IMG/VR virus record: IMGVR_UViG_3300026382_000001
Length of the DNA: 64,000 bases
DNA from: a virus
Lineage: Duplodnaviria; Heunggongvirae; Uroviricota; Caudoviricetes
Strand: one strand, 5' to 3'
In this document: one piece after another, positions 1 to 64,000 of the stretch
How positions within the stretch are numbered: the first letter of the stretch is position 1
Layout: each line of letters starts with the position of its first letter
Program-made: the position numbers and the translations under genes
The notes under the pieces: generated by a model
Seen by the model: the letters and a program-made list of their open reading frames with translations, nothing else
Databases searched by the model: none
Told to the model about the DNA's origin: nothing

Positions 1-189
1 TTTATTATCAGTCATAACTTTATGTATATCATCGTACATTAATGCCATGAGTTCATGTATTGTTTTAGATTCATCACGAACTAAATAAAAATGTTCCCTT
101 AAATCCATTTGAGTACTAGGAGAATTATAACTTTTTATATATGAGTCGCGGAAATCTTCTATTTTCTTTTTTACTTGTTCTTCTGTCAT
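1..189 (-). CDS. hypothetical protein, truncated by the window edge (MTEEQVKKKIEDFRDSY...)
   Basis: ATG at 189 with an AGGAG Shine-Dalgarno upstream; frame stays open to position 1; not in the ORF track. Confidence 0.7.
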   Translation of the reverse strand, partial: MTEEQVKKKIEDFRDSYIKSYNSPSTQMDLREHFYLVRDESKTIHELMALMYDDIHKVMTDNK

Positions 190-219
190 AAAAGTCTCCT
201 ATTTAATATTTTTTTTCAA

Positions 220-231
220 TATTCTTTTGTT
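220..231 (-). promoter_or_regulatory. putative phage promoter, AACA-N6-TA (AACAAAAGAATA)
   Basis: same box upstream of several other genes; lies just downstream of a hairpin-TTTCCTGTC element. Confidence 0.45.
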
Positions 232-246
232 TGAAGTAAATCCAAC

Positions 247-282
247 GACAGGAAATAACTAAGGATAGTTCCTTAGTTATTT
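247..282 (-). terminator. hairpin + TTTCCTGTC element
   Basis: ATAACTAAGGA/TCCTTAGTTAT stem at the stop of ORF 281..856, followed by the conserved motif. Confidence 0.75.
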
Positions 283-856
283 AATATTTATATCTTAATT
301 CTGGATCAATTTCATCTAAATTTTTTGAAGTACTCGCTCTAGTATTTATTTGAACACCTGCTTTATTTTCTCGATGCGCTGGTAAAGCAAATTTTTTAGT
401 TTCTTGACCAACTGGTATTTTATTTCCACTGGATATTGTGCGCGCTTCGTTATGTAATTTATTAATTTCTTCTTTCGTGTTTTTAGTTCCGGCATTTAAT
501 AACTTTCTGGTTTTTTCCAGTTTTGTATTCGTTATATTTTTTTTATATCTTTTTATTGAACCTTTAAAACCATGATCTATAGAATCTTTTAAAGCTTTTC
601 TTTTATCCGAAAATGTAATTCTAGATCCTTCTTTTCTAATTTTTTCGTTAGTTTTTTCTAGTTTTTTAGCATCCGCTCTTTTAGCTTTTATTTCTTTTGC
701 CATTTTTGTTCTAGCTTGAGTAACTTTTTTAAATTCATGTATGTTTTTTTTAGCAGCGGCTCTTTTATCTAAGTTAGCATCTCCAGTATGATTAGACTCT
801 TCTAAAATTTTAGTAGCTTCTTGGATTAGTAAATTTTTATTTATTTCTAAAATCAT
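281..856 (-). CDS. basic putative internal head protein; N-terminus shared with 13588..14064
   Basis: MILEINKNLLIQEATKILEES vs MILEINKNVLVEEAVYILEES; Lys-rich remainder. Confidence 0.55.
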   Translation of the reverse strand: MILEINKNLLIQEATKILEESNHTGDANLDKRAAAKKNIHEFKKVTQARTKMAKEIKAKRADAKKLEKTNEKIRKEGSRITFSDKRKALKDSIDHGFKGSIKRYKKNITNTKLEKTRKLLNAGTKNTKEEINKLHNEARTISSGNKIPVGQETKKFALPAHRENKAGVQINTRASTSKNLDEIDPELRYKY

Positions 857-884
857 TTTTTGATTCCCTTATTTATTTTTATTT

Positions 885-2615
885 TTAGTTATCTTTCAAT
901 ATATAAACTGCTGTTCCAGGACCATGTAAAATTCTATAACCATTATTTATAATATTATCATTAACTGATAAATTTTCAGTATAAATAAAATCTGGTATAT
1001 TTTTTAATTTATGTTTCATAAAATATTCTCTTGGTATTAATTTAGAACAATCCTTAGAGACAAATTTTAAATCTGGGTTATTATTTTTAATATGTTTAAA
1101 TCCTAAAGATAAATAAACATTATTTTTAGTACTAGAAAAAGTTCGATTTCCGTATGATATTATACTTGGATAATTAAATAACCTTTGAAAATTCTTTAAT
1201 AATTTTCCAGCCGCACCAATAATATTATAATTTTTTTTAGAACAGAACCGTATTAATTCAAAATCGTAATTTTTATTATATCTACTTTTAGAAAATGTCA
1301 TTACCGATATTAATTCATCATTAAAAAATAATCCATATCTATATTGAGAGTTACTTGATCCCTGTATATGATTTTCTTTTAAAAATATATTTGTTGTTTT
1401 AGAATCTATTTCTTGAATTTGACATTTTCTAGCATATATTTTATTATAATTTAATTTTAACTTATTTTTAATCATACTTTTAATAATTTCTTTTTTGTTC
1501 CACCAATCATTTTCAAAAATATGGAATAAATTTATATTTTTATTTTCACATAATTCAGTTTTTTCTTTATGTCTTGAGCGTTGGAATAAATAATCACCTT
1601 GAGATTCAGAAACATTATTTAAACCATAACTATGCCAATACAAACCATTATATTCAAATGCTAAATTATATTCGGGTAAATAAATATCTAACTCATATGG
1701 TTTGATAATATTTCTAGAATTTTTAATAATTTTTATATCTGGTTTTAATGATAAAATATATTTTATTATTTCTTCTTCCGCTCTAGAAGTTCCAGTTAAT
1801 TTTGTATAAGTTATATTAAATTTTTTAAGATAAGTATGCCCATCATTATGAAGGGAATTAAAATTAAAATACTTATCAAATTCTGTTTTTTTAAAGGTAT
1901 TTGTTTTTTCATCAATAAAATTTTCTTCTATAAATTTTTTATTTAAATCTAAAGGATTTTTTCTATTTTGTTGTCTTGAATACATATAACCTTTTTTTAA
2001 TAATTGTTTATTAAAAAATTCTTTTTTTAATTCTGGGTTTTTCATATAATGTGAATAACCATATTTTTTTATACAATTATTTTTTGTTTTTTGAATTACT
2101 TCTGGATTTTTACGAGGATTACTATACCCAGTTTTTTCAAAATAATTTTGCTTTCTTTTTTCTTTAATTTCTATTAATTGTTGTGGATTACGAACACCAA
2201 AATTTTTTAAAGAAGTTTCCTCTTTTTTTAATTTTATATTTTTTAATTGTGATATATTCTTAACACCATATTTTTCCAAATTTGTTTTTTGAGTTTTTTC
2301 TTTACGATTTTTTTTAGATACTTGAATTACATCTGGATGTTTAATATGTTCTTTACAACTAAGTCGTAATCGTTTATGATTAGGTATATAAAGTTTAGCA
2401 TGATTACAACTGTTAATTATACATTTACAATCTTCTGGTTTATACTTTTTTAAAATATTTATTAAATATGATAATTTATATTCTTCTAAAAATGAATATC
2501 TTTCATATAATTCTTTTAAAAAATTATTTTGTTCTAAAGTTCTATTTTTAATAGTACTTTGATTAAACATTAAATTATCTTTTAAAAAATTTAAGTCGAT
2601 TAATTCTTTTATCAT
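885..2615 (-). CDS. Hef-like homing endonuclease (EKYGV repeats, PD-(D/E)XK domain, C-terminal GNAT-like domain)
   Basis: NLEKYGV/KNFGVRNP/EKTGYSNP repeats; ELDIYLPEYNLAFEYNGLYWH; YARKC...FLKENHIQG. Confidence 0.75.
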   Translation of the reverse strand: MIKELIDLNFLKDNLMFNQSTIKNRTLEQNNFLKELYERYSFLEEYKLSYLINILKKYKPEDCKCIINSCNHAKLYIPNHKRLRLSCKEHIKHPDVIQVSKKNRKEKTQKTNLEKYGVKNISQLKNIKLKKEETSLKNFGVRNPQQLIEIKEKRKQNYFEKTGYSNPRKNPEVIQKTKNNCIKKYGYSHYMKNPELKKEFFNKQLLKKGYMYSRQQNRKNPLDLNKKFIEENFIDEKTNTFKKTEFDKYFNFNSLHNDGHTYLKKFNITYTKLTGTSRAEEEIIKYILSLKPDIKIIKNSRNIIKPYELDIYLPEYNLAFEYNGLYWHSYGLNNVSESQGDYLFQRSRHKEKTELCENKNINLFHIFENDWWNKKEIIKSMIKNKLKLNYNKIYARKCQIQEIDSKTTNIFLKENHIQGSSNSQYRYGLFFNDELISVMTFSKSRYNKNYDFELIRFCSKKNYNIIGAAGKLLKNFQRLFNYPSIISYGNRTFSSTKNNVYLSLGFKHIKNNNPDLKFVSKDCSKLIPREYFMKHKLKNIPDFIYTENLSVNDNIINNGYRILHGPGTAVYILKDN

Positions 2616-2658
2616 ATTATATCCTTTAGTTAAAATATCTATATAAATATAATTAGAT

Positions 2659-2706
2659 AACTATTCATAGTATGTGTATCAATAGTTAACTATTGATAGT
2701 TATTCG
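2659..2706. repeat. palindromic AATAGTTAACTATT repeat cluster 1
   Basis: 22-bp perfect palindrome TATCAATAGTTAACTATTGATA at 2677-2698; flanks near-identical to 13477-13511. Confidence 0.85.
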
Positions 2707-2726
2707 ATAATTTTCTTTTATTTAAA

Positions 2727-2763
2727 GACATGAAATTATTAGAAGCTTAAGCTTCTAATAATT
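2727..2763 (-). terminator. hairpin + TTTCATGTC (variant) element
   Basis: perfect inverted repeat at 2734-2763 at the protease stop, followed by a one-mismatch motif. Confidence 0.7.
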
Positions 2764-3610
2764 ATTTAAGTTTAATACTTTTTTGATATTTAGTAGTATC
2801 CATTTTAAGGGATTGTTCTACTAAGTAATCAATACTTTCGTTAAGAGGTCTAGCCATACATATACCATTAATACATACTTGTCCAGTCATTCCTTCCATA
2901 GCGGCTTTACCATCTTCTCTAATACTTTCAAAAAGACTTCTTGATTCTTCCATAATTTGGGGATGAACTTCGTTTTGAAGAGCTTTTTTGTATTCAGTCA
3001 TTTCTTGAAGTAATTCTTTAAGTTTATCTTTCGCAGAAGCTTCTTCACCCTCAGCTAAGAATTCTTGAATTAGGGCATTATCATGCGATGGCATACAAAC
3101 TACATCAAAAGTTAAACCTTTAATATCATCTGCAAGAACTACTGTAGTTCCATTTTCATTTTTAGTACTTCCAAATGCTCTTAAAGAGAATCCAATACTA
3201 ATATTATCTTTTAAAAGATCTCTAACGATGCGACCACTTGGTGTATTAAGAGTTTCTACTTCGGCGTATATTTTACCATCAATAAAATCTAGTTTTCTGA
3301 AAAGTACACAAACGTTCTGTAAAAGAATAGTACTACTTCTTTTCATTTTAGCAGCCATATCCCCTTGAGGTTGTGGATGATCTAATTCTCCAAGTAGTTT
3401 ACGAGTTCTTGCTTTATCTCTTAATTGATAAACGATAGCTTGTAAAGTCTCGCTTGGGTACATTCTCTTATTATTATTAATAACATTAGCTTCTTGCAAA
3501 ACCGCTCTAAAAATTAGTCTCGAATCCGTACTTCCAGGAACCATAGATTCTTCTAAAATTTTTACAGGAGTATTCGATGTATAAGCTTCTTCCGATATAG
3601 ATTGAAACAT
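2762..3610 (-). CDS. prohead core protease (T4 gp21-like)
   Basis: NNNKRMYP, LLGELDHP, ETLNTPSG, IGFSLRAFG and FDVVCMPS motifs. Confidence 0.88.
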   Translation of the reverse strand: MFQSISEEAYTSNTPVKILEESMVPGSTDSRLIFRAVLQEANVINNNKRMYPSETLQAIVYQLRDKARTRKLLGELDHPQPQGDMAAKMKRSSTILLQNVCVLFRKLDFIDGKIYAEVETLNTPSGRIVRDLLKDNISIGFSLRAFGSTKNENGTTVVLADDIKGLTFDVVCMPSHDNALIQEFLAEGEEASAKDKLKELLQEMTEYKKALQNEVHPQIMEESRSLFESIREDGKAAMEGMTGQVCINGICMARPLNESIDYLVEQSLKMDTTKYQKSIKLK

Positions 3611-3640
3611 ATGTGATTCCTTAATTTATTTAATTTTAAT

Positions 3641-3652
3641 TATCTTTTTGTT
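3641..3652 (-). promoter_or_regulatory. putative phage promoter, AACA-N6-TA (AACAAAAAGATA)
   Basis: about 30 nt upstream of the protease ATG. Confidence 0.45.
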
Positions 3653-3681
3653 ATAACTAAAGATACATGTCTTAAAAAAAC

Positions 3682-4389
3682 TTAAAATAAAGATATCTTA
3701 AGTTTTCTCAATTCATCTGTAAAATTATTTTCCATAAGGTCTATAAAATCATCATTTGAAATATTTTTAATAGTATCTAATTGTCGTTGAATTTCTTCAT
3801 TCTTGCTTCTTAAATTTTCTTTTAAATCAGAATCGTCTGTATCTTTAAGTAATTCATTTCTCATTAAAATTTCTTGATCTTTATCAAGTTCTTCTTTAAG
3901 TTTTTTAAATTTATCTTTTAAACCAATTTCACAAGTTGAATCATCCGAATTAATTTCTTCTTTTTCGATATTAGCAAATTTATTATCTTTTAATAAATTA
4001 TCAGAAGTTTTATAAAAAAATTCTTTTGTTTCTTCTGGATCGGCTTCTAAAAATTCCTGAATAAAATTATAAGTATCTTTATCCCGCATTAGAATTTGAA
4101 ACTTACTTCCAGTACTGGCTTTAATTTTTAAAATTAATAATATAAAAGCAAAAGGTATTCTCATATCATATATAATAGTTATAAGTTTTTCCTTATTTAA
4201 TGTTCCAATCGCATTAAAAACCATTCCTAAGTATTCATAACTATCTTTTTTATCAGAAAGATTTAAAATATCATCTTTCTGAATTTCTAAAATATTATTA
4301 TTCTTTTTAAGACATATATAAAGAGAATTCTTTTTTTCATTTCTCATAATACTAAATTTTATATCTTTTATATCTTTCGTATCTTTCAT
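3682..4389 (-). CDS. hypothetical protein with acidic coiled-coil C-terminus
   Basis: 235-aa ORF in operon context; no recognisable motif. Confidence 0.6.
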   Translation of the reverse strand: MKDTKDIKDIKFSIMRNEKKNSLYICLKKNNNILEIQKDDILNLSDKKDSYEYLGMVFNAIGTLNKEKLITIIYDMRIPFAFILLILKIKASTGSKFQILMRDKDTYNFIQEFLEADPEETKEFFYKTSDNLLKDNKFANIEKEEINSDDSTCEIGLKDKFKKLKEELDKDQEILMRNELLKDTDDSDLKENLRSKNEEIQRQLDTIKNISNDDFIDLMENNFTDELRKLKISLF

Positions 4390-4392
4390 ATC

Positions 4393-5625
4393 TTATCCAA
4401 ATAATGAATCATTGACAATATTATTTAAATTTTTAGATGGTTTATAACCAAGTACTTTATATAATTTAAATACGGTAGGAATTCTTTTTTGAACACCCGT
4501 ATTAATATTATTATCCTTAGATGGTTCTATAAAATTAATAAAATTATTTTTAGTTACAATATCGTCTAAAAGCATATTCAAATATTTTTTTTGATTTTCA
4601 TTTAAATTCGTTTCGTTAATAAGAATACCTTGGATAATATGTTTATAAAATTCTAAATATTTATATGCTAATTTTAAAATAGTTATTTCATTTTTTACAC
4701 ATGCTATATTAATAATAGAATTTACTATATTTAATTCATCGTTAAATTCTTCATGTTTATCCATATAAATAGTTAATAAGTGCATTGCGTTAACAGTATC
4801 AGAAATATCAGTAAATGTTCTACTTTGCTTACCATCTCCATAAATATTAAAAGGTTTTAATATTTCGGTAGTTGATTTTTCATCTTTGATAAGTTCTAAA
4901 TTAGTTTTAATAATTTCTAAATTCTTTTTAAATATTCTGTTAAAATTAGATAAAACGAAACCATCTTTTTGACCAGGACCAACTATATTAAATAATCTAG
5001 TAACTATTACATTCTGATTAAAATCTTTACCAAAATTTAATAATAAATTTTCAGCTGTTAATTTTTGTAAAGCGTATTGTGGGCGATATCTATCTTTTAA
5101 AATATTTACTCTGACGTCTTCGCTTTCATTCATATTCGCTTGGTCTCCATATACTTCTGAGGTACTAGTAAAAATAATTTTATTAAATTTTAAATTCTTT
5201 ATATATGTTGGAGAATTTGGATCCATTAATCTAACCAAGTAACTATAAAAATTAAAATTTAATAAATAATCTTCTATCGAATGATGTTTCGTTACATTTT
5301 CCGGTCCTAAAGAAGAAGCTAACTGAAAAATATTAATATTATTTCCATTGTCTTCCTCATACAAAGTATTTAAAAATTCTAAATTACTGTATGGATCTTG
5401 AACCATATCAAATTGATAAAATTGTAAATCATTTTTATCGACTATACTTTCCTTAATTTTATCAATTTCTGGATGTTTATATTTATCGATTACTATAACT
5501 TTATGGGAATCTTTATCTAAATTTAATAATTTTTTAATTAAATGTAATCCAATAAATCCACTACCTCCAAAAATTATCGAAACATTTCTTTTTTTAAAAG
5601 TATTTTCTAATTCGTTGTTTTCCAT
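4393..5625 (-). CDS. NAD-dependent nucleotide-sugar epimerase/dehydratase/decarboxylase (extended SDR)
   Basis: GGSGFIG, TSTSEVYG, YALQK (YxxxK), RLFNIVGPGQ, GDGKQSRTF. Confidence 0.88.
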   Translation of the reverse strand: MENNELENTFKKRNVSIIFGGSGFIGLHLIKKLLNLDKDSHKVIVIDKYKHPEIDKIKESIVDKNDLQFYQFDMVQDPYSNLEFLNTLYEEDNGNNINIFQLASSLGPENVTKHHSIEDYLLNFNFYSYLVRLMDPNSPTYIKNLKFNKIIFTSTSEVYGDQANMNESEDVRVNILKDRYRPQYALQKLTAENLLLNFGKDFNQNVIVTRLFNIVGPGQKDGFVLSNFNRIFKKNLEIIKTNLELIKDEKSTTEILKPFNIYGDGKQSRTFTDISDTVNAMHLLTIYMDKHEEFNDELNIVNSIINIACVKNEITILKLAYKYLEFYKHIIQGILINETNLNENQKKYLNMLLDDIVTKNNFINFIEPSKDNNINTGVQKRIPTVFKLYKVLGYKPSKNLNNIVNDSLFG

Positions 5626-5634
5626 ATTTTTCCT

Positions 5635-6282
5635 TTAAAATATTTTTATTATTATTTCTTGGTTTACAACCAAATTATCATGCTTTATTATTAGACCAGG
5701 ATAAGTATGTAATAATTCGACTTTAAATAATATATCTTCTCTGCTTAAATTAATAATTTCTTTATTCATATATGGTTGTTGATAAACTCCCAAATTATAT
5801 TTATTTTGGTATTCATAATTTCCAGGAATATAAAATTTATAATAAGATTCAAAAGTATTGTATTGAGTATTAGATAAATTTGGCCTAGCTATTACGTCAC
5901 AAAATTCCGAAATAATTCTATGATCCTCGTGTATATCTGGAGCAAGAGTAATTAAAATATTTTCGTTATTATTTATATTTACTACGTTACTTATCCAATT
6001 CTCTAATAAATTTCTAATCGTTTTTTTATTTTCAAAAAATAAGGTATCTATTATATTGGGATTTATTTCAATACTTATATTATTATTTGGAAATAATTTT
6101 TTTAAATTCTTTATTTGAGCTTCTTTACGATTAGTATTTATTAAATCATGATGTTTGTATAATCCAGAACTCGCTATATAAAAATGTATTTCATCATCTG
6201 GTTTAATAATCTGAGTTAAATAAATACTTATTCCGAATTCAATATCATCTAAATGTGCTGCTACTACGTAATAATTTTTCAT
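5635..6282 (-). CDS. PIG-L/LmbE family de-N-acetylase
   Basis: AHLDD and DIHEDH metal motifs. Confidence 0.8.
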   Translation of the reverse strand: MKNYYVVAAHLDDIEFGISIYLTQIIKPDDEIHFYIASSGLYKHHDLINTNRKEAQIKNLKKLFPNNNISIEINPNIIDTLFFENKKTIRNLLENWISNVVNINNNENILITLAPDIHEDHRIISEFCDVIARPNLSNTQYNTFESYYKFYIPGNYEYQNKYNLGVYQQPYMNKEIINLSREDILFKVELLHTYPGLIIKHDNLVVNQEIIIKIF

Positions 6283-6284
6283 TT

Positions 6285-6950
6285 TTAATCCTTTTGACTT
6301 TGTAAAATTATTCCTGTATCAAATTCTAATCTTTCTTTTCCGAAGAATTCAAAATTATATCCAAGTAATTTTGATTTATGTACTAAAATTGTTTTCATAA
6401 ATGGACTTTCAATATTATATGGCCAAGCAAAATATTTTGGTTGATGATTTAAAAGAACACTGGAAAGCATTAACATATTATTAATGTCTTGTAAGAATTC
6501 TTCTTTACATTCTTTTAATCCTTTTATTTCATCTTTTCCAACTACGGGAGGATAATTAATTCTAGAAATGATTCCATTCTTTAAAGTACTTTTTAAATGT
6601 TTTAAACCATGTAATCCTATAAAACAGTTGTATTTTGGATCAAGATCTTCGATTTCATTTATTTCCTCTAAACTCATATAATACTTAGTATCTTTTTGGT
6701 TATGCGCATCATAACAAGTTATAAATTCTTTATTTGGTAAATCATTGTTATTTCTAAGAATCCCTAATGAAATAAAAAATATTTTTTTATTTGGTAATTG
6801 TTTTAAATCATATAAGTATTTATAATTACTATATAATCCGTCGTCAAATGTAAATATTGCTTCTGGATCGTTTCTAGAAATATTTTGAATTATTTTTATA
6901 ATATTATCATTTATTTCGTGGAACAACCACACTATCGGTTGTGTATTCAT
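6285..6950 (-). CDS. polysaccharide deacetylase (NodB/CE4-like)
   Basis: FHEI, TFDDG, LHGLKH and FAWPYN motifs. Confidence 0.78.
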   Translation of the reverse strand: MNTQPIVWLFHEINDNIIKIIQNISRNDPEAIFTFDDGLYSNYKYLYDLKQLPNKKIFFISLGILRNNNDLPNKEFITCYDAHNQKDTKYYMSLEEINEIEDLDPKYNCFIGLHGLKHLKSTLKNGIISRINYPPVVGKDEIKGLKECKEEFLQDINNMLMLSSVLLNHQPKYFAWPYNIESPFMKTILVHKSKLLGYNFEFFGKERLEFDTGIILQSQKD

Positions 6951-7052
6951 TTTGTATTTCCTCTTCGTAATTTAGATAAGAATATCCCATAAAATATATT
7001 TTATTTTTTTAAATATTTTATTTAAATTCTTAAATATTTTAATTCTTTAAGG

Positions 7053-8198
7053 TTATTTGAACCTTAAAGAATCTCTAATATTGTTTCTTGTATTTTTAGT
7101 AATTACTTCATCTTTAATTGGATCAGATACATAATCAACAGCTTCTGATTCCTGAAGAGAAGTTTCTACATTATGAAGATTAATATATTTATTACTCCAT
7201 TTAATTGGATTAGTTTTTACTTCTGGATTAATAGGTTTTAGACCTATTGCTAAAAGTCTCTGGTTAATTAGGTACTTAGTATATTGTTTACTAATCTCCG
7301 CATTCATACCAGGAAGATTTCCCTTAGAGAATAGATGATCGGCCCATTCAAAAGATTCTTCTTGGGCTTCAAAATATGCGTCATAAATCCAAGGTTGTAA
7401 TTTTCGAACTACCTTCTCAAATAGAGGGTGTCTTTTTAAAGAGTTAAATAAGTATTGCGTTAAAGCAAGATGCTGTTTCTCGTCTCTTTGAATGAATTGT
7501 AGTAATCTCGAACTACCAGCCATTTTTCCACAGAACTCAGTAATACTCCAGATAGCCATAAATCCAGGATAGAAATGAATTCCTTCTAAAATATTCATAC
7601 TGATAATAGCTTTAATAATATCTTCGAGAAGTTCTTCGAACTCTGCATCTAAAATATCTATATTATTTTTAGTCTTATAAAGATAAGAAATAATACTGTC
7701 ATAAAGCTTATTTGGTTCTCTAACCGTTGTAGTAGCGGCTTTAAGAAGAACTTTATTATCCCAAATATTATTAAAAATAATATCCGGATCAGTGTATAAA
7801 TTCTCAACCATATAACTATAGGTTCTAGAATGTATTCTACTCTCTTGGAACTCTTGCTCGAGAAGACATGCTTCAAATTCCGGATTAGTAGTTAATTGTC
7901 CAAATGTTAATAATGGGCTACGACCTTGTAAAGAATCTAAGAATACTAATCTAGAAAGTTGCTCCGAATAAACAAAGTCTTCTACTTCGGTAAATGATTC
8001 TTTATCTAATTTATCTTTTTGTAATTTAATTTCTTCTGGAAACCACATTTGTCTTTGAATGGTCATCGCCATATTACTTAAGAAATTAAAATTATTTTTA
8101 TCGTATCGTTGGGTATTTCTGGCAGTTCCAAAAAAGAGTGGTTCTGCTACAGTATCTACTTTTTCTAAAGTATAAATATCATATTTAGTTTTTTGCAT
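7053..8198 (-). CDS. nrdB: ribonucleotide reductase class Ia beta subunit
   Basis: WFPEEI, LDSLQGR, ESRIHSRTY (radical Tyr), LEGIHFY, RDEKQH. Confidence 0.95.
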   Translation of the reverse strand: MQKTKYDIYTLEKVDTVAEPLFFGTARNTQRYDKNNFNFLSNMAMTIQRQMWFPEEIKLQKDKLDKESFTEVEDFVYSEQLSRLVFLDSLQGRSPLLTFGQLTTNPEFEACLLEQEFQESRIHSRTYSYMVENLYTDPDIIFNNIWDNKVLLKAATTTVREPNKLYDSIISYLYKTKNNIDILDAEFEELLEDIIKAIISMNILEGIHFYPGFMAIWSITEFCGKMAGSSRLLQFIQRDEKQHLALTQYLFNSLKRHPLFEKVVRKLQPWIYDAYFEAQEESFEWADHLFSKGNLPGMNAEISKQYTKYLINQRLLAIGLKPINPEVKTNPIKWSNKYINLHNVETSLQESEAVDYVSDPIKDEVITKNTRNNIRDSLRFK

Positions 8199-8486
8199 TA
8201 ATTATCCTTTATATTTTTCCAGAATTCGATAGCTTTAATAACTTTATTAATTCTACCAATATCCCTTTCCATATAATGAACATTTAATAATTTTTTTAAA
8301 TGTTCATCCAATTTTTGTATTCGATGCCCTATATCCGAAGAACCATAAAGATACTCCGTTTTAGACAAAGATTTATTCTTTAAAATAGATTCGGCCTTTT
8401 TGGTATTAATTATAGTTGGATTCTTTAATTAAAAAAGTATCTTTTTCATCTTTAAATAAATCAGAATCTGTTATATAATGAGCCAT
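8198..8486 (-). pseudogene. small gene broken by a one-base frameshift (or an assembly error)
   Basis: ATG at 8486 with AAGGA SD gives only 26 aa; the +1 frame continues KNPTIINTKKAES...KAIEFWKNIKDN and its TAA overlaps the nrdB ATG (TAATG). Confidence 0.55.
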
Positions 8487-8491
8487 AATTA

Positions 8492-9253
8492 TTATCCTTT
8501 AAAATATATATCCTGTTTTTTATAATATTTTTTAAGTTTTTTAATACCATCTTTATTATTGTATTGTAAACCATTTATAATGATTCCAGTACATATCCCT
8601 CTTTTTAACATATCTTCTGCATCTAACCAAAAATCTTTTCCCTGATTTAAACGTTTCCATTCTTTTTTAGTAAAATACTTCTGAGCGCTTCCTAAAAATT
8701 TATCCAAATGCTTTTTAGTGAATTTTATTTTATCTATCATATCAGACATTTTCCCAGAAGCTCCACCAGAACTATGATGAAACATAATTCTAGAATTTGG
8801 ATAAATTAATCTATTTTCCAAAGCAATAAATGTAAATGCTCCAGCACTAGAGGCATGAGAATTAATAGTAATACTAATTTTATGTAATCTATTTTCTTTT
8901 TTAAAAACTTTTTCTAAGTCTTGTAAAGTATTAATAAACTGTTGACATTCTGTAGCATATCCACCATTACTAGAAATATATATTCGTACTGTATCTAATT
9001 CCGGATTTACCATTCTTAATTCATCTAAAATTTTATAAAGACTTGGTTCATCGTTTAAGAATCCGTCTAAGTTTAATAAATATAATTTTGGATGAATGTA
9101 TTTATTTTTCTTTTTATCAATAAGAATTGGTTCTTGTGGTTCAACTGTTAAATGATGTTTTTTTGCAGCTATATTATAAAGTTTACCTTTATGTTCTTTT
9201 TTTGGTTCTTGGGGTTTTTTAATTTCGGTTGGTTTGTTAATTTTCTTTTTCAT
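8492..9253 (-). CDS. ClpP-like serine protease
   Basis: ISSNGG, ASSAGAF (catalytic Ser), PNSRIMFHH, DFWLDAEDMLKRG. Confidence 0.82.
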   Translation of the reverse strand: MKKKINKPTEIKKPQEPKKEHKGKLYNIAAKKHHLTVEPQEPILIDKKKNKYIHPKLYLLNLDGFLNDEPSLYKILDELRMVNPELDTVRIYISSNGGYATECQQFINTLQDLEKVFKKENRLHKISITINSHASSAGAFTFIALENRLIYPNSRIMFHHSSGGASGKMSDMIDKIKFTKKHLDKFLGSAQKYFTKKEWKRLNQGKDFWLDAEDMLKRGICTGIIINGLQYNNKDGIKKLKKYYKKQDIYFKG

Positions 9254-9346
9254 ATTTTTCCTTTAAATTATTTAAAATATTAAAAATAATATAATGGTAT
9301 TGAAATTAATACCATTATTATATTTATTTTATATTTATAAAGTTTT

Positions 9347-12300
9347 CTATAACGTACATCCACCACCAGAACATCCTTCATCATCTGAAATAACTTCTTG
9401 GAGTTCTTCTGTATCATTATCTGTTTTAGTTTTAGCATAATACAATGTTTTAATTCCAAACAACTCTGTAAATAAATCTCTTCTGATTACTTCGGATTTT
9501 GGAATTTTTCCATCAGGATATTTTGTAAAATCAACATACTCATTAATACTAATTGCTTGGTCAATAAATTTTTGCATAATAGCAATAAGTTTCCAGTATT
9601 CTATAATATCTAAATTCCAAGCGGAATTATATTCATAAAATGAATCATATTCTTTTGAATTAGGAAGAATAGCCGTAATTTTCATATTGTTATCTTCGAT
9701 ACTATATTCTGTACCCTGTGGGGGATTAATTCCTGAGATCATGTTTCCAGGTCTACTAGAATTCGAACTAGGAACTGCTGTAAGTAAAGTACTATTTCTT
9801 AAACCATATTTTTGAATATCTTTTCTAAGAAGTTTCCACATGTCCAAAGTAATACTAATTGCTTGAGACATTGGTAAAGATTTTAAAGAGTATAAAGAAT
9901 CCACATTTCTTTCATAAGTGTCTATTGGTAATTGACCTTTAGAGTATTTAGTATCTTGGTAATAATTACATGATCCTTTTTCCTTAGCTATTTCATTACT
10001 AGCTTTTAAACCATAATAAAGAAACTCTTCGAATACAACTGCTGTTAATGCTCTAGCTTTTGGAGTATCGTAGTTATATCCATGCTTAGCTAACATATAG
10101 AAATAATTTCCTGGACTAATTCCAAGAGCTCTTCTATTTTTAGTAAACTTTTCAAATGGTTTAATATCCTGATAATCCTGTTTATCTATCATTTCGTCTA
10201 AGAAATAAACCATAAGATACATATTTTTTTCGAACTGTTGTCTACGTACTTTTGGATCTGTACTAAGATTACCAAAGTTAATTCCACCAAGAATACAAGA
10301 AAATATTTCTCCAAAATTTAAAGTAAATTTATTGGAATTATCAGAATTATCTAAGAAACTTAAATGGATATCTACTACCCAAGCATTTTTTTCATCAATA
10401 ACACCATATCTAATAAATCTATATAGTTGATACCATTTACCATCTTTATAAAGACCTTCTATAAATAATTGATAATTATTTTGATCTAGAACATTAATAA
10501 TATAATCCTCATCTGGAAAACTTGGTAAGGCTATCTCTGTACATAAATTCGAAGTATATACTGGTAAATTAAATGCACTGTGTTCTTGCATAGCCTTTGC
10601 ATTTACTTTATAATTTCTAGCAGTAATATATCTTTCATGAAAATATCTATCTTCTAAAGAAGATGCTTTAATAACTTTTCTAAATATTTTCCCTTCTTCA
10701 GCTAGTTTTTCATATTTAATATACTCTGCTTCGAATTCCGAAGTCCCAATAAGACTATATAATTCTCCAACATCATTTATATAAAATAATGAAATATCTT
10801 CGTCATTATCAAGGCGTTTTCTAAACACAGGATCAAATATAATTGCATGATCTGAATGTCTAACTGAAGCTTCGTCAGAACCTTTGTTATTTTTAAGTTG
10901 AAGAATATCTTCTATCTCAATATGGAAGAAAGGATAGTAATTTGTAATTGCTCCGGAACGTCCAGAATTTGGTTGAGTACTACTTCTAGAAATTGCTTCA
11001 TTAGCTTTTGCATAAGGAGTTATACCAGTATGTGTTTCAAAACCATTTCCAATATCTGCTCCTAAACCTCTAATGTTTCCTATATTTGCTCCAATACCTG
11101 CTCGAAGTTTAGTAATTAATTTATAAAGAGATTTACTACCATTTGCAATAGCTTCTATACTATCTCCAAAATCAAGACCTGAGCAATTATGGACTGCATA
11201 ATCACCTGCGATAAAAGTATGGTCGTCCTCCACTGTAATATCAATTACTTCTGTATCTTTATCTAAATATTCTTCTTTTTTAGTAATTTTAGTAAAATAA
11301 AAATCTTCTAAAAAGAAACCACCATTATAATGAATATTTTCTTTATAATTAAAATTATCATAAAAATCTTTATCGTAACCATTGGTATGTTTTTGTACGA
11401 ATTTTATAAATTCTTTTTCTAATGAAGCTTTAATATTAATATTATACGAATCTCTGGAATTTGGATTTTTTAATACATTATTTTTTTCAATATTTGTATT
11501 AATTTTATGACCATTTCTTAAATGCATTATTTTTAAAAGTTCTATAAATTTTTTATCTTTTAAAGATATTTTTAAAGTTCCAGAAGTTTTATTAAAACTT
11601 CCATCTCCTAAATAAGCACCTTTTAAAAAATATTTTTGTAATTCCGGTTCTTGAAATAATAAAATATTATTAAAATTATAGCCATCTTTTTTATAATATT
11701 GATCTTTAATATTATTAAGAATTAAATTAAAAAAGGTTTTAAGAATTTTAGAATTAAAAGTAAGAACTGCATATTTAGTTGGTTCGTAATTAATACTAAT
11801 ATTTCCATAAATTCCAAAATGTTTATAAATAGTTTCGTTTATAAATTCTAAATAATTAACCTCGTCCGTACTTACTGTAAATATAAAGGTTTGTCCTTTT
11901 TTATATGATGAACCTTCTGCTAAAAACCAACCAAAAACTTCCATTAAATTATTATCAATAGTAATAAAATTATTAATTGGTTTTATTAATTTATTTATTC
12001 CAGCATTACCATTATTTATATGATCTTTATCAATATTTCTAGAAACTATTTTTTCATCTAGTACTTCAAACTTTTTATTTTTAATACCTTTTTCATTTTG
12101 AATTAATTCGAAAATATTTAATGTATTTGAAATAATTTTTCTTGGTATAGGAATTCCAATATAATCACCAATATCCAAATTACCAGCCTCGTTATAATCC
12201 GCTATCGATAAATCAAAAATTTTATCTAATCCTGAACAATTATTTTTATAATAATTTTTAGTACTAAGGCAATATTTATAATTTCCTTGGCTTATGGGAC

Positions 12301-13237
12301 AAATTTTTCCAAATTTATCTCCACCAGATGGATTTCTAGCACATAAGATATCTTCTTTAATTATAGAAAATACTGGATGATTATCGGTACTATCTAAAGG
12401 TTCTTCTGAAAAAATAGTATTTAATTTTACAAATTTATTTTTAAAAGATTTGATAATATTAGTAACTTTTTTATAATTCCCAAAAGAAGTTAAAATTTCA
12501 TCGCCTATTTTAATGTCCCCTATTTCAATAAAATCAAATTCGTTTAATTTTATTAAAGTGTTTGGTTTAAAACACGAAGTCCAGCCTTTCATATTAGTAC
12601 GAATACCAACCATTCCTGGAGTAGGTAAAAATATATCGAATACTGCTAAAGCTTGATAAAATTCTAAAACCATTTTAGATCGAAATTTCTTATCCTTAAT
12701 AGTCGCAAAAATATATAAAGGTATTAAGAAGAATATTTCTTGTGGAGTTTCAATAGGCTTATTATCTCTTTTAATACTGTACTTTTTAATAAGTTGATTT
12801 AATCCTAAATAAGTAAATCTTAAATCATTATTGTAATCAATACATTTTGATAATTCATTTATTTCATCATCTGTATAATAAAAGAATAATTCTTTATCAT
12901 AATAACCTTTTTCCGCTCTTTCTCTAAGAGTACCGGCATTAAATTCTGGATTATAACTTCCATAAATATCTTTATAAAGATCTTGAAGCATAAGACGAGC
13001 TGGTGGGAATTGGGAATCGGGATTATTTTTATCTATCATATCAGCTGCTGTAAAAATAGCTGAAGTTTGAATATCTTTAGAATGCATTTCTGATTTAAGA
13101 CGTATTTTGAAATTACTAAAAATTTCAAAAGGATCCATATTTAAACCTTCACATGCATGTTTAAAATGAGTTAGTATTTTTTCCGAATTAAATGGTTCGA
13201 TTCTATTGTCTCTTTTGATTACGGTATAGTTCTCCAT
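9347..13237 (-). CDS. nrdA: ribonucleotide reductase class Ia alpha subunit with intein and N-terminal ATP cone
   Basis: VIKRD ATP cone, PTP, RAGIG, SNLCTEI, KTLYY, C-terminal CSGGGC. Confidence 0.96.
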   Translation of the reverse strand: MENYTVIKRDNRIEPFNSEKILTHFKHACEGLNMDPFEIFSNFKIRLKSEMHSKDIQTSAIFTAADMIDKNNPDSQFPPARLMLQDLYKDIYGSYNPEFNAGTLRERAEKGYYDKELFFYYTDDEINELSKCIDYNNDLRFTYLGLNQLIKKYSIKRDNKPIETPQEIFFLIPLYIFATIKDKKFRSKMVLEFYQALAVFDIFLPTPGMVGIRTNMKGWTSCFKPNTLIKLNEFDFIEIGDIKIGDEILTSFGNYKKVTNIIKSFKNKFVKLNTIFSEEPLDSTDNHPVFSIIKEDILCARNPSGGDKFGKICPISQGNYKYCLSTKNYYKNNCSGLDKIFDLSIADYNEAGNLDIGDYIGIPIPRKIISNTLNIFELIQNEKGIKNKKFEVLDEKIVSRNIDKDHINNGNAGINKLIKPINNFITIDNNLMEVFGWFLAEGSSYKKGQTFIFTVSTDEVNYLEFINETIYKHFGIYGNISINYEPTKYAVLTFNSKILKTFFNLILNNIKDQYYKKDGYNFNNILLFQEPELQKYFLKGAYLGDGSFNKTSGTLKISLKDKKFIELLKIMHLRNGHKINTNIEKNNVLKNPNSRDSYNINIKASLEKEFIKFVQKHTNGYDKDFYDNFNYKENIHYNGGFFLEDFYFTKITKKEEYLDKDTEVIDITVEDDHTFIAGDYAVHNCSGLDFGDSIEAIANGSKSLYKLITKLRAGIGANIGNIRGLGADIGNGFETHTGITPYAKANEAISRSSTQPNSGRSGAITNYYPFFHIEIEDILQLKNNKGSDEASVRHSDHAIIFDPVFRKRLDNDEDISLFYINDVGELYSLIGTSEFEAEYIKYEKLAEEGKIFRKVIKASSLEDRYFHERYITARNYKVNAKAMQEHSAFNLPVYTSNLCTEIALPSFPDEDYIINVLDQNNYQLFIEGLYKDGKWYQLYRFIRYGVIDEKNAWVVDIHLSFLDNSDNSNKFTLNFGEIFSCILGGINFGNLSTDPKVRRQQFEKNMYLMVYFLDEMIDKQDYQDIKPFEKFTKNRRALGISPGNYFYMLAKHGYNYDTPKARALTAVVFEEFLYYGLKASNEIAKEKGSCNYYQDTKYSKGQLPIDTYERNVDSLYSLKSLPMSQAISITLDMWKLLRKDIQKYGLRNSTLLTAVPSSNSSRPGNMISGINPPQGTEYSIEDNNMKITAILPNSKEYDSFYEYNSAWNLDIIEYWKLIAIMQKFIDQAISINEYVDFTKYPDGKIPKSEVIRRDLFTELFGIKTLYYAKTKTDNDTEELQEVISDDEGCSGGGCTL
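11186..12574 (-). mobile_element. 463-aa intein with LAGLIDADG homing endonuclease, inserted just before the Cys225-equivalent of NrdA
   Basis: starts CFKPNT after GWTS; block B TDNHPV; GWFLAEGS and KGAYLGDGS; ends DITVEDDHTFIAGDYAVHN then Cys. Confidence 0.93.
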
Positions 13238-13365
13238 AATTTTCCTTTGTAATTAATGATTATTTTATTGTATCTAATATATCTATAAAATCTATATGTA
13301 GCGTGTTAGTTATTTTTGAATATTTTTGAATATATTTTTGAATATATTTTTTTATTAAAAACGTG

Positions 13366-13511
13366 ATAACTATTAATAGTTAACTATTGATACCACGTGG
13401 TATCAATAGTAAGTATAGTTATCTATATACGTTTGTCTCTTTAGTTGATGGTATCAATAGTTAACTATTTATAGTGTGTGTATCAATAGTTAACTATTTA
13501 TAGTTATTCGA
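13366..13511. repeat. palindromic AATAGTTAACTATT repeat cluster 2
   Basis: cores at 13375, 13456 and 13485; 28-bp perfect palindrome at 13383-13410. Confidence 0.88.
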
Positions 13512-13539
13512 ATGATTTAGGTTGGTCATATCATTTAAA

Positions 13540-13578
13540 GACAGGAAATTAACTTAGAGAATATTCTCTAAGTTAATT
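13540..13578 (-). terminator. hairpin + TTTCCTGTC element
   Basis: perfect inverted repeat at 13547-13578 downstream of ORF 13588..14064. Confidence 0.78.
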
Positions 13579-13587
13579 AAATTGTTT

Positions 13588-14064
13588 TTAAAATCTTCCT
13601 TTTTTACCTTTTTTACTTTCTTCTCTACGTTTTCTATCTTTTTCATCTATTTCATCATTCTTTTTCTTAAGACTATTTGGAGTTTTTAAAATAGTTCCTG
13701 GAAATGATTGTGGATCATTTGTAGTTCTTCCTAAAACGTTTTCAACCTTTTCTTTAATAGTAGCTTGTTTTAAACCTTTGGAATTTCCTATTGGTTTTAA
13801 TGATCCATTTTTACTTGGCAAAGTATTTTGATCTGGCCAAACATTCGTTATACTTTTATTAGTATAACCATCTTTTTCCGATTTTACTCTACTTGAACCA
13901 GTAGTATCTTTATTGTACTTACGTAAACGTTTGATATGTTTCGTTAAATTATTTCTAAAAGGATCTGCACTTTTTAAAGCGCTTTTAACACGACCTTTTA
14001 TAGACTCTTCTAATATATATACAGCTTCTTCAACTAATACGTTTTTATTTATTTCTAATATCAT
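13588..14064 (-). CDS. basic putative internal head protein; N-terminus shared with 281..856
   Basis: shared MILEINKN...ILEES leader. Confidence 0.55.
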   Translation of the reverse strand: MILEINKNVLVEEAVYILEESIKGRVKSALKSADPFRNNLTKHIKRLRKYNKDTTGSSRVKSEKDGYTNKSITNVWPDQNTLPSKNGSLKPIGNSKGLKQATIKEKVENVLGRTTNDPQSFPGTILKTPNSLKKKNDEIDEKDRKRREESKKGKKGRF

Positions 14065-14083
14065 TTTATTTTCCTTGTTTATT

Positions 14084-15376
14084 TTATATTATTTTATTTT
14101 CTTTAATAATTGTCATCGATTTTTGATTAAGTACTAATTCTTCCAAACGTTTTTGAAGTTTAGAATCTATTTCGTAAAGTTCTGGAAACAATTGCGAATT
14201 ATAATTCATAGTACAGAATAGTGCTATAAGTTTTGGTAAGAACGTATAATAATTATAATATTCTTTTTCTCCAACATTTTGAATCATTAATGTTTTAAGT
14301 GTTGAAGTACTAATGTTTAAAATATCTAATATTTTTAAAAGTTCTGTTATGTCTTCAAATTTCTCTGGTTTGAACTTAGCAAAATCTTTCATTACTTTTT
14401 CATAATATTCCTTAGATTCTTCACCTTTAGAAATCATATTTTCGTGTCTTGCATTATCTTCGTACGGTGTTCTATTTTTTTTAGAATCTGGATCTTCTTC
14501 TGGAAAAATAGTATCTAACGATACTCTTACAAATTCACTTTTATTATTTTTTAAAATTTCTAAAGCGCTTTTCGTACTCATTTGTAAAAAATAAGTTAAC
14601 ATCATAAATTGGACGGCTAATCTAAGTTTAATAATTTTAATATCTTTCTCTGTTTTAATATCCTCTTCCGTTTCGGTTTTAATAGCTGGTTTAAGAGAAG
14701 AATCTACTCTAGAAAGAACTTTACGAAGTTGTTTGAGTAATAAATCTTCGGTTGTTTTATATACTTTAACTTTCTCTGGTTTATTTTTATTTGTAGCATT
14801 ATAAGCATAGAATTGTAATAATCCAAAATAAGCTAAATCAATTAATTTTAACCAATCTATTTCTGCCATAAATTTTTCAATGTATTCTTTTTTATCTTTT
14901 TCCAAAGAATCAATTTTAAGTACTTGTTGGGAAGTAATTAAAGTTTTAGTTCCTTTAATAGCAGTAAGAGTATTTTGTAAATCGTAAATGATTTTTTTAA
15001 ATTGATCTATTCTTCCAGCTCCACCATAATTAAGAACAGCGAATGGATTAATAAAAATTTTATGTAGTGTATTTTCTTTTGCTATTACTTCTACTGGAAC
15101 TTCAACATTGATTTGACCAAATACAATTTGATTTTTAATCATTAATTCATGAACTAATTTAGTTTTTTTAGAAGTACTGAATTTAGATAAAGCTACTTTA
15201 ATTTTTTCATTAACCGCTTTATAAAATTCTTTATCTTGTATTAAATTCATTCCCATTGAAACAGTAGTATCTTTTAAATAAGAGTATTGTTTTGTAGAGT
15301 TTAAAACTCCTTTATCTGTTCTAGAAGTAAGAGATTCTTTTAAACTACCAGAGGTGTTAGTGTTGGTCATATTCAT
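14084..15376 (-). CDS. hypothetical protein
   Basis: 430-aa ORF with SD; no motif recognised. Confidence 0.6.
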   Translation of the reverse strand: MNMTNTNTSGSLKESLTSRTDKGVLNSTKQYSYLKDTTVSMGMNLIQDKEFYKAVNEKIKVALSKFSTSKKTKLVHELMIKNQIVFGQINVEVPVEVIAKENTLHKIFINPFAVLNYGGAGRIDQFKKIIYDLQNTLTAIKGTKTLITSQQVLKIDSLEKDKKEYIEKFMAEIDWLKLIDLAYFGLLQFYAYNATNKNKPEKVKVYKTTEDLLLKQLRKVLSRVDSSLKPAIKTETEEDIKTEKDIKIIKLRLAVQFMMLTYFLQMSTKSALEILKNNKSEFVRVSLDTIFPEEDPDSKKNRTPYEDNARHENMISKGEESKEYYEKVMKDFAKFKPEKFEDITELLKILDILNISTSTLKTLMIQNVGEKEYYNYYTFLPKLIALFCTMNYNSQLFPELYEIDSKLQKRLEELVLNQKSMTIIKENKII

Positions 15377-15385
15377 ATTGTTCCT

Positions 15386-15706
15386 TTATATTAAATATTT
15401 TTGCACAAATTCTATATTTGGTACAAGTATTCGATTATTTAAATTATCCTGATTAAATTGAAATAAACTTCCGACGTTATTAGCAAAAAGTATTATTGGA
15501 TAATAAGCCATAATTCCATACTGTTCATGTGCTACTAAATCAGGTCTTTTATTATATTTAGCTCGATATGGGAGTACTATACAATTATCAAATAAAAATT
15601 GTTCTGATACCAATAATTGTTTTAGTAAGAAAGGCTTAGCATCAACAAGATTATTTATGACTTGATTATCTGGATCAATCCTAGTGGGAGCATCATACGT
15701 GATCAT
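15386..15706 (-). CDS. baseplate wedge protein, gp53/LysM-like
   Basis: RPDLVAHEQYG...YYPIILFANN...ILVP pattern. Confidence 0.7.
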   Translation of the reverse strand: MITYDAPTRIDPDNQVINNLVDAKPFLLKQLLVSEQFLFDNCIVLPYRAKYNKRPDLVAHEQYGIMAYYPIILFANNVGSLFQFNQDNLNNRILVPNIEFVQKYLI

Positions 15707-15739
15707 AGTATTCCTTTAATCTTTGGTTTTTATATTATT

Positions 15740-15751
15740 TAGTTCTTTGTT
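15740..15751 (-). promoter_or_regulatory. putative phage promoter, AACA-N6-TA (AACAAAGAACTA)
   Basis: just downstream of a terminator element, about 35 nt before the ATG at 15706. Confidence 0.45.
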
Positions 15752-15755
15752 AAAA

Positions 15756-15791
15756 GACAGGAGAAACCTATTGGAATTATCCAATAGGTTT
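15756..15791 (-). terminator. hairpin + TCTCCTGTC (variant) element
   Basis: AAACCTATTGGA/TCCAATAGGTTT stem spanning the stop of 15777..16445. Confidence 0.7.
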
Positions 15792-16445
15792 TATTTCTGG
15801 TCGTAATTTAGTATTATCTTTACTTCTACATTTAACGTGATTTAAATTCATTGGATTGGAACAATCCAATTCTCTATTTATTCTAGGAGTACCTGCTTGA
15901 GTTAAGTTTCCAGTTTTAGCATTATTTAAATATCTATTTACTTTTAAACCATTATCTTGATTTTTCTGAGACATTTTGGTTCCATGTAAACCAGTAGTAT
16001 TAACTTTTTTTTCTCCAATTATTCCATCCGTTTGATGTTTAATTCCTGGAGTTGGTTTAACTTCTTCTCCAAAAGCTCTTTCTTCAAAAAGATTAAAAAC
16101 TCTTGGTAAAGCAGTTTCTTCAAATATAGAAGAACTTGGAGTACTTTTACCAGCTCCTAATTTATCAATAATTGAATTAACATTATGTTCATCATTTCTT
16201 TTTAAATTAGTAAATACCGTTTTAGAACCACGAAGAACGTTTTTTTCAGCGCTTTGAACATCGCTTCTCATATGAGCCAAAGGATCTGAAACTTCACTTT
16301 GAACACTATTTACAGATGTTTTATCAAATGCTGTTCCTTTATCTTTATTCGCAACATTATGTTCGGTTATACGTTTAGTAATATCTTTGAACATTGTTGG
16401 AGAAGATAAAGGATTATTATAAGATTTCTCCAACACACTTCGCAT
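15777..16445 (-). CDS. hypothetical protein, possibly an internal head protein
   Basis: VLEK, IFEE and LFEE motifs; low-complexity basic C-terminus. Confidence 0.5.
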   Translation of the reverse strand: MRSVLEKSYNNPLSSPTMFKDITKRITEHNVANKDKGTAFDKTSVNSVQSEVSDPLAHMRSDVQSAEKNVLRGSKTVFTNLKRNDEHNVNSIIDKLGAGKSTPSSSIFEETALPRVFNLFEERAFGEEVKPTPGIKHQTDGIIGEKKVNTTGLHGTKMSQKNQDNGLKVNRYLNNAKTGNLTQAGTPRINRELDCSNPMNLNHVKCRSKDNTKLRPEIKPIG

Positions 16446-16454
16446 ATTTAATCC

Positions 16455-16844
16455 TTATAAACTTAATAATCTATTTGCTATAATTTCCGATTCTGTAAAA
16501 CCTTCACCAATTTCTGGGACCATACCTTCAGCTGGCATAACCTGATCTGGAGTTTCTTGAGGTTCACCTAAACCATCTTGAGTAGTTTCTGGTTCGGGAG
16601 TATCTACTGGATTTAATTCACCAGTAACTGGATTATAAAGAAATTCATTTCCTTGTTCATCTGTAAGTACTTTATCCGTATCTGGAAGTTCTTCCCCCAT
16701 TTCATTAACTGCTTCTAATAGAATTTCAGTAGCTAGTTTATTTAAGAACTTAGCTTCTTCTAATGTAACAGAACCATTTTTTTGTAAATTAAAGTTAATT
16801 AATCTAGTTGTCATATAATTAATTGATTCTTCTAAAATTTTCAT
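16455..16844 (-). CDS. acidic prohead core/scaffold-like protein, paralog A2 (of 18778..19215)
   Basis: shared KNGxVTxEEAxFLNKLAxE segment and C-terminal TESE(I/A)I. Confidence 0.6.
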   Translation of the reverse strand: MKILEESINYMTTRLINFNLQKNGSVTLEEAKFLNKLATEILLEAVNEMGEELPDTDKVLTDEQGNEFLYNPVTGELNPVDTPEPETTQDGLGEPQETPDQVMPAEGMVPEIGEGFTESEIIANRLLSL

Positions 16845-17404
16845 TATAATACTGCCTTTTTAGATAAATTTTTTACAAAGTTGTTACCCATTGAAAAATC
16901 TTTATGTCCTGGATGAGCTTTATTATAAGCTTCTAAAGAAGTTTTATCAGTAACTCCTAATTTTTTCATGTACTTGCTTGACCCTTGGTCATCTGTAATA
17001 TGAGTCTGTTTATATCCCGTTGAATTTTTATCCACAGCTGGAGTAGCTGGTTTATTATCAGTAGTTTCTGGTTTATTATCAGTAGTTTCTGGTTTATTAT
17101 CAGTAGCTCCGTGATACATTTCTTTAGCTTTATCCATACCAGTATGTAAAGCATCTTTTACTTCATCCGAATGATCCATTCCATAAGCAGCAGCTGCTCC
17201 AAGACCAACACCAGTAGCAATTTTACCACCATGATTTTTCAAAGTATCTAATAATCCTTCTTCAACGAGAATTTTTTCAATTAAGTTTAAATTCTCAGTA
17301 AGATATTTTTTAGTTTTTAATGATTCTAATTCAGTTGTACCTTCTTCAAGTACTTGAATTAAATATTCATCTCTTTTATTTTCTAAAATTATTTCTAATG
17401 TCAT
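16844..17404 (-). CDS. putative internal head protein with Gly/Ala hydrophobic segment, paralog B2 (of 18214..18768)
   Basis: ENKRDEY..VLEEGTTELESLKTKKYLTENL leader; IATGVGLGAAAAYG. Confidence 0.6.
   Translation of the reverse strand: MTLEIILENKRDEYLIQVLEEGTTELESLKTKKYLTENLNLIEKILVEEGLLDTLKNHGGKIATGVGLGAAAAYGMDHSDEVKDALHTGMDKAKEMYHGATDNKPETTDNKPETTDNKPATPAVDKNSTGYKQTHITDDQGSSKYMKKLGVTDKTSLEAYNKAHPGHKDFSMGNNFVKNLSKKAVL
17047..17106. repeat. 21-bp coding tandem repeat (TTDNKPE, about 3 copies)
   Basis: CTGGTTTATTATCAGTAGTTT units. Confidence 0.9.
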
Positions 17405-17424
17405 AATATTTCCTTAGTTTTTAA

Positions 17425-18150
17425 TTAAGTTTTTGTTATGTTCGTTAATATAGTTAAAATATTATTAAATTCTTTATAATTTATTCTTAAAAGTTCTATA
17501 TTGTTTTCTTTAAGAAATTTTTCTTTAATTCTATCACGTTCTTGAGTTTTTAAGAATCCTTCTAAACCACCAAAATATTCAACTGGTTCAGAATGCTGTT
17601 TACCATCATACTCAATGACAGTATTTAAATCTTCTAAATAAAAATCAAATCTATAATTCTCAAAGAGTTTAACTTCTTGAGAGTACTTAATATTATTCTC
17701 TTCTAGAAATTCTCTAATTTTTCGTTCACCTTTAGATTCTTTACATTTTGGACATCCAGAACCTAATTTATGCATATTTGGAGTTTGAAAAAAACTTCCA
17801 TGCTTTGGACAAATTATTTCTATTTTAGTATTTGTATTTTTAAAAATAATTTTTGAATAATTATACTTATTATTATGAGCTTTTTTAAAATCATTAATAT
17901 GTTCCTTTAAATTTTTTAAAGGTTTTTTTTTACTAAGTTTATGGCATTTTGGACAGCCATTGCCATGTTTGTGCATATTAATAGTTTGTAAAAATTCCCC
18001 ATGTTCCGGACAAATTATTTTTATTTTAGTACTCGTATTTAAATATTTAATATTTTTATATTCTTGTAATGAATTTAAGTAATTATATTTATCAAAATGA
18101 ACTTTTTGAAAATCTTTAAGGTGTTCTTTTATATTTTTTCTTTTTTTCAA
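17425..18150 (-). CDS. homing-type endonuclease with zinc-ribbon repeats and PD-(D/E)XK C-terminal domain (TTG start)
   Basis: 2 x CxxHG.F.Q....H..G.GCPKC; FDFYLEDLNTVIEYDGKQH. Confidence 0.8.
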   Translation of the reverse strand: MKKRKNIKEHLKDFQKVHFDKYNYLNSLQEYKNIKYLNTSTKIKIICPEHGEFLQTINMHKHGNGCPKCHKLSKKKPLKNLKEHINDFKKAHNNKYNYSKIIFKNTNTKIEIICPKHGSFFQTPNMHKLGSGCPKCKESKGERKIREFLEENNIKYSQEVKLFENYRFDFYLEDLNTVIEYDGKQHSEPVEYFGGLEGFLKTQERDRIKEKFLKENNIELLRINYKEFNNILTILTNITKT

Positions 18151-18169
18151 AATATTTCCTTATATTACA

Positions 18170-18207
18170 GACAGGAAATTAACCTCCCCATCGGGGGAGG
18201 TTAATTT
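18170..18207 (-). terminator. GC-rich hairpin + TTTCCTGTC element
   Basis: AAATTAACCTCCCC/GGGGAGGTTAATTT stem after the stop at 18214. Confidence 0.82.
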
Positions 18208-18213
18208 ATTTGA

Positions 18214-18768
18214 TTATCTAGGATAAACGTTTGGATTAACTTTATTTAAAGTATTCATTGCTGTACCTGAAACAACATTGTCTGGACTACCAACATTAGT
18301 AGTAACTTCACCACTTGTTTGTAATGTTTGTTGAGCTTGGATATTACGTAATTTAGCTGCTTCGTCTGGACTCATTCCATTAGTACCTACAACATCAGAT
18401 TGATTATTAATAGGAACTGGTTGAGTAATTACTTCGCCTTCTGGAGTTACTTCACCTTTATTTAAATAATCCGTTGGATTAGCTGAAGCTCCTGATAAAT
18501 AATCATGAATAGTATCACGATTATCATAAGCTAAAGCACCAGCACCTAAAGCACCAGCACCTGCAGCATATTTGCCCCAGTTATTAGATAAGTTAGCTTT
18601 GGCCGCATCCACTACACCTTCTTCCATAAGGATCTTTCCAATCAGGTGAAGATTCTCAGTAAGATATTTTTTAGTTTTTAATGATTCTAATTCAGTTGTA
18701 CCTTCTTCAAGTACACTGATCATATATTCATCTCTTTTATTTTCGATTACTTTATTTAATAATGCCAT
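18214..18768 (-). CDS. putative internal head protein with Gly/Ala hydrophobic segment, paralog B1
   Basis: same leader as 16844..17404 (63 bp identical); YAAGAGALGAGALAY. Confidence 0.6.
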   Translation of the reverse strand: MALLNKVIENKRDEYMISVLEEGTTELESLKTKKYLTENLHLIGKILMEEGVVDAAKANLSNNWGKYAAGAGALGAGALAYDNRDTIHDYLSGASANPTDYLNKGEVTPEGEVITQPVPINNQSDVVGTNGMSPDEAAKLRNIQAQQTLQTSGEVTTNVGSPDNVVSGTAMNTLNKVNPNVYPR

Positions 18769-18777
18769 TTTATTCTC

Positions 18778-19215
18778 CTAGAAAAGTTTGTTAATAAGGT
18801 TATTAACAATTGCTTCAGATTCTGTAAGTTCTTCTTTTTGAGTTGGTTCTGCAGCTTCTACTACCGGAGTACTTTCTTCTACTACCGAAGTACTTTCTTC
18901 TACAACTTGAGCACTTTCTTCAATTGTTGGAGCTTGTTCTTGAGCACCTTCTTCAATTGTTGGAGCTTGTTCTTGAGCTGGTTCAGCTTTAGTACTTTCT
19001 TCAACAACATCTGGTACTTCGATTGAATCTGGGATAAAATCCTCAGCCGCTTCTGTAATAACTTCTGATGCTAATTTATTTAAAAATGTAGCTTCTTCAA
19101 TAGTAACTTTTCCGTTTTTAAGTAATGATTCCATTACTAGTCTATTCGTAACTATTCCAGTAGCTTCTTCAAGTACTGATGCTACTTCTTGAGACATAAT
19201 TGTTTTTAATTCCAT
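18778..19215 (-). CDS. acidic prohead core/scaffold-like protein, paralog A1
   Basis: repeated VLEE/VVEES/TIEE/LTES motifs; very acidic. Confidence 0.6.
   Translation of the reverse strand: MELKTIMSQEVASVLEEATGIVTNRLVMESLLKNGKVTIEEATFLNKLASEVITEAAEDFIPDSIEVPDVVEESTKAEPAQEQAPTIEEGAQEQAPTIEESAQVVEESTSVVEESTPVVEAAEPTQKEELTESEAIVNNLINKLF
18857..18978. repeat. coding tandem repeats (21-bp VVEEST units; 33-bp EQAPTIEExAQ units)
   Basis: direct repeats visible in both DNA and protein. Confidence 0.85.
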
Positions 19216-19291
19216 AAGAATTTCTCCTAATTTTTTTAGAAATATATTTCACGTGAAGTATATTACTATAATTTATAACTTATTTCTATTT

Positions 19292-20995
19292 TTAGTTATA
19301 AAGTAAAATACTGTTATAATAATCTTGCGGATTATCTATTTCATCGGCTTCGGCCAAGATGTATTTACTTTTAATTAAATAATGAAAATTTGTACCTTCT
19401 GGAAAGGTTTCCAGTTTTGCGTTTTCTTCTAAGATATTGTTATCATCCAAATTACTTACTGGTATAATACAAAATCTAAATACCTTATTAGTAGTTAATT
19501 CATTATACATATTATTATACCAAGAATAAATTCCTGGAAATTCAACTTCGTTAAAAATACCACCATTAAAAAGAATATCTATATTCTCTTCCATAGTTTT
19601 TGTCGAATCTTGTTTTATTATAATCGTTTCAAATGTTAAATCTTTTTTAGCTTTTTCAGTAAATAAATAATTCAATGGTACAAATTTTTCTATATTTGTA
19701 TTATCGGTTAATGTTAATAAATCGGTGTATATTCTTTTTTTCCAAAATCCAATACCATTATAATTATTTTGTAAAATAGTTCCGAAATTAATTTCAGTTC
19801 CAAAAGATAATATTTTATATGGACTATGTATTAAAAGATTTTGTGAATCCAGAATAATAGTTTCTTTGATCGTAGCTGATTTAGAACCTATTTTTAAAAG
19901 ATCATCGCTTTCTATATCGATAAAACTTTCGGCCGTTAAAGTATTCAAAAGTGGTAATTTATTAATAATACCATTATTTAATTTTAAATCGATATCTGTA
20001 GTAATTTTATGTATTCCTATTTTAGTTTTTTTATAAACATTTGTAGGAATAGTTAATCCAAATATAAAATCTAAATTTAAAATATTTTCGTTAGTTTCTT
20101 TAGAAACAGTTTGAGAAACGTTTGTAAGTTCCATAGATGGTTCAAATTCTAATTTACCATAAGTATATAATTTATTACTATAAGTATTACTTGGTATGAT
20201 ATTTAACCCATAATAGGTATGTTCTTTTTTCCAAGTTTTAGTTACACTAGAAATATTTATATAGTTATAATATTTTGGGGTATATACGGTATAATTAAGA
20301 GGTATATGCGTATTTATATTACTAATATAATCTAGCATCTCGGCTGAACTTTCTAATGATAATTCAACTGATATATTAATATAATTATATTGTACTGAAG
20401 TAAAAATAACTTCGTCTAAATCTTCATTCTCGGCTATAATAATATTATTAGCTGGAGTTTTACCAAGACTCTGTCTAGATACATACTGAACGTTATCCAT
20501 TGGACGTACATCTATTAAATTAATTTTAGCAAACGGTAATTCATATGATGCTCCATCATAATAATCAAATGAAGACATAATCCGAGAACCATAATTAAAT
20601 GAAAAGTTTTTAATGTATTGTACTTGACCAGTTCGTGATTTATAACCTTTTGTTAAATGGGTACCTAAAAAATATTTTAGGTACTTAAAAAAGTTTATAT
20701 AAAAGTTATGATAATTATCAAATAAATTTACATCATTTATTCCTCGAACTTCTTCGTTATTATCAGGATTAATATATTCATCTATCTTTTCTAAAATTTC
20801 TTCTGGTAAAGATTCTTCTGGCAAATCTTCATCATTAATAGGAAGATTTAAAGCATTCGCTTTACCGGTAAAAGGATTTATTTCACTTTGATTATCATCT
20901 TTAATTTTTTTACTAATATTTTTTAAGTTAGCAATATCTTCTTCAGTATAAGTAACTTGACCAATATCATCAAACTCTACTCCTAAATTAGCCAT
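19292..20995 (-). CDS. putative virion protein, possibly tail completion/sheath stabiliser (gp15-like)
   Basis: weak resemblance (LPFAKINL...VQYNYINISVEL...MLDYI); structural-gene context. Confidence 0.3.
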   Translation of the reverse strand: MANLGVEFDDIGQVTYTEEDIANLKNISKKIKDDNQSEINPFTGKANALNLPINDEDLPEESLPEEILEKIDEYINPDNNEEVRGINDVNLFDNYHNFYINFFKYLKYFLGTHLTKGYKSRTGQVQYIKNFSFNYGSRIMSSFDYYDGASYELPFAKINLIDVRPMDNVQYVSRQSLGKTPANNIIIAENEDLDEVIFTSVQYNYINISVELSLESSAEMLDYISNINTHIPLNYTVYTPKYYNYINISSVTKTWKKEHTYYGLNIIPSNTYSNKLYTYGKLEFEPSMELTNVSQTVSKETNENILNLDFIFGLTIPTNVYKKTKIGIHKITTDIDLKLNNGIINKLPLLNTLTAESFIDIESDDLLKIGSKSATIKETIILDSQNLLIHSPYKILSFGTEINFGTILQNNYNGIGFWKKRIYTDLLTLTDNTNIEKFVPLNYLFTEKAKKDLTFETIIIKQDSTKTMEENIDILFNGGIFNEVEFPGIYSWYNNMYNELTTNKVFRFCIIPVSNLDDNNILEENAKLETFPEGTNFHYLIKSKYILAEADEIDNPQDYYNSILLYN

Positions 20996-20996
20996 A

Positions 20997-21449
20997 TTAT
21001 TCTCCTTTTAAATTTTCTAAAAATAAATTTATATTAGAAAAGTCTTTAGAAAAATATACAACTGTTTCAGCAGATACATTATTAAATGTTTTAGAAATAA
21101 TAAATATACTTGTATCTGGATAAGCTTTAGATGTATAATTAGAAATATTAATAAAAGTTGTATTTGTTTCAGTACTTTGAACTTGTTCAAAGTACGATAA
21201 AAATTCAGTAAGTTCATTTATATTTAAATTCAATTTTGTAAAATCTCTAATAATTCCTATATCCAATCCAAAATTTTTATTAAGATGCTCGAATGAAATA
21301 CTTATTCTATAATTTTTAGTATCTAAATGATTCCTTATAAAAAAATAAGGAATTGGATCTTCTTCGCGATTTTTGAATACATTGGTTCGTATTATTTGAA
21401 TTTCTTCATCGTCTTGAAATTCATATTTTGTTTTTATATTAAAATCCAT
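20997..21449 (-). CDS. hypothetical protein
   Basis: 150-aa ORF in operon context. Confidence 0.55.
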   Translation of the reverse strand: MDFNIKTKYEFQDDEEIQIIRTNVFKNREEDPIPYFFIRNHLDTKNYRISISFEHLNKNFGLDIGIIRDFTKLNLNINELTEFLSYFEQVQSTETNTTFINISNYTSKAYPDTSIFIISKTFNNVSAETVVYFSKDFSNINLFLENLKGE

Positions 21450-21458
21450 AATAACCCC

Positions 21459-23258
21459 TTAACCAATTTCGATATTAGTAAATAATTTATCGTTTAAATC
21501 AGAAGGTAAATTATATTTATCTTTAATACGTTGTACTTTTTGATCGTCTAAATCTTGTGTTTTTACTTTAAGTTTAGCTTCCGTAAGATTAATTAAAAAA
21601 GCATCTTTAATTCTATTTAAATCATTAGTACCAAGATTAACATTACTACCTTTAAGTTCTACGGCTGCAGTACTAAAGTGAGTATATATTCTTACTGTAT
21701 TTGGTTGAATTTTTAAAATAGGATAAGGGAATAATTGATTAATCATTATGTACTTATTAGAATCTAATTTAATGTATTTACCATGACTTGGATAAGGTAC
21801 TTTTAATTGAATTTCATAAGGTTTTTCGTAACCAAATTTAGTATTCTTTAATTTAACTTTATATATTTTAAATCTATTTTTGATATTATCTTCAAAATAT
21901 ATTTTAACATCTTGTACTTTTAGACCAGCATCTTTATCAATTTCTAAAGATTTAAATAAATCAAACATTGCCTCATCAAGTACTTCATTAAACTCAGTTT
22001 GCTGCTTATTATAACTAGTATAAGTTTCTATACCAGTAGCTTTAATTGGATCATAATATAAATTTTTAGGAAGATTAGCTCGTTGTACTTTAATACTACC
22101 ATTAAATTTAAAATTAATATCTTTAAGCATTTGTACTTCTTTTAAATACTTAGCAAATTTAGGATCTTTCTCCAAATCATTTAAAATTTTATCATGATGT
22201 AAACTATCTTTTTTAGTATTTTCATTTCCAGACGATTTAGAAGTATTTTTTGTAATAATTTCATTTGCTTGATTTAAAATATTATTTATTTTAATATCTG
22301 CTTTTGGATCTTTAATACCTTTATTAAGTTCTTTAACTTCTGTAAATTTATCTAAAAGTTCTTCTTTAATTTTTAAAGTTTTATCTTTAGATTTAATTTT
22401 AGTTCCATCAAATACTTTAATTTCTTTTACATCTTTTACATCTTTTACATCTTTTACATCTTCTACATCTTCATCTAAATTAAGACCAGCGCTTAATAAA
22501 TCTTTTTTATGTTCTTCTAAAAGCATTTTATTTATTTTATTCAATGCTTGAAGATTAATAACTAAGTTATCTCCATTCAATGAAGTTTTTATTTCGGTCA
22601 ATGGATAATAGTTATTTTTAACTTTAACCATAATTCCTTTAAAATGTGGAATACTAGTTAAATCAATTAAGGTATTTTTAATACGATAAAATTTTAAGAA
22701 CATATCTAAAATTTCTTTATTATCATAATCAGTTTCTAATAATAAATAAGTATCTTTTTTATAAAAAGTTTTATGATATTCTTTTATTATACTTAATAAA
22801 AGATTCATGAATTCATTAATAGCTTTAATTTCTGAAATACCAGAAACCGTTTTAAAAGATTCACCTAATGAAGTTAAATCATAAAAAGAACTTTTTTGAA
22901 GAATTTCAGTTTTGGTTAAAGGAATAGTTTTAAGTACTCTTCCAGAAATACTTTTTTTAGCAATGGTCGTTTTAAAAAATTTAGAATATTTTAGGGTACT
23001 TACTCTATGATTATAAAATACGAATGATGGGGGAATAATAAATGAATTAAAATATGTTTTATTTTTAGCATGAGCAAGGAAAGATAAACCATTAATATTG
23101 TTTTCATCTGAAGAATAATTAATACTAGTAACATTCGTAAAATATATTAAATTTATACCAGTTCCCGATTTACCAGAACTATCATTGGTTAAATTTTTAA
23201 AAGTTAATTCTTTTATTCCATTTAACCCAGTACTAGTAAATATTTTTTTAATTTCCAT
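21459..23258 (-). CDS. putative split RNA polymerase beta subunit, N-terminal fragment
   Basis: C-terminal LKVPYPSHGKYIKLDSNKYIMINQLFPYPILKIQPNTVRIYT resembles the RpoB IP...G.F.ING...VSQL..P region. Confidence 0.55.
   Translation of the reverse strand: MEIKKIFTSTGLNGIKELTFKNLTNDSSGKSGTGINLIYFTNVTSINYSSDENNINGLSFLAHAKNKTYFNSFIIPPSFVFYNHRVSTLKYSKFFKTTIAKKSISGRVLKTIPLTKTEILQKSSFYDLTSLGESFKTVSGISEIKAINEFMNLLLSIIKEYHKTFYKKDTYLLLETDYDNKEILDMFLKFYRIKNTLIDLTSIPHFKGIMVKVKNNYYPLTEIKTSLNGDNLVINLQALNKINKMLLEEHKKDLLSAGLNLDEDVEDVKDVKDVKDVKEIKVFDGTKIKSKDKTLKIKEELLDKFTEVKELNKGIKDPKADIKINNILNQANEIITKNTSKSSGNENTKKDSLHHDKILNDLEKDPKFAKYLKEVQMLKDINFKFNGSIKVQRANLPKNLYYDPIKATGIETYTSYNKQQTEFNEVLDEAMFDLFKSLEIDKDAGLKVQDVKIYFEDNIKNRFKIYKVKLKNTKFGYEKPYEIQLKVPYPSHGKYIKLDSNKYIMINQLFPYPILKIQPNTVRIYTHFSTAAVELKGSNVNLGTNDLNRIKDAFLINLTEAKLKVKTQDLDDQKVQRIKDKYNLPSDLNDKLFTNIEIG
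22424..22469. repeat. 9-bp coding tandem repeat (DVK units)
   Basis: CTTTTACAT x4 plus a degenerate copy. Confidence 0.85.
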
Positions 23259-23290
23259 TTTTATTCCTTTAAATTTTAAATTATTTTATT

Positions 23291-24397
23291 TTATCTAATT
23301 CCTATTAAAGAATTTTGTTGTTGATGTTGGACTTGTTGTTGTGAAGGAGCTTGAGAATTTGGAGTATCAGAAAGATTTTCACCATAACTATTTAAATTAT
23401 TTTCATCTTCTTTTTCTTTAGCTTCTTTAGCTGCTTTATGAGCAGATGCTAATTTAGATGCACCAACCGCGGCTAAACCACTACCAGTAACGGCCCCAAT
23501 TCCAGTACCAATATTGCTATATTTATTTAAGTATTGTTGTTTTGATTCTGGAGTTTTTAATCTTGTTAAAGTATCATCCGTTTGTTGAATAGCTTTATTA
23601 GCCTGTGTTATATCATGATCAAGTTTTTCTCTTACTATTGGTAATTGATTGGTATTGTATTTAGCCACATCTCGTGGATCAATATTATCATTTAATTCGC
23701 TTACTACATTAGCTTTTTTAACAATATCATCTATTCTAGCTCTATTTTGTAAATTAGCTTCAGATGGCTGATTTAGATCATCGTTAGAGAATATTCTTGA
23801 GAAGAATGAACTTTCAGGAACCTTATTAGAACCAATGATATCTTTAACTTCACCTCCACTTCTAAAATCACCAAGAAATTTAGTATTTGAATGTAAAGCA
23901 TCTTGTAAAGCTGTTTTATTAGCATTATAGTTATCTAAAATTCTAGAAGTTGCTTGAGCTCCTTCAGTAGTATTTGCCCCAAATTTAGATTTAATTTCAG
24001 CAAGTGCTTTATCTTTTTCAGCTTCTATATCGGCCATAATTTTATCCACTCCATCCGTTCTAATCAAATGTTCATCTATAGTTAAACCTGCTTTTGGATT
24101 AAAATTTTCCAAAGAATCTTTAGAAGATTGTAAATTCTCTAATTGGGATTGCTGAAGAGATTTGCTATTTACATTATCCATTATATCTTCGGTATGTGCT
24201 GAATCTCCGTATTGATTACCTAAATCATGACCAAGATATCCAAGCCCAGCTGCTCCAAGAATACCAGCTGCACCAATACCAAGATTAATTTTATTTCTTT
24301 CAAAAAATCCTGGTTCTTTTGGTTTACTTAAAAAATCCTCAGAACTTTCTTGTATTAATTTATTAATAGTTTTTAAATCCTCAAATTTTATTTTCAT
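23291..24397 (-). CDS. putative internal head/ejection protein with two glycine-zipper hydrophobic segments (start revised to 24397)
   Basis: AAGGA SD before ATG 24397; LIQES motif; LGIGAAGILGAAGLGYLG and IGTGIGAVTGSGLAAVGA. Confidence 0.55.
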   Translation of the reverse strand: MKIKFEDLKTINKLIQESSEDFLSKPKEPGFFERNKINLGIGAAGILGAAGLGYLGHDLGNQYGDSAHTEDIMDNVNSKSLQQSQLENLQSSKDSLENFNPKAGLTIDEHLIRTDGVDKIMADIEAEKDKALAEIKSKFGANTTEGAQATSRILDNYNANKTALQDALHSNTKFLGDFRSGGEVKDIIGSNKVPESSFFSRIFSNDDLNQPSEANLQNRARIDDIVKKANVVSELNDNIDPRDVAKYNTNQLPIVREKLDHDITQANKAIQQTDDTLTRLKTPESKQQYLNKYSNIGTGIGAVTGSGLAAVGASKLASAHKAAKEAKEKEDENNLNSYGENLSDTPNSQAPSQQQVQHQQQNSLIGIR

Positions 24398-24398
24398 T

Positions 24399-25124
24399 TT
24401 ATTTTCCTTCATTTTCTTTAATTTTTGAATATTTATTAGTAATAATATTTTCCAAATAACTATCATCCAATTTTTTATTTTTATCTGTTATTTTAGTCAT
24501 TAAATATTTATTAGTATATCCATAACTGAACCCCATAATATTACTAAAATTATGAGAAGATTTAGTAAAATCTATAGCATATTTTTTAGAGTACTTTTTA
24601 TTAGTTAATCTAATTGGGGTAAGTTTACCATTAACAGATTCTGCAAATACTTGAGTTAAAATAGTTTCGATATTAAATATATCGATATTGGTAACACCCG
24701 ATAACTGATTATATATACTAAGTACTAATTCATATATATCATCGGAAATATATTTAATTCTATTCTGGAACAGTGCTGATAATACATCGATATTAGTATT
24801 TTTATTTTTAAAATGTGCTGTAAATATAGTATCTCCAGGCATAAATTTAAAAATTAATTCTTTAGAATTTTTACCATTACTAACATTATGTTTATAAAGA
24901 TTTACATTGTAAGGTAATGTAAATTGAATACTATTTAAATCATTAGGAAATACTATTTCAAAGAATCCATGAATATTAAGTACTAGTTCATTATCATTAT
25001 CTTCATTTTCGACTATTTCTTCTGAAACATTTTTATACTCTTCTAAATTGATAATTATTAAACATTCTTTTTTTGCTTTAATTTCATTTTTAGTAATATC
25101 TAAATACTTAGATTGATCCTTCAT
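24399..25124 (-). CDS. putative split RNA polymerase beta-prime subunit, C-terminal fragment
   Basis: IDIFNIETILTQV...PIRL...SNIMGFSYG....L...DSYLENII resembles RpoC HIEVIVRQM...SF.SAASFQ...L.ENVI. Confidence 0.45.
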   Translation of the reverse strand: MKDQSKYLDITKNEIKAKKECLIIINLEEYKNVSEEIVENEDNDNELVLNIHGFFEIVFPNDLNSIQFTLPYNVNLYKHNVSNGKNSKELIFKFMPGDTIFTAHFKNKNTNIDVLSALFQNRIKYISDDIYELVLSIYNQLSGVTNIDIFNIETILTQVFAESVNGKLTPIRLTNKKYSKKYAIDFTKSSHNFSNIMGFSYGYTNKYLMTKITDKNKKLDDSYLENIITNKYSKIKENEGK

Positions 25125-25191
25125 TTATTTTCCTTTTATTTAATTATATTCTTAATAAGATCTTATCATCGGATAAGATCCTATAAAAATA

Positions 25192-25716
25192 CTAACGAGA
25201 AAAAACTAATCCATAAACAGTACTTTCATCTTTATATGAAGGACCTTTATCAGATAAGAATTTTTTTTCTTTAGTTTTTTCGTCTGGTTTTCTAGCAGTT
25301 AATGGTATATCATCGTATGCTAGTTCAGCTTCGTCTTTTTGTTGAACTAATTTAACTCTAGCAGCAATCGCTTCTTGAAGTTCTTTAGCTTTAGCTTCTT
25401 TAGCTATTGTAGCTTCAGCACTTGCTGCTTCTAATTCAAGTTTCGCAGCTTCTTGTACTTCAGTAGCTGCTGAAATAGTTTCTTCATCACCAGCTTCTTT
25501 AGCTTCTTCTAATTTTTTAGCAGCTTCTGCTTCTTTAGCTGCTTTAGCTTCAGCTTCTTTAAGAGCTTTCTCTTCTGCTTCTTTAGCTGCTTTAGCCTCT
25601 GCTTCTTCTTTAGCTAATTGAGCTTCTGCCTCGTTTGCCTCTTGTTTTTCTTTTTCTGCTAATTCGATAGCTGCTTGAGCGTCTTCGACTTCTACATCTT
25701 TTTTCTTACGTGCCAT
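25192..25716 (-). CDS. Ala/Glu/Lys-rich coiled-coil protein
   Basis: EAEAKAAKEAE repeats. Confidence 0.65.
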   Translation of the reverse strand: MARKKKDVEVEDAQAAIELAEKEKQEANEAEAQLAKEEAEAKAAKEAEEKALKEAEAKAAKEAEAAKKLEEAKEAGDEETISAATEVQEAAKLELEAASAEATIAKEAKAKELQEAIAARVKLVQQKDEAELAYDDIPLTARKPDEKTKEKKFLSDKGPSYKDESTVYGLVFSR

Positions 25717-25738
25717 ATTATAATCCTTATTTTTAATA

Positions 25739-25750
25739 TATTTCTTTGTT
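25739..25750 (-). promoter_or_regulatory. putative phage promoter, AACA-N6-TA (AACAAAGAAATA)
   Basis: about 23 nt upstream of the ATG at 25716. Confidence 0.45.
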
Positions 25751-25760
25751 TTGTTTGTAA

Positions 25761-26648
25761 TTAAATACTATTGAACTCTTTTTTCAATATTTTTTCAATA
25801 ATATTAAAATTATTATACTCTATTCGAATAATTCTTATATCGTTTTTAATACAATACTCTGTTTTAATTTTATCCCGTTCTTGAGTTTTCAAGAATCCTT
25901 CTAAACCACCAAAATATTCCACTGGTTTATAATGCTGAATACCATCATACTCAATGACAGTATTTAAATCTTCTAAATAAAAATCAAATCTATAATTCTC
26001 AAAGAGTTTAACTTCTTGAGAGTACTTAATATTATTCTCTTCTAGAAATTCTCTAATTTTTCTTTCACCTTTAGATTCTTTAATTTCTGTAGCGCATTTA
26101 GGACATCCAGAACCAGAAAAATGATCTTTAACAACTTGGTTAAATTCTCCATGAATATTACATATAATTTTTACTTTATCATTTGTCGTTTTAAATTTAA
26201 TTTTTTCATAATTATAAGTATCTCCATGAATTTTTTTAAATCTTTTAATAATTTCAATTGTATTTAATAATTGGCATTTAGGACAACCATTACCAATACG
26301 GTGAGAATAAGGTAATTGTAAAAATTCACCATGTTCTCGACATATAATTTTTATTTTTATTTCGGCATTGATATAATTAACTTTGGAATAATTGTATTTA
26401 TCTCCATGAATTTTTTTAAAATCTTCTATAATTTCAAATGTGGTATAATTATAATTCTTAGAGCATTTTGGACAACCATGTCCTTTAAAGTGATTATATG
26501 GAGTTTGTAAAAATTCATTATGTTTTGAACAATTTATAATTACTTTATTATTTATTCCAGTATAAATAACTTTACTATAATTGTATTTATCTTTATGAAC
26601 TTTTTTAAATCTTTTTAAAATTTCTTCTTGTGTTAATTTTTTAGGCAT
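25761..26648 (-). CDS. homing-type endonuclease with three zinc-ribbon repeats and PD-(D/E)XK domain (start revised to MPKKLTQ)
   Basis: 3 x CxxHxEF.Q....H..G.GCPKC; nuclease domain nearly identical in DNA to 17425..18150. Confidence 0.8.
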   Translation of the reverse strand: MPKKLTQEEILKRFKKVHKDKYNYSKVIYTGINNKVIINCSKHNEFLQTPYNHFKGHGCPKCSKNYNYTTFEIIEDFKKIHGDKYNYSKVNYINAEIKIKIICREHGEFLQLPYSHRIGNGCPKCQLLNTIEIIKRFKKIHGDTYNYEKIKFKTTNDKVKIICNIHGEFNQVVKDHFSGSGCPKCATEIKESKGERKIREFLEENNIKYSQEVKLFENYRFDFYLEDLNTVIEYDGIQHYKPVEYFGGLEGFLKTQERDKIKTEYCIKNDIRIIRIEYNNFNIIEKILKKEFNSI

Positions 26649-26656
26649 AATAAATC

Positions 26657-27502
26657 TTAGTTCAAAAACCAAATATATGATTCTGGTGGTAACTCATCTA
26701 ATTCTTGTAAAGTTTTTTCTCTAAGTTGCATACCTTCTTGAAACATTTCATCAGCGTTGATATCAACCTGCGACTGAGGTGTATTAAAGCTAGAAAATTT
26801 TTTACGAATTCTACCTATTGATATAAATAATGTAGCTAATGCTAAATCTCTTAATAAATGATAAACGTCTGGATCAACAGTACTTGGATCTTTATGAATA
26901 CAATTTAATTCTACTATAAAATCTAAAACGGAACCATAATTATTACTACCACGTACAATTTGTAATTTATCCGGAGCAAAGAATTTCCAAGTATCTTGAG
27001 ATATAAAATCTTTAGACATACTAAACGAATTTTGGGCAATTAACATATCAGTTAAATCTCCAGAAGTCTGCTGAAGATTATAATATTGTGTAATATCCAT
27101 TACTGTTGGTTTTCTAATTAGTCTATTAACATTCATAATTTTGTATTTAAAATTTTTAAATTGAAACACTAATGCTGGACTTCTGGAAATAATATTCTCA
27201 TATTCATACATTACATAATATCTTATAAGAGGAATATATCTACTAAATTCTGGAAGAACGTGTTCCTCAATAATACCAATTATTTCTTCATCCGTAAATT
27301 CTACATTATTCACAGTACTTCCAAGATTTAATTTAATATATGATAAAAGATTTTCCCAATTACTCCAAGTAATACTAAAATTGGATTCATCCGTATTATT
27401 TTCTATATCATCTACAAATGTATCAAATTGATCTAAGTTAACACATTCTTCTTCAATCTTAGTTAAATTATTAACTAAGTCGGTTTCTGTAATGGTTGCC
27501 AT
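26657..27502 (-). CDS. neck/head-completion protein (T4 gp13-like)
   Basis: YIKLNLGS.VNNVEFTDEEI; LALATLFISIGRIRKKF; INADEMFQEG. Confidence 0.72.
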   Translation of the reverse strand: MATITETDLVNNLTKIEEECVNLDQFDTFVDDIENNTDESNFSITWSNWENLLSYIKLNLGSTVNNVEFTDEEIIGIIEEHVLPEFSRYIPLIRYYVMYEYENIISRSPALVFQFKNFKYKIMNVNRLIRKPTVMDITQYYNLQQTSGDLTDMLIAQNSFSMSKDFISQDTWKFFAPDKLQIVRGSNNYGSVLDFIVELNCIHKDPSTVDPDVYHLLRDLALATLFISIGRIRKKFSSFNTPQSQVDINADEMFQEGMQLREKTLQELDELPPESYIWFLN

Positions 27503-27505
27503 TAA

Positions 27506-28171
27506 TTATCCTTTTCTTTTTTTTTGATAATTTATTTTTTTAGCCGCTAAAGCCAATTCTTTTTTTTCTTTAGCTAATATCTTTCGTTGATGTTCTTGTT
27601 TTCTAAAACCATCAATTTTTTTAGCATATCCTGGATTTTCATCTCTAGATGCAATAAATATTTTATTACCTAAATTAAATTCTTCTATAATTTCTTCTTT
27701 ATCTTTTGAAGATTTTTTCTTAGTTGTTCCGAGTCCACCGTTACTAGGATAAGAATCCTTTACCATAGTTCCAAAACCACCCATTGGCACAATAGGACTT
27801 CCACCAATACTTACCGCAGCTCCTTCCATCTCTTGAAAGACTTGTACATTTTTAGCCGAGGTATTAGGATCTATTATAGAAAATACACTTTCGTTAAGCA
27901 TTGATTTTTTAATCCCAGCTCTTTTTAACATATCTTTTAACATCCCAGTTTTTTTTAATTTTAGTATACTTTTGTATAAATCATCTGAATCTTTTAAAAC
28001 GTCTTTCATCCCAGTAGCTTTTAAAGATAATCGTTTTTGTAATAAATTATGCTTTGATTCTCCAGCGTCTAAAGGATATGAACCTTGTTTTGATAAAGCT
28101 TCTTTTTGAAAATCTATTGTACCAGAACCATTTTTATTAATTGCAAGTATTTGTGCTTGAGTTACACCCAT
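27506..28171 (-). CDS. hypothetical protein, possibly an internal head protein
   Basis: MLNES, VFQE and IIEE motifs; basic. Confidence 0.5.
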   Translation of the reverse strand: MGVTQAQILAINKNGSGTIDFQKEALSKQGSYPLDAGESKHNLLQKRLSLKATGMKDVLKDSDDLYKSILKLKKTGMLKDMLKRAGIKKSMLNESVFSIIDPNTSAKNVQVFQEMEGAAVSIGGSPIVPMGGFGTMVKDSYPSNGGLGTTKKKSSKDKEEIIEEFNLGNKIFIASRDENPGYAKKIDGFRKQEHQRKILAKEKKELALAAKKINYQKKRKG

Positions 28172-28240
28172 ATTATTTCCTTAGATTTTTAATATTATTT
28201 AGTTTAAATAGTAAATATCCGTATTTAAAAATATTAGAAA

Positions 28241-28495
28241 AACTATTAATAGTTAACTATTCATAGTGTCAACTAACCTACTATAGCCAGTTATTTCAAA
28301 AAGACAAAAAATTTTAAAACCTAAAATTTAAGAAATAGTTAAATTTTCAATCCTTTATAACACCGGAAAATAGGGGACTTGGTTTTTGATTTTAAGTTTA
28401 TTTTAAAATCTGTTAGCTAGAGATTTTAAAAACAAACAACTATTAATAGTTAACTATTAATACCACGCACTATGAATAGTTAACTATTAATAGTT
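28241..28495. repeat. palindromic repeat cluster 3; 255-bp segment bounded by perfect 28-bp inverted repeats in the divergent intergenic region
   Basis: 28241-28268 is the reverse complement of 28468-28495; cores at 28248, 28445 and 28475. Confidence 0.88.
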
Positions 28496-28551
28496 ATCTT
28501 GTAATATTTAATATAGATATAATAAAGATATAATAAAATTAAAGGAAAATT

Positions 28552-29022
28552 ATGGAAAGAGAAAACACAGTAATTAAAATATATTCTGAAACTGGAAGAA
28601 TACCAGAATACGGTACGGCTAACAGCGCAGCCTTTGATATAGAAGCTAAGGAAGAAATTAAGTGGAAAACTTATCAGGATTACCACGTCGCAACAATTAG
28701 TACTGGTTTATATACATCATTCGATGATAAATATGTTTTAAAAATTTATCCAAGATCTGGTTTAGGATTCAAGTATCAAATGGGATTGGCAAATACGATT
28801 GGAATTATAGATAGTGATTATAGAGGAGAAATAATGGTAAAATTGGTAGTTCCAAGTACAATACCAACTGAATTATTACCAACTGAAGCAGGATCTAGAA
28901 TTGCTCAAGCTATTTTAGAAGAAATTCCAAGAGTTTATTTTAAAACATTAACGAAAGAAGAATTCGACAAAGAAAAAAATACTGAGCGAGGAGAAGGTGG
29001 TTTTGGAAGCACCGGATTATAA
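28552..29022 (+). CDS. dut: trimeric dUTPase
   Basis: all five motifs present: AAFDI, PRSG, GIIDSDYRGEI, RIAQ, RGEGGFGSTG. Confidence 0.95.
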   Translation: MERENTVIKIYSETGRIPEYGTANSAAFDIEAKEEIKWKTYQDYHVATISTGLYTSFDDKYVLKIYPRSGLGFKYQMGLANTIGIIDSDYRGEIMVKLVVPSTIPTELLPTEAGSRIAQAILEEIPRVYFKTLTKEEFDKEKNTERGEGGFGSTGL

Positions 29023-30043
29023 AAAATCTAATAGAATTATTAATAAAATAGAAGAGTGTAATATTGCTAGATTAAATTCAAATAAATTAAAAGAACTATA
29101 TGGTGATTATAAATCCAAATATAGTTCTCGTTTAAAAATTGACACTGGTTTTAGATGTAATGCTAAATGCACTTATTGTTATTATTTAACTAAGGTTAAT
29201 GACGAATTTATTCCTAAAGAAGAAATTATTACTCAAATAAATAAAGCCAAAGAATTAAATTTTAAAAGTATTGAATTCAGTGGTGGTGAAAGTACTATTC
29301 ATCCAGATTTTTTAGAATGTGTTAGTTACGCTAAATCATTAGGCTTAATTACTTCGGTTATTACAAATGGTTATTTAAATCATGAGGAAATAAGAAGTAT
29401 TATAGATAGAGGAATAGATGAAATTATGTTCAGTATTCATGGATTTAGAGATACTCATGATAAGATAGTTAAATTAGATAAAGCATATGAAAAAATATTT
29501 AGTAATCTTAGAGTAATTCATAATCATCCAAGTAATGTAAAAGCTAGACTAAATATTATAGTAAATAATAAAAGTATTTTTGAATTGGGTGATATAATTG
29601 AGGATTTTTTAAATCAACATTCATTTTATTTAATTAATATTCATGAAATCAATTTCTTACCAATTAACGAATGGGACGATGCTAAAATAATTGGTGAACG
29701 TTCGCAGTCGATAGTTCATGAAAATATTAATCTTTTGGAAGAAGTACTAGACAGAATAATTCTTAAAAAAATTAAATTAAATATAAGATATTTAGAATAT
29801 TGTTTTTTATCTGAAAAGTATCATAAGTATTTATATAATTACTTAGATCATTATTTTACTAATGATTGGAATCCTTTTTATATCTATAAAGAAGATATTT
29901 TAAATGAAAATAAAAATGAATTTAATTTAGATAAAATAAAAAAGGATTTATTTTTTAAAAGAAAAACACAATACTATAAAGATATAAAATGTATCAAATG
30001 TCCTTGGAATATTAAATGCGATGGTTTTAAAAATAAATCCTAA
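28997..30043 (+). CDS. radical SAM protein with C-terminal CxxCxxxxxC
   Basis: CNAKCTYC, FSGGEST, ITNG, FSIHG; KCIKCPWNIKCDG. Confidence 0.88.
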   Translation: MVLEAPDYKKSNRIINKIEECNIARLNSNKLKELYGDYKSKYSSRLKIDTGFRCNAKCTYCYYLTKVNDEFIPKEEIITQINKAKELNFKSIEFSGGESTIHPDFLECVSYAKSLGLITSVITNGYLNHEEIRSIIDRGIDEIMFSIHGFRDTHDKIVKLDKAYEKIFSNLRVIHNHPSNVKARLNIIVNNKSIFELGDIIEDFLNQHSFYLINIHEINFLPINEWDDAKIIGERSQSIVHENINLLEEVLDRIILKKIKLNIRYLEYCFLSEKYHKYLYNYLDHYFTNDWNPFYIYKEDILNENKNEFNLDKIKKDLFFKRKTQYYKDIKCIKCPWNIKCDGFKNKS

Positions 30044-30081
30044 CAAAAATACATTCAAAAGTTATTAAACGAGGAGGATAA

Positions 30082-30345
30082 ATGATCTCTTTTAATTATA
30101 GTGAAATATTTAATATTGATTTAAATATGATAATTTTTATGATTTTACTTTTTGTATTAGCTGTAATATTATTAAATGGTTTAATTTATTTATATAAAAA
30201 ATTATTAAAAGGTAAAAAAAGAATTACTGATAAAAAACATATAACAGATTTAGAAATTGATAAACATGAAGTTAATAATTATCTAAATGGTCTTAATAAA
30301 AAACGTAGAAAATCAGATATTAATATAGATATAAAAGAATTTTAA
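30082..30345 (+). CDS. small single-pass membrane protein
   Basis: GAGGAGG SD; MIIFMILLFVLAVILLNGLIYLY followed by a basic tail. Confidence 0.7.
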   Translation: MISFNYSEIFNIDLNMIIFMILLFVLAVILLNGLIYLYKKLLKGKKRITDKKHITDLEIDKHEVNNYLNGLNKKRRKSDINIDIKEF

Positions 30346-30349
30346 CCAA

Positions 30350-30411
30350 AATTTAACGACAGGAAAAAACTTATAGATTAATTTCTATAAGTTTTTTCCT
30401 GTCGTTAAATT
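30350..30411. terminator. bidirectional hairpin element with TTTCCTGTC on both strands
   Basis: 28-bp perfect arms between convergent genes; each strand reads hairpin then TTTCCTGTCGTT. Confidence 0.88.
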
Positions 30412-30868
30412 AAGAAAGATCTTTTCCTAATTGGATATAGTATATTCCATTTTCTTTTTTATCCAAAGTTTCTAAAATATTTTTCATATCTTCTAAGGTT
30501 TCTGGTTGAAAATATTCTATATTTGATAATTCCATAATTCCCAAATCATCATCTAATTTATGCCCAGCTCCTAAAGTTTCATAACCGTACTTACCAGCAT
30601 TACATATAATTATTTTACCATTCTTAGAACCAAAATCTCTGCAACTAAATTTTAATTGTTCGTATCGATGAATTATAAAACCAGCAACTCCATAAATATA
30701 TACCGTATTACCAAGACTAGATAAACCACCAGTGATATTTAATAAATTACTTTCGCCAAGACCAATATTAATTACCTTGGCTTTTGTTGGAAAGTTTTTA
30801 GTATTAAACATATCAGCATGTAATAAGTATTCTTCTTTTTTTAAATAAGCTGCCATTAATTTACGCAT
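30410..30868 (-). CDS. transketolase-like pyrimidine-binding subunit (short)
   Basis: NIGLGESNL..GG, FIIHRYEQLK, GAGH..DD. Confidence 0.78.
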   Translation of the reverse strand: MRKLMAAYLKKEEYLLHADMFNTKNFPTKAKVINIGLGESNLLNITGGLSSLGNTVYIYGVAGFIIHRYEQLKFSCRDFGSKNGKIIICNAGKYGYETLGAGHKLDDDLGIMELSNIEYFQPETLEDMKNILETLDKKENGIYYIQLGKDLS

Positions 30869-30869
30869 A

Positions 30870-31472
30870 TTAATCCTTTAAATATCTTTCCTTTATTTTT
30901 CGAATGGTTTTAGTTTCTAAATTTTTAAAATAATAAACTCTATTAGAAGTTTCTTTAAATATATAATGATATAACTGAGGTATTAAATTATCTAAATCTA
31001 AAAATTCAATTTCTTTTTCATAATCTTTTTCTGGAACTTCGTTATTTCTTAGTTGTTTAATTAAACCCTTTTTTCTATCGGCTGAATAAATTCTTGGTAT
31101 TCTTAATAATTTATAATTTTTTAAAAAAGCTTTTATATAAAATTCCATAGCTCTTTTATAAGTACCATATATATCTAAATCATTGGTAGCAGCTTCTGAG
31201 CTAAAGAATATAAATTCTAAATTATTTTGTTCCGCTAAATCCACTAATTGCTGAGTTAATAATATCATTGAATTTGTAGTTTTTTTAACATTTTTAAAAT
31301 CTTCTTTATCCGATACTCCAGCAGTATGTATGATTTTTGTAAGTTTTGTTGGACAAGGATTTTTTAAATAATCGGCAAGAGTTATAAAATTAGCATTAAA
31401 TCCAGAATAATATTTATAATAATTAATAAAAGCTTTTCCCAAATATCCATTTTCTCCAGTTATTAATATCAT
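30870..31472 (-). CDS. short NAD-dependent sugar epimerase/reductase
   Basis: ITGENGYLG, IIHTAG, FFSS, YGTYK. Confidence 0.8.
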   Translation of the reverse strand: MILITGENGYLGKAFINYYKYYSGFNANFITLADYLKNPCPTKLTKIIHTAGVSDKEDFKNVKKTTNSMILLTQQLVDLAEQNNLEFIFFSSEAATNDLDIYGTYKRAMEFYIKAFLKNYKLLRIPRIYSADRKKGLIKQLRNNEVPEKDYEKEIEFLDLDNLIPQLYHYIFKETSNRVYYFKNLETKTIRKIKERYLKD

Positions 31473-31484
31473 ATTATCTCCATT

Positions 31485-32216
31485 TTATTTATTTAAGATA
31501 GTTATATCTTCAATATTTTTTAATTCTTTATAATGCCAAAGTACTGGATCTTCTTCCATTTCTTTAACGCCTTGACCTTTAGTAGTATTAAAAATAATTA
31601 CTACTGGTTTTTTACTTTCTTTTTGCTTTTGTAAAACATTATCTATAACTAAATTCATTCCATAATCATTTAAAACTTTAGTATCATAAAAACGAGTTTC
31701 TATATTATACATTTTAAACATATCTTCTATATTAAAACAATTAATACCAGAAACGTTTTGAAGAGAATCCGTTAATTGCATACCATTGAAATCGATAGTA
31801 ATTAACATATTTAATTGATGTTTTCCTATAAATTGTATAGCTTCTAATGTTGGACCCATTTGTAAAGCACCGTCGCTTAAGTTAACATAAGTAAGCTTAT
31901 CCGGACTTCCTAAAGCAATACCTGCTCCTATACCTAAAGCATTTCCAAGAGTTTCTTCGCTGTAATTAATAAAATCTAACTCTTCGTGTTTGACCCCATA
32001 AGATAATTTTTGGTCTTTAATTAAACCAAGTTCTTTCCAAATCATATAATAAGCTTGTGAACCAAAAGGCTTACCAATTACAATATTCGTCGTACTGTAA
32101 TCAAACTTTGGTAATAAGTATTTAAGATATGAGAATTGACTAAGAGCGCTTGGTATATGTTTTAGATTATTATCAATACTGTATTGAAGTAATTGTTTTG
32201 TTGTTTTATGAGACAT
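31485..32216 (-). CDS. transketolase-like TPP-binding N-terminal subunit (divergent)
   Basis: HIPSALS, TLGNALGIGAG, SDGALQMG..LEA, IDFNGMQL, TTKGQGV..ME....WHY. Confidence 0.8.
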   Translation of the reverse strand: MSHKTTKQLLQYSIDNNLKHIPSALSQFSYLKYLLPKFDYSTTNIVIGKPFGSQAYYMIWKELGLIKDQKLSYGVKHEELDFINYSEETLGNALGIGAGIALGSPDKLTYVNLSDGALQMGPTLEAIQFIGKHQLNMLITIDFNGMQLTDSLQNVSGINCFNIEDMFKMYNIETRFYDTKVLNDYGMNLVIDNVLQKQKESKKPVVIIFNTTKGQGVKEMEEDPVLWHYKELKNIEDITILNK

Positions 32217-32823
32217 TATAATGGGACTTCCCTTGTTTATAAAATAATTTATTTATGTATTTAATACTTCCACTATTTCTAAAAAATAAATAATAATCGT
32301 TATATTTATTATCAGTCTTTGGAAATTTTTTAATTATTTCTTTTTTAATTATTATTTGACCTAATTGAAAATGATCGAATTTTTCTGGAATATTATAATA
32401 ATTAAATAGTTCTGTATGTGTTTTATTCCATATTTTTTTAAATGATTTTCTAAAATTTTTTAAAGTACTATTTTCTCTAGCGTTTGGATAATATAATCCA
32501 AAACAATAATCATTTTTTAATTCAAAATCAAATGATGTTAATAAAGTATCATCATCTTCTAAATAATAAATATATTCACCATTTGATTTTTTATATAAAA
32601 AATTATATACTTGCCCCCAATTAATAAAAGAAGCATTATAAATAGTAATTGGTAATTTATATTTATTAAAATTTATATCCTTAATAGAATCGTCGTCATA
32701 ATTAATAATAATTTCATAAGGTATTTGTATATTTGCTTTACGAATACTTAATAAACATTTTTGTAATTGTTCTGGTCTATCATGAGTTGGTATTAATATA
32801 CTTAATTTAATATTTTTTGACAT
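32206..32823 (-). CDS. GT2-family glycosyltransferase (start probably MSKNIK)
   Basis: SILIPTHDRP, EIIINYDD, GEYIYYLEDDD. Confidence 0.82.
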   Translation of the reverse strand: MSKNIKLSILIPTHDRPEQLQKCLLSIRKANIQIPYEIIINYDDDSIKDINFNKYKLPITIYNASFINWGQVYNFLYKKSNGEYIYYLEDDDTLLTSFDFELKNDYCFGLYYPNARENSTLKNFRKSFKKIWNKTHTELFNYYNIPEKFDHFQLGQIIIKKEIIKKFPKTDNKYNDYYLFFRNSGSIKYINKLFYKQGKSHYNVS

Positions 32824-33752
32824 TTTAATAATCCGTCGCAGTTGCAAAAATCATGAGGGCATTTTTTTGGTAATATTTTTTTAATTTTTTTAAAATACAT
32901 TAAATTAGTTTCTAAAGAAAATGTTCCAGGAAAACAAGTACTACTTACAAAACCATTAAATGATATTTCATAGTTATTTTGATAACATGACCAATTTTTA
33001 AAAGTGAGATTTTTTGAAAAAACCTCAATATCATTAAGATATTCTTTTTTATCATTTATAATATATTCATATTCTTTATCCATATATTTATATATTTCTT
33101 GATATTTATTTAAAGAGGTTTTATATAATTTTTGTAAATCGTTGTGTGGATTTCCATCTGGATAAATAATATGTGGATGTATTATTATTTCTTTAGAAAT
33201 ATTTGGTAAATATTTTAACCATTCGTTAGTAATATTATCATATTTTGGATCTAACATTATATTAACTTTTACTTTAAAATATTTATTTAAATATTCTAAT
33301 TTTTCGATAAATAATTTTATTCTTTCTTCTGTTAAATTTTTGAAATACTCTGGATGAAAACTACATAATATAAAAGTATTTTTTATTTTAGGATGTTTTT
33401 CCCAATATGTTATATCTTGATTAAGATTAGTAGTTATATATAATCTATTATCTTTATGTCTTGGTAATATTTTATTTTGTATTTCTTCTAAAATATAAAA
33501 ATAGTTTTTAGATTCCGTTGGTTCTCCACCAAGCAATCCCAAGAAAACGGGAAGAGTACTAAATCGAAGGCTAGTAATAATATTATTTATATCCTTAATT
33601 TTAGATTCATTTTGCCAGTTATTTTCTTTAGAATAATCTAATTTAGCGTAACAGTAGTTACAGTTATAATTACATTTTGTAGTTATATCCCAATGAATAT
33701 ATAATCTTTGTATTTTATGATCAATTCCCTGAAAAGTTTTGGAATCTAGCAT
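32802..33752 (-). CDS. radical SAM protein with Cys-rich (twitch-like) C-terminus
   Basis: CNYNCNYC, LLGGEPT, SFHPE; CPHDFCNCD. Confidence 0.9.
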   Translation of the reverse strand: MLDSKTFQGIDHKIQRLYIHWDITTKCNYNCNYCYAKLDYSKENNWQNESKIKDINNIITSLRFSTLPVFLGLLGGEPTESKNYFYILEEIQNKILPRHKDNRLYITTNLNQDITYWEKHPKIKNTFILCSFHPEYFKNLTEERIKLFIEKLEYLNKYFKVKVNIMLDPKYDNITNEWLKYLPNISKEIIIHPHIIYPDGNPHNDLQKLYKTSLNKYQEIYKYMDKEYEYIINDKKEYLNDIEVFSKNLTFKNWSCYQNNYEISFNGFVSSTCFPGTFSLETNLMYFKKIKKILPKKCPHDFCNCDGLLKCQKILN

Positions 33753-34561
33753 GTACTATCCCGAAAAGTTGGGAAAAGTAAATGTTGCATTAAAAAATAA
33801 TAATTTTCATTTTTTAAAAAAAATAAATTATCATAGTCAATTGATATATTTTTTGGGAAAAAAGTGTATTTGCAATTATTTAAATTCTTCTCTATTTTTT
33901 TAGTTATATTCAAACCTTTTAAATAATCAATTTTTCCTAGGTTTTTATTATATGGATCTACATTTATAATTTCAGATTTGTAATTAGTTTTAATTATTGT
34001 ATCTGTTGCAAAAGTTAAATTAGATTCTGGTATTTCGGTTATATATTTAAACATTTCTATAATATCTTCTAACTTAAAAAAATTAAGATCTGATAAAAAA
34101 ATATTTTCAAATAATTTATCGGCATCTGTGGTAAATAATTTTTTAAGTTTTTCTAAATAAATTTTAAAACTGTCGCATTTATTCCATTCAGTTAATATTC
34201 CCAAATTAAATTTTTTTATATCAAATTTTTCACCGGTATAAAATAATAGAAAATATCTAAATTTTCTATTGAGTATCTCAGTAAACAATTCTAAATCAAT
34301 ATAAAAATTATTTTCTTTATCCTTAATTAAATTATATGTATCTATATCAAGTAATTTATAAGCACCATGATAAACAATTCGATTTATTGGTAAGGGTATT
34401 GTAAGACCACCTAATTTATGAATTTCTTCATCCGATAAAGAGGTATCGAGTTTAACAACTAATTCAAAACTATTATCTTTAAATTGATTATTTATTTTAT
34501 CTATAAGATTATTAACCAATTCCCTATTTTTTTTATGTACCTTTCTAATATCTTCGCTCAT
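33746..34561 (-). CDS. hypothetical protein in the modification cluster
   Basis: 271-aa ORF with SD; no motif recognised. Confidence 0.55.
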   Translation of the reverse strand: MSEDIRKVHKKNRELVNNLIDKINNQFKDNSFELVVKLDTSLSDEEIHKLGGLTIPLPINRIVYHGAYKLLDIDTYNLIKDKENNFYIDLELFTEILNRKFRYFLLFYTGEKFDIKKFNLGILTEWNKCDSFKIYLEKLKKLFTTDADKLFENIFLSDLNFFKLEDIIEMFKYITEIPESNLTFATDTIIKTNYKSEIINVDPYNKNLGKIDYLKGLNITKKIEKNLNNCKYTFFPKNISIDYDNLFFLKNENYYFLMQHLLFPTFRDSTC

Positions 34562-34576
34562 ATAATATCCTTTTAT

Positions 34577-35428
34577 TTAAATAAAATCTTGTAAATAGCT
34601 TAATTCATAACCACACGTTTTAAATTCACATAAACTTTTTTTCATTGTATCTTTTAAGTTGTCCCCATTTAATATATTTCCAGTTGGAGCATTCTGAGTT
34701 AAACTATAACTACATTTAAATAAATCTCCATTTCCATTAATAATAATATAATAGGAAGTATCACATAAATAATTATCGGGTACTGTAATTTCCCCAGCAA
34801 AATATTTATTTTTTTCTATTTCTTGTTTTGTTAATTTTATTTTTGATTTAACTAAATTTTCAAAACTATCACTTTGAAAATAGTTATAAGTAATTTCAGT
34901 TCGAATATTTAACAAATTAAAATATTTTCTTAAAAAAATGATATCTTTTATATTATTTTTAATTACCATTAAATCGATATAATTTAATTTAATTAATAAT
35001 TTCTTATTTTTAAAATACTTTAATTTATCTTTATATGTTATAATTTTATTATTTGTAATTTCAAAATGAAAGCTTATATTTAATAAATCAATATAATCCA
35101 AACTACTTATTATAAGATCGGGGTTATCGAAATTAGTCTGTAATTCAATGATACTATTTGAATTTAAATATTTAATATATTTTAAATAGTCTATTAAATA
35201 TTTCGATAATGTTGGTTCACCTCCATGAAAATAAAACAAAGGTGTTCTATTTTTTTCTTTAGCATATGATACACACTGATCTATTATTTTCATAATATCC
35301 TTTTTATTATAATCTATATTTGAATGATAATGACAATATGAACAATCTCTATTGCATAGTTCGGTAATTCTTAAAGAAAATTGTATTACTTTACATCCAG
35401 AAACATCCATTTTTTGTACAGTACCCAT
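34577..35428 (-). CDS. radical SAM protein (twitch-like C-terminus)
   Basis: CNRDCSYC, FHGGEPT, LQTN, SFH; NGDLFKC...CEFKTC; start may be the downstream ATG (MDVSG). Confidence 0.9.
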   Translation of the reverse strand: MGTVQKMDVSGCKVIQFSLRITELCNRDCSYCHYHSNIDYNKKDIMKIIDQCVSYAKEKNRTPLFYFHGGEPTLSKYLIDYLKYIKYLNSNSIIELQTNFDNPDLIISSLDYIDLLNISFHFEITNNKIITYKDKLKYFKNKKLLIKLNYIDLMVIKNNIKDIIFLRKYFNLLNIRTEITYNYFQSDSFENLVKSKIKLTKQEIEKNKYFAGEITVPDNYLCDTSYYIIINGNGDLFKCSYSLTQNAPTGNILNGDNLKDTMKKSLCEFKTCGYELSYLQDFI

Positions 35429-36173
35429 TAGTAATCTCCCTATAACAACAGTTATATTTATTTAATTTTGAATCCCAAAGAACATAATCATATGGACATG
35501 GTTTACCATAGGTACTAAACTTTCCGGAACATTGTTCTTCCCAAAGTTCAGATCTGAACTTTGATTCCCCAAGTATATAATTTTCTTCAAATTTTATCCA
35601 AGAATATATTTTTTTATATCTTATGATATTATACTCTTTATTTAAAGCACAACATAAATTTTTATTGTTTTTATAAAATCCAGAAATTGGCAATAAATAA
35701 CATATTTCTGGAAAAATTTTTTGAACTATTCTATAATACCTAATAGATTCTTTTCCAATATACATAATATCTATACGTTTCATATTTAGTATTTTTAAAT
35801 CATTTAACCTTTTTAATTCGATAAGATTATTTATTAAATCGGTTTCTGTTATTTCTGTTGGATGAACACTACACTGTAGGTTAAAGTTATTTATATTATT
35901 TTTAATAATATCGATACTTTTAGTACTAATATTACTTTGAATTACGAATGGTTGTTTTATTTTATTAAGATAATCTATTATAAATTTAATTTTTTTATGC
36001 ATAAATGGTTCTCCACCAAATACAAATAATTCTAAATCTTTGTCAATATTATCCATAAATTTTTTTAAAATATCTTCGTTTAATTCCATTTTATAATTTG
36101 GTAAAGAACAATAAAAACAATTATAATTACATTGACTTATTACTTCCCACTCTTGAAGTTTATTTATTTCCAT
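35391..36173 (-). CDS. radical SAM protein (twitch-like C-terminus)
   Basis: CNYNCFYC, FGGEPF, SVHP; CPY...CC...CTKNGC. Confidence 0.9.
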   Translation of the reverse strand: MEINKLQEWEVISQCNYNCFYCSLPNYKMELNEDILKKFMDNIDKDLELFVFGGEPFMHKKIKFIIDYLNKIKQPFVIQSNISTKSIDIIKNNINNFNLQCSVHPTEITETDLINNLIELKRLNDLKILNMKRIDIMYIGKESIRYYRIVQKIFPEICYLLPISGFYKNNKNLCCALNKEYNIIRYKKIYSWIKFEENYILGESKFRSELWEEQCSGKFSTYGKPCPYDYVLWDSKLNKYNCCYREITNGYCTKNGCFWM

Positions 36174-36230
36174 ACAAATAATTTCCTTTCATTTATAATT
36201 TGATAAAGTAAAATATATTAATTTTTGGGT

Positions 36231-37079
36231 TTATTTAATTTCATTAAACTTTGAAATATCATGCTCTAACTCATTTAATTTATTTTCTCTACCAGATATT
36301 TTAAAATTTATATAACCAAGTGATTTAGCTTTGGTTATTAATTTATTATCCAAATCCATTCCAGTCTTACATGAAGTTAAACAATTATCTGGATTAAAAT
36401 TTGATAACCAACATTCTTCAACCTCTTTAATTTTTAATACAATATCCTTTGAGTTTAAACCATTCGAATTTACCTTAGATATTTCTTTAAAATGTTCATA
36501 ATAAAATTCACAATTTGGTTTACATGTATCATTTACCATAATTTCATATTTTTCTAAATTTAATTTAAGAAACCAATCTTGAAAAATATGTTCCATTTTT
36601 GGAACAATTAAATCGTACTTAGTCTCTAAATTAGAATAATACTCGAAATATTTTTGCTGCGTTAACGAATTTGGATAAGCTTCCAAATCATGTCCAGTAA
36701 TACTATATTTTAAATTAAAATTATAATTATCTTTTAAAAATAATCGCAACTCTTCGTTTATTAAAGTAATTTCATTTTGTATTTTATATTTTTTAGATGA
36801 TTGATCTAATAATTCTAATAATTCTAAACCAACGTTATCTTTTAAATCTATAACTCCATTTGAAAATGTAAATGAAACAGGTATTTTAAATTTATTATAG
36901 AATTCAATATCGGATAAATCAATATTAATATTTCTATTTATTCTTCCACCATTCCATTTACAATTATTTGGGCCATCATATACTTTAACATTAAATTTTT
37001 TTAATAATTTTAATTTTGTAAAAATTATTAATAATTTTTTTTTATCGAATGTAAAAGCTCCTGCTATATTTAAATTCAT
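36231..37079 (-). CDS. peptidase U32-like Fe-S protein
   Basis: CKWNGGR, MVNDTCKPNC, ECW, FKISGRE (cf. U32 LKIEGR). Confidence 0.65.
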   Translation of the reverse strand: MNLNIAGAFTFDKKKLLIIFTKLKLLKKFNVKVYDGPNNCKWNGGRINRNINIDLSDIEFYNKFKIPVSFTFSNGVIDLKDNVGLELLELLDQSSKKYKIQNEITLINEELRLFLKDNYNFNLKYSITGHDLEAYPNSLTQQKYFEYYSNLETKYDLIVPKMEHIFQDWFLKLNLEKYEIMVNDTCKPNCEFYYEHFKEISKVNSNGLNSKDIVLKIKEVEECWLSNFNPDNCLTSCKTGMDLDNKLITKAKSLGYINFKISGRENKLNELEHDISKFNEIK

Positions 37080-37969
37080 ATTTTTTTCCTAGTCGATAAT
37101 CGTTCATTTTTAAAACATCTATCATAATCATTTATATTATCAATAAATATATTATATTTTTCAGAAAATTTAAATTTATTAACAGAATAAAATTTTTTAA
37201 TATAATTATAATTTATAAAATTAGTTTCTATATTAACTTCCATTTTTTTAAATTTTTCTATTTTTGATTTGGGAACTGGTATCCAATCAGGTATTCCATC
37301 TTTAGATAAAACATTAAATATGTAATAATAATCATAATTATATTCTTTTAATATTTTTATTAATATTTCTAATTCTTTATCGGTATAGGTATTAACCATT
37401 AAAAGAAATACAAATTTACCAGGGTTGTTATCCAGTACTGGTTTTAATTCTTTTAATTTTTTAATATAGAAATCTAATGATAATTGTTCCAAATGAAAGG
37501 TAAAATCAATAACATAATTATTAAAATTTGTACTATTTAAAAAATTGAATAATGTATCCAATTTTGAAGCAGATGTACTAAAATTAGAAAATATTTTAAA
37601 TAGAATTTTTTGATTATTAAACATATGTAATTTAGCAGACATATAATTAATAATAATTTCAAATCTATTAATTTTTTCTAAATTATAAAAATATTCCCCA
37701 GATGAAATACTTATAAAAAAACCATCATTATCATATTTAGATTTAGAATACTCTAAAAAAACTTTATCTATTATCTTAAAAAGCTGTTCGTTTGTAAAAG
37801 TACCTTTATTATTTGGTACAGAAAGAAATTTATCAAAACAGTAACTACAATCTAAATTACAAGTTGTATCAAAAGCTAACAATAGTATTTTATAAAATCG
37901 TTTTCCTATTGGTAACGCCAATGTTGTTTTTTTTATAAGATCCTCTTTATTATCCAATATAAAACTCAT
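37076..37969 (-). CDS. divergent radical SAM protein (start revised to MSFILD)
   Basis: CNLDCSYC, SSGEYF, TFH; ATGA overlap with the upstream stop and an AAGGA SD. Confidence 0.8.
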   Translation of the reverse strand: MSFILDNKEDLIKKTTLALPIGKRFYKILLLAFDTTCNLDCSYCFDKFLSVPNNKGTFTNEQLFKIIDKVFLEYSKSKYDNDGFFISISSGEYFYNLEKINRFEIIINYMSAKLHMFNNQKILFKIFSNFSTSASKLDTLFNFLNSTNFNNYVIDFTFHLEQLSLDFYIKKLKELKPVLDNNPGKFVFLLMVNTYTDKELEILIKILKEYNYDYYYIFNVLSKDGIPDWIPVPKSKIEKFKKMEVNIETNFINYNYIKKFYSVNKFKFSEKYNIFIDNINDYDRCFKNERLSTRKKI

Positions 37970-38913
37970 AGCAATTCCTTTTTTATTTGAGTAAGATAAT
38001 AACATGGACATGTTATTTCACAATTAACTATAAACATATTTTTCATTTTTATAAGTAAATTATTAAAATTATCATGAATATTTCCAATTTTTGTACCAGT
38101 ACAACCTTGTAAAATATTTAAATTGTAATCAATTAAGAATTCTTTTAAGTAACATTTTTTCTTATTTTTTAATAATATGAAATTATTTATAGAAATTTCT
38201 TTATCATTCATAGTAACACTTGGATTTAATAATTGTATCAATTTACGAAATGGATTTGATTTGGATTTTGAATAGATTTTAGCTCTTTTTTTTAAGAAAT
38301 TTTCATTTCCATTATCTATAACTTCGATATTTATATCAATAACTTTTGATAATTTTTCGATAGTATTAAAATTATTATTATAAAATTCAATATATTCTTT
38401 TTTTAATGTAAGCATTAAATCCATTTTTAAATTAATTTTATAATTATTTATTAAATAATTTAAATTTTTAAAAAATATATTATCATTTAAATCAATTAAT
38501 TCATGTACACTCGCAGTAATAAAAATATTATCTAAAAAATTATTATTTTTACATATTTCAATACCTTTTAATAAATTTGAAATATTTATTAAATTCGTAA
38601 AAATATTCATATTTATTTTATTTTCGATACAAAAATTAACACAATCTAAAAAATATTTACTTAAAGTAGGTTCTCCACCTAATATAAGTAATTGAAGATT
38701 TGGAAATTCTTTTTTAATATGTAATAAAAATATTTTAATATTATTCCAATTTTCTTGAGATAAATTTTTATTCCAATCGTTAGTTTTGTTATAATAATTT
38801 TTCGAATAACAGTATGAACAATCTAAATTACATACTGTAGTTATATCCAAACTGATTAATATATCATATTGAAAAAATTTATCCATTTTTTTATTTGGTT
38901 TAATAATATTCAT
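37966..38913 (-). CDS. radical SAM protein (twitch-like C-terminus)
   Basis: CNLDCSYC, LGGEPT, FTN, SVH; CEITCPC. Confidence 0.9.
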   Translation of the reverse strand: MNIIKPNKKMDKFFQYDILISLDITTVCNLDCSYCYSKNYYNKTNDWNKNLSQENWNNIKIFLLHIKKEFPNLQLLILGGEPTLSKYFLDCVNFCIENKINMNIFTNLINISNLLKGIEICKNNNFLDNIFITASVHELIDLNDNIFFKNLNYLINNYKINLKMDLMLTLKKEYIEFYNNNFNTIEKLSKVIDINIEVIDNGNENFLKKRAKIYSKSKSNPFRKLIQLLNPSVTMNDKEISINNFILLKNKKKCYLKEFLIDYNLNILQGCTGTKIGNIHDNFNNLLIKMKNMFIVNCEITCPCYYLTQIKKELL

Positions 38914-39619
38914 ATTTTTCCTTTGTATCGAATAATATATTTAATGAACAAAAATCAATATGATTATCTTCAATAAATAATTTAGTATTTGGTTCTTTTA
39001 AAGTACTTGTTACACAGTAATCTTTTCGTGAGGCTCCTATATCAAAATTAATTAATCCCATTGAAAGAATATTGGAATTTAAAATTCTATTTAAAAATAT
39101 TTTTTTTAAATTTGGTAGAGTTTTTTGATAATAATTTGGATCTTCTATATCAGTACATAAATAAATTATAATATCCATATCAGAAAATAATTTAATAACC
39201 AAAGATATAATATTACTATTTTTAATATTAAAAATAATTTGAGTTCTTAATATATATTTTTTGTTAAATAATTCTAAATAATCATCTTTATTTTTTTTTA
39301 ATTTAAAAAATAATTGATTATGTAAACTAAGAACTATTTTTATATTATCAGTAAATAAATATTCATACTCTTTGATTTTTAATAATTTAGTACCATTTGT
39401 ATAAATAATAATATTTTGATTATATTGTTTTATATAATTTATAATTTTTTCAAATTCTGGATGCAAAAATGGTTCTCCACCAAGAATATTAATAACTTCA
39501 TAATCTTTAAAATTTATTTCATGTAATTCTTCTAAACTTATAAAAGAATTTTTTAAACTAACTGTACAATAATCGCACTCAAAATTACATTTTAATGTAA
39601 TAAATAAATCGAGATTCAT
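38900..39619 (-). CDS. radical SAM protein
   Basis: CNFECDYC, LGGEPFLHP, YTNG, SLH. Confidence 0.9.
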   Translation of the reverse strand: MNLDLFITLKCNFECDYCTVSLKNSFISLEELHEINFKDYEVINILGGEPFLHPEFEKIINYIKQYNQNIIIYTNGTKLLKIKEYEYLFTDNIKIVLSLHNQLFFKLKKNKDDYLELFNKKYILRTQIIFNIKNSNIISLVIKLFSDMDIIIYLCTDIEDPNYYQKTLPNLKKIFLNRILNSNILSMGLINFDIGASRKDYCVTSTLKEPNTKLFIEDNHIDFCSLNILFDTKEKYEYY

Positions 39620-40494
39620 TGTATCCCCTTTAATTTTAATATTATATCATTTTGTTTTATAAATTGATTATAATTATTTATGGATCGCCCCTCAAATTTA
39701 ATTATATTAAATCGTTTTATAAATATTATTTTATGTTTATCTGGTATAAAAGCTTCCGTAAATTTTTTTGGTACTTTTTCTAATATACATGGCATACAAC
39801 TACTTTCGAATTTTTTTCTATTCGCGACATAATTTAAATTATAATAACTAATTTTATCATAATGATTTTTATATTTATTACAATGATTACAACCTTTAAT
39901 AATATTGATAATTATTTCCGTTTGTTTTAAATAATTATTTTGTACTAAATAATTATAAAACCATTGTTTTATAATTAATTCACTATGTATTACAACATTA
40001 TCATATTTATTAAATAAATTTGTATAATACTTAAAAATCTTTTCTTTGGATATTTTATTATTTTTATAAAATTCTGGAAAGTTTTTATGAGCAGTAATAC
40101 TATAAACGAATGTAAACCATTGTTTACTTTCTGGATATTTTGTAATAATATAATCATATAATATATCGGAATTAATAATTATCTCATTTTTAATATTATA
40201 TTTAATAGACGATATTAATAAATTTTTTAATAATTCATTACCATTTTTATCATTTAAATGTTCCTTCGTCAATAAGGAATTCGTAAACGTTAATCCAATA
40301 CTAATACCAAACTTATTATAAGTATCTATATCCATTTCTGTTATTTGTATTTTTTCATCAAGTATTCTACCACCATTCCAAACACAATTGTTAAAACCAT
40401 TGTATAAAACAATATTATAATATTTTTTTAAAGTTATTAAATGGGTTAAAAATGTTCCATCTTTATAATAAGGTATTACTAATTTTTTCATCAT
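39616..40494 (-). CDS. peptidase U32-like Fe-S protein, paralog of 36231..37079
   Basis: CVWNGGR, IIN..GCNHC, CMPC, IKFEGR. Confidence 0.6.
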   Translation of the reverse strand: MMKKLVIPYYKDGTFLTHLITLKKYYNIVLYNGFNNCVWNGGRILDEKIQITEMDIDTYNKFGISIGLTFTNSLLTKEHLNDKNGNELLKNLLISSIKYNIKNEIIINSDILYDYIITKYPESKQWFTFVYSITAHKNFPEFYKNNKISKEKIFKYYTNLFNKYDNVVIHSELIIKQWFYNYLVQNNYLKQTEIIINIIKGCNHCNKYKNHYDKISYYNLNYVANRKKFESSCMPCILEKVPKKFTEAFIPDKHKIIFIKRFNIIKFEGRSINNYNQFIKQNDIILKLKGIQ

Positions 40495-41240
40495 GTTCCT
40501 TTATAAAACGTGTTGTAATTATATTCTTTATTAATAGCATCTCCTATTGGACATATATCTATATCGCAAGAATATTTTTTATTTAAATATTTATTTAAAT
40601 TTATAATTTTTATTTCTGTTTTTTCAATACCACATGCAACATATAATAAACCAGTGCTTAATAAAAAAATAAAAGCATTTGGTGTACAAACATTAGAGGT
40701 ATTAAATATATTTAATTGATGATCAATATAATTTGTTAAATTAGCAAGATTATTTTTTAAATATTTAAAAACTGATTGTTCATTATTTGATAAATCTTTT
40801 ATAGTAATACCTAACTTAATATCTAGTTTATTTAAGTTCTTATATAATTTTATAATTTTATTACTTCCTTCGTAAATATCGTTTTTTTCAAAAAATATGT
40901 CTATATATAAATATTCTTTATATATTGAATTATTTAATAAATTATTTAACTTAATTATATCATTAAAATTGTAATCTAATAATATGGAAACATTTACGAT
41001 ATTATACTCTTTCATGTTTAAATTATTTATTAATTTAAGTTGTTGTATATTAGTAACACTTAAAGTTATTTTTATATTATTAGATTTAAATACTTTTAAA
41101 ATATAATACAAATCATTTATATTAATATTATTTAATTCAATATCTAATACAATATTAGGAATATTTTTTATACCATTATAAAGTTTTTTTATATTGTCGA
41201 GTTTACCATCGGTAATAATGTTAATATATGTATACATCAT
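40491..41240 (-). CDS. degenerate radical SAM-like protein lacking CxxxCxxC
   Basis: keeps the paralog-type C-terminus CTPNAF...VAC...CDIDICP. Confidence 0.5.
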   Translation of the reverse strand: MMYTYINIITDGKLDNIKKLYNGIKNIPNIVLDIELNNININDLYYILKVFKSNNIKITLSVTNIQQLKLINNLNMKEYNIVNVSILLDYNFNDIIKLNNLLNNSIYKEYLYIDIFFEKNDIYEGSNKIIKLYKNLNKLDIKLGITIKDLSNNEQSVFKYLKNNLANLTNYIDHQLNIFNTSNVCTPNAFIFLLSTGLLYVACGIEKTEIKIINLNKYLNKKYSCDIDICPIGDAINKEYNYNTFYKGT

Positions 41241-42169
41241 TAATCTTTTTTAGTTAATAATAATGGGTAATCCAAACAGGAATCGCGTTGGCAAATAATT
41301 TTTTTACCAAAATATTTTAAAAATTTTACTGGGTTTTGTTTTATATTAAAATTATAATTTAAACAATCTGCGGTGAAGGTAAGGTTTTCATCTATATGTC
41401 CATAATTATAAGAACATGTTTTATTTTTATAACTTATATTATCTTTCATTACTTCATTCAATGTAATTTTTTTATTATTATAAAAAAATTCCGGAATATT
41501 TTGATTAAATACTTTTTCTGGTAATTTTAAATAAGATATCTTATTTAAAAAATCTAAGAAATTATTTGATTTAAATTCCTCATTTTTAAATATTATCTGA
41601 GGACTATATATTATATTATTACTAATACAAAAATAATATAGTTCTAAAATAATATTTTTAAAAAAGTATTCTGTTTTTTCAGTTAAATATAACATTGGTG
41701 AAATAATAATATTAAATTTTTTAGATACAATTAGTTCTAATTTATCAAATAAATTCTTTTTATGATTAATATTATTTAAGTATTCTGGATGTAAACTAAG
41801 CCAATGATTAACATTATTATAATTTGGGTGATTTTTATAAAATTCATATGATTGAAAAAAATTAGTACTTATAAATATATCTGAGTTAGGTTTATCTATA
41901 TCGGAAAATTTATCTAAAATATTAAAATATAATTCTTTATTTAATGTTGGTTCTCCGCCAAGCAATCCCAACGTAAAATCAAAAGGATGTTTTTTTAATA
42001 AATTTAATAATATCGTAGAATTTTTTAATAATATTTTATTATCATTTTTTATATTTAAACTATTATCAAATTTTTGAAAACAATATGTACAATTTATATT
42101 ACACATCATTTGTATATCATAATCTAAATATATTCTATTTTCTTGTGAGTATATAGAATTCCAATACAT
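41240..42169 (-). CDS. radical SAM protein (twitch-like C-terminus), closest to 32802..33752
   Basis: CNINCTYC, LGLLGGEPT, SLHPEY; CQRDSC. Confidence 0.9.
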   Translation of the reverse strand: MYWNSIYSQENRIYLDYDIQMMCNINCTYCFQKFDNSLNIKNDNKILLKNSTILLNLLKKHPFDFTLGLLGGEPTLNKELYFNILDKFSDIDKPNSDIFISTNFFQSYEFYKNHPNYNNVNHWLSLHPEYLNNINHKKNLFDKLELIVSKKFNIIISPMLYLTEKTEYFFKNIILELYYFCISNNIIYSPQIIFKNEEFKSNNFLDFLNKISYLKLPEKVFNQNIPEFFYNNKKITLNEVMKDNISYKNKTCSYNYGHIDENLTFTADCLNYNFNIKQNPVKFLKYFGKKIICQRDSCLDYPLLLTKKD

Positions 42170-42178
42170 ATATTTCCT

Positions 42179-43051
42179 TTATAATAAATATTTATTCACG
42201 TTTGTTTTATCCCCATCGTAACTAGTACAAAAATTTTCATCACATATTACTTTTTTATTTACTGGTATATCGTGATTTTTAATATTTAAATTCTGTTTTA
42301 AATTATAAGAACATGAAAATATTATATCACCATTAATATTAATATCAAAAACATTTGGAGTACAGTTAAATTGTTTTTTATTGTACTTAGCATTTACAGC
42401 ATAATTTTTAGATATATACTTAAACATTTTTTCTTCTGAGATACCGCAGGAAAATATATCAAATAATACATCATTTTTAAATATGGGTATAAATCTATAT
42501 TTTATATCATTTTCATTTAGGAAATCTAAAATTAATTCAATTTTTTCTTTATGTTCTTTGGTTAATACATCATCTATATAAAAATTAATAAACATTTGTA
42601 TATTTTCTTCATTATAAGTTTTTAGATTAAAAAATAAAGAATCGAAATTTTTTAAAAAATTAAAGGGATGTACACTAATATTTAACATAGATTTTTTAAA
42701 TTTTTTTAATAATTTTAAATCCTTATAAATTAATCCATTTGATGTAATTGAAAAAATATCAACTACTCCAAGAATATGTAAATCTAACATATCTTCTATT
42801 TTTTCATTAAGTAATTCTTGACTTAATGTTAGAGGTTCGCCACCCAAGAAATCTATATATAATTCCTTATTTGGATATTTTTTTTTAATCTTCTTTAATC
42901 TATGTTTAAAAAAAGTCCAAACGGATTTAGAAATTAACTTTACAGTATTTAAATAAGATACATAACAATATGGGCAATTTAAATTACAAGTCGTCGTTGG
43001 TTCTATAGATACATAAACTTGTTTATTTTGTATATTCGAGCAACTCATCAT
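42179..43051 (-). CDS. radical SAM protein (twitch-like C-terminus)
   Basis: CNLNCPYC, FLGGEP, TSNG, SVHP; CTPN...SC...CDENFC. Confidence 0.9.
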   Translation of the reverse strand: MMSCSNIQNKQVYVSIEPTTTCNLNCPYCYVSYLNTVKLISKSVWTFFKHRLKKIKKKYPNKELYIDFLGGEPLTLSQELLNEKIEDMLDLHILGVVDIFSITSNGLIYKDLKLLKKFKKSMLNISVHPFNFLKNFDSLFFNLKTYNEENIQMFINFYIDDVLTKEHKEKIELILDFLNENDIKYRFIPIFKNDVLFDIFSCGISEEKMFKYISKNYAVNAKYNKKQFNCTPNVFDININGDIIFSCSYNLKQNLNIKNHDIPVNKKVICDENFCTSYDGDKTNVNKYLL

Positions 43052-43895
43052 TTTCCTTTAATTCTATATTTTCAAAATTATTATTTATATCCCACCAACG
43101 CCAATATAAACCAGTATCTCCATAATCTGGTCCACAATATTCTTCGAAATTAAAATCAAACAATATTTTTTTATTATAAAATTTACATTCCGCGATAAAT
43201 CTTGGACTACAATCGAATTGAAATTTGGTTTTCGTATATAAAAAAGAATTAAATTTTTCAAAAATATTTTCAACTGGAGCAGTTAAAACAAAATCTCCAA
43301 AATTATGTTTAGTTCCAGATACGTAAAGAATATTTTCATTATCCGTAATATTATCCAATTTTCTAAGATTTGTATTAATATATATTAATGTTTTGTTTTG
43401 TACTGAATTTCTAATGGTTTTAAAATATTTAAAATTTATTTTTTTAACGTAATTTATACAATTATTAAAATTATCGTAATCTTTATATATTCTTTTATCT
43501 TGTAATAAATATACCTTATCATTTTTTAAAATTTTTGAATAATCTGTGATTTTATTACATCTTAATAAAATCAATTTTTCAAATAATAAAACATATTTAT
43601 CCCAGTAATAATCATATAAACCATCTGTAAATATTAAAATATCACCTTTTATAATTTTTCTTTTAAAATTAAAAATAATATCTTTTTTATAATCATTTGG
43701 TAATATGTACTTATCTTCCCAAGCTTTATAAAAAATATTTTTAGGTGAGTTTTCTTGTATTAAAATATTTACCGAATATCCCAATTCATGAAATAATAAA
43801 TAATAATCCATTACCTCAAAGGTATGACCACATATTCTATTTCTTTCAAATTGGCTTGGACAATAAGTAAGAACTATTTTTTTACCAAAATTCAT
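43023..43895 (-). CDS. putative GT-B fold glycosyltransferase-like protein
   Basis: N-terminal ICGHTFE; C-terminal FLY...DCSPRFIAECKFYNK resembles the GT-B (D/E)x7E motif. Confidence 0.4.
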   Translation of the reverse strand: MNFGKKIVLTYCPSQFERNRICGHTFEVMDYYLLFHELGYSVNILIQENSPKNIFYKAWEDKYILPNDYKKDIIFNFKRKIIKGDILIFTDGLYDYYWDKYVLLFEKLILLRCNKITDYSKILKNDKVYLLQDKRIYKDYDNFNNCINYVKKINFKYFKTIRNSVQNKTLIYINTNLRKLDNITDNENILYVSGTKHNFGDFVLTAPVENIFEKFNSFLYTKTKFQFDCSPRFIAECKFYNKKILFDFNFEEYCGPDYGDTGLYWRWWDINNNFENIELKENDELLEYTK

Positions 43896-43909
43896 TTTTT
43901 CCCTTTTAA

Positions 43910-44791
43910 TTATTTTTTTAAATTAATAAATCCAACTATATTTCTTAAGTCTGGAAAACATGGACATTCATTTAAAGTACATACTTTACTTTTTAAAATA
44001 CTTTTAAGACCTTTTTTAAAAAATATATCAAATGTAATACTAGTATTATTGCATTCATTTGTGATACCTTCTGGTCGTATACAAATATAATTCGCGTGGC
44101 AAAAAACTTTTTTAGGACTAATTTTATGTTTATTAAAATTAGTCCCATAAATAGATTCACTAATATTTTCAACCAAATCGGAATGAATTATATCAAACTG
44201 TATTTCGGGAATTAACGAAACAAGATAATTCTCATTATTTTTATTTATTTTAGAATAATTTTTATCTAGACTTTGTAAAAAATCGATATTGAATATATAA
44301 TTATTCTCTTTAAGGTACTGAAGCTTTATAGCAAAATTATCCAAACTTTTATTATTTCTTACAGCATTATTATGAATAGTAAATAAACTCCAAAATTCAT
44401 TAAAGTCTTGAAACTTTTTATAAAAGTATTCGTATTGTTTAATACTTCCAGTTAAATTAGATAAAAATTCTATTTTAACGCTTTCTTTTCTGTATGAAAA
44501 TACTTCAAATATATTATCTAAATACTTATAGTAATCTTTGGACTCGGTTAATTCCCCACCAAGTATAGATAACGAAATTATTTTAAAATTCTTTGTATCA
44601 GTATCTAATTTAATTAGGATATCTTTAAATTCATCTGGACTTAACTTAATCGAACTATTTAATTTAGAATATGTAAAACAATATTCACAACCAATACTAC
44701 AATTATAAAAAGGTATTAATTGAACATAAATACCCAAGTTATTATTAAATATTTTTGTATTTAATTCACTGGGTTTATTTTTAGATAACAT
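43910..44791 (-). CDS. radical SAM protein (twitch-like C-terminus)
   Basis: CSIGCEYC, LGGELT, LSNL, TIH; CTLNECPC. Confidence 0.88.
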   Translation of the reverse strand: MLSKNKPSELNTKIFNNNLGIYVQLIPFYNCSIGCEYCFTYSKLNSSIKLSPDEFKDILIKLDTDTKNFKIISLSILGGELTESKDYYKYLDNIFEVFSYRKESVKIEFLSNLTGSIKQYEYFYKKFQDFNEFWSLFTIHNNAVRNNKSLDNFAIKLQYLKENNYIFNIDFLQSLDKNYSKINKNNENYLVSLIPEIQFDIIHSDLVENISESIYGTNFNKHKISPKKVFCHANYICIRPEGITNECNNTSITFDIFFKKGLKSILKSKVCTLNECPCFPDLRNIVGFINLKK

Positions 44792-45636
44792 TAAAATTCC
44801 TTTAGAAAATTTGTAAAGTTAATAGATCTTTTAAATATATTATCTATATAATTGACCTTAGTTCTAAAATTATCTTCTGTTAAATCACTCCAACAATAAG
44901 TATTTAAATTATTTAATTTTTTGAATAATCTATCATATCCATAATAATTTAAAGCTTCTAACATAGCTTTATTATCGTTGGCAATAGCTAAATTATTCAT
45001 AAGTAATAATTTTTTTTTGTAATAAATACATTCTAATAATGTATTTGAAACTGAATCATTATCTTCGTTATTTATTAAATAAGTTTCAAAATTATTAAAA
45101 AAATAATCTTGATCGGTACAAGAATCAAAACCTTCTATATTACCACCAAATACTAGAACATCTCGTTCGGAAATATCGTTATTTTTTAAATAGTTTAAAA
45201 GTACTTTTTTATCTTGGCATTCAGCCCGATTATATATACCATACTTATACTGTTTTGATTGATAGTTAACTATTGATAGTTTACTATCAATAGTTAACTC
45301 GTAAAAATAAGTTGGATAGAATTTCATATTATAATATTTACTGTAATAAAAACCATTTGAAAATATTTTATTATTATTTTTTAAAAATAAATATTTAGTC
45401 TTCTCGAAAAATATATTATCTTTTATTAATTCATGTTTAGATTTAGAATATGTAAATAAAAGATTTTTAAATATTTTAGCATCTGGTTGTCTATAAAAAT
45501 TAATATTGGGCGTTCTTTTGGATGGAGAAATATTCATAATGAATTGGTTATTATAGTTCCGTAAAATTTTGGCAGGAATAGTATTCGAACCTCTTTTACG
45601 AGATCCGAATCTATTTTCTTGAATTAAGTTAATCAT
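44791..45636 (-). CDS. putative GT-B fold glycosyltransferase-like protein containing a palindromic repeat
   Basis: YGIYNR; DSVSNTLLECIYYKK resembles GT4 E.FSNxLLEA. Confidence 0.4.
   Translation of the reverse strand: MINLIQENRFGSRKRGSNTIPAKILRNYNNQFIMNISPSKRTPNINFYRQPDAKIFKNLLFTYSKSKHELIKDNIFFEKTKYLFLKNNNKIFSNGFYYSKYYNMKFYPTYFYELTIDSKLSIVNYQSKQYKYGIYNRAECQDKKVLLNYLKNNDISERDVLVFGGNIEGFDSCTDQDYFFNNFETYLINNEDNDSVSNTLLECIYYKKKLLLMNNLAIANDNKAMLEALNYYGYDRLFKKLNNLNTYCWSDLTEDNFRTKVNYIDNIFKRSINFTNFLKEF
45262..45299. repeat. intragenic copy of the AATAGTTAACTATT family (hairpin with 17-bp arms)
   Basis: AGTTAACTATTGATAGT-TT-ACTATCAATAGTTAACT at 45264-45299. Confidence 0.8.
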
Positions 45637-45653
45637 TGTTAATCATTATAATT

Positions 45654-46268
45654 TTATAGAATTTTAGTAGGAATTATTTTTTCAGCTAATACCTCTAATT
45701 CTTCTTCATCAGCATAATCAATATCTTCTTTAGTTTGTATTAATTCGTTATTTAATTCTAAAAATGGTTTGAGTTCATCCTGTATACTTAAATACAATTC
45801 TAATTTTTCGATAGCGCTTTCGTCGTCTAATTCTAAAATTTCAATATATTTATCTTCTTTATTATCTTCAGTAATAAAAATTCCTTTAGCTGCAAAATAA
45901 TTAAATAAAGTAATATAATGAATATATGTTAAAAAGCTAATTTTTTGAATATTTAAGGCCAAATTATTATCCATATAATTATATAATTCTACTTTTTTTA
46001 ATTCTAGTTCTTCTGCTTCTAAAGTAGTGCCTTCGGGTAAATCTTCTTTAAGATATATAAAACTATCTTTAGTAATACTTTTTTTAAAAATATCTTCTTC
46101 TTTAATATATACTTTTCCATATTCATTAACCAAGGCATTGTACATATATTTTGTTGCATCGTCAATCATAGCATAATTTTCGAATAATTCTAAATCTTGA
46201 CCAGAGAATTGCATAATTTCAGAAATTACAAAATTTCCATTTATTTTATTTAGTAAAGCTACTTGCAT
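45654..46268 (-). CDS. acidic hypothetical protein next to the Cys-rich protein
   Basis: 204-aa ORF with SD; KGIFITEDNKEDKYIEIL segment. Confidence 0.6.
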   Translation of the reverse strand: MQVALLNKINGNFVISEIMQFSGQDLELFENYAMIDDATKYMYNALVNEYGKVYIKEEDIFKKSITKDSFIYLKEDLPEGTTLEAEELELKKVELYNYMDNNLALNIQKISFLTYIHYITLFNYFAAKGIFITEDNKEDKYIEILELDDESAIEKLELYLSIQDELKPFLELNNELIQTKEDIDYADEEELEVLAEKIIPTKIL

Positions 46269-46285
46269 TTATTTTCCTTTAATTT

Positions 46286-46864
46286 TTAATAATTTGCATT
46301 ACAGTTACATGTACATACTGTATTACATTTACATACACTTGGACAAGAGTTATGGTCATTTTGATTACATAATCTAGCAACTGCTTTTAATTTATTTTTT
46401 AATGTTGTCATACTTGCATTATCTATTAAATTACCGCGGGATCTATATGTTACGGAACCAGTTGTTGCAACAACATTATCTGCCCACCATTTCATAGTAT
46501 TATAATGATCATGGTCTACTAATTTACCCGGAGCAACTAAAGATGATATTGCCTCGATATCAGAAATGTTTCTTTCGCTAGCAATACTATGAATAATATC
46601 ATACATATCTTTAAAATGTTTATCATCTATTAATTCATTGTTTGGTGAAGTATGTCCAAATACTGTTTCCAAAGCACTTGCATAATTAGAACTACAAGTA
46701 TCTCTATACGAAGGACATGTACTAGCAACATCAGTATTAGAATTAGGAGGATTATTAGACGAGGTATTTCCATCTCCTCCGGTAGTATAAACTCTGGTAC
46801 CAGATGACCAAACTGTCGTATTAAATCGACAATTAATATTAGTTGTTTTGGTAGTACGAGACAC
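46286..46864 (-). CDS. Ser/Thr/Asn-rich protein with a 7-Cys C-terminal tail; candidate radical SAM substrate and virion fibre component
   Basis: ends CNQNDHNSCPSVCKCNTVCTCNCNANY; three L(I/V)D repeats; strong AAGGAG SD. Confidence 0.65.
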   Translation of the reverse strand: MSRTTKTTNINCRFNTTVWSSGTRVYTTGGDGNTSSNNPPNSNTDVASTCPSYRDTCSSNYASALETVFGHTSPNNELIDDKHFKDMYDIIHSIASERNISDIEAISSLVAPGKLVDHDHYNTMKWWADNVVATTGSVTYRSRGNLIDNASMTTLKNKLKAVARLCNQNDHNSCPSVCKCNTVCTCNCNANY

Positions 46865-46875
46865 ATTTTCTCCTT

Positions 46876-48723
46876 TTATTTATTATTTATAATTTTATCA
46901 AATATGTATAAATATTTACTAATTTGATTGTTAATTTCACATGATAATGTTAAACCATGAGAGTACATATCTTTATAAAGATCATTAGTAGTACTAGTGT
47001 CTAAAGATCTATCTGGGGTTATATTTACCATTGGGCATTTAACACATGTAAGTGTTTTACATCCATCGCAATATGAATATTCTTTATCCGAATTAATAAC
47101 CTTTTCCAATTTTTCTTTTGTTTTAAAGAATTTTTGTTGAAAAGTATCTGAAGTTATATCACCGTATTTTAAACTATTTAATTGTTCTTTTTTATATGGA
47201 AATTTAACATTTGTATGTTCTTCTCCAAATTCAGTTCTATGACAATATCTTCCAATACCATCCTGATCAAGACCAAATAATTTACTTCCCGCAGAACATG
47301 TGGTATTATTAGCAGCATAACTCATTTCTCTAAACCATCTGGTAAAAGCTGGTTTGTTATTTATTAATCTATCCATTTCAAATTTTAATAAATATTTAAA
47401 AGTCTCGTCTAATTCGGTAAATAGTTTTTCTTTTGGTTTTGTATTTCCACACTTTTCCTGTTGTCTTAAATTATACATTAATATAGAGGTAGTATCGAAA
47501 GTTGGATAATAAGAAAAGTTATTTGGATTATTATTTTTTTTATTTATATCTTCTTCAAATGTTACATAATCCTGCACTGCGTCTGGAACACTACTAATAG
47601 CCTCCAATGGTAAAGTCGCTTTTAAGGATACCTTAATTCCATTATCTTCATTAAGTAAAGCTCTAATTTCTTTAGTAAGAGATTCTTTAGTTCCATTTTT
47701 TTTAGAATCTTTTCTATAATCATCTTGGATTCTTCCACCATCATAAGATATTTGAACTTTAATCTTATCTCTTGGAAAATCTGGATGGAAGAAACCAATA
47801 GTTCTTTTAGCAGAATAATTATTAGTAATTAAAATAATATATTTTAAATCTAATTCATCTTCTAATAATTTAGTTAATTTGTGAGTTACTTCCTGTGGTA
47901 CTAAAGTTGGTTCTCCACCAAGAATACTAAAAGACATTTTAGAAACAAGTCCTTTTTCTTCTAAAGTTCTGGCAAAATTTTTTATACCTTTGACAATATC
48001 TTCTACATCATCTATCGATAATATTTCGGTAACTTTATCAAGACCTTCATAACAATAAGTACATTTAAAATTACAATTTTTATTTATTTGAAATACTATA
48101 TGAAATGAATCTTCGTCATCATGATTTGTAGGATCTGGAGTATCGTCGTGAAAATAATGTTCTTTTTTTAAGATAATATCTTTTTCATTTAATTTTTTTT
48201 CATCTAGTGTTTTTCTATAGTAATTATTTAAATCGTTATATAAATTTTTTAAATTAATATCATTTTCTATTAATTCTTCGTAATGTCTAGCATATTCCAA
48301 TCTGTTGTGAGCTTCTTGATAAGTTTCCTGATATTTATATTGAATTATAGTAGTACTCAATTCTTTTACAAATTCGCCAATATCATTTATAAAATTACTA
48401 AAATCGTTTCCAGTAACTTCGGAAATATATTTTAAAAGAATTATCATTTCAAATAAATCATCATTTATTAATTTTAAAATTTTAATAGTTTGTTCATTAC
48501 GTTCTGGAGTTTCTTCAAAGTCTTCTAAGGTATCTAATAAAATATCCTTAGTTTTAATATCCGATTGACCTAAAATATTAAAGATATCTAATAAAATATT
48601 TAAATTATCCTCGTTAAATATAAAGGAAATTTCCTTTATATTTAACAATGAATTATTTATTAATTCATTTATTCTCGGTATAGCCTCTTCTGGATTAATA
48701 CTCATTTCTTCAAACTTTTCCAT
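46876..48723 (-). CDS. radical SAM/SPASM protein with a ~200-aa N-terminal extension
   Basis: CNFKCTYC, LGGEPT, ISYDG; CSAG...YCH...CDGCKTLTCVKCP...SC. Confidence 0.9.
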   Translation of the reverse strand: MEKFEEMSINPEEAIPRINELINNSLLNIKEISFIFNEDNLNILLDIFNILGQSDIKTKDILLDTLEDFEETPERNEQTIKILKLINDDLFEMIILLKYISEVTGNDFSNFINDIGEFVKELSTTIIQYKYQETYQEAHNRLEYARHYEELIENDINLKNLYNDLNNYYRKTLDEKKLNEKDIILKKEHYFHDDTPDPTNHDDEDSFHIVFQINKNCNFKCTYCYEGLDKVTEILSIDDVEDIVKGIKNFARTLEEKGLVSKMSFSILGGEPTLVPQEVTHKLTKLLEDELDLKYIILITNNYSAKRTIGFFHPDFPRDKIKVQISYDGGRIQDDYRKDSKKNGTKESLTKEIRALLNEDNGIKVSLKATLPLEAISSVPDAVQDYVTFEEDINKKNNNPNNFSYYPTFDTTSILMYNLRQQEKCGNTKPKEKLFTELDETFKYLLKFEMDRLINNKPAFTRWFREMSYAANNTTCSAGSKLFGLDQDGIGRYCHRTEFGEEHTNVKFPYKKEQLNSLKYGDITSDTFQQKFFKTKEKLEKVINSDKEYSYCDGCKTLTCVKCPMVNITPDRSLDTSTTNDLYKDMYSHGLTLSCEINNQISKYLYIFDKIINNK

Positions 48724-48761
48724 TTATTTAATCCTATTCTTTTTAAGTTTTATAAAAATAT

Positions 48762-50798
48762 CTATTTAACTTTACATAGAATTTTAAAATTTTCTAAAGA
48801 ACTTGGGTCGCTATTTTCCAATGCTACTCCAATTAAATCAATGGTATTTTTATAAGTGTATGTTCCTTCAGCAACGTTCGGATTATTATGACTAGGATAT
48901 AAATACATTCCTTTTTTAATAAGTCCTTCGCATTTAACAGGTACTCTACCATTTAAAGCAATATTAACATATTCTTGATTATTTTCGAAAGTGCTATTAA
49001 GTACAAAACCTGGATTAGTCGTTACAATACCACAGTATATATTACCTTTAGCATTCTCAGTAACTTCAAAATCTTCATTATCTTTAGATCTATTAAAATA
49101 TAAAATAGTCCCCGATTCATACATATAATCTTCATGATTTTCTTTTTTATAGTACTCGGCTAAATCGGCATACTTAGCCGTAGTAGCAGTACCTGTAAAA
49201 GTTCCAGCGTCTACTGTAACACCGCTTGCATTATCGAATGTTAGTGTATCTCCATCCCAATACATATTTCCATCATCGGTACTACAAGTAATTCTATTAG
49301 AGTGATGTAAATCTATTTCGGTATTACTATAACTAAGTACATCATTACCATTATATTGTAAAGTATTGGCATAAAATTTCCAAGCACCATCATCTCCCCA
49401 ATCTTCAAGATTAAAAGATTCTACAAATTGTAAACGATTATCCAAATATTTTATATTATCATCAGCATTGAAAACTCTAGCTTTCGCTTCGGCTGCTATA
49501 TTTCCAATTAATGCTAACTGAGCATACAAATCATTTACTCCAACCGCTAATTCATTATCTTTTAAAGTAAATGGTGAAATAATATTTGAATTGATTAAAG
49601 ATCGGAACTTAACAAACATTTCGTTAATTGTATCAGTATAATTTTCAAATCTTCTTTCTATTTGTAAATCTGTTCTAAGCATTAGATATTCACTGAAACC
49701 TTGACTAGATATTTTCTCAGCTTTATCGTACCAATCCACTGTTTTTAGATCTTGAAACATACTTGCTTTATTTTCTAAATCCGAATTAGTCTCTGATTTT
49801 AAAAAATCAGTTATGGTTCCATAGATTACGTCGTACATATCGTATAATGATTTAACAATAACTTTTATTTTATCATCAGTGTATTCGAATACTTGTTTGC
49901 TTTCATCAATACTTTCTTGTAATAAAGCGGTTAATTTATTTATTTGAGTTCTATTTAAATTTAACTGACTACCAATTACAGATACCTTTCTTTTAAGATT
50001 AGAAATATCAAAAGAATATTCATTAATAGTATCGTCATATTTAGTTAATATTTCCGAAATTTTAGTAGCTAATAGTTCGGCTTGAATTTCTAAATTATTT
50101 TTAGTAGGTAAGTTTTGATATTGATCACCTTCTACAAATTTAGCAAAAATACTAAACACAGTACTTTTTTTATTAGTGGCATCTATTAAATTTAAAATTA
50201 TTTCAACTTTATAAACTCTTCTATTTTCTATTAATTCTATATCATCTGGATCTAAAGAATCAAAATCAAAATTAGAATATAAGTTAATACCATTATTATT
50301 TAATCTAATTGTAATATTATCCATACCAGTACTTGGGATAGGATCAATATCGAAATAAGAAGCATTTGTACCAACTATAGTACAAAAGGTATTGTATACT
50401 AAATCTATTTTAGCAGTAAGCATATTTGGATAAAGATTATGTGTATACATATTATGTTCAAAATGATTTAAAACGTAAGGCGCATTGTCGATAATACGCT
50501 GTACTTTAATACTAATATTTTGTGATATGCTGGCATCAGTTTCCATATCAGTTGCTATAATAGTAAAATTAAGTTGTTGAATTTCTTTATTTATATCTTC
50601 TGGATAATCCGTATTAATAGCGTCTTTACCATCACCCGTTAAATAAACTTTATTTTCTTGAACAGAAAAATATTGATTATAACTAGATTCTAGCGAATAA
50701 GAAACCGAATTAACGTCAGTTTCCACTTCAGTTATTAACTGCCCATCTACTAAGTTTTCTTCTATTATATCATAAATTTTTATTTCCGTAAATTCCAT
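48762..50798 (-). CDS. tail fibre/receptor-binding protein with C-terminal intramolecular chaperone domain
   Basis: Ig/cadherin-like N-terminus, coiled coil, TATTAKYADLAEYY...GIVTTNPG..LN...IALNGRVPVK...IGVALE. Confidence 0.75.
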   Translation of the reverse strand: MEFTEIKIYDIIEENLVDGQLITEVETDVNSVSYSLESSYNQYFSVQENKVYLTGDGKDAINTDYPEDINKEIQQLNFTIIATDMETDASISQNISIKVQRIIDNAPYVLNHFEHNMYTHNLYPNMLTAKIDLVYNTFCTIVGTNASYFDIDPIPSTGMDNITIRLNNNGINLYSNFDFDSLDPDDIELIENRRVYKVEIILNLIDATNKKSTVFSIFAKFVEGDQYQNLPTKNNLEIQAELLATKISEILTKYDDTINEYSFDISNLKRKVSVIGSQLNLNRTQINKLTALLQESIDESKQVFEYTDDKIKVIVKSLYDMYDVIYGTITDFLKSETNSDLENKASMFQDLKTVDWYDKAEKISSQGFSEYLMLRTDLQIERRFENYTDTINEMFVKFRSLINSNIISPFTLKDNELAVGVNDLYAQLALIGNIAAEAKARVFNADDNIKYLDNRLQFVESFNLEDWGDDGAWKFYANTLQYNGNDVLSYSNTEIDLHHSNRITCSTDDGNMYWDGDTLTFDNASGVTVDAGTFTGTATTAKYADLAEYYKKENHEDYMYESGTILYFNRSKDNEDFEVTENAKGNIYCGIVTTNPGFVLNSTFENNQEYVNIALNGRVPVKCEGLIKKGMYLYPSHNNPNVAEGTYTYKNTIDLIGVALENSDPSSLENFKILCKVK

Positions 50799-50806
50799 AT
50801 TAACTC

Positions 50807-51079
50807 CTAAAGAGTTTCTATTATATTAACAATAACGTTTGTTTCATCTACGTCACTAATACAATATACACTTTCATCAACAATTACATCTAACATATAT
50901 CTAATTGTTGTATTTGGTTGGAGTTCTCCAACCCAAAGAACTATGCTATCCGTTCTAATAGTTACTAAAGCTGGTGAATCACCATCAGTATTCGAAACTA
51001 TAATACTGTTTATAAGTCCAGTAACATTACCGAAGTTTTTTTCTACTCCGGCAGTTAAGACTGAAGTCTTTTTTATCAT
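50807..51079 (-). CDS. small beta-rich virion protein
   Basis: 90-aa ORF between structural genes. Confidence 0.45.
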   Translation of the reverse strand: MIKKTSVLTAGVEKNFGNVTGLINSIIVSNTDGDSPALVTIRTDSIVLWVGELQPNTTIRYMLDVIVDESVYCISDVDETNVIVNIIETL

Positions 51080-51096
51080 TTTTTATCCTTTAATTT

Positions 51097-54012
51097 TTAT
51101 TCAGAAAAAGTATTTAAATTTTGAAAACAATCTAAATTTGGATCAGCTAAACCATGATCATTAAATTCATAATCTGTTATAAGTACTGGATCATTAATAC
51201 CAAACTCTTCTCTTAATTTATTATATTCTATTACCATACCTTCTAACTCTGCAGTAAGGTTATTCAATACGCTTACAAAAGCATTTAGGTTAGTTTCAGT
51301 TCTATCTATTAACGATCTATCTGGTATAGTTTGACTTTTTAATTGCAATAAAATATCATTAATAATTTGAACATCGTTATTTACTGCAATTAACATTTTT
51401 TGTTTTAATCTAATACGAATAGTTAAATAAGTATAATTATAAATTTTTCGTTCATAATCACTAATATATAATATTGTGTTAACACTTTGTTGATGTGATA
51501 TTCTATCAATAATTTGTTGATCCATATTAACTATATCATTCTCTAATTTAATAACTAAAGATAATTCGGAAGATATTCTATTGTTTAAATCTTCTATTTC
51601 TAAATCGATATCTACTATAGTTAAAATAATTTCACTAAATTCTCTAAGACTTTCTTGATAAGTACTAAATGTATTATATTTCGTATTTATATAATTTCTT
51701 CTTTCTGTATCATAAACGTCTAAAGTATTTTCTATAGTTACTTTAGCTGTCTCATCTTCGGAATTAGTACCAGATAAAGTTTTTAAATAATTATTTACAT
51801 CTGTTAATTCTTGTATTAAATATCTAGTTATATAATACGGGGAATGTGTGTCGGTTTCCATCTGACGTGAGTATTCATCAAATGGAATATTATCATTATC
51901 ATTATCTATAAAATAATGAATTTTTTCTAAATAATGAGCGATGCCATATGCTCCAGCAGATATTTCTGTAAATTTTGGATCACCAAATAAATAATTACTT
52001 AATTGATTTAAATAAAATACTACTGATGTACCATTATTATTATCTATATCCATTAAATTATCTATATCCGTTGTATTAAATGTGTTTAAAGCGTTTATAA
52101 TTGCTGGAATAGTACTTTGTATATTTGTAACAACATTGCTTAAATTTTTCAAAGTATTAATTAATATTCGATTATTATTTCTAAATTGTTCCATTGGGTT
52201 ATTAGTACTACTGATAACCTCATCAGTTGCATTATAAGTAGTAACTGGTCCAACCAAAGTACCACGCTGAGTTTCACCAACTGGATTTCTAGAAGTTAAT
52301 GAATATTTAGTAGTATTTATATTTATATTAACTATTGAAACATTAGAACCACTTGGGGCATCCATATCGGTTTTTACCTTAGGTGCTGAAACCTGTATTA
52401 TCGAAGTAGTAAGACGATTAATACTCGGCAATGCCAATGAACTAAAATCTCGAAAACCATTAAAAGAACTACTAAATGTTTGAATAGTATATTCTAATTC
52501 AAAAAATAAATTATCTTGATTTTTAGTACTAAAATTATCTTTTAAATCATTTAAATAGGTAATAAATTGATTTAAGTTAGCTAAGTACTGAGTTAAATAA
52601 GTTTCAAAATCTGGTAAATATTTAATTAGGTAATCAATCTTGGCAAATTTAAATTGATTTTCCGATTGGTATTTATTCATAATTGCATTTTGATCAATTA
52701 AAGTGTTTTCCAAAGTAGAAATACTTATAGGACCAGTTACATTATTAATTGTTACCACCGGAGTACTAGTTAAAGTAGTATTATTATAAATAGTTAAATT
52801 ATCTTGATATTCATTTTCTTTAATATTGCTATCAGTAACTAATTGATCTTTTTGATTAGCTAATTCTTCTTTAAGTATTTGCAATTCTCGAATAAATAAA
52901 TTTCTAAAATCTTTGGATTCTTTACTATTCCAATAAGCATAAATAATATTAAAACGATCCTGAAATTGTTGAGGAAGACCAATAAGTTCTAAAAAATTAG
53001 CAGTATTCATATCATCAGCATACTGAAAATTAACCATCATTTTTTTATTATCCAAAGCGTACCCAACCATTACATTACCTGGAGTAAATCTAGAACTTAT
53101 TTTTCCAGGTACTGGCTGTTGTCCATCTTCCCAAGCGTAATTAGTTTCAGAACAGTTATCTAAAAGATAATAACTTTTTCCTGGTTCCATATTTAATAAT
53201 ATTTTATTACTATCATCTATTTTTATATTAAGATTAAAATCAATAATACCATTCGTAACTATAGTATGTGCGCCAGATTTTGGATTATAAACATAAATTC
53301 CCATAGCTTTATCTATTTTTCTATTACATGCTCTTGCTGGTTTATATAATCCGTCTAAATCCAAGAAAATAACATCCCCAGATTTTGTACTATATTCCGG
53401 ATTAGTACTATTTTTATATAATTTATTTGCTGATATAGTAATACCTTGATAAGAGTTAATTTTAAATAAATCAACTGCTTTATCAGAAACTAACTGAAAT
53501 AATCTAGTGTAGTTATCAATAAACATATCATCAAGATTCTGTGGATATGTTATTAAATCGTAACCATCCATTTTAAATTGAATAATCTTAAGCATGGTTG
53601 CCGGATTATAAGAACTAACTGCCACATAATCAAAAATAGCAGGATTATACAAACATTGGTTGCTATACTGATAATAAATTACTAAATAATAATCGACATT
53701 ATTAACTAATTTTGAAATTGGAACGTTAAATATAATATCATCCGTAAATGCTATAAATTGATCATCTACGAAACAAGAACCTTTATTAATATAAAATTCT
53801 AAATTATTTTCATTATTTAAAATAGTTTTTCGTACTGTTGTTTCTAGTCCACTAATATATGAAGATATGGTTACTGTTGGATCGACTGGTTTAAAAGAGT
53901 TAAATACTTTTGAAGTAAGTCTTAAATAATCATTTGGAGCTCTATCACTTGCTTCTAAACCAAGTATCTCTGCATTTTTATAATCATCTAGACCATTGAT
54001 TGTAATACTCAT
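51097..54012 (-). CDS. large virion structural protein (fibre/baseplate-associated) with long coiled coil
   Basis: VIFLD..G.Y.PA...AMGI...NGII...PGKSYYL...PGKIS...VGYAL beta module; heptad-rich C-terminal half. Confidence 0.55.
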   Translation of the reverse strand: MSITINGLDDYKNAEILGLEASDRAPNDYLRLTSKVFNSFKPVDPTVTISSYISGLETTVRKTILNNENNLEFYINKGSCFVDDQFIAFTDDIIFNVPISKLVNNVDYYLVIYYQYSNQCLYNPAIFDYVAVSSYNPATMLKIIQFKMDGYDLITYPQNLDDMFIDNYTRLFQLVSDKAVDLFKINSYQGITISANKLYKNSTNPEYSTKSGDVIFLDLDGLYKPARACNRKIDKAMGIYVYNPKSGAHTIVTNGIIDFNLNIKIDDSNKILLNMEPGKSYYLLDNCSETNYAWEDGQQPVPGKISSRFTPGNVMVGYALDNKKMMVNFQYADDMNTANFLELIGLPQQFQDRFNIIYAYWNSKESKDFRNLFIRELQILKEELANQKDQLVTDSNIKENEYQDNLTIYNNTTLTSTPVVTINNVTGPISISTLENTLIDQNAIMNKYQSENQFKFAKIDYLIKYLPDFETYLTQYLANLNQFITYLNDLKDNFSTKNQDNLFFELEYTIQTFSSSFNGFRDFSSLALPSINRLTTSIIQVSAPKVKTDMDAPSGSNVSIVNININTTKYSLTSRNPVGETQRGTLVGPVTTYNATDEVISSTNNPMEQFRNNNRILINTLKNLSNVVTNIQSTIPAIINALNTFNTTDIDNLMDIDNNNGTSVVFYLNQLSNYLFGDPKFTEISAGAYGIAHYLEKIHYFIDNDNDNIPFDEYSRQMETDTHSPYYITRYLIQELTDVNNYLKTLSGTNSEDETAKVTIENTLDVYDTERRNYINTKYNTFSTYQESLREFSEIILTIVDIDLEIEDLNNRISSELSLVIKLENDIVNMDQQIIDRISHQQSVNTILYISDYERKIYNYTYLTIRIRLKQKMLIAVNNDVQIINDILLQLKSQTIPDRSLIDRTETNLNAFVSVLNNLTAELEGMVIEYNKLREEFGINDPVLITDYEFNDHGLADPNLDCFQNLNTFSE

Positions 54013-54014
54013 AA

Positions 54015-54677
54015 TTATCCTTTATTTTGTTTTTCTTGTTGCATTTTGGCTTGATAATCCGTAAATAATGAAATTAATTTCATTTCAAGATTAGCAAATA
54101 ATTGATAAACTAAATTAATTTCTAGATTAAAAATTAAAGTATTTACCACTTTAATATACTCATGTACTTGGGCAACATCTTTATAAAATTCCTCGTCTAT
54201 ATTTGGGAAGTTATCTGTAAACATTTCTAATTTACTTTCAAGATCATTTAATTTGTCGTAAATATTAAAACGAATTACCATTTCTTGAATATTATTTATT
54301 TGATAAGCTCTTTCTTCTTCTGGAGAAGGTTCCTGAGATCCTTGTAACATCTGTCCAAGTAATTCTACATCTGATTGATTAATTTTTCCAGAATCTAATA
54401 ACTTCTTTATATCAGCTTCCATATCTTCAGATTGTTGTAAATTTTGGGCCAATTGTTGAAGTTCCTCTTCTGGTAATAAAGGTTCTTCTTGACCTTCTTC
54501 TTCTCCCCCATTCGAATCTGAATCCTCATTATCTTCGGTTTGTGTATCATCAGGTGGAGTATCATCGTCCGAATTTACTTCTTGAGTTTTGGCCTCTTCA
54601 ATTAAAAAATCCCAAGGAGATTTCCCATATTGATATCCATTTTCTTCTAAAATTTTTAAACTTATTTTCTTTTTCAT
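54015..54677 (-). CDS. acidic prohead core-like protein
   Basis: KILEEN and FLIEEA motifs; acidic linker; next to the portal. Confidence 0.5.
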   Translation of the reverse strand: MKKKISLKILEENGYQYGKSPWDFLIEEAKTQEVNSDDDTPPDDTQTEDNEDSDSNGGEEEGQEEPLLPEEELQQLAQNLQQSEDMEADIKKLLDSGKINQSDVELLGQMLQGSQEPSPEEERAYQINNIQEMVIRFNIYDKLNDLESKLEMFTDNFPNIDEEFYKDVAQVHEYIKVVNTLIFNLEINLVYQLFANLEMKLISLFTDYQAKMQQEKQNKG

Positions 54678-54734
54678 AAGATTCCTTTGATATACTTTGG
54701 TAAGGTTATTTAATATTTAGTTCGAAAGATAAAA

Positions 54735-54765
54735 GACAGGAAAATCTTAGGCAAAAGCCTAAGAT
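54735..54765 (-). terminator. hairpin + TTTCCTGTC element
   Basis: ATCTTAGGC/GCCTAAGAT stem after the portal stop. Confidence 0.8.
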
Positions 54766-54769
54766 AATA

Positions 54770-57016
54770 TTATTGAACTTGCTCTGGAGGCTGAGCTAAG
54801 TTTTGCATAATCTGTTCTTTAATCTGTTCTTTAATCTCTGTTTCTCCACCACGTTTTAATTTATCCCACGGTAGGTTAGGAGCATAAAGTTTAAATAATT
54901 CTTCTGGATCTACCTTCATTCCTGCTTGAGAAAGAGTTCCAACTAGATTACCAATACTACTAATAACTGCTTCGCTATTTTGCAATTGTAAAATAACCGG
55001 AGCATTTAAAGTAAATTTCATGTATTGTGTAATATTAAAAGATTTATAATCTTTATTATTAGCTTTAAGTACTTTTTGAAAGACTGTATTAATTAAATCG
55101 TTTAATGCATCTTCAATATAACCTTGATAAGTAGTAATACTATTGGCGAAAGTAATATTAAGATTTACTAAAGTTTCTCTTTGTTCTATATTTTCTCCAA
55201 TATTTAAAAATACTGATGGAATACCTGTAGCTGCAATAAGTTCATTTCTAAGATCACCTAAATCATTAATAGGCAATGCTCTATCATGCATAGGCATAAC
55301 TTCCATATCAATAAATTTTTGACCATTCTTAGATACTGTAGCAATATCACGGAAGTCAGTCATAATTTGAGAAATATTTTTCATTGAACCTAAATCATCG
55401 TATGAAATATTTTTAGTTTTAAGTTCTTTTTGAACATTTTGAACTATTTGTGAATGGTTTCTTCGTTTACCAACTTCAATATTCCATTTACGAACAACAG
55501 AAGCTCTACTTAATCTAGATATAACCGAACTTAAAAGAGCGATCGTATATAGTTTAACTGGAAGAACTATTGGATCAAATACGCTAGTTGCATAAGGAGC
55601 AAACTTATCAATATTTGTATGAAAGTTAATTAAATTATTTGCTTCTACCAATCTAAATTTTAGTTTAGATCTTTTCTTAATTTTTTCATAAAGAATAACT
55701 TTAAGACTAAATGATAATTCTTCTGGTAAATCCTCTATAAAGTTATTAGAAATTGCTAAATGTTCTTTTAATTTAAAAATAATTTCTTTACTAAATTTAT
55801 CTATTACTTCATCTGTAGTTTTCTTATTAGTAAGAGATTCTTTATTACTAGTGTTATCGTCATCATTAGCAAATCTTTTATAAAGGTTTACTTCGTCTGC
55901 TTCGGCACCTTTATTTAACTCTTCAATTACTAAATAACCAAAGTTAATCCCATCTTGTTCTAATTTAATAACAGATGTAGGTTGAATAAATTTTAAATAA
56001 ATATTTTTAATAATATCGAAATCTAAATCTTTTATATTATTAATATCGAATAAATCTGATTGAAAACCACTTTGTTCTAATTCTCCAATTTGATCCATAT
56101 AAACATCATTAAATAAATTAATATCATTCTCTTGGATACTTTCTTTAGATTTTAAAATATTTATAAATTGTTCGGAAGGAGCTTCTGTATAATTTTCCTG
56201 AATTTCTTCTTTTTGAATTATCGGAAGTTCTAGATATCCCAAATTACAATTAGCAGTAACATTTTTATCTTCCCCATAAAAAGTAATATTTTCAGTAATC
56301 AATTCTGATCTAGTTTCGGCGATTTTAGAAATACCTGAAAGATCAATTACCTCCATATAAAAGTCGCCGTATTTGAGAGTATTATGGATAATACTATTTT
56401 TTAATTTATTTTGAATATCAAAATAAACTAAAAATGTTTTCATAAAATTTGAAATATTCTTTTTAACATTTTCATCTAATTTAATCATCAATTCATTATG
56501 ATCATTTTCAATAATATTTATAAATTGTTTATTTTGAATATTTTTAATAAGAATATTATCAATGTAAACTCTAAGCATTCTATAAGCGATTGGATTGATT
56601 TCTGATATTTCATTGTAAAGATCGTAAATTTGTTTTCTATTATTACTAATATTACCATTGTTAAATATTTTTAAAATATCATCTGAGTTAGTATTTAGTA
56701 AATCATCTAAATCTTTATTTTCTTCATCTTTCTCAGCTTTATCCGATTTAATACTACTCATTCCTGTAAGAACTGGATTAATATTATTTATTTCTATTCG
56801 CTGAACATTAGAACTAAATAGTTGCATATCAGAACTACCATTAACAACTTCAGAATATATTTTATCAAATTCGTTTGTTATTTGATCTAAATTATCTAAA
56901 TCATCCAGAACGTTTATTGCATTCTGTTCTGGAGTTTGTTGAGACTGTTCCTGATTCATTTGGTTAGGATCTTGACTTGGATCAGGTATTCCCCAATCAT
57001 TGTATTCATTTGCCAT
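54770..57016 (-). CDS. portal protein (T4 gp20-like)
   Basis: LKYGDFY, SVFDP, SRLSRA..VRKWNIEVG, DL..LRNELIAATGIPSVFL. Confidence 0.72.
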   Translation of the reverse strand: MANEYNDWGIPDPSQDPNQMNQEQSQQTPEQNAINVLDDLDNLDQITNEFDKIYSEVVNGSSDMQLFSSNVQRIEINNINPVLTGMSSIKSDKAEKDEENKDLDDLLNTNSDDILKIFNNGNISNNRKQIYDLYNEISEINPIAYRMLRVYIDNILIKNIQNKQFINIIENDHNELMIKLDENVKKNISNFMKTFLVYFDIQNKLKNSIIHNTLKYGDFYMEVIDLSGISKIAETRSELITENITFYGEDKNVTANCNLGYLELPIIQKEEIQENYTEAPSEQFINILKSKESIQENDINLFNDVYMDQIGELEQSGFQSDLFDINNIKDLDFDIIKNIYLKFIQPTSVIKLEQDGINFGYLVIEELNKGAEADEVNLYKRFANDDDNTSNKESLTNKKTTDEVIDKFSKEIIFKLKEHLAISNNFIEDLPEELSFSLKVILYEKIKKRSKLKFRLVEANNLINFHTNIDKFAPYATSVFDPIVLPVKLYTIALLSSVISRLSRASVVRKWNIEVGKRRNHSQIVQNVQKELKTKNISYDDLGSMKNISQIMTDFRDIATVSKNGQKFIDMEVMPMHDRALPINDLGDLRNELIAATGIPSVFLNIGENIEQRETLVNLNITFANSITTYQGYIEDALNDLINTVFQKVLKANNKDYKSFNITQYMKFTLNAPVILQLQNSEAVISSIGNLVGTLSQAGMKVDPEELFKLYAPNLPWDKLKRGGETEIKEQIKEQIMQNLAQPPEQVQ

Positions 57017-57025
57017 TTAATCTCC

Positions 57026-57532
57026 TTAGTTTTTATTCGTTTCTATTTCGGACATGAAAAACATATTATCTTTTATATCTTCTTCTTTGTTTAGAAACTT
57101 AGCATCTGTTTTATTAAAATAAGTAGCGAATTGTTGATGAATATATATTTCTATCCCACTAGCACTAAATAATTTAACTATTTCTTTTTTCATTTCTGGA
57201 GAAAGACTCATAAAAATATCATTAAAGAAAAATTCTTTTATTTCTAGAAATCGTTCCTTCGTGAACTTTTCTTTTTTTGAGTACTCGTTTCCAATATATA
57301 CTGGAAGTATATCTTTATATAAATAATATTCGTATTTCTTTTTAATTAAATCATTTAAAAAATCCATAGCATATTTTCCATTTACAGGAGAAATACTTAA
57401 CAAATTTTCTGGTTTTTTCATTTCTTTTGTTTTATTTTTTTTTCGTGTATCAATTATAAATAATAACATACCTATTAAAAATGCCAATGCTCCACTAATT
57501 AATGGATATACCCACAGATAGTCTTGATTCAT
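57026..57532 (-). CDS. N-terminally anchored membrane protein
   Basis: LWVYPLISGALAFLIGMLLFII followed by a basic stretch. Confidence 0.65.
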   Translation of the reverse strand: MNQDYLWVYPLISGALAFLIGMLLFIIDTRKKNKTKEMKKPENLLSISPVNGKYAMDFLNDLIKKKYEYYLYKDILPVYIGNEYSKKEKFTKERFLEIKEFFFNDIFMSLSPEMKKEIVKLFSASGIEIYIHQQFATYFNKTDAKFLNKEEDIKDNMFFMSEIETNKN

Positions 57533-57557
57533 ATATTTTCCTTTTAATTAATTATAT

Positions 57558-58943
57558 CTATACCTTAAATGTATAGCTATTTGCAAAACCTTTTATATAT
57601 CCATTTTTAGTATCTGGATATTCAGAAAGTTTCATAAAATCTCCTTGAGTTGCATCCTTTGATGGTCCACCATAAGCAATACCCATTAAACCATCTATTT
57701 CATCGCCTGGAGATTGAACCCCTAAACCATCATTACCATAAATAGATCTTGGTGCGTGTGGTGTGTACCCAGTTAATTCAGTAGCTTTAGCAGCTATTTG
57801 ATCAAATACTTTTCTTAATGCCTCATATGCGGTTTTAAGAATTTTTGTTATATTAGTACCAACGATAGCTTTTACCATACCTGCTTCTTCTTTACCGGTG
57901 GTTAATAATTTACCTACATTTTTCGTTATTGAAGTAGTTGAACCACCGGTATATTGTACTGCAAAATCTTGCATTAATGGTACGATAGTTAATCTTACAT
58001 CTACTAAAAGCGGTTGTTTAGAACTATTGAAAACTGTTTCATATGACCCTCTAGAAATTGTCATTGCTGCAACTGCACCAATTTTAAAATGAGTAATACC
58101 ATATGCTCTAACATCCCATATTAAAGGCATGGCGTATGTAACCCCATTTACCGTAATTGGTGAACCAGCTGCCATCATTGTTAAGATAGGTAATGTAATA
58201 TTTTTATAAATACTTAATGGATCTCCACTTGGACTGGCCAATTTAATAAATAAATTTAAAGTACTATTATAAGAAGAACTTTGCCAAGTATTTGGAGTAG
58301 CAAATTGAACACCAAGAGCTTTACCACTTAATAAGGAAATTAACCCACTTTGCGTACTTGCTGCTGTAAGAGCATCTAAAGCATTTTCATATCCCATATT
58401 TTGAAACTTACCTAGCATTGATTCTCCACCCAAAGCTTCGTTAACACTAGGCATAAATTTATTCATTGCTTTCATACCCATACTTGGCATGCTGCTTCCA
58501 GAATCATTATTTTGAAAGTTATTAGAAATTGTTTCTGTAAAGGTACTATCGTTTGTTCCCATAATACGAATACTGCTGGTTTTTACCCAGGTTTTATTTA
58601 TAGCTGTAGCTTTTTCTTTAAATAAATTTTTAGTTGAGGCACTACATCCTGGTAAACCATCTAAACCTTTTTCAAACTGTGTTAAAGAATGCTTAGCTAA
58701 ATTTTTTATTACATCTTTAAATATATTAAGAGATTTGCTAGCATTATTACCAGAACTATAATTATAAAAATTTGATATATCTCCTTTAACACCCAACATA
58801 CCCATATTTACTGAATAAGACGCAGGGATTAAATCAATGTATGTAACATCTCTTAATAATATTTTACCAAAAGTATTTTCTTCATCCAGTACATGTCCAT
58901 ATCCAGGTATTTTCCCAACTATTGTTACGTTCGTTGTTGCCAT
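57558..58943 (-). CDS. baseplate hub/tail tube initiator-like protein (gp48/gp54-like)
   Basis: PNTWQSSSY...LFIKL.SP.G...PL...AVAAMTISRG...PLLVDVRLTI; downstream of the tape measure gene. Confidence 0.5.
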   Translation of the reverse strand: MATTNVTIVGKIPGYGHVLDEENTFGKILLRDVTYIDLIPASYSVNMGMLGVKGDISNFYNYSSGNNASKSLNIFKDVIKNLAKHSLTQFEKGLDGLPGCSASTKNLFKEKATAINKTWVKTSSIRIMGTNDSTFTETISNNFQNNDSGSSMPSMGMKAMNKFMPSVNEALGGESMLGKFQNMGYENALDALTAASTQSGLISLLSGKALGVQFATPNTWQSSSYNSTLNLFIKLASPSGDPLSIYKNITLPILTMMAAGSPITVNGVTYAMPLIWDVRAYGITHFKIGAVAAMTISRGSYETVFNSSKQPLLVDVRLTIVPLMQDFAVQYTGGSTTSITKNVGKLLTTGKEEAGMVKAIVGTNITKILKTAYEALRKVFDQIAAKATELTGYTPHAPRSIYGNDGLGVQSPGDEIDGLMGIAYGGPSKDATQGDFMKLSEYPDTKNGYIKGFANSYTFKV

Positions 58944-58952
58944 TTATTTTCC

Positions 58953-61900
58953 TTATCTTATTAATATATCTTCTTTTGGTCTAATTGCTGCAATTTGATA
59001 TTTAGAAGCACTTATTTGCTCACTGATTAAGTTTCTAAGATGTATATTTTGTATAGCGTTATCTGAACTCATCTGTATTCTTTCTTTTTTACTTAGTTCG
59101 GTATGGGCTTCGATATATTTTAATATTATACTACTATTAGCTCCTAAAGAGTGTTCCAATATTTTATTTAATTCTTTTTGTAAATTATCAAATTCTTTTT
59201 CTCTACCTTTTCTATCTGCTTTATCTATGTAATCGCTTTTATCTTTATTTAATTTATCTAATAAACTTTCCGCTCGTTTTCGCAGTTTATCATCTTTTAT
59301 ATATTGTAATTCTTTTTTTAGATCGGTTACTTTTAATAATTCTACATGTCTTAATTTATTAGCATACTTTAGGTCTTGTTTTAGTTGTTCGTTTCTTATT
59401 CTGGCTTCCCGAGATACTCCCATACCACCTACAGCATTTGATTGACCATTAGTATTTTTAACCGAATAATTATTTTTACTACCAATATGTAAAAATTTTG
59501 CTAGTTTTGGATATTCAGCCGCAAAATCATCGGCTATTTTATCATAATTTAATGTTAATAACCCAGCTCCGGCCATTATTAAACCACCGACTATTCTTGC
59601 TCCAGGTATTGGTAAAAACATAACAGCCCTACCAAACATTCCAACTAAAGCAGCGTTTGAATAATCGTCAATATCGGTGCTAAAACTTACTTTATCTGTG
59701 ATTGCTTTTGTCCATCCAGTTAAGGTATTGATACCTTTTTTAACAGTTTCATCATCTTTATAATTATATGCTAAATAACCAAGTGCAGCCGCTGCTCCAA
59801 GAGCAGTACCCATTTTTTTATGAGATACTACGAAGGAAAATAAACTTTTAACTGCCATTTTGGTTAAATTACCTGCTAATTTTCCAGCCCCAAATAAGGA
59901 ACCAAACATTAATCCATATTTAGATACTAAACCTTTATACTGTGACCAACCACTTTTAACCATTCCCATTTTATTTTGATTATTATTAATATCGTTCTCA
60001 TTAATATCATCTTTTTTATTTTTATTATTTTCAGCAATGGCTTCAAAAGCTTCTAGCATTTTAGATTTATACTTTTCATCTTTTTCTTTTTCTTGGCTAG
60101 CTCCAATTGAATTACTAGAAACATCACTAAATTTTAACGAACTTTGTTCATAACTATTTACTAATTTTTTCTTTAATCCTAAGATTTCTTCATCTCTTCT
60201 AACTAAATATTCTTTTTCATTTTTAGGATCATTTTCAATAGCTAATTTATACTGTTCATATATACTAGAACTATCTTCGTTAAATTTATCTTTAAATGAA
60301 TTTTGTACACCAACTTCGTCGGTTACTTGTCCATTTATAGCATCGTATACTCCAAAAGATTTTTTCTTTATTTTAGATAAATCACAATTCCAACATTCAA
60401 GCATTTGTCTAAGTAATTGATTACGTTCTTCATCTAAAGAAATATTTTCTAAGAAAAGACTAGGAAATTGTAAAGATAAAAAATCATCATTATTTATTTC
60501 GTTACTTTCTGATAATGCCAAACTTTCCACTATTTGTGGACCTTTTACATTATCCAAATCTTCTTTTCTTTTTTTCCTACCTTTTCCTGCCATAATTTCA
60601 GCTGCTATAACATTTAAGATTGGTACATTACCTAATCCCATTACGGCAGAATCTTTTAATTTATCAAACCAACTATCATGATTTAAGGAGTCGTAGTTTT
60701 TTTGAGTTTGATTGAAAAAACTAGAACCAGTTTCGGATTTACTTTTTTCTTCTAATCGTAATCTTAATAAGTTTTGTAATAAGCTTGCGCTAAAAGATTG
60801 AACTGCTAATTGTTTGCCTTCTATAGTATCGGACATTTTCATAACTTGGGAAATATCCATTTCGGCTACTTGTACCATAGACGATGGTACATTTATATTA
60901 GAAGCCGTTTGAGCAATCGCATCGTCTTTCTTAGATTCTTCATCTAATCCATACAAAGCTTTAATATTTTTAGTACTTGAATTCCCTAATAACCCTCCGG
61001 TTAATATTTTTAACGGGTTCCAAGCTTCGAAAAAAGCATTTGTATCAGTACTAGCATTTTGTAAAAATTCGGTAGTATCATGATATATATCTGAAAGTCT
61101 GTCCCCAGTTCTTTCAGCGTACCCCTTTTTTTCTTTTTTAATATAACTATTTTTAGTACTAAAACCATTTTCATCATAAGCAAATTCATTAAATAAATCG
61201 CCTATTTCATTATGTGTTCCAAATATATCTTCTTTTTTATTAAGTTTTGAATGTTCCTCATCATTTAAAATGTCGTAAATAGCATTTAAAAATAATAAAT
61301 GTTTATCCATACTTTGGTAATAACCAAGAGCCAATGATTCAAATGGGCTTAATTGTCCAGTTACGGTTAGTAAATTTACTTGAGCAGCTACTGATTTCAT
61401 AGTATCGTATTTCGTAACGTCTCTATCAGTACTCGCTGGTCTTCCTAAATCTCCTATTTTATAATTATATTTTTTAGTATCTTTTGCTTGAGCAGAGGAT
61501 TTAATACTTTTCATAAGTTTATTTCCACCCGCAGACGCTAACATATATGTTAACATTCCCGTTAGCGATCCACCCATACCAGTCATATCATGAATACCAC
61601 CACCCATGTCAGTAAGGCCTTTTCCAAGTCCTTCAAAACCAAAATGAGATGCCATTCCACCAAGACCCTGAACAGAACTTCCTAAAAGAGCTGCTTGATG
61701 AGTTTTTTCATTCCCAAATATATTTCCAAAATAATTAGCACCTGCCATTTGAGAAGCTGCTAAATAGGCCATTGCACCAGGATTGCTTAATGCGCTGGAG
61801 GCTTTACCAGCTAACATCATAGTAGCTGGATCCATCATATTACCAGTAAGTGCTCCATAACCATATCCACCTGCCATACCACCCATAAAAGCACCTTTTG

Positions 61901-62288
61901 AACTTTTACCAGCGTTAAGCATTGAATCCAAAGCTTGTACTCCGGAAACTTTTCCACCTCTTTTTAAATCGATATTTCGAGAATTAGTATCCTTAATATC
62001 TTTCGTAGCTTGTTTTTGCATACCTCTATACATAATTGGAGCCATAGCCGCACCAATCGCAGAACCACCCATAGTAGCATAATCTGACCATTCCGCATTA
62101 CCAGTTACACCAGCTGCCAGATTTCCTACTGCTCCACCAGCCATAGGGGCCATCATACCACCGATAGTTCCTATTGGTCCAGTCTTTTGAGCAAGTTTAT
62201 CATATTTTTTACCTAAGTAACTTTTTGCGTGGTCCTCTTCTAAACGTTCGACGAGAGATTTATTATATTCTTGACTATTTGCACCCAT
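58953..62288 (-). CDS. tape measure-like protein
   Basis: 1111 aa; Gly/Ala/Met-rich helical segments; FLPIPGARIVGGLIMAGAG. Confidence 0.6.
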   Translation of the reverse strand: MGANSQEYNKSLVERLEEDHAKSYLGKKYDKLAQKTGPIGTIGGMMAPMAGGAVGNLAAGVTGNAEWSDYATMGGSAIGAAMAPIMYRGMQKQATKDIKDTNSRNIDLKRGGKVSGVQALDSMLNAGKSSKGAFMGGMAGGYGYGALTGNMMDPATMMLAGKASSALSNPGAMAYLAASQMAGANYFGNIFGNEKTHQAALLGSSVQGLGGMASHFGFEGLGKGLTDMGGGIHDMTGMGGSLTGMLTYMLASAGGNKLMKSIKSSAQAKDTKKYNYKIGDLGRPASTDRDVTKYDTMKSVAAQVNLLTVTGQLSPFESLALGYYQSMDKHLLFLNAIYDILNDEEHSKLNKKEDIFGTHNEIGDLFNEFAYDENGFSTKNSYIKKEKKGYAERTGDRLSDIYHDTTEFLQNASTDTNAFFEAWNPLKILTGGLLGNSSTKNIKALYGLDEESKKDDAIAQTASNINVPSSMVQVAEMDISQVMKMSDTIEGKQLAVQSFSASLLQNLLRLRLEEKSKSETGSSFFNQTQKNYDSLNHDSWFDKLKDSAVMGLGNVPILNVIAAEIMAGKGRKKRKEDLDNVKGPQIVESLALSESNEINNDDFLSLQFPSLFLENISLDEERNQLLRQMLECWNCDLSKIKKKSFGVYDAINGQVTDEVGVQNSFKDKFNEDSSSIYEQYKLAIENDPKNEKEYLVRRDEEILGLKKKLVNSYEQSSLKFSDVSSNSIGASQEKEKDEKYKSKMLEAFEAIAENNKNKKDDINENDINNNQNKMGMVKSGWSQYKGLVSKYGLMFGSLFGAGKLAGNLTKMAVKSLFSFVVSHKKMGTALGAAAALGYLAYNYKDDETVKKGINTLTGWTKAITDKVSFSTDIDDYSNAALVGMFGRAVMFLPIPGARIVGGLIMAGAGLLTLNYDKIADDFAAEYPKLAKFLHIGSKNNYSVKNTNGQSNAVGGMGVSREARIRNEQLKQDLKYANKLRHVELLKVTDLKKELQYIKDDKLRKRAESLLDKLNKDKSDYIDKADRKGREKEFDNLQKELNKILEHSLGANSSIILKYIEAHTELSKKERIQMSSDNAIQNIHLRNLISEQISASKYQIAAIRPKEDILIR

Positions 62289-62312
62289 AGAAGATTTCCT
62301 TTGTTTTTATTA

Positions 62313-62326
62313 TATTATCTTTTGTT
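62313..62326 (-). promoter_or_regulatory. variant AACA promoter-like box (AACAAAAGATAATA)
   Basis: upstream of the tape measure ATG; spacing differs by one from the other copies. Confidence 0.3.
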
Positions 62327-62369
62327 AAGTTATCTATAATTAGTCCTCTATATTTCTTCGGAATTTAAC

Positions 62370-62403
62370 GACAGGAAAATTCTAGAAGCATTGCTTCTAG
62401 AAT
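62370..62403 (-). terminator. hairpin + TTTCCTGTC element
   Basis: ATTCTAGAAGCA/TGCTTCTAGAAT stem after the stop at 62410. Confidence 0.8.
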
Positions 62404-62409
62404 AATTAA

Positions 62410-63318
62410 TTAAAGAGAGAAAGTATCAAACTCACCAACTTCTTCAATTTTTTCGCTGTACTCGAGATTAACCATTCCAATCGCTGAAATAGTTTTTACC
62501 CAAATATCATCACCGTTTTGATAAAATTCTATATAGAATTCGTCTGGTTTAGTAAATGCAAATGGATTAAAGATTTTAAAAACTTTAGTTTCAGTTCCTT
62601 CTGGAATTGTTACAAATTCTTGTTTAAAGATATCATCGGAAGTACTAATACTTACAATATTGAAAAAATTATCTAATTCAAATTTAAGATAATCTGATTC
62701 AACTGCTTTACTAGCATTTTGAATAGTTTCGACTAAATCAATTTCAAGTTCTCTTCTTAATTTTAATTCGCCCAGTTCTGGAGCTGTAATTTGAAGATTA
62801 TTTTGATTCTCTGCTTGTGGTAAGGTAATACTAGTACTTGGATTATCATTCACCAATGAAGTAATTAAATATCTAGAATTATTATTATCTTTAATAAACA
62901 TTACTTCATCACCACCTTTAATAAGGCCAAGTAATTTAGTATTTTTAACTGGATCAATAATATCTAAATCATGATTATCAAAAAAGATACTAAGATCAGC
63001 ATAAATATAACCAGCATTTTTTACTAAATTAAGATTACCTTCTCTAATATGAATAATATCTTGAGAAGTAGTTCCAGTACTTAGAAAAGAAAGAATTTTA
63101 ATAAGACCACCATAAAGAGCACTTTGAATTTTGCCAATTTGATAAACTTCGTTTGAACCTGGAGCACCTTGCTGTGTTGGAGCAACTGTTGTCTGAACTA
63201 CCGTTTCCGCTTTAAAATCGTTTAAAGAAGCTTGTGCAGGTTCTACTACTGTTCCAGCATCTCCTGGAGTAGGAGTTCCAGAAGATAATGCATTAATATC
63301 TAAATCTAAATTTTCCAT
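62410..63318 (-). CDS. hypothetical protein, possibly a sliding-clamp-like fold
   Basis: acidic; two apparent alpha/beta halves of clamp-like size after a disordered N-terminus; weak call. Confidence 0.3.
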   Translation of the reverse strand: MENLDLDINALSSGTPTPGDAGTVVEPAQASLNDFKAETVVQTTVAPTQQGAPGSNEVYQIGKIQSALYGGLIKILSFLSTGTTSQDIIHIREGNLNLVKNAGYIYADLSIFFDNHDLDIIDPVKNTKLLGLIKGGDEVMFIKDNNNSRYLITSLVNDNPSTSITLPQAENQNNLQITAPELGELKLRRELEIDLVETIQNASKAVESDYLKFELDNFFNIVSISTSDDIFKQEFVTIPEGTETKVFKIFNPFAFTKPDEFYIEFYQNGDDIWVKTISAIGMVNLEYSEKIEEVGEFDTFSL

Positions 63319-63674
63319 TATACTTCCTCCTCTAAACCTGGTAAAGGTGGATTCTTTTCTTTAGAATCTTCTTCTTTCATTCCATCGAGAACTTGTTCTT
63401 TATATTCATGGTATTTAGCAGATATTTCTGGAGTAAGATCTTTTTCTTCAAGTATTCCAAGAATATGTTTTTTAGAAATAATTTTTTCATCTTGAACGGT
63501 TCCAGTATAAATTGCTAAATAAGGCATCATTCCTAAACCACCTGACATTGGATCTAACATAAGACTCATTGGATACTCAATTGTAATTGTGTCGTCAGAT
63601 GTATTTGAAATCATTCCGATAATATTCTCTGAATTTACTAGTTGTAAAATTGCTAATGTTTTTAAATTTTGCAT
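63318..63674 (-). CDS. Sm-like fold protein of large myophages
   Basis: ILQLVNSENIIG...ITIEYP...MMPY...ISKKHIL...Y pattern. Confidence 0.5.
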   Translation of the reverse strand: MQNLKTLAILQLVNSENIIGMISNTSDDTITIEYPMSLMLDPMSGGLGMMPYLAIYTGTVQDEKIISKKHILGILEEKDLTPEISAKYHEYKEQVLDGMKEEDSKEKNPPLPGLEEEV

Positions 63675-63742
63675 GTGTTTCCTTTAAATTTATATATCTT
63701 AAAATATCTATATATCTTGGTATCGACCTAAAGTTATAAATA

Positions 63743-63988
63743 TTATGAATTAATTAAAATAGTATTTCCCTCGGCTTCTGAAAAACTGATAATTGGTAAT
63801 GAAATTCTTTTTCCTTTCATTTCCGGAAGATATTTATTTACGATTTCAGATGATTTAATACTATAAAATTCTATAAAAAAATCTACGAATGATTCATATT
63901 TACTTGAACCACCATGACTTTTAATAAACGTATTTAAATCATCTAATGTAATATTAGGATTAATTCTAATAAAATTCGGGGTGCTCAT
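63743..63988 (-). CDS. hypothetical protein
   Basis: 81-aa ORF. Confidence 0.5.
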   Translation of the reverse strand: MSTPNFIRINPNITLDDLNTFIKSHGGSSKYESFVDFFIEFYSIKSSEIVNKYLPEMKGKRISLPIISFSEAEGNTILINS

Positions 63989-64000
63989 AATAACTAAATT

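Follow-up and report, generated by a model that had tools for sequence, protein, structure and literature searches.

Terminators of the jumbo phage phiKZ, mapped by ONT-cappable-seq, share a hairpin followed by YTTATKYYGT (Putzeys et al. 2024, PMC10914365). Eight terminators of 201phi2-1, some of them with a phiKZ-like motif, terminate well in uninfected P. chlororaphis (PMC11512511). The publications on both phages report a conserved terminator motif (motif A in 201phi2-1) and propose no mechanism for it (PMC10914365, PMC11512511). Late promoters of phiKZ are defined by TATG, with the G at +1 (PMC4666361, PMC12809450). Conserved sequence beside a terminator hairpin is also found in the PeSL cassettes of T4-type phages, where it is a sigma70-type early promoter for the next gene (Arbiol et al. 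2010, PMC2839356). For the E. coli polymerase, a non-template G just past the active centre stimulates hairpin-dependent pausing, and mutants of the CRE pocket lower intrinsic termination (PMC4499132).

Here we analyse an element of an uncultured jumbo phage that, like phiKZ and 201phi2-1, encodes two multisubunit RNA polymerases. The element has a precedent, since a conserved hairpin-plus-tail terminator motif has been published for phiKZ (PMC10914365), and in sequence it looks like a lineage-specific version of that motif. Our main reading, to which we assign a probability of about 0.6, is that the sites are hairpin terminators whose short U-stretch is supplemented by a lineage-specific element, probably read by a phage polymerase.

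Phage genome and RNA polymerases

The window, a stretch of 64,000 nucleotides, belongs to a record of 167 kb in total that is about 59% complete. Megablast of 17 kb against GenBank phages gave no match, protein searches gave only distant matches to jumbo phages and Campylobacter phages, and an Rfam search of the window found nothing. Detectable proteins common to this phage and phiKZ number only about 7, at 21-28% identity.

Two beta-like genes of the record match Pfam Rpb2_6 over the cut-off and one beta′-like gene matches Rpb1_2 over the cut-off (32.9 bits); a second beta′-like fragment is weak and sub-threshold (13.2 bits, E 0.008). The vRNAP beta-like ORF matches the phiKZ ORF at 181.8-186.2 kb. 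A preliminary description of the window had proposed a sequence-specific terminator for a phage-encoded RNA polymerase, loosely analogous to T7 class II signals. Phage-encoded enzymes are there, as two multisubunit polymerases; the T7-type profile PF00940 had no match in the record (about 59% complete) and gave no signal in the control genomes either.

Hairpin and box loci

The element, present at the 3′ ends of many genes, consists of an RNA hairpin that varies from site to site and, after it, an invariant UUUCCUGUC(GUUAAA) box. The eight loci first described, two of them with one mismatch, were all recovered at their coordinates, and the window contained zero further sites. Among their nine motif copies, seven are exact TTTCCTGTC and two differ by one base (listed below as variant boxes); directly 5′ of each is a perfect hairpin of 9-14 bp, with the window minus strand as the sense strand. 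The putative terminators are as follows (dG in kcal/mol).

241..281, minus strand: Terminator 1; hairpin 254-281, box TTTCCTGTC 247-255, tail GTTGGA; after ORF 281-856; dG -15.5, z -5.1
2721..2763, minus strand: Terminator 2; hairpin 2734-2763, variant box TTTCATGTC 2727-2735, tail TTTAAA; after a head maturation protease-like ORF (2762-3610) and before a homing endonuclease gene; dG -13.8, z -4.7
13534..13578, minus strand: Terminator 3; hairpin 13547-13578, box 13540-13548, tail TTTAAA; after ORF 13588-14064; dG -15.9, z -5.8; site also present in contig G002
15750..15791, minus strand: Terminator 4; hairpin 15764-15791, variant box TCTCCTGTC 15756-15764; stem contains the stop codon of ORF 15777-16445; dG -16.3, z -5.6; orthologue in G002 has a U.G wobble
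18164..18207, minus strand: Terminator 5; GC-rich hairpin 18176-18207, box 18170-18178; after ORF 18214-18768 and before an HNH endonuclease gene; dG -21.1, z -5.3
30350..30411, both strands: bidirectional terminator at the convergent junction; 28-bp palindrome; dG -39, z -15 on either strand
30358-30366, minus strand: junction box ending ORF 30410-30868 and a radical-SAM cluster of about 20 kb
30395-30403, plus strand: junction box ending plus-strand genes 28552-30345
54729..54765, minus strand: Terminator 7; hairpin 54744-54765, box 54735-54743; after the 748-aa ORF 54770-57016; dG -13.1, z -4.8; orthologue in L006 with the box unchanged and four compensatory substitutions in the stem
62364..62403, minus strand: Terminator 8; hairpin 62379-62403, box 62370-62378, tail GTTAAA; after ORF 62410-63318; dG -13.3, z -5.0; orthologues in L005 and L006 keep the box but differ in the stem

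RNA folds of the single hairpins in the window range from -13 to -21 kcal/mol (z -4.7 to -5.8). The junction at 30350-30411, where the motif had been noted on both strands, is a palindrome with a box on each strand, and its RNA fold reaches -39 kcal/mol.

A one-mismatch count confined to the window was not significant (16 versus 12.5) and was replaced by the exact word in its hairpin context over the whole record. TCCTGTC occurs 17 times in the 167 kb, where Markov models predict 3-6. Directly before 16 of the 17 copies stands a perfect hairpin of 8 bp or more; the background rate of such hairpins is 1.6% at random positions and 7.5% between genes (binomial p about 1e-17 to 1e-28). The sole copy lacking a hairpin sits within a gene. 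With three CATGTC variants added, the record has 19 sites.

Over 50 sites from four related contigs the consensus is TTTCCTGTC-G-T-T-A-A-A, so the conserved part is longer than the fixed motif first described, which is itself present as stated. Directly after the stem the RNA consensus reads UUU CC U G U C. Seven positions of the 9-nt core are fixed and two are near-fixed (the second T is C in 5/50 sites and the second C is A in 5/50), while six further positions past the core are conserved in 60-88% of sites.

The class II signal of T7 RNA polymerase is ATCTGTT with a downstream U-run; it needs no hairpin, halts a single-subunit phage polymerase and is orientation-dependent. Both it and the present box are short, orientation-dependent, sequence-specific words containing CTGT, but ATCTGTT is hairpin-independent whereas (T)CCTGTC comes with a hairpin in 16/17 copies. 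A hairpin is obligatory in the present element and the polymerases identified in the record belong to another family, which leaves the analogy as a resemblance only, in the common CTGT.

Position and orientation

A same-strand stop codon lies 16-65 nt upstream of every one of the 19 record sites; the stop-to-site distance is 6-74 nt (median 32) for 19/19 record sites and for 45/50 in the four contigs. A convergent gene is faced by 5/19 record sites and by 10/50 in the four contigs, and at 14/19 record sites a same-strand gene lies downstream. The same-strand stops upstream, together with the five sites facing a convergent gene, indicate that the signal marks 3′ ends and not promoters. A genome-wide motif scan and orientation test had been suggested in the preliminary description; with 17 copies found and all 19 sites oriented after a stop, the sequence data support its proposal of an orientation-dependent 3′-end signal.

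Invariant short words are commoner in phage promoters than in terminators, and the phiKZ TATG that follows hairpins (TAT(G) after 57/58) is the late promoter motif. A composite could thus be imagined in which the upstream transcript stops at the hairpin while a start signal for the non-virion polymerase coincides or overlaps with the box, as the 14 sites with a same-strand gene downstream would allow. We consider such a composite improbable. At 5/19 record sites, and at 10/50 within the clade, the element is directed at the 3′ end of a convergent gene; the box occurs on both sides of convergent junctions, phiKZ included; TCCTGTC without a hairpin is confined to the one intragenic copy; and the well-studied phiKZ late promoter P119L has no such hairpin. 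The next start codon is anywhere from -4 to 684 nt away (median 70, 50 sites), and more frequent promoter-like words, TATAGATAT and the AACTATTNATAGTT palindromes, lie between box and gene. The sites facing convergent genes and the inconstant spacing led us to reject a promoter as the main function.

A separate candidate, that the box is identical to a promoter word of this phage in the way that TATG is in phiKZ, was not supported: upstream, the enriched words were TATAGATAT and AACTATTNATAGTT.

PeSLs share with the present sites the layout of repeated intergenic modules, with a terminator stem-loop and conserved adjoining sequence. Unlike PeSLs, the box has no -35/-10 pattern or sigma70-like hexamer pair, and with its convergent sites and variable spacing it does not behave as a promoter for a downstream same-strand gene.

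Stem structure

The stems had been called unrelated, and the larger sample agrees: 44 distinct stems occur among the 50 sites, and their inner cores are identical at a mean of 2.4/8 positions, no more alike than chance. Stem G+C averages only 37%. Non-Watson-Crick pairs number five, all G.U, with zero A.C, and between orthologous sites the stems differ by as many as four compensatory changes although the box is the same. Unrelated stems, compensatory changes and G.U-only mismatches together indicate sense-strand RNA, and so support an element that acts through a sense-strand RNA hairpin. Mobile cassette copies are ruled out by the unrelated stems.

Perfect palindromic stems could also extrude as cruciforms, and homing endonuclease genes follow two sites, which would suit a DNA-level signal between genes (a cruciform-associated nick, a recombination site or a homing-endonuclease site). 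We give this very little credence: the exclusively G.U mismatches point to one RNA strand rather than DNA, orientation matches the upstream gene at every site, and endonuclease genes adjoin only 2/19 sites.

Pairing of UUUCC with the GGAAA of ribosome binding sites (anti-Shine-Dalgarno) was rejected as a general role, as relatives swap CC for UU or CU and keep the element.

Position and orientation suit RNA processing as well as termination, and published phiKZ 3′-end maps do not separate the two (PMC10914365). An endoribonuclease of phage or host might cut polycistronic transcripts in the single-stranded box while the hairpin shields the upstream 3′ end from exonucleases, or a protein bound to the box might stabilise that end; an invariant single-stranded stretch of 15 nt beside a hairpin is what a recognition site for a protein or nuclease typically looks like. 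We regard such processing as unlikely. In the palindrome the box can pair with its own upstream complement; it would be fully paired in the finished RNA and hidden from a single-strand reader, so co-transcriptional reading fits better than recognition of free single-stranded RNA. The U-stretch at the start of the box also sits exactly where terminators need U's, a relative described below has the canonical terminator layout, and a candidate nuclease was not found.

Tail composition and conservation among relatives

Canonical intrinsic (Rho-independent) terminators have a stable hairpin just past the stop codon and then U residues; an upstream A-tract often pairs with the U's, and they can serve convergent genes bidirectionally. 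The present sites share these features: the sense-oriented hairpins folded in the window are stable (z about -5), and 19/19 record sites come after a same-strand stop. They differ in the tail. A nearly uninterrupted U-tract of about 7-8 nt is replaced by a U-run of 3-4 nt that is then broken by CC, G and C, although the tail is still 60-70% U. Canonical terminators have no sequence conservation past the U's, whereas here the next 12 nt are conserved. When a simple terminator scan required at least 5 T in 8, only two sites of the window qualified in the sense orientation.

The word TTCCTGTCG is kept in relatives down to about 34% protein identity; G001, with a median protein identity of 34% to the record phage, keeps the box. 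More distant relatives have graded variants (TCCTGTG, TCTTGT and TTTTTGTCGTTAG). Ordered by identity of the virion-polymerase beta subunit, TCCTGTCG is kept at 87, 75 and 57%, the box is TCCTGT(G/C) at 47-48%, and it is TCTTGT or TTTTTGTCGTTAG at 42-43%. The counterpart of the box in G006 comes after a full U5-8 tract, as in a canonical terminator. TGT[CG] within 12 nt after 3′ hairpins is found at 36-69% in the record's clade against a background of 2-3%, and in phiKZ at 16% against 4% (p 2e-5); the corresponding counts are 0/67 in phiR1-37 and 1/85 in AR9. When the 15-mer was searched in prokaryote genomes, a real hairpin accompanied 0/120 sampled sites among the matches listed; in viral contigs it did so at 12/109, all in AT-rich jumbo-phage contigs. 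These comparisons show purifying selection on the box and support its being specific to a phage lineage.

A box universal to polymerase-encoding jumbo phages was considered and rejected: phiR1-37, RP12, Madawaska and AR9 show no enrichment of TGTYGTTAA, and pVa-21 a weak one. The exact box is not shared by three of these phages, being absent from phiR1-37 and AR9 and a weak echo in pVa-21.

The sites might instead be ordinary intrinsic terminators for any bacterial-type polymerase, the host's included, with a functionless box that persists through descent or mutational bias, or simply as a U-tract with interruptions. In favour of this, the tail is rich in pyrimidines and in U, two window sites satisfy the generic scan, and terminators of 201phi2-1 with a related motif are active in uninfected cells (PMC11512511); that activity means that a hairpin and U-rich tail may suffice for a bacterial polymerase and that the box may be dispensable. 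We nevertheless think this account has a poor chance of being right. The unrelated stems indicate that sites are not copies of one another, the box does not change even where stems have diverged and flanking proteins are down to about 34% identity, further terminators in the same genome have plain T-rich tails so that composition does not force the box, and it was absent from hairpins in the sampled prokaryote genomes, among the matches listed.

Comparison with phiKZ and 201phi2-1

In phiKZ and 201phi2-1, as here, a 3′-end hairpin is followed by a conserved tail other than a plain U-tract, and phiKZ also has bidirectional copies at convergent junctions (gp86/87 and gp129/130). The mapped phiKZ motif (hairpin plus CTTTATGTYGT) aligns with the box. 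In the phiKZ genome TAT follows 57 of 58 such hairpins, commonly as TATG-Y-Y-G-T-T, and the tail matches TCCTGTCGTT at about 8/10 positions (T..TGTYGTT) at equal distance from the stem; the alignment is phiKZ CTTTATGTYGTT to record TTTCCTGTCGTT, with the G equally far from the stem.

There are also differences. The phiKZ hairpin is itself conserved (CCCTCCC...GGGAGGG) whereas the present stems are free, and the conserved phiKZ stem sequence CCYCCCC / GGGRRGG is not shared by the 50 sites, which have 44 different stems. The phiKZ tail is only moderately conserved beyond TAT(G), while the present one has 9 invariant nt and stays well conserved across 15. RNA 3′ ends have been mapped at the phiKZ and 201phi2-1 sites, whereas the present sites are predicted from sequence. 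Because the likeness spans only about 10 positions and the phiKZ consensus columns are weak beyond TAT(G), a common origin of the boxes is not proven.

Proposed mechanism

The pattern suggests a stop signal of which one part is recognised by its sequence. We propose that the phage would transcribe itself with phiKZ-type multisubunit RNA polymerases and that the nascent RNA would fold a stable hairpin of arbitrary sequence, whose short U-stretch runs into the invariant CCUGUC(GUUAAA) box. The box would supply, as sequence, the role of the long U-tract in ordinary intrinsic terminators. It may stop or destabilise the polymerase about 6-9 nt beyond the stem, at the conserved U|G step, and the halt would let the hairpin release the transcript; we infer that the 3′ ends arise in this way rather than by cleavage. 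The most likely reader is the phage's own polymerase or an accompanying phage factor, which is favoured because the box co-varies with phage lineage and not with anything cellular.

The conserved U|G might work like the hairpin-dependent pause of the CRE mechanism. CRE pause sites and the present sites both have a hairpin and then a pyrimidine-G step at a fixed distance; the CRE work concerns single positions and the E. coli polymerase (PMC4499132), whereas here the word is 9-15 nt and invariant, and an equivalent pocket for it in the phage enzyme is hypothetical.

A more elaborate account, which we hold only tentatively, joins a sequence-specific termination or pause signal to an ancestral core shared with phiKZ and to a second terminator dialect. 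The non-virion multisubunit polymerase of the phage would recognise the box either within the hybrid or on the non-template strand of the DNA, and the reader could be the same kind of beta-lobe or CRE-like pocket that reads TATG at phiKZ late promoters. The U-rich stretch and UGU(C/G) core would come from the common ancestor of phiKZ and the rumen-type clade and have co-evolved with the enzyme. Hairpin plus box would mark a second dialect within one genome: probable early units (with a long ACTTTAAAATAA...TATAGATATCTTATAA promoter) end in plain hairpins with U tails, with the box at 0/5, and other units end in hairpin plus box.

Significance

The free stem and the invariant tail of 9-15 nt separate the structural from the sequence part more cleanly than in phiKZ, because the stem varies while the tail is invariant at about a third protein identity. 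CCUGUC and its U|G step offer a direct mutational target, and the graded box series in relatives is a natural co-variation experiment between signal and polymerase. The box is a marker of transcription-unit ends in uncultured jumbo-phage contigs, and could yield orthogonal terminators for expression systems based on phage polymerases. The element bears on transcription termination by the split, sigma-less multisubunit polymerases that phiKZ-like jumbo phages encode.

Hairpin and box at gene ends

The eight loci reported in the preliminary description (247-282, 2727-2763, 13540-13578, 15756-15791, 18170-18207, 30350-30411, 54735-54765 and 62370-62403) are all present as described. On the sense strand, here the minus strand of the window, each consists of a perfect 9-14 bp hairpin and, immediately 3′ of it, TTTCCTGTC, here called the box; two loci have one mismatch (TTTCATGTC at 2727, TCTCCTGTC at 15756). 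The word was said to be on both strands at the convergent junction (30350-30411), and it is; the site is a 28-bp palindrome. Computed RNA folding energies are −13 to −21 kcal/mol for the window hairpins (z about −5) and −39 kcal/mol for the palindrome (z −15). The box is unpaired in every window fold except the palindrome, where it is paired.

The whole record contains 17 copies of TCCTGTC, against the 3-6 predicted by order-1 to order-3 Markov models. A perfect hairpin of at least 8 bp lies directly 5′ of 16 of the 17, against a background of 1.6% at random positions (p ~1e-28) and 7.5% at intergenic positions (p ~1e-17); the single hairpin-free copy is intragenic. The observation is confirmed, and is stronger than first reported. 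Including three CATGTC variants brings the record to 19 sites.

Position relative to genes

A motif scan and orientation test of the whole record, suggested as a check in the preliminary description, found a same-strand ORF stop codon 16-65 nt 5′ of the site in 19/19 cases. The gap to the next ORF is 7-304 nt, and at five of the 19 sites the next gene is convergent. Among 50 hairpin-and-box sites in four related contigs, 45 fall 6-74 nt (median 32) past a same-strand stop and 10 face a convergent gene. The element is a signal for 3′ ends rather than a promoter, which would be pointless at convergent-facing sites. The same sites contradict the improbable alternative that the box is an overlapping initiator. 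More frequent promoter-like words, TATAGATAT and AACTATTNATAGTT palindromes, often separate the box from the next gene. Also found between box terminator and next gene, often in tandem, is a palindromic family whose members are candidate operators or promoters:

Window 2640-2700 and 13380-13520, intergenic: AACTATT(C/G/A)ATAGTTAACTAT palindromes
Genome 892-920, 6694-6721, 28233-28263, 67099-67127 and 72.7 kb, intergenic: further examples, with many others in the record

The copy at genome 67099-67127 itself forms the hairpin in a box terminator of the CATGTC type. Two endonuclease genes are directly downstream of box terminators:

Window 885-2615 and 17425-18150, both minus strand: free-standing homing/HNH endonuclease genes (PHROG 3339/559, E 1e-121 and 3e-59)

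A radical-SAM/paralogue cluster of ~20 kb (window 30410-50798) is probably one long transcription unit, since it has no hairpin-and-box site inside and ends at the bidirectional terminator of the convergent junction.

RNA-level structure and selection

The 50 sites have 44 different stems, with a mean G+C of 37% and an inner-core likeness of 2.4 of 8 positions, which is the chance level. Their consensus is TTTCCTGTC-G-T-T-A-A-A; within the 9-nt core seven positions are fixed and two near-fixed, and the six positions 3′ of it are conserved in 60-88% of sites. The five non-Watson-Crick stem pairs are all G.U, with zero A.C, as expected for folding of the sense-strand RNA rather than of DNA or antisense RNA. 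This mismatch pattern contradicts a site acting at the DNA level, which we regard as very improbable. Orthologous sites next to a protein with 95% and 76% identity keep the box, and their stems differ by compensatory substitutions; the site 3′ of ORF 54770-57016 has four double changes in its stem relative to the ortholog. These data show a sense-strand RNA hairpin with a selected sequence at the gene ends of a polymerase-carrying phage.

Distribution and lineage variants

The exact 15-mer is present in 109 IMG/VR stretches, and in 12 of these it is immediately preceded by a perfect hairpin of 11 bp or more; all twelve are contigs of 24-31% G+C, and one is 226 kb long. Among 120 15-mer matches listed from prokaryote genomes, none had a real hairpin. 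Three of the hairpin-bearing contigs contain 17, 12 and 4 copies of TTCCTGTC, nearly always preceded by a hairpin, against 1, 0 and 1 copies of the reversed control word. The 226-kb contig, with 53 ORFs in common with the studied phage at a median identity of 34%, retains TTCCTGTCG and has its tail altered to GC(T)AAAAA.

Further relatives were picked by identity of the virion-polymerase beta-like protein. Their boxes form a graded series: TCCTGTCG at 87, 75 and 57% identity, TCCTGT(G/C)..AAA at 47-48%, TTTTTGTCGT(T/C)AGAAAAAA, 3′ of a conserved hairpin, at 43%, and (T)TCTTGT(C/G) at 42%. As RNA, boxes of the different lineages include CCUGUC, CUUGU and UUUUGUCGUUAG. TGT[CG] lies within 12 nt past 36-69% of 3′-end hairpins in this clade, against a background of 2-3%. 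The related contig G006 (IMGVR_UViG_3300026484_000007) has ~20-25 terminators with a conserved hairpin (AAGTGATCT-loop-AGATCACTT, or AACCCTCGC...GCGAGGGTT) and an almost invariant 19-nt tail, TTTTTGTCGT(T/C)AGAAAAAA, longer than the box of the studied phage.

That these are ordinary terminators beside a box without function is improbable, being contradicted by the invariance of the box across deep divergence and by the plain terminators that coexist with it in the genome. A processing or stability site is unlikely, though less so; the palindrome with its paired box, and the canonical layout of U-tract plus box in a relative, both argue for co-transcriptional action.

Polymerases and terminator types

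In reverse orientation the window corresponds to 89256-153255 of a single IMG/VR virus record of 167,008 bp and 26% G+C. CheckV estimates the completeness of the record at ~59%, so the full genome is jumbo-sized. The record has two beta-like multisubunit RNA polymerase genes, one beta'-like gene above the Pfam cut-off and a second beta'-like match that is a weak fragment below it; a search run without a positive control detected no T7-type polymerase in the record. The nearest relatives of its virion protein are in phiR1-37, RP12, pVa-21 and Staphylococcus jumbo phages, and the large ribonucleotide reductase gene (window 9347-13237) bears a LAGLIDADG intein. Comparison of ORFs with phiKZ by blastp gave only seven matches, at 21-28% identity, one of them between a beta-like ORF and the phiKZ ORF at 181.8-186.2 kb. 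On these grounds the phage belongs, very distantly, to the group transcribing itself with two phage-encoded multisubunit polymerases.

A long promoter-like element, which in most cases precedes a small ORF, is similar to the early promoters of phiKZ-type phages, which are long and AT-rich:

Genome 163464, 84538, 83120, 67564, 47643 and 40045, all outside the window and on the genome minus strand: ACTTTAAAATAA-N10-12-TATAGATATCTTATAA, six copies

The first hairpins downstream of it have T-rich tails, with the box in 0/5, against 16-19 of the 29 3′-end hairpins overall (hypergeometric p ~0.002-0.01). At the hairpin of genome 162109-162134, which is outside the window, one flank is the box and the other, toward an early-promoter-like unit, is a T-run; several hairpins of the related contig G004 are likewise bidirectional, pairing a CCTGT box with a plain T-run on the opposite strand. 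The convergent genes at these hairpins appear to use different tail types. The pattern hints at polymerase specificity and fits two terminator dialects for two polymerases, though few cases are involved. The short word TATAGATA has 74 copies in the record, and ATAGATAT is in 21/97 upstream regions. A non-coding repeat could mark divergent early promoter/operator regions, or origins:

Window ~28296-28476 (genome 124780-124960) and genome ~38.9, 51.0 and 84.75 kb: four copies, nearly identical, of at least ~170 nt

Within the repeat are several hairpins (TTTTAAAATCT...AGATTTTAAAA, AAAATTTAA...TTAAATTTT) and AACTATTAATAGTT palindromes. All copies are in non-coding gaps, three at strand switches and that at 38.9 kb inside a minus-strand gene block.

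Comparison with other jumbo phages

Hairpin terminators whose tail is conserved in sequence have already been published for phiKZ-type phages. ONT-cappable-seq of phiKZ gave 133 termination regions, 61 with a motif of a conserved hairpin followed by YTTATKYYGT, and six that lie between convergent genes and are bidirectional (PMC10914365). The motif of 201phi2-1 is very much alike, and eight terminators of that phage are active in uninfected P. chlororaphis (PMC11512511). In the phiKZ genome we found TAT after 57/58 CCCTCCC-type hairpins, commonly C-T-T-TAT-G-Y-Y-G-T-T, and the tail on both sides of the gp86/87 and gp129/130 convergent junctions; no hairpin of the terminator type was found at late promoter P119L. 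Tails such as TATGTCGTTAA match CCTGTCGTTAA of the studied phage. Past 3′ hairpins TGT[CG] shows a modest enrichment in phiKZ (16% versus 4%, p 2e-5) and in pVa-21 (p 0.014); it is found in 0/67 cases in phiR1-37 and 1/85 in AR9, whose tails are plain T-runs. Throughout the genome of the Yersinia phage phiR1-37 (NC_016163) many 3′-end hairpins carry the stem CCCTATATCCC...GGGATATAGGG, in either orientation, and the tail (A/G)GTTT(T)ATT(T)AC, lacking the TGTC core; this is another lineage-specific terminator motif.

Proposed mechanism

A sequence-specific terminator for a phage polymerase, the leading idea of the preliminary description, is the best supported reading subject to three corrections: the hairpin is required, the polymerases are multisubunit enzymes, and a related motif was already published for phiKZ and 201phi2-1. 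The hairpin would form behind the polymerase, with the box then in the RNA-DNA hybrid and first downstream positions. The short U-stretch would weaken the hybrid, and the invariant part, notably the U|G step, may hold the enzyme 6-9 nt past the stem until release. That step is in every lineage variant (CCU|GUC, CUU|GU, UUUU|GUC, UAU|GU). In E. coli a non-template G beside the active centre stimulates hairpin-dependent pausing, and mutants of the core recognition element (CRE) pocket terminate less at lambda tR2 (PMC4499132). At phiKZ late promoters a pocket in the beta-like subunit recognises TATG on the non-template strand, the G being +1 (PMC12809450, PMC4666361), and TATG is also within the phiKZ terminator tail. 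By analogy one may speculate that this pocket is also used at terminators; the box of the studied phage is unlike its candidate promoter words, so the idea is not simply transferable to it.

Compared with phiKZ-type terminators, the studied phage pairs an invariant long box with free stems, in a remote lineage. This isolates a sequence-specific component of jumbo-phage termination in a directly testable form.

Follow-up and report, generated by a model that had tools for sequence, protein, structure and literature searches.

In a window of 64,000 nucleotides of phage DNA (the whole stretch analysed here), the genes behind a tail fibre gene make up two separable modules, a radical SAM/SPASM enzyme paired with a Cys-rich fibre-class protein, and a sugar-tailoring cassette (Table 1). 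We modestly favour the view that these modules together chemically modify the phage's own virion, most likely parts of the tail fibre, with the individual steps deduced from neighbouring genes. This view builds on the observed gene content, folds and gene order, on the exchange of the cassette's middle between relatives, and on orthology with Campylobacter phages. A preliminary description had taken the locus for a single pathway, which no longer holds, because the sugar part also occurs without the SPASM/Cys pair; in two loci where the pair is absent (L024 and L048) the sugar genes can nevertheless adjoin S74 tail-fibre genes.

Exactly 22 minus-strand genes were called between 30410 and 48723, 3' of the 678-aa fibre gene, and all intergenic gaps from 54677 to 30410 lie between -46 and +57 nt, in agreement with the preliminary description, which had counted about 22 packed genes. 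An intact CxxxCxxC motif is present in ten of them (starting at 32802, 34577, 35391, 37076, 37966, 38900, 41240, 42179, 43910 and 46876) and in the plus-strand gene 28997-30043, and elsewhere in the 167-kb contig a single further gene carries it, outside the window. Pfam Radical_SAM (PF04055) matches all 11 motif genes of the window, six above the curated cut-off and five below, and motif and profile together assign the 11 predicted proteins to the radical SAM superfamily. The degenerate gene aligns to 42179-43051 across the C-terminal half (E 1e-6), keeping four C-terminal Cys. The ten intact members, the degenerate one and the eleventh on the plus strand stand as first described. The sequence TTTCCTGTC was observed seven times against 0.44 expected, and none was found between 54735 and 30403, as had been claimed for the hairpin element. 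From the gene packing and the terminator-like boundaries, of which the palindrome would be the end, the cluster is predicted to form one structural unit with the tail genes, with putative late co-transcription.

Table 1. Features of the locus and of its displaced members, in window coordinates
Position	Strand	Feature	Basis or remark
4393..6950	-	Second displaced cassette piece: SDR (410 aa), PIG-L-like deacetylase, polysaccharide-deacetylase-like	Gene-order comparison
28997..30043	+	Displaced cassette member: 348-aa radical SAM	Overlaps dUTPase gene; CP220 gp163, E 5e-34
30350..30411	.	28-bp perfect palindrome, hairpin-TTTCCTGTC element on both strands	z -14.9; between converging genes
30410..30868	-	Transketolase-like pyrimidine-binding subunit, C part, truncated	PDB 6yaj E 1.9e-6; CP220 gp141 homologue
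30870..31472	-	Short SDR epimerase/reductase	PF01370 E 9e-6; CP220 gp12 homologue
31485..32216	-	Transketolase-like ThDP-binding subunit, N part	PF00456 E 2e-7; CP220 gp72 homologue
32206..32847	-	GT2-like glycosyltransferase	PF00535 E 4e-6
32802..33752	-	Twitch-type radical SAM, 316 aa, start of conserved end block	Identity in two relatives: 78% and 64%
33746..43051	-	Swappable middle: 7 intact radical SAMs, 1 degenerate, 2 U32-like paralogues, one 271-aa gene	19% GC
33746..34561	-	271-aa gene in swappable middle	ORF call
36231..37079, 39616..40494	-	U32-like paralogues	Structural lead only
40491..41240	-	Degenerate radical SAM in swappable middle	No CxxxCxxC motif
43023..43895	-	GT-B glycosyltransferase, 290 aa; marker gene of the cassette across phages	AlphaFold pLDDT 93
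43910..44791	-	Twitch-type radical SAM, 293 aa	Pfam, Cys pattern
44791..45636	-	GT-B (GT4-like) glycosyltransferase, 281 aa	Atlas structure neighbours Glycos_transf_1, TM about 0.7
45654..46268	-	204-aa conserved partner, small beta domain and long helices	Gene order, homologues
46286..46864	-	192-aa fibre-class protein with Cys-rich C-terminal tail, candidate substrate	Homologue comparison
46876..48723	-	615-aa radical SAM/SPASM enzyme, candidate maturase for the 192-aa protein	Motif, Cys pattern
48762..50798	-	678-aa tail fibre/spike precursor; self-cleaving chaperone domain of Peptidase_G2 type at the C-terminus	Profile search
54735..54765	-	Hairpin-TTTCCTGTC element, 3' of portal gene	Upstream boundary of unit

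The 678-aa protein is predicted to be a fibre or spike bearing a Peptidase_G2 chaperone. The profile of its C-terminal domain matches phi29 gp12* (3gqh, E 2e-4), and the invariant D and E of its family align with the gp12* cleavage site; Pfam support is at the family level, with PF11962 at E<=0.1 in 12 of 15 homologues (best 1.7e-6) and the 678-aa protein itself below the cut-off. Both this protein and the homologues of the 192-aa protein have self-cleaving C-terminal chaperones like those of the phi29 gp12* appendage and of S74 fibres, for which we know of no enzymatic cross-linking or glycosylation.

The SPASM enzyme has its CxxxCxxC at 217, Cx12Gx4C at 476-494 and further Cys at 552, 555, 560, 563 and 595. 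Its C-terminus thus reads Cx12Gx4C, Cx2Cx4Cx2C and a last Cys, a SPASM-type seven-Cys pattern with spacing slightly shorter than Cx9-15Gx4C...Cx2Cx5Cx3C...C. The Pfam SPASM profile does not match it, and the best NCBIfam matches (TIGR04463, PapB, DynA and QhpD-type) are all far below the curated cut-offs, at 42 bits against 525 for TIGR04463, 41 against 340 for PapB and 39 against 453 for QhpD, which leaves it outside these families. In the N-terminal extension of about 190 aa, Pfam gave no match, PDB no clear match, and no peptide-recognition domain (RRE/PqqD-like) was identified. The Cys of the 192-aa tail are conserved among homologues, in which a Peptidase_S74 fibre chaperone scoring above the Pfam cut-off comes after the tail; since this chaperone directly follows the CNY that ends the tail, the mature fibre would end in the Cys tail. 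In almost every locus the 204-aa gene follows that of the Cys-tail protein, and the 204-aa product has a homologue in 15 of 15 Firehammervirus records, with no clear fold match in structure comparison.

It is probable that the SPASM enzyme acts on the 192-aa protein; this pairing, already put forward in the preliminary description, gains strength from the gene order kept in many viral contigs and from the S74 chaperone on the homologues. For thioether formation in the tail we regard the case as evenly balanced: using a SAM-derived radical, the enzyme would join Cys thiols to carbons of nearby Asn, Asp or Thr in the C-terminal tail, in the manner of PapB or QhpD, and a fibre tip would gain a knot that resists reduction; alternatively, the Cys tail could simply serve for metal binding or disulfides. 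QhpD sets a precedent for thioether cross-links in a protein (PMC8326336), and our literature search found no paper describing a SPASM/Cys-fibre pairing. Ranthipeptide and protein thioether systems (PapB/PapA, CteB/SCIFF, NxxcB, QhpD/QhpC; TIGR04463) likewise have a SPASM enzyme beside a Cys-rich, Asn/Asp/Thr-rich C-terminal stretch, and the adjacency is conserved here (46286-46864), but the present enzyme reaches about 40 bits where the cut-offs are 340-525, its substrate would be a phage fibre-class protein, and no peptidase, exporter or recognition domain was identified.

In the sugar module, the 43023 and 44791 products are both predicted to be GT-B enzymes, their two Rossmann-like domains matching GT-B structures, which bears out the two GT-B-like proteins first described; the second is 50-60% identical in four close relatives. 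The model of the first matches PimA (VIA; Z 15.9, rmsd 3.6, 253 aligned), GtfA (Z 13.5), T4 alpha-glucosyltransferase (Z 13.3) and a phage HY126 glycosyltransferase (Z 12.2), a range spanning lipid, glycan, protein (GtfA) and DNA (T4 enzyme) acceptors; the predicted fold would suit DNA or small-molecule acceptors roughly as well as protein ones, and cannot tell them apart. The GT2, SDR and split transketolase were confirmed by Pfam matches (GT2, SDR, N part) and by PDB 6yaj (C part). The 6yaj match covers the pyrimidine-binding domain only, and the two parts correspond to ThDP-binding and pyrimidine-binding subunits that, as the C-terminal domain is missing, do not make a full transketolase. 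The twitch pattern, a short C-terminal domain with about four Cys for one auxiliary cluster, is found in the radical SAM genes starting at 32802, 34577, 35391, 37966, 41240, 42179, 43910 and 28997, with three Cys in 38900; 37076-38011 has just one Cys after the motif and therefore lacks the auxiliary-cluster set. Two pieces of the cassette are displaced: the orthologue of the 348-aa radical SAM sits within the cassette in most other loci, and the trio of SDR, PIG-L and polysaccharide deacetylase closes it in L024, L033, L040 and L041 and is adjacent in CP220 as gp158-156.

No gene of the middle exceeds 38% identity in four close relatives, against 44-83% for the flanks; the middle is swapped wholesale among close relatives and the cassette's ends are conserved. 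For the two U32-like proteins in it, the earlier assignment holds as a structural lead, with PF01136 on 12-16% of the members of their Atlas neighbours (TM 0.78 for a cluster carrying it at 12%, 0.77 for one fused to PqqD) and conserved Glu, Cys and His, but not at the profile level, where PF01136 matched neither paralogue nor the 120 homologues listed and NCBIfam gave no match for the paralogues. U32 proteins hydroxylate nucleotides, and these genes could in principle fill an acceptor-base role if the cassette hypermodified phage DNA, with a U32-like enzyme hydroxylating a base and the GT-B enzymes adding a tailored sugar. The T4 and HY126 fold matches and the overlap of the plus-strand radical SAM with dUTPase would suit such a role, which we consider very unlikely: U32-like genes occur in a minority of cassettes only and are absent from CP220, no base hydroxymethylase, TET/JBP or base kinase is among the families listed, the phage's own QueC and QueE-like genes both lie far from the cassette, and CP220 DNA is reported to be 100% ADG through a separate pathway, with no mention of a sugar (bioRxiv 10.1101/2023.04.13.536721). 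DNA modification, already the less favoured reading in the preliminary description, thus ranks low here as well.

Other cassettes add accessory sugar enzymes, namely DegT-type aminotransferases (9 of 83 proteins), SDRs, GT8, GT32, and carbamoyl- and amidinotransferases. This set resembles the streptomycin, butirosin and neomycin pathways, which have an amidinotransferase, a DegT-type aminotransferase, a PIG-L deacetylase, GT4-like enzymes, a carbamoyltransferase and twitch radical SAMs. The radical SAMs of about 300 aa with four C-terminal Cys are themselves similar in type to the sugar-acting twitch enzymes (BtrN, NeoN) of aminoglycoside clusters, which have comparable aminotransferase, deacetylase and GT4-like partners; the genes here are viral and have many paralogues. 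A free aminoglycoside-like pseudo-oligosaccharide acting on the host cell or on competitors would accord with the label 'antibiotic synthesis genes' used for cyanophage S-SCSM2R (PMC12801897), but is distinctly unlikely, for no cyclitol synthase, exporter or self-resistance gene is among the families listed, and the fibre linkage would be left unexplained.

If the sugar module instead serves the virion, its twitch-type radical SAMs would reshape host nucleotide sugars by oxidation, epimerisation and deoxygenation, together with the SDR, the split ThDP enzyme, which would branch or extend the carbon skeleton, and the deacetylases, and the GT-B and GT2 enzymes would attach the finished sugar to a virion protein, a proposal that we place just short of evenly balanced. 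The conserved ends would provide priming and transfer, and the swappable middle the change of sugar, much like bacterial serotype loci. Mycobacteriophage glycosyltransferases offer a precedent for glycosylated virions (Freeman et al. 2023, as cited in PMC12619734 and PMC10877033); there too, phage enzymes are proposed to decorate virion proteins, but they are few and act on capsid and tail tube, whereas here a large radical-SAM sugar set lies by fibre genes.

Nearly all contigs on which the cassette was found are viral, and the order fibre, SPASM, Cys-tail, 204-aa, GT-B and radical SAMs is kept over viral contigs of 21-36% GC, which, with the fibre chaperone domains, strengthens the proposed tail link and also the sugar character of the cassette. 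Homologues of the GT-B marker (43023-43895) occur in 15 Campylobacter phage records and 32 viral loci. Among 28 locus groups collected by this marker alone, 16 of the 21 informative ones lie within 10 kb of a Cys-tail gene or fibre marker, the loci not being phylogenetically independent; no fibre marker lies within 7-10 kb in the lineage L030/31, L032, L034, L040, nor in L044. The linkage of homologous clusters to tail genes, on which the preliminary description made its interpretation depend, holds for most informative groups and fails in the genus of CP220, a phage that has most of the gene set dispersed and mostly away from tail genes. An auxiliary metabolic cargo gathered in a recombination-prone fibre island and boosting low-oxygen host metabolism, with no common product, as proposed for CP220 and CPt10 (PMC2853527), seems highly improbable: the low-GC middle and the one degenerate and one truncated radical SAM would fit it, but the genes are ordered and overlapping, the ends are fixed, the same enzyme classes are re-assorted over unrelated phages, and bacterial/archaeal species genomes gave a single match, an 8-kb MAG contig resembling a viral locus.

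The purpose of the radical SAM genes of cultured Campylobacter phages has been a puzzle since 2010, with no substrate assigned (PMC2853527, PMC3322345). Firehammervirus phages (CP220, CPt10, IBB_35) have 11-12 such genes, similar to the number here, and share with the present phage the GT-B, the 204-aa protein, both transketolase parts, both SDRs, the deacetylases, the 348-aa radical SAM, G2-fibres, SPASM enzymes and a Cys-repeat protein. In these T4-like phages the genes are scattered, several adjoining replication or nucleotide genes, whereas here they form one block behind the fibre gene of a PBS1/AR9-like jumbo phage; CP220 gp141, the homologue of the transketolase C part, adjoins the Cys-repeat gene gp140. 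Orthologues of CP220 gp80, 81, 82, 86 and 87 lie in order, 34-59% identical, in the relative L004 (portal 94% identical to the present phage), which carries the known 'interchangeable' radical SAM module of CP220 gene for gene; as in that module, radical SAMs and sugar transferases are exchanged as a block between close relatives. The middle of the present phage differs from it in having U32-like genes and no amidinotransferase, which is absent from the window (contig 59% complete) and present in the relatives L004 and L010. Virions of IBB_35 contain both homologues of the 678-aa G2-fibre (1-59 and 2-11) and gene 3-9, at 2.6% coverage, an orthologue of the CxCxCNY-repeat protein gp140, and no radical SAM protein is on the virion list (PMC3322345); gp140 is tied to the 192-aa family by its repeat pattern only, as profile searches did not detect it. 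The virion proteomics of these counterparts adds weight to the Campylobacter parallel first noted.

The phage also has a CheY closest to PDB 3gwg, an H. pylori protein, and related cassettes hold DegT/PseC/LegC-like aminotransferases and PseB-like dehydratases. These would suit a division of labour in which the SPASM/Cys pair modifies the fibre and the sugar module reworks host surface glycans (of flagellin, LOS or capsule) so as to prevent superinfection or change recognition; Firehammervirus is flagellotropic, on hosts with variable flagellar glycans (PMC8713573), and the same role was proposed for cyanophage sugar genes (PMC12801897). We judge it unlikely, since no membrane, lipid-carrier or export gene was recognised within the cluster, the cluster sits inside the structural unit, and the fibre linkage spans phages with probably very different hosts.

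Beyond the single phage, we suggest, tentatively and with less conviction than for virion modification itself, that many unrelated large phages run an exchangeable pathway giving a thioether-cross-linked fibre tip and a radical-tailored, strain-variable glycan coat, a 'serotype locus'. If true, this would explain the unexplained radical SAM genes of the Campylobacter Firehammervirus and would bring to light dozens of new radical enzymes that act on sugars. The fibre-linked cassette of this giant hot-vent phage makes the Campylobacter radical SAM puzzle testable.

The locus behind the fibre gene comprises 22 minus-strand genes running from 48723 down to 30410, with gaps of -46 to +57 nt by ORF calling, and its inventory had been correctly given in the preliminary description: the CxxxCxxC motif is intact in ten of these genes and in an eleventh on the plus strand, and there is one degenerate copy. 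The rest of the contig holds just one further radical SAM motif. Profile or PDB matches confirmed the GT2, the SDR and both transketolase parts, and the GT-B assignments also held, as the 290-aa protein has a predicted GT-B fold (pLDDT 93; Z 15.9 and rmsd 3.6 against PimA, 253 aligned) and the structural neighbours of the 281-aa protein are GT4-like. The U32 label is weaker: it is supported by Atlas neighbours, where 12-16% of members carry PF01136, whereas the Pfam is absent from all 120 listed homologues. Alignments of the U32-like and GT-B proteins against PDB sequences found nothing, and the SPASM and U32-like proteins had no match in cultured phages. One neighbour cluster of the U32-like fold, in Spirochaetota, is fused to PqqD, which hints at peptides as possible substrates of this subfamily. 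The radical SAM protein without auxiliary-cluster Cys and the protein that keeps these but lacks the SAM-cluster motif may be decaying, or may complement each other.

Positions of the features discussed (window numbering unless prefixed; G000, larger contig record of this phage; L029 and L036, loci compared; L057, second numbering for the CheY gene)
Position	Strand	Feature	Remarks
885-2615, 17425-18150, 25761-26672		Homing-endonuclease-like ORFs	Cys-containing, one repeated motif
4393-6950		SDR/deacetylase trio	Second piece of the cassette set elsewhere in the window
28997-30043	+	Radical SAM	Belongs to the cassette set, though placed elsewhere
30350-30411		28-bp palindrome of hairpin-TTTCCTGTC copies	Between converging genes
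33746-43051	-	Swappable cassette middle
37076-38011	-	Radical SAM	No auxiliary-cluster Cys
40491-41240	-	Protein with auxiliary Cys	No SAM-cluster motif
43023-43895	-	290-aa GT-B
44791-45636	-	281-aa GT-B
45654-46268	-	204-aa protein
46286-46864	-	192-aa Cys-tail protein	Short Gly-x2-Ile-plus-helix unit ahead of the tail, up to three copies
46876-48723	-	615-aa SPASM enzyme
48762-50798		678-aa fibre/spike precursor
G000:C1 55664-56077 (L057:5665-6078)		CheY	Campylobacterota-type sequence
G000:C1 43476-44108 and about 11300-12100		QueC and QueE-like protein	QueC with additional N-terminal domain
L029:1619-3349		576-aa protein	Outer-membrane-receptor-like by eye
L036:19293-20534		Probable flavin-dependent halogenase	Between transketolase halves

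The gene upstream of this block had been called a tail fibre gene. Its C-terminal domain matches the self-cleaving chaperone of phi29 gp12*, with a Peptidase_G2 match in 12 of 15 homologues, and the IBB_35 homologues 1-59 and 2-11 were detected in virions with coverages of 9% and 14% (PMC3322345); the chaperone match and the virion detection therefore support a fibre or spike precursor. In locus L029 the usual fibre-gene place upstream of the SPASM genes is occupied by the receptor-like protein, which has no match in PHROG.

The 615-aa enzyme presents a Cys set of SPASM type and scores highest, though far under the cut-off, with maturases of Cys-rich substrates, and the 192-aa product of the adjoining gene has a conserved Cys tail at its C-terminal end. 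Because in many of its homologues this tail closes with CNY and leads directly into the Peptidase_S74 fibre chaperone, sequence comparison places the family among the fibre proteins, with the Cys tail as the probable mature end. The 204-aa protein comes after the Cys-tail gene almost everywhere among the loci compared, and our guess is a tail-assembly chaperone; fold searches with its model gave generic helical matches only (best Z 7.2), none of them viral under an E-value of 0.001.

With the 290-aa GT-B alone as bait, matches came from 32 viral and 3 metagenome loci and from a single 8-kb MAG contig, itself matching a viral locus. Their common plan starts with the fibre gene, one or two SPASMs, the Cys-tail and 204-aa genes, two GT-Bs and 3-10 radical SAMs, and continues with GT2, U32-like proteins, transketolase parts, SDRs and deacetylases. 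The expected linkage to fibre genes in homologous clusters was borne out by a fibre marker or Cys-tail gene in 16 of 21 informative groups, the other five having neither, taking into account that seven of the 28 locus groups were set aside (less than 3.5 kb upstream and no marker), that one marker profile derives from the same loci and that the groups are not independent. Between close relatives the cassette ends are 44-83% identical while nothing in the nine-kilobase middle (19% GC) exceeds 38%, and the middle has thus been replaced as a block. The variable genes of other cassettes are mostly sugar enzymes, including DegT-type aminotransferases, SDRs, GT8, GT32, and carbamoyl- and amidinotransferases. 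The probable halogenase of the related cassette L036 is based on one Trp_halogenase match, assigned to its ORF by sequence inspection.

In 2010, Timms et al. singled out the 11-12 radical SAM genes found in Campylobacter phages as highly unusual. They reported that CP220 and CPt10 have an interchangeable module with five radical SAMs and proposed a metabolic boost (PMC2853527); both phages are cultured and at least 96% identical, and their modules differ. The parallel with these phages drawn in the preliminary description stands, since CP220 has homologues of most constant cassette genes, but there they are scattered over the genome, whereas here they form one ordered block behind the fibre gene. 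In L004, a locus whose portal is 94% identical to that of this phage, five CP220 module genes are found in the same order, with 34-59% identity, exactly at the swappable position. The cassette of this phage and the CP220 system draw on one gene pool. CP220 also encodes two SPASM-type enzymes and, adjoining its transketolase C gene, the 534-aa gp140, whose CxCxCNY repeats are common to several members of the 192-aa family; profile tests of homology between gp140 and this family were not significant. This protein is kept in 15 of 15 Firehammervirus records, and its orthologue, IBB_35 3-9, was found in virions at 2.6% coverage (PMC3322345). The locus names gp140/3-9 as a candidate substrate.

We consider it slightly more probable than not that the cassette modifies virion proteins, with chemical steps that we infer: the SPASM enzyme would cross-link the Cys tail of the 192-aa protein, and the sugar module would make an unusual sugar that the transferases attach to a virion protein, the cassette middle determining which variant. 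QhpD shows that folded-protein subunits can serve as substrates of such enzymes (PMC8326336), and glycosylation of the capsid and tail tube by mycobacteriophages is reported in papers citing the original work (PMC12619734, PMC10877033). The GT-B fold is also common to DNA glucosyltransferases, and the cassette could instead modify the phage DNA, which is less likely because CP220 DNA is reported to be fully ADG through DpdA3 (bioRxiv 10.1101/2023.04.13.536721), the QueC and QueE-like genes of this phage lie far from the cassette, and U32-like genes are optional in cassettes. These two genes suggest 7-deazaguanine DNA modification in a dUTPase-bearing PBS1/AR9-like phage; a search of the contig, which is 59% complete, found neither FolE nor QueD. 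Alternatively, the sugar module may remodel the host surface, or may yield a free aminoglycoside-like product.

The hairpin-TTTCCTGTC element, already recognised in the preliminary description, is real, with 7 occurrences against 0.44 expected. Because ten hairpin-linked copies of TTTCCTGTC(GTTAAA) lie 3' of stop codons (at 247-62378 and in G000 outside the window) and the palindrome lies between converging genes, the element reads as a putative terminator, and the conserved sequence 3' of the U-run suggests a terminator or processing signal specific to a phage RNA polymerase. A promoter was rejected, given the position of these copies and because transcription from the pair at 30358-30403 would run antisense through the converging genes. 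Two such elements flank the stretch from 54677 to 30410, which would fit one transcription unit, possibly with internal promoters; a sigma-70 promoter scan gave chance level only.

The contig to which the window belongs is viral and 167 kb long, with 26% GC and an estimated completeness of 59%, and a 281-kb contig on record carries the same proteins. The portal protein matches PBS1/AR9 and phiR1-37, and the phage DNA is present in three sequencing runs, all of them hydrothermal-vent metagenomes, of which two may be its source; no RNA run is listed among those with this sequence. The nearest PDB entry to the phage CheY is 3gwg (E-value 2e-39; next group 6e-28), from Helicobacter pylori. The host is likely a member of Campylobacterota, and this chemotaxis regulator could change host motility in infection. 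Many further homing-endonuclease-like ORFs lie outside the window, where the RNA polymerase and DNA polymerase genes are split.

The abundance of radical SAM genes was already known from Campylobacter phages. In the literature searched, mostly outside subscription journals, we found no paper describing a phage tail together with radical SAM, SPASM or thioether chemistry, nor one on a radical-SAM-modified virion protein or on this fibre-linked cassette, and a RiPP radical SAM compendium does not mention phage. What the window adds is an anatomy of conserved ends and swapped middle, a correspondence with the CP220 module gene by gene, and a candidate virion substrate named in a cultured phage pair. 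The locus separates the constant from the swappable part of the radical SAM gene set. If our reading is true, phage structural biology would gain enzymatic cross-linking and variable glycan coats, with relevance to host recognition and to immune recognition of biocontrol phages, and many uncharacterised radical enzymes acting on sugars would become open to study.

Follow-up and report, generated by a model that had tools for sequence, protein, structure and literature searches.

A phage-encoded radical SAM/SPASM enzyme and its predicted substrate

A 615-aa radical SAM/SPASM enzyme of a tailed phage is predicted to modify the adjacent 192-aa protein after translation, cross-linking Cys(i) to Asx/Glx(i+3) through thioethers; the substrate would be a virion component associated with the fibre. 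We assign this reading a probability of about 0.6, based on sequence patterns and on analogy with characterized enzymes. Both genes are located on the minus strand of the window (the whole 64,000-nt stretch of DNA analysed here) and are separated by 11 nt, with the enzyme at 46876..48723 and the Cys-tailed protein at 46286..46864. The window lies within a 167-kb contig (26% GC), which also carries phage head and virion genes and shares proteins with a 281-kb contig. A search of sequencing runs found near-identical DNA in hydrothermal-vent metagenomes (three DNA runs, two of which may be its source), with no RNA dataset among the listed matches.

The 615-aa protein, a predicted maturase, was characterized using Pfam, NCBIfam, a predicted model (pTM 0.80) and an alignment of 18 homologues. 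It matches the Pfam family Radical_SAM (E 4e-6) and shows the traits of the radical SAM/SPASM superfamily, including a GGE motif, a partial TIM barrel and the SAM-cluster motif CxxxCxxC (C217, C221 and C224; 48052..48075, minus strand), which is invariant in the 18 homologues. Seven later Cys residues (476, 494, 552, 555, 560, 563 and 595) form a SPASM domain of the pattern C-x17-C ... Cx2Cx4Cx2C ... C (46939..47298, minus strand). These seven Cys do not vary among the 18 homologues, and their variant spacing is common to CPT_0184 of Campylobacter phage CP220 and 16 other phage enzymes; the Pfam SPASM family itself was matched weakly (E 0.024), in one homologue. No eighth conserved Cys is present, which suggests that auxiliary cluster I has an open Fe site. 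The N-terminal extension of about 200 aa (48124..48723, minus strand) is variable and poorly conserved in sequence among the 18 homologues, and other phage orthologues do not have it, with merely 11-31 residues ahead of the CxxxCxxC motif. DSSP analysis of the model assigned residues 1-200 entirely to helix, and the RRE fold (three strands plus helices) was not seen in the predicted model. In structure searches, the closest solved folds were anSME, CteB and ChlB, and the closest viral fold was that of a Campylobacter phage enzyme. Prediction of a complex between the enzyme and the 192-aa protein gave a score of 0.00, which we read neither way.

The 192-aa protein, the predicted substrate, has a GTG start codon with an AAGGAG site ahead of it. 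An ATG two bases upstream opens a 78-aa frame, which was rejected because the GTG frame is conserved in the homologues. The C-terminal tail (46286..46369, minus strand) is built of C-x-C-[N/D/E]-x-V hexads and contains seven Cys residues (C166, C174, C178, C180, C184, C186 and C188), followed by four residues ending in Tyr. In 22 homologues (21-81% identity), none of the seven tail Cys varies, nor do the N-terminal C12 and C57 or the Tyr at the end; the third N-terminal Cys, C50, is present in 20 of them. Since this invariance is accompanied by synonymous changes in the Cys codons, the Cys pattern is not due to chance.

The body of the protein contains three G-x-x-I-(D)-helix repeats forming one compact domain (46370..46642, minus strand), as judged from the repeat alignment and the predicted model, with helices at residues 81-98, 118-130 and 149-163. 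In the monomer model (mean pLDDT 57) this beta-alpha/helical domain is flanked by two disordered ends. In shape, the model is similar to a Uroviricota cluster that carries no name (TM 0.76 when scaled by target, 0.44 by query); the PDB gave only common helical arrangements, none of them a clear match (best Z 7.4), and other structure-search matches were unnamed phage proteins with E above 0.1. Searches against Pfam, PHROGs, NCBIfam, PDB sequences and Atlas features named no family for the protein, and no relevant NCBIfam model matched its family. No relative was found in a scan of bacterial and archaeal genomes, and tblastn of both proteins against isolated phages gave no match.

An earlier note on this DNA, made from the sequence alone, had described the two adjacent ORFs and the seven-Cys spacing within the last 27 residues exactly. 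It had also singled out the only full SPASM enzyme, and in a motif scan the seven-Cys pattern was complete in only this one of the 12 radical SAM ORFs listed on the 167-kb contig. Its three L(I/V)D motifs proved to be real internal repeats (hhalign, 94% for repeats 1 and 3, 90% for 2 and 3, and 58% for 1 and 2). The note took them to suggest a fibre; in the monomer model they form one compact domain, not a fibre shaft.

Conserved Asx/Glx residues three positions after Cys

Among the 22 homologues, the residue at +3 is Asn, Asp or Glu in 22/22 at C12, C57, C178 and C184; the share is 91% for C188 and 73% for C186, compared to a background of 23%. At the two N-terminal motifs, C12-x-x-N15 (46820..46831, minus strand) and C57-x-x-N60 (46685..46696, minus strand), +3 is always Asn or Asp, and both are predicted thioether sites. 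In the tail, the predicted links are C178-N181 and C184-N187, and probably also C186-N189 and C188-N191. At +4, Asp, Asn or Glu occurs in only 0-9% of the homologues at C12, C57, C178 and C184, unlike the CX3D/E motif of PapB (PMC9413430). The earlier note has to be revised in view of this pattern. It had placed the staples at the tip of the protein and had overlooked the three N-terminal Cys, but the same rule is obeyed at C12 and C57. Nor do all seven tail Cys fit the rule: C174 and C180, like C50, never have Asn, Asp or Glu at +3 (at C166 these residues are mostly absent).

An additional site appears to be switched on and off within the family. Thirteen homologues have Cys at position 172, each with Asp, Asn or Glu at 175; the other nine (including the protein of the window) have a different residue at 172 and always Pro or Ala at 175 (13/0/0/9; Fisher p 2e-6, 22 homologues). 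Among the ten top-scoring columns, this was the sole disjoint partition. In a tree from which the tail residues were left out, the traits at 172 and 175 each changed at least six times; no more than two of the independent contrast pairs are on strongly supported branches, and a sign test would need more. The co-change is suggestive, not formally significant. A covalent i to i+3 link would be expected to lead to such paired gains and losses of a donor and its acceptor.

Related proteins in Campylobacter phages

For two genes of the module, the closest homologues in cultured phages come from Campylobacter phages (Firehammerviruses). CPT_0184 of CP220, which was reached through the homologue P0022 and a fold search, is an orthologue of the 615-aa enzyme (hhalign 98.6%) with the Cx2Cx4Cx2C spacing kept. 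Neither of its direct neighbours is Cys-rich, and the adjacent CPT_0183 is no candidate substrate. A profile search of the 192-aa family against CP220 missed CPT_0180, but a Cys-density scan identified it four genes upstream of CPT_0184. This 534-aa protein contains 35 Cys and resembles the 192-aa family in the final repeat of the body, the one that runs into the Cys region (hhalign 81-85%, about 30 columns). In 11/11 Firehammervirus genomes found, its gene lies 3-6 kb from that of the enzyme orthologue, whereas the homologue of the 204-aa protein encoded downstream of the Cys-tailed protein (CPT_0015) is located elsewhere. These phages (CP220, CPt10, CP21 and IBB_35) have an orthologous enzyme, the same +3 rule and the same partner family, but differ in their dispersed genes, the 534-aa 35-Cys predicted substrate and an enzyme without the 200-aa extension.

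The Firehammervirus proteins provided an out-of-sample test of the +3 rule, from which the Cys of the heptad repeat were left out. All 15 of the 15 Cys outside this repeat in CPT_0180 and IBB_35 gene 3-9 have Asp, Asn or Gln at +3 (p about 2e-9). Together with the rule in the 22 homologues and the co-change at 172/175, this result favours the thioether chemistry predicted earlier. The product of IBB_35 gene 3-9 (60,318 Da), a distant relative of the 192-aa protein (29 aligned columns, hhalign 81%), is on the mass spectrometry list of purified virions with 2.6% coverage (PMC3322345, Table S2). The CP220 genome paper mentions an excess of radical SAM genes and also the 21-bp coding repeat of CPT_0180, but draws no connection between the two (PMC2853527).

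Orthologues of CPT_0180 in CP21 (HE815464.1, 74991-76592) and WX1 (OP654737.1, 20183-21742) are labelled as N-acetylneuraminate pyruvate lyase, which looks like a mis-annotation. Outside the window, a 137-aa CheY-like response regulator (G000:C1:55664-56077) resembles Campylobacterota CheY by eye, giving a hint of the host group.

Comparison with characterized thioether maturases

CrpC from Methanococcus voltae (TIGR04463), a seven-Cys SPASM enzyme, introduces thioethers into the full-size C-X-X-Q/D protein CrpA; ranthionine links were reported, and motifs without Asx were linked too (PMC13692751). This pair is the closest tested precedent, sharing with the phage system a seven-Cys SPASM enzyme, an adjacent Cys-rich full-size protein and a Cys-first motif, which is C-x-x-[N/D/E] in the phage protein. 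In contrast to CrpC, which has an RRE, the phage enzyme has the helical extension, and TIGR04463, its top NCBIfam match, gives only 42.1 bits against a cut-off of 525. CrpA is an archaeal cell protein with C-X-X-Q/D motifs, whereas here the predicted substrate belongs to a phage fibre module and the predicted acceptor is mostly Asn.

The enzyme NxxcB, from a streptococcal RaS-RiPP system, links the Cys sulfur to the beta-carbon of Asn via a Cys bound to an auxiliary cluster, and tolerates Asp and Gln (PMC9389541). The Asn acceptor and the three-residue spacing (implied there by the family name) are similar, but in NxxcA the Asn precedes the Cys, the substrate is a short peptide and no sequence relationship is shown. 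PapB (freyrasin), CteB (SCIFF) and QhpD (QhpC) are also SPASM thioether maturases, which join Cys to side-chain carbons of Asp or Glu. CteB is among the best fold matches of the 615-aa enzyme, and QhpC is a protein subunit. The phage system differs from these three in the CX2[N/D/E] substrate motif, in having no RRE-leader pair and in the Cx2Cx4Cx2C spacing, and its scores with the PapB and QhpD models are 40.6 (cut-off 340) and 38.5 (cut-off 453), respectively. In the CXXX-repeat system, a radical SAM/SPASM enzyme is encoded beside a Cys-repeat protein and a partner without known function. Here the repeats are hexads rather than Cys at every fourth residue, and the score with TIGR04115 is 22 against 350. 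Finally, anSME enzymes have eight Cys, which fully ligate the auxiliary clusters, and a sulfatase target, unlike the phage enzyme with only seven conserved Cys after the barrel and its neighbour without a CxPxR motif, and TIGR03942 (anSME) was matched by just 5/18 members of the enzyme family. The enzyme scores far under all NCBIfam family cut-offs, and its scores, the lack of an RRE and the substrate motif place the system outside every one of the named families; by analogy, we infer that it works like CrpC, QhpD or NxxcB.

The same enzyme might act on the same substrate with another chemistry or register, such as sactionine formation, links to Asx at +1 or to Val or Tyr, epimerization or anSME-like oxidation of Cys. 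We regard this as unlikely. The fold search with anSME as the best solved match and the cyclophane synthase ChlB scoring close would agree with it, as would the CrpC links outside Asx motifs, the invariant terminal Tyr and an aromatic residue which nearly always follows soon after C50 in the homologue alignment. In the C-x-C-N units the Asx is also at +1 to the second Cys, but the register is set at +3 by the lone Cys residues (C12, C57 and the lone ones in CPT_0180). Moreover, the interchange of Asn, Asp, Glu and Gln fits side-chain acceptors, and the number of SPASM Cys is seven, not eight.

Gene neighbourhood and the wider Cys-heptad family

In 11/11 related loci showing both genes, a homologue of the 192-aa protein is encoded directly after the enzyme, with a gap of -11 to +16 nt. 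A Cys-free 204-aa protein (phrog_25260; 45654..46268, minus strand) comes next after the Cys protein in every family locus and is the third fixed member of the module. Directly upstream of the enzyme is a gene for a 678-aa tail-fibre/spike-like protein (48762..50798, minus strand). Its C-terminus has a Peptidase_G2 chaperone-like match (E 1e-3, under Pfam's cut-off), which is typical of fibres and spikes, and its weak shape neighbours in the Atlas are phage fibre-type clusters (TM about 0.3). For most of the conserved Cys in this neighbour, the +3 rule does not hold. Synteny extends over the whole block (748, 220, 971, 90 and 678 aa, enzyme, Cys protein and 204 aa), so the adjacency is partly plain inheritance and alone no proof of a functional pair.

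Several other genes of the region deserve mention. The 748-aa protein (54770-57016), always encoded five genes upstream of the enzyme, is similar by eye to T4-type portals and had no PHROG or relevant Pfam match. The 971-aa protein (51097-54012) contains a CxxD motif (C80) conserved in 7/9 loci and a partly conserved CxxN (C120), which may be due to chance or indicate a minor target. Genes for a 281-aa (44791-45636) and a 290-aa protein (43023-43895, phrog_24441) have homologues in 9/12 related loci searched and are possible further module members. In one related locus (L019:1720-4299), the fibre gene call is split in two, with an extra 161-aa ORF between it and the radical SAM gene.

Scanning for pairs of tandem heptads gave 42 loci in viruses, which together encode 30 distinct Cys proteins. 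An enzyme of the 615-aa type was present in the fetched DNA for 18 of these proteins, and a homologue of the 204-aa partner was found beside 21. Most of the other twelve loci without the enzyme are short or end near the Cys gene, and the fetched DNA of one (L076) contained only a 308-aa radical SAM. In many of the loci (L042-L083), there are genes for a second SPASM enzyme, in which the Cys spacing is longer, and for a third radical SAM (about 300 aa), whereas the contig of the window has one SPASM enzyme; two loci (L054 and L061) contain three or four Cys-tailed paralogues in tandem. The Cx2Cx4Cx2C enzyme was the best profile match in 22/22 Cys-heptad loci holding one, and it adjoins Cys tails in unrelated phages with differing gene orders.

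This distribution is relevant to the possibility that the Cys residues bind Zn or Fe or form disulfides unaided, with the enzyme acting on another target. Metal binding is common for Cys-dense tails, and the +3 preference might reflect an Asx turn (or turn cap) or a mixed Cys/O metal site with Asx as a ligand. Pro or Ala at residue 175 also fits a turn, C50, C174, C180 and mostly C166 have no +3 acceptor, and the enzyme could have been merely inherited along with the syntenic block. However, inheritance of one block does not fit the association of this enzyme with Cys tails in unrelated phages, nor the link in CP220, where enzyme and Cys protein have stayed together beyond the dispersal of the module. 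We consider such unaided binding slightly less probable than a different chemistry on the same substrate. The pairing of enzyme and substrate suggested by the earlier note is supported by the 11/11 adjacent loci and by the orthologues in Firehammerviruses.

In 16 of the 30 Cys-heptad proteins, the S74 start motif follows immediately after the Cys tail, and Pfam S74 was above the cut-off in 8/9 proteins scanned. S74 domains fold trimeric fibres and spikes and then cut themselves off. The 192-aa protein has no S74 chaperone domain, and self-cleavage in the relatives would produce a mature end at the Tyr, the residue where the 192-aa protein stops. The S74 domains and the virion protein of IBB_35 are in line with the structural, fibre-associated role that had been proposed.

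Downstream of the module, nine short radical SAM genes, whose products have no more than a few Cys at the C-terminus, are interleaved with other tailoring-like genes (32802-44791), and one further radical SAM gene is located at 28997-30043 (plus strand). This array also contains two paralogues with a common short Cys/Trp/Gly-Gly-Arg motif (36231-37079 and 39616-40494), for which no NCBIfam match was found. Nothing connects these enzymes to the Cys tail, which the earlier note had considered as their possible acceptor, and the one small radical SAM compared showed only 25-31% identity to those of other loci. A RiPP-like precursor or non-virion factor, with a tail modified (perhaps further by the ten small radical SAMs) and then cut off or used intracellularly, would suit the Cys-rich C-terminal core, the disordered ends and the large downstream tailoring cluster of the same orientation, but is improbable given the folded body flanked by predicted sites at both ends, the S74 fibre chaperone directly after the tail in relatives, the relative detected in virions and the gene content of the cluster, which differs from locus to locus.

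Proposed mechanism and implications

In the thioether mechanism that we propose on the model of NxxcB, PapB and CrpC, auxiliary cluster I would bind a substrate Cys at its open Fe. The 5'-deoxyadenosyl radical would take a beta-hydrogen from the Asn or Asp three residues downstream (or a gamma-hydrogen from Glu), and the C-S bond would then be formed with a loss of 2 Da per link. Four staples are predicted firmly (C12-N15, C57-N60, C178-N181 and C184-N187) and two or three more are likely (C186-N189, C188-N191 and perhaps C166-N169), while C50, C174 and C180 would remain for disulfides, metal or another link. The staples could stiffen the otherwise disordered ends of the 192-aa protein, and as thioethers they would survive in the reducing cytoplasm as well as in the sulfidic water of vents, two settings in which disulfides would neither form nor last. 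The 204-aa protein is probably a chaperone or adaptor.

To our knowledge, radical thioether cross-links occur in peptides and very few proteins (QhpC and CrpA), and none on a virus particle was described in the literature searched. The same literature, with subscription journals mostly outside it, contained no phage radical SAM modification of a Cys-tailed protein. The new elements of the present system are the +3 register with its natural paired switch, the N-terminal sites, the connection to a published virion detection, the fixed third gene and the single-SPASM version. We see an even chance that, in phages from hydrothermal vents, fresh water and chicken gut, a dedicated radical SAM/SPASM enzyme places several Cys-to-Asn/Asp(+3) thioether staples in a virion protein associated with the tail fibre, so that radical cross-linking would belong to particle assembly. 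On this reading, the locus in the window would be a minimal version of the system, having a single SPASM enzyme beside the substrate and a cross-link site that is toggled in nature.

The named residue pairs and the cultured phages (CP220, CPt10 and IBB_35) make the proposal directly testable. If it is true, at least one unexplained radical SAM gene of Campylobacter and other large phages would have a role, and an enzyme without an RRE would staple CxxN motifs in folded proteins. A protein of the virus particle would then be cross-linked by chemistry known from peptide antibiotics, and virion maturation would depend on the Fe-S supply of the host and on the oxygen level.
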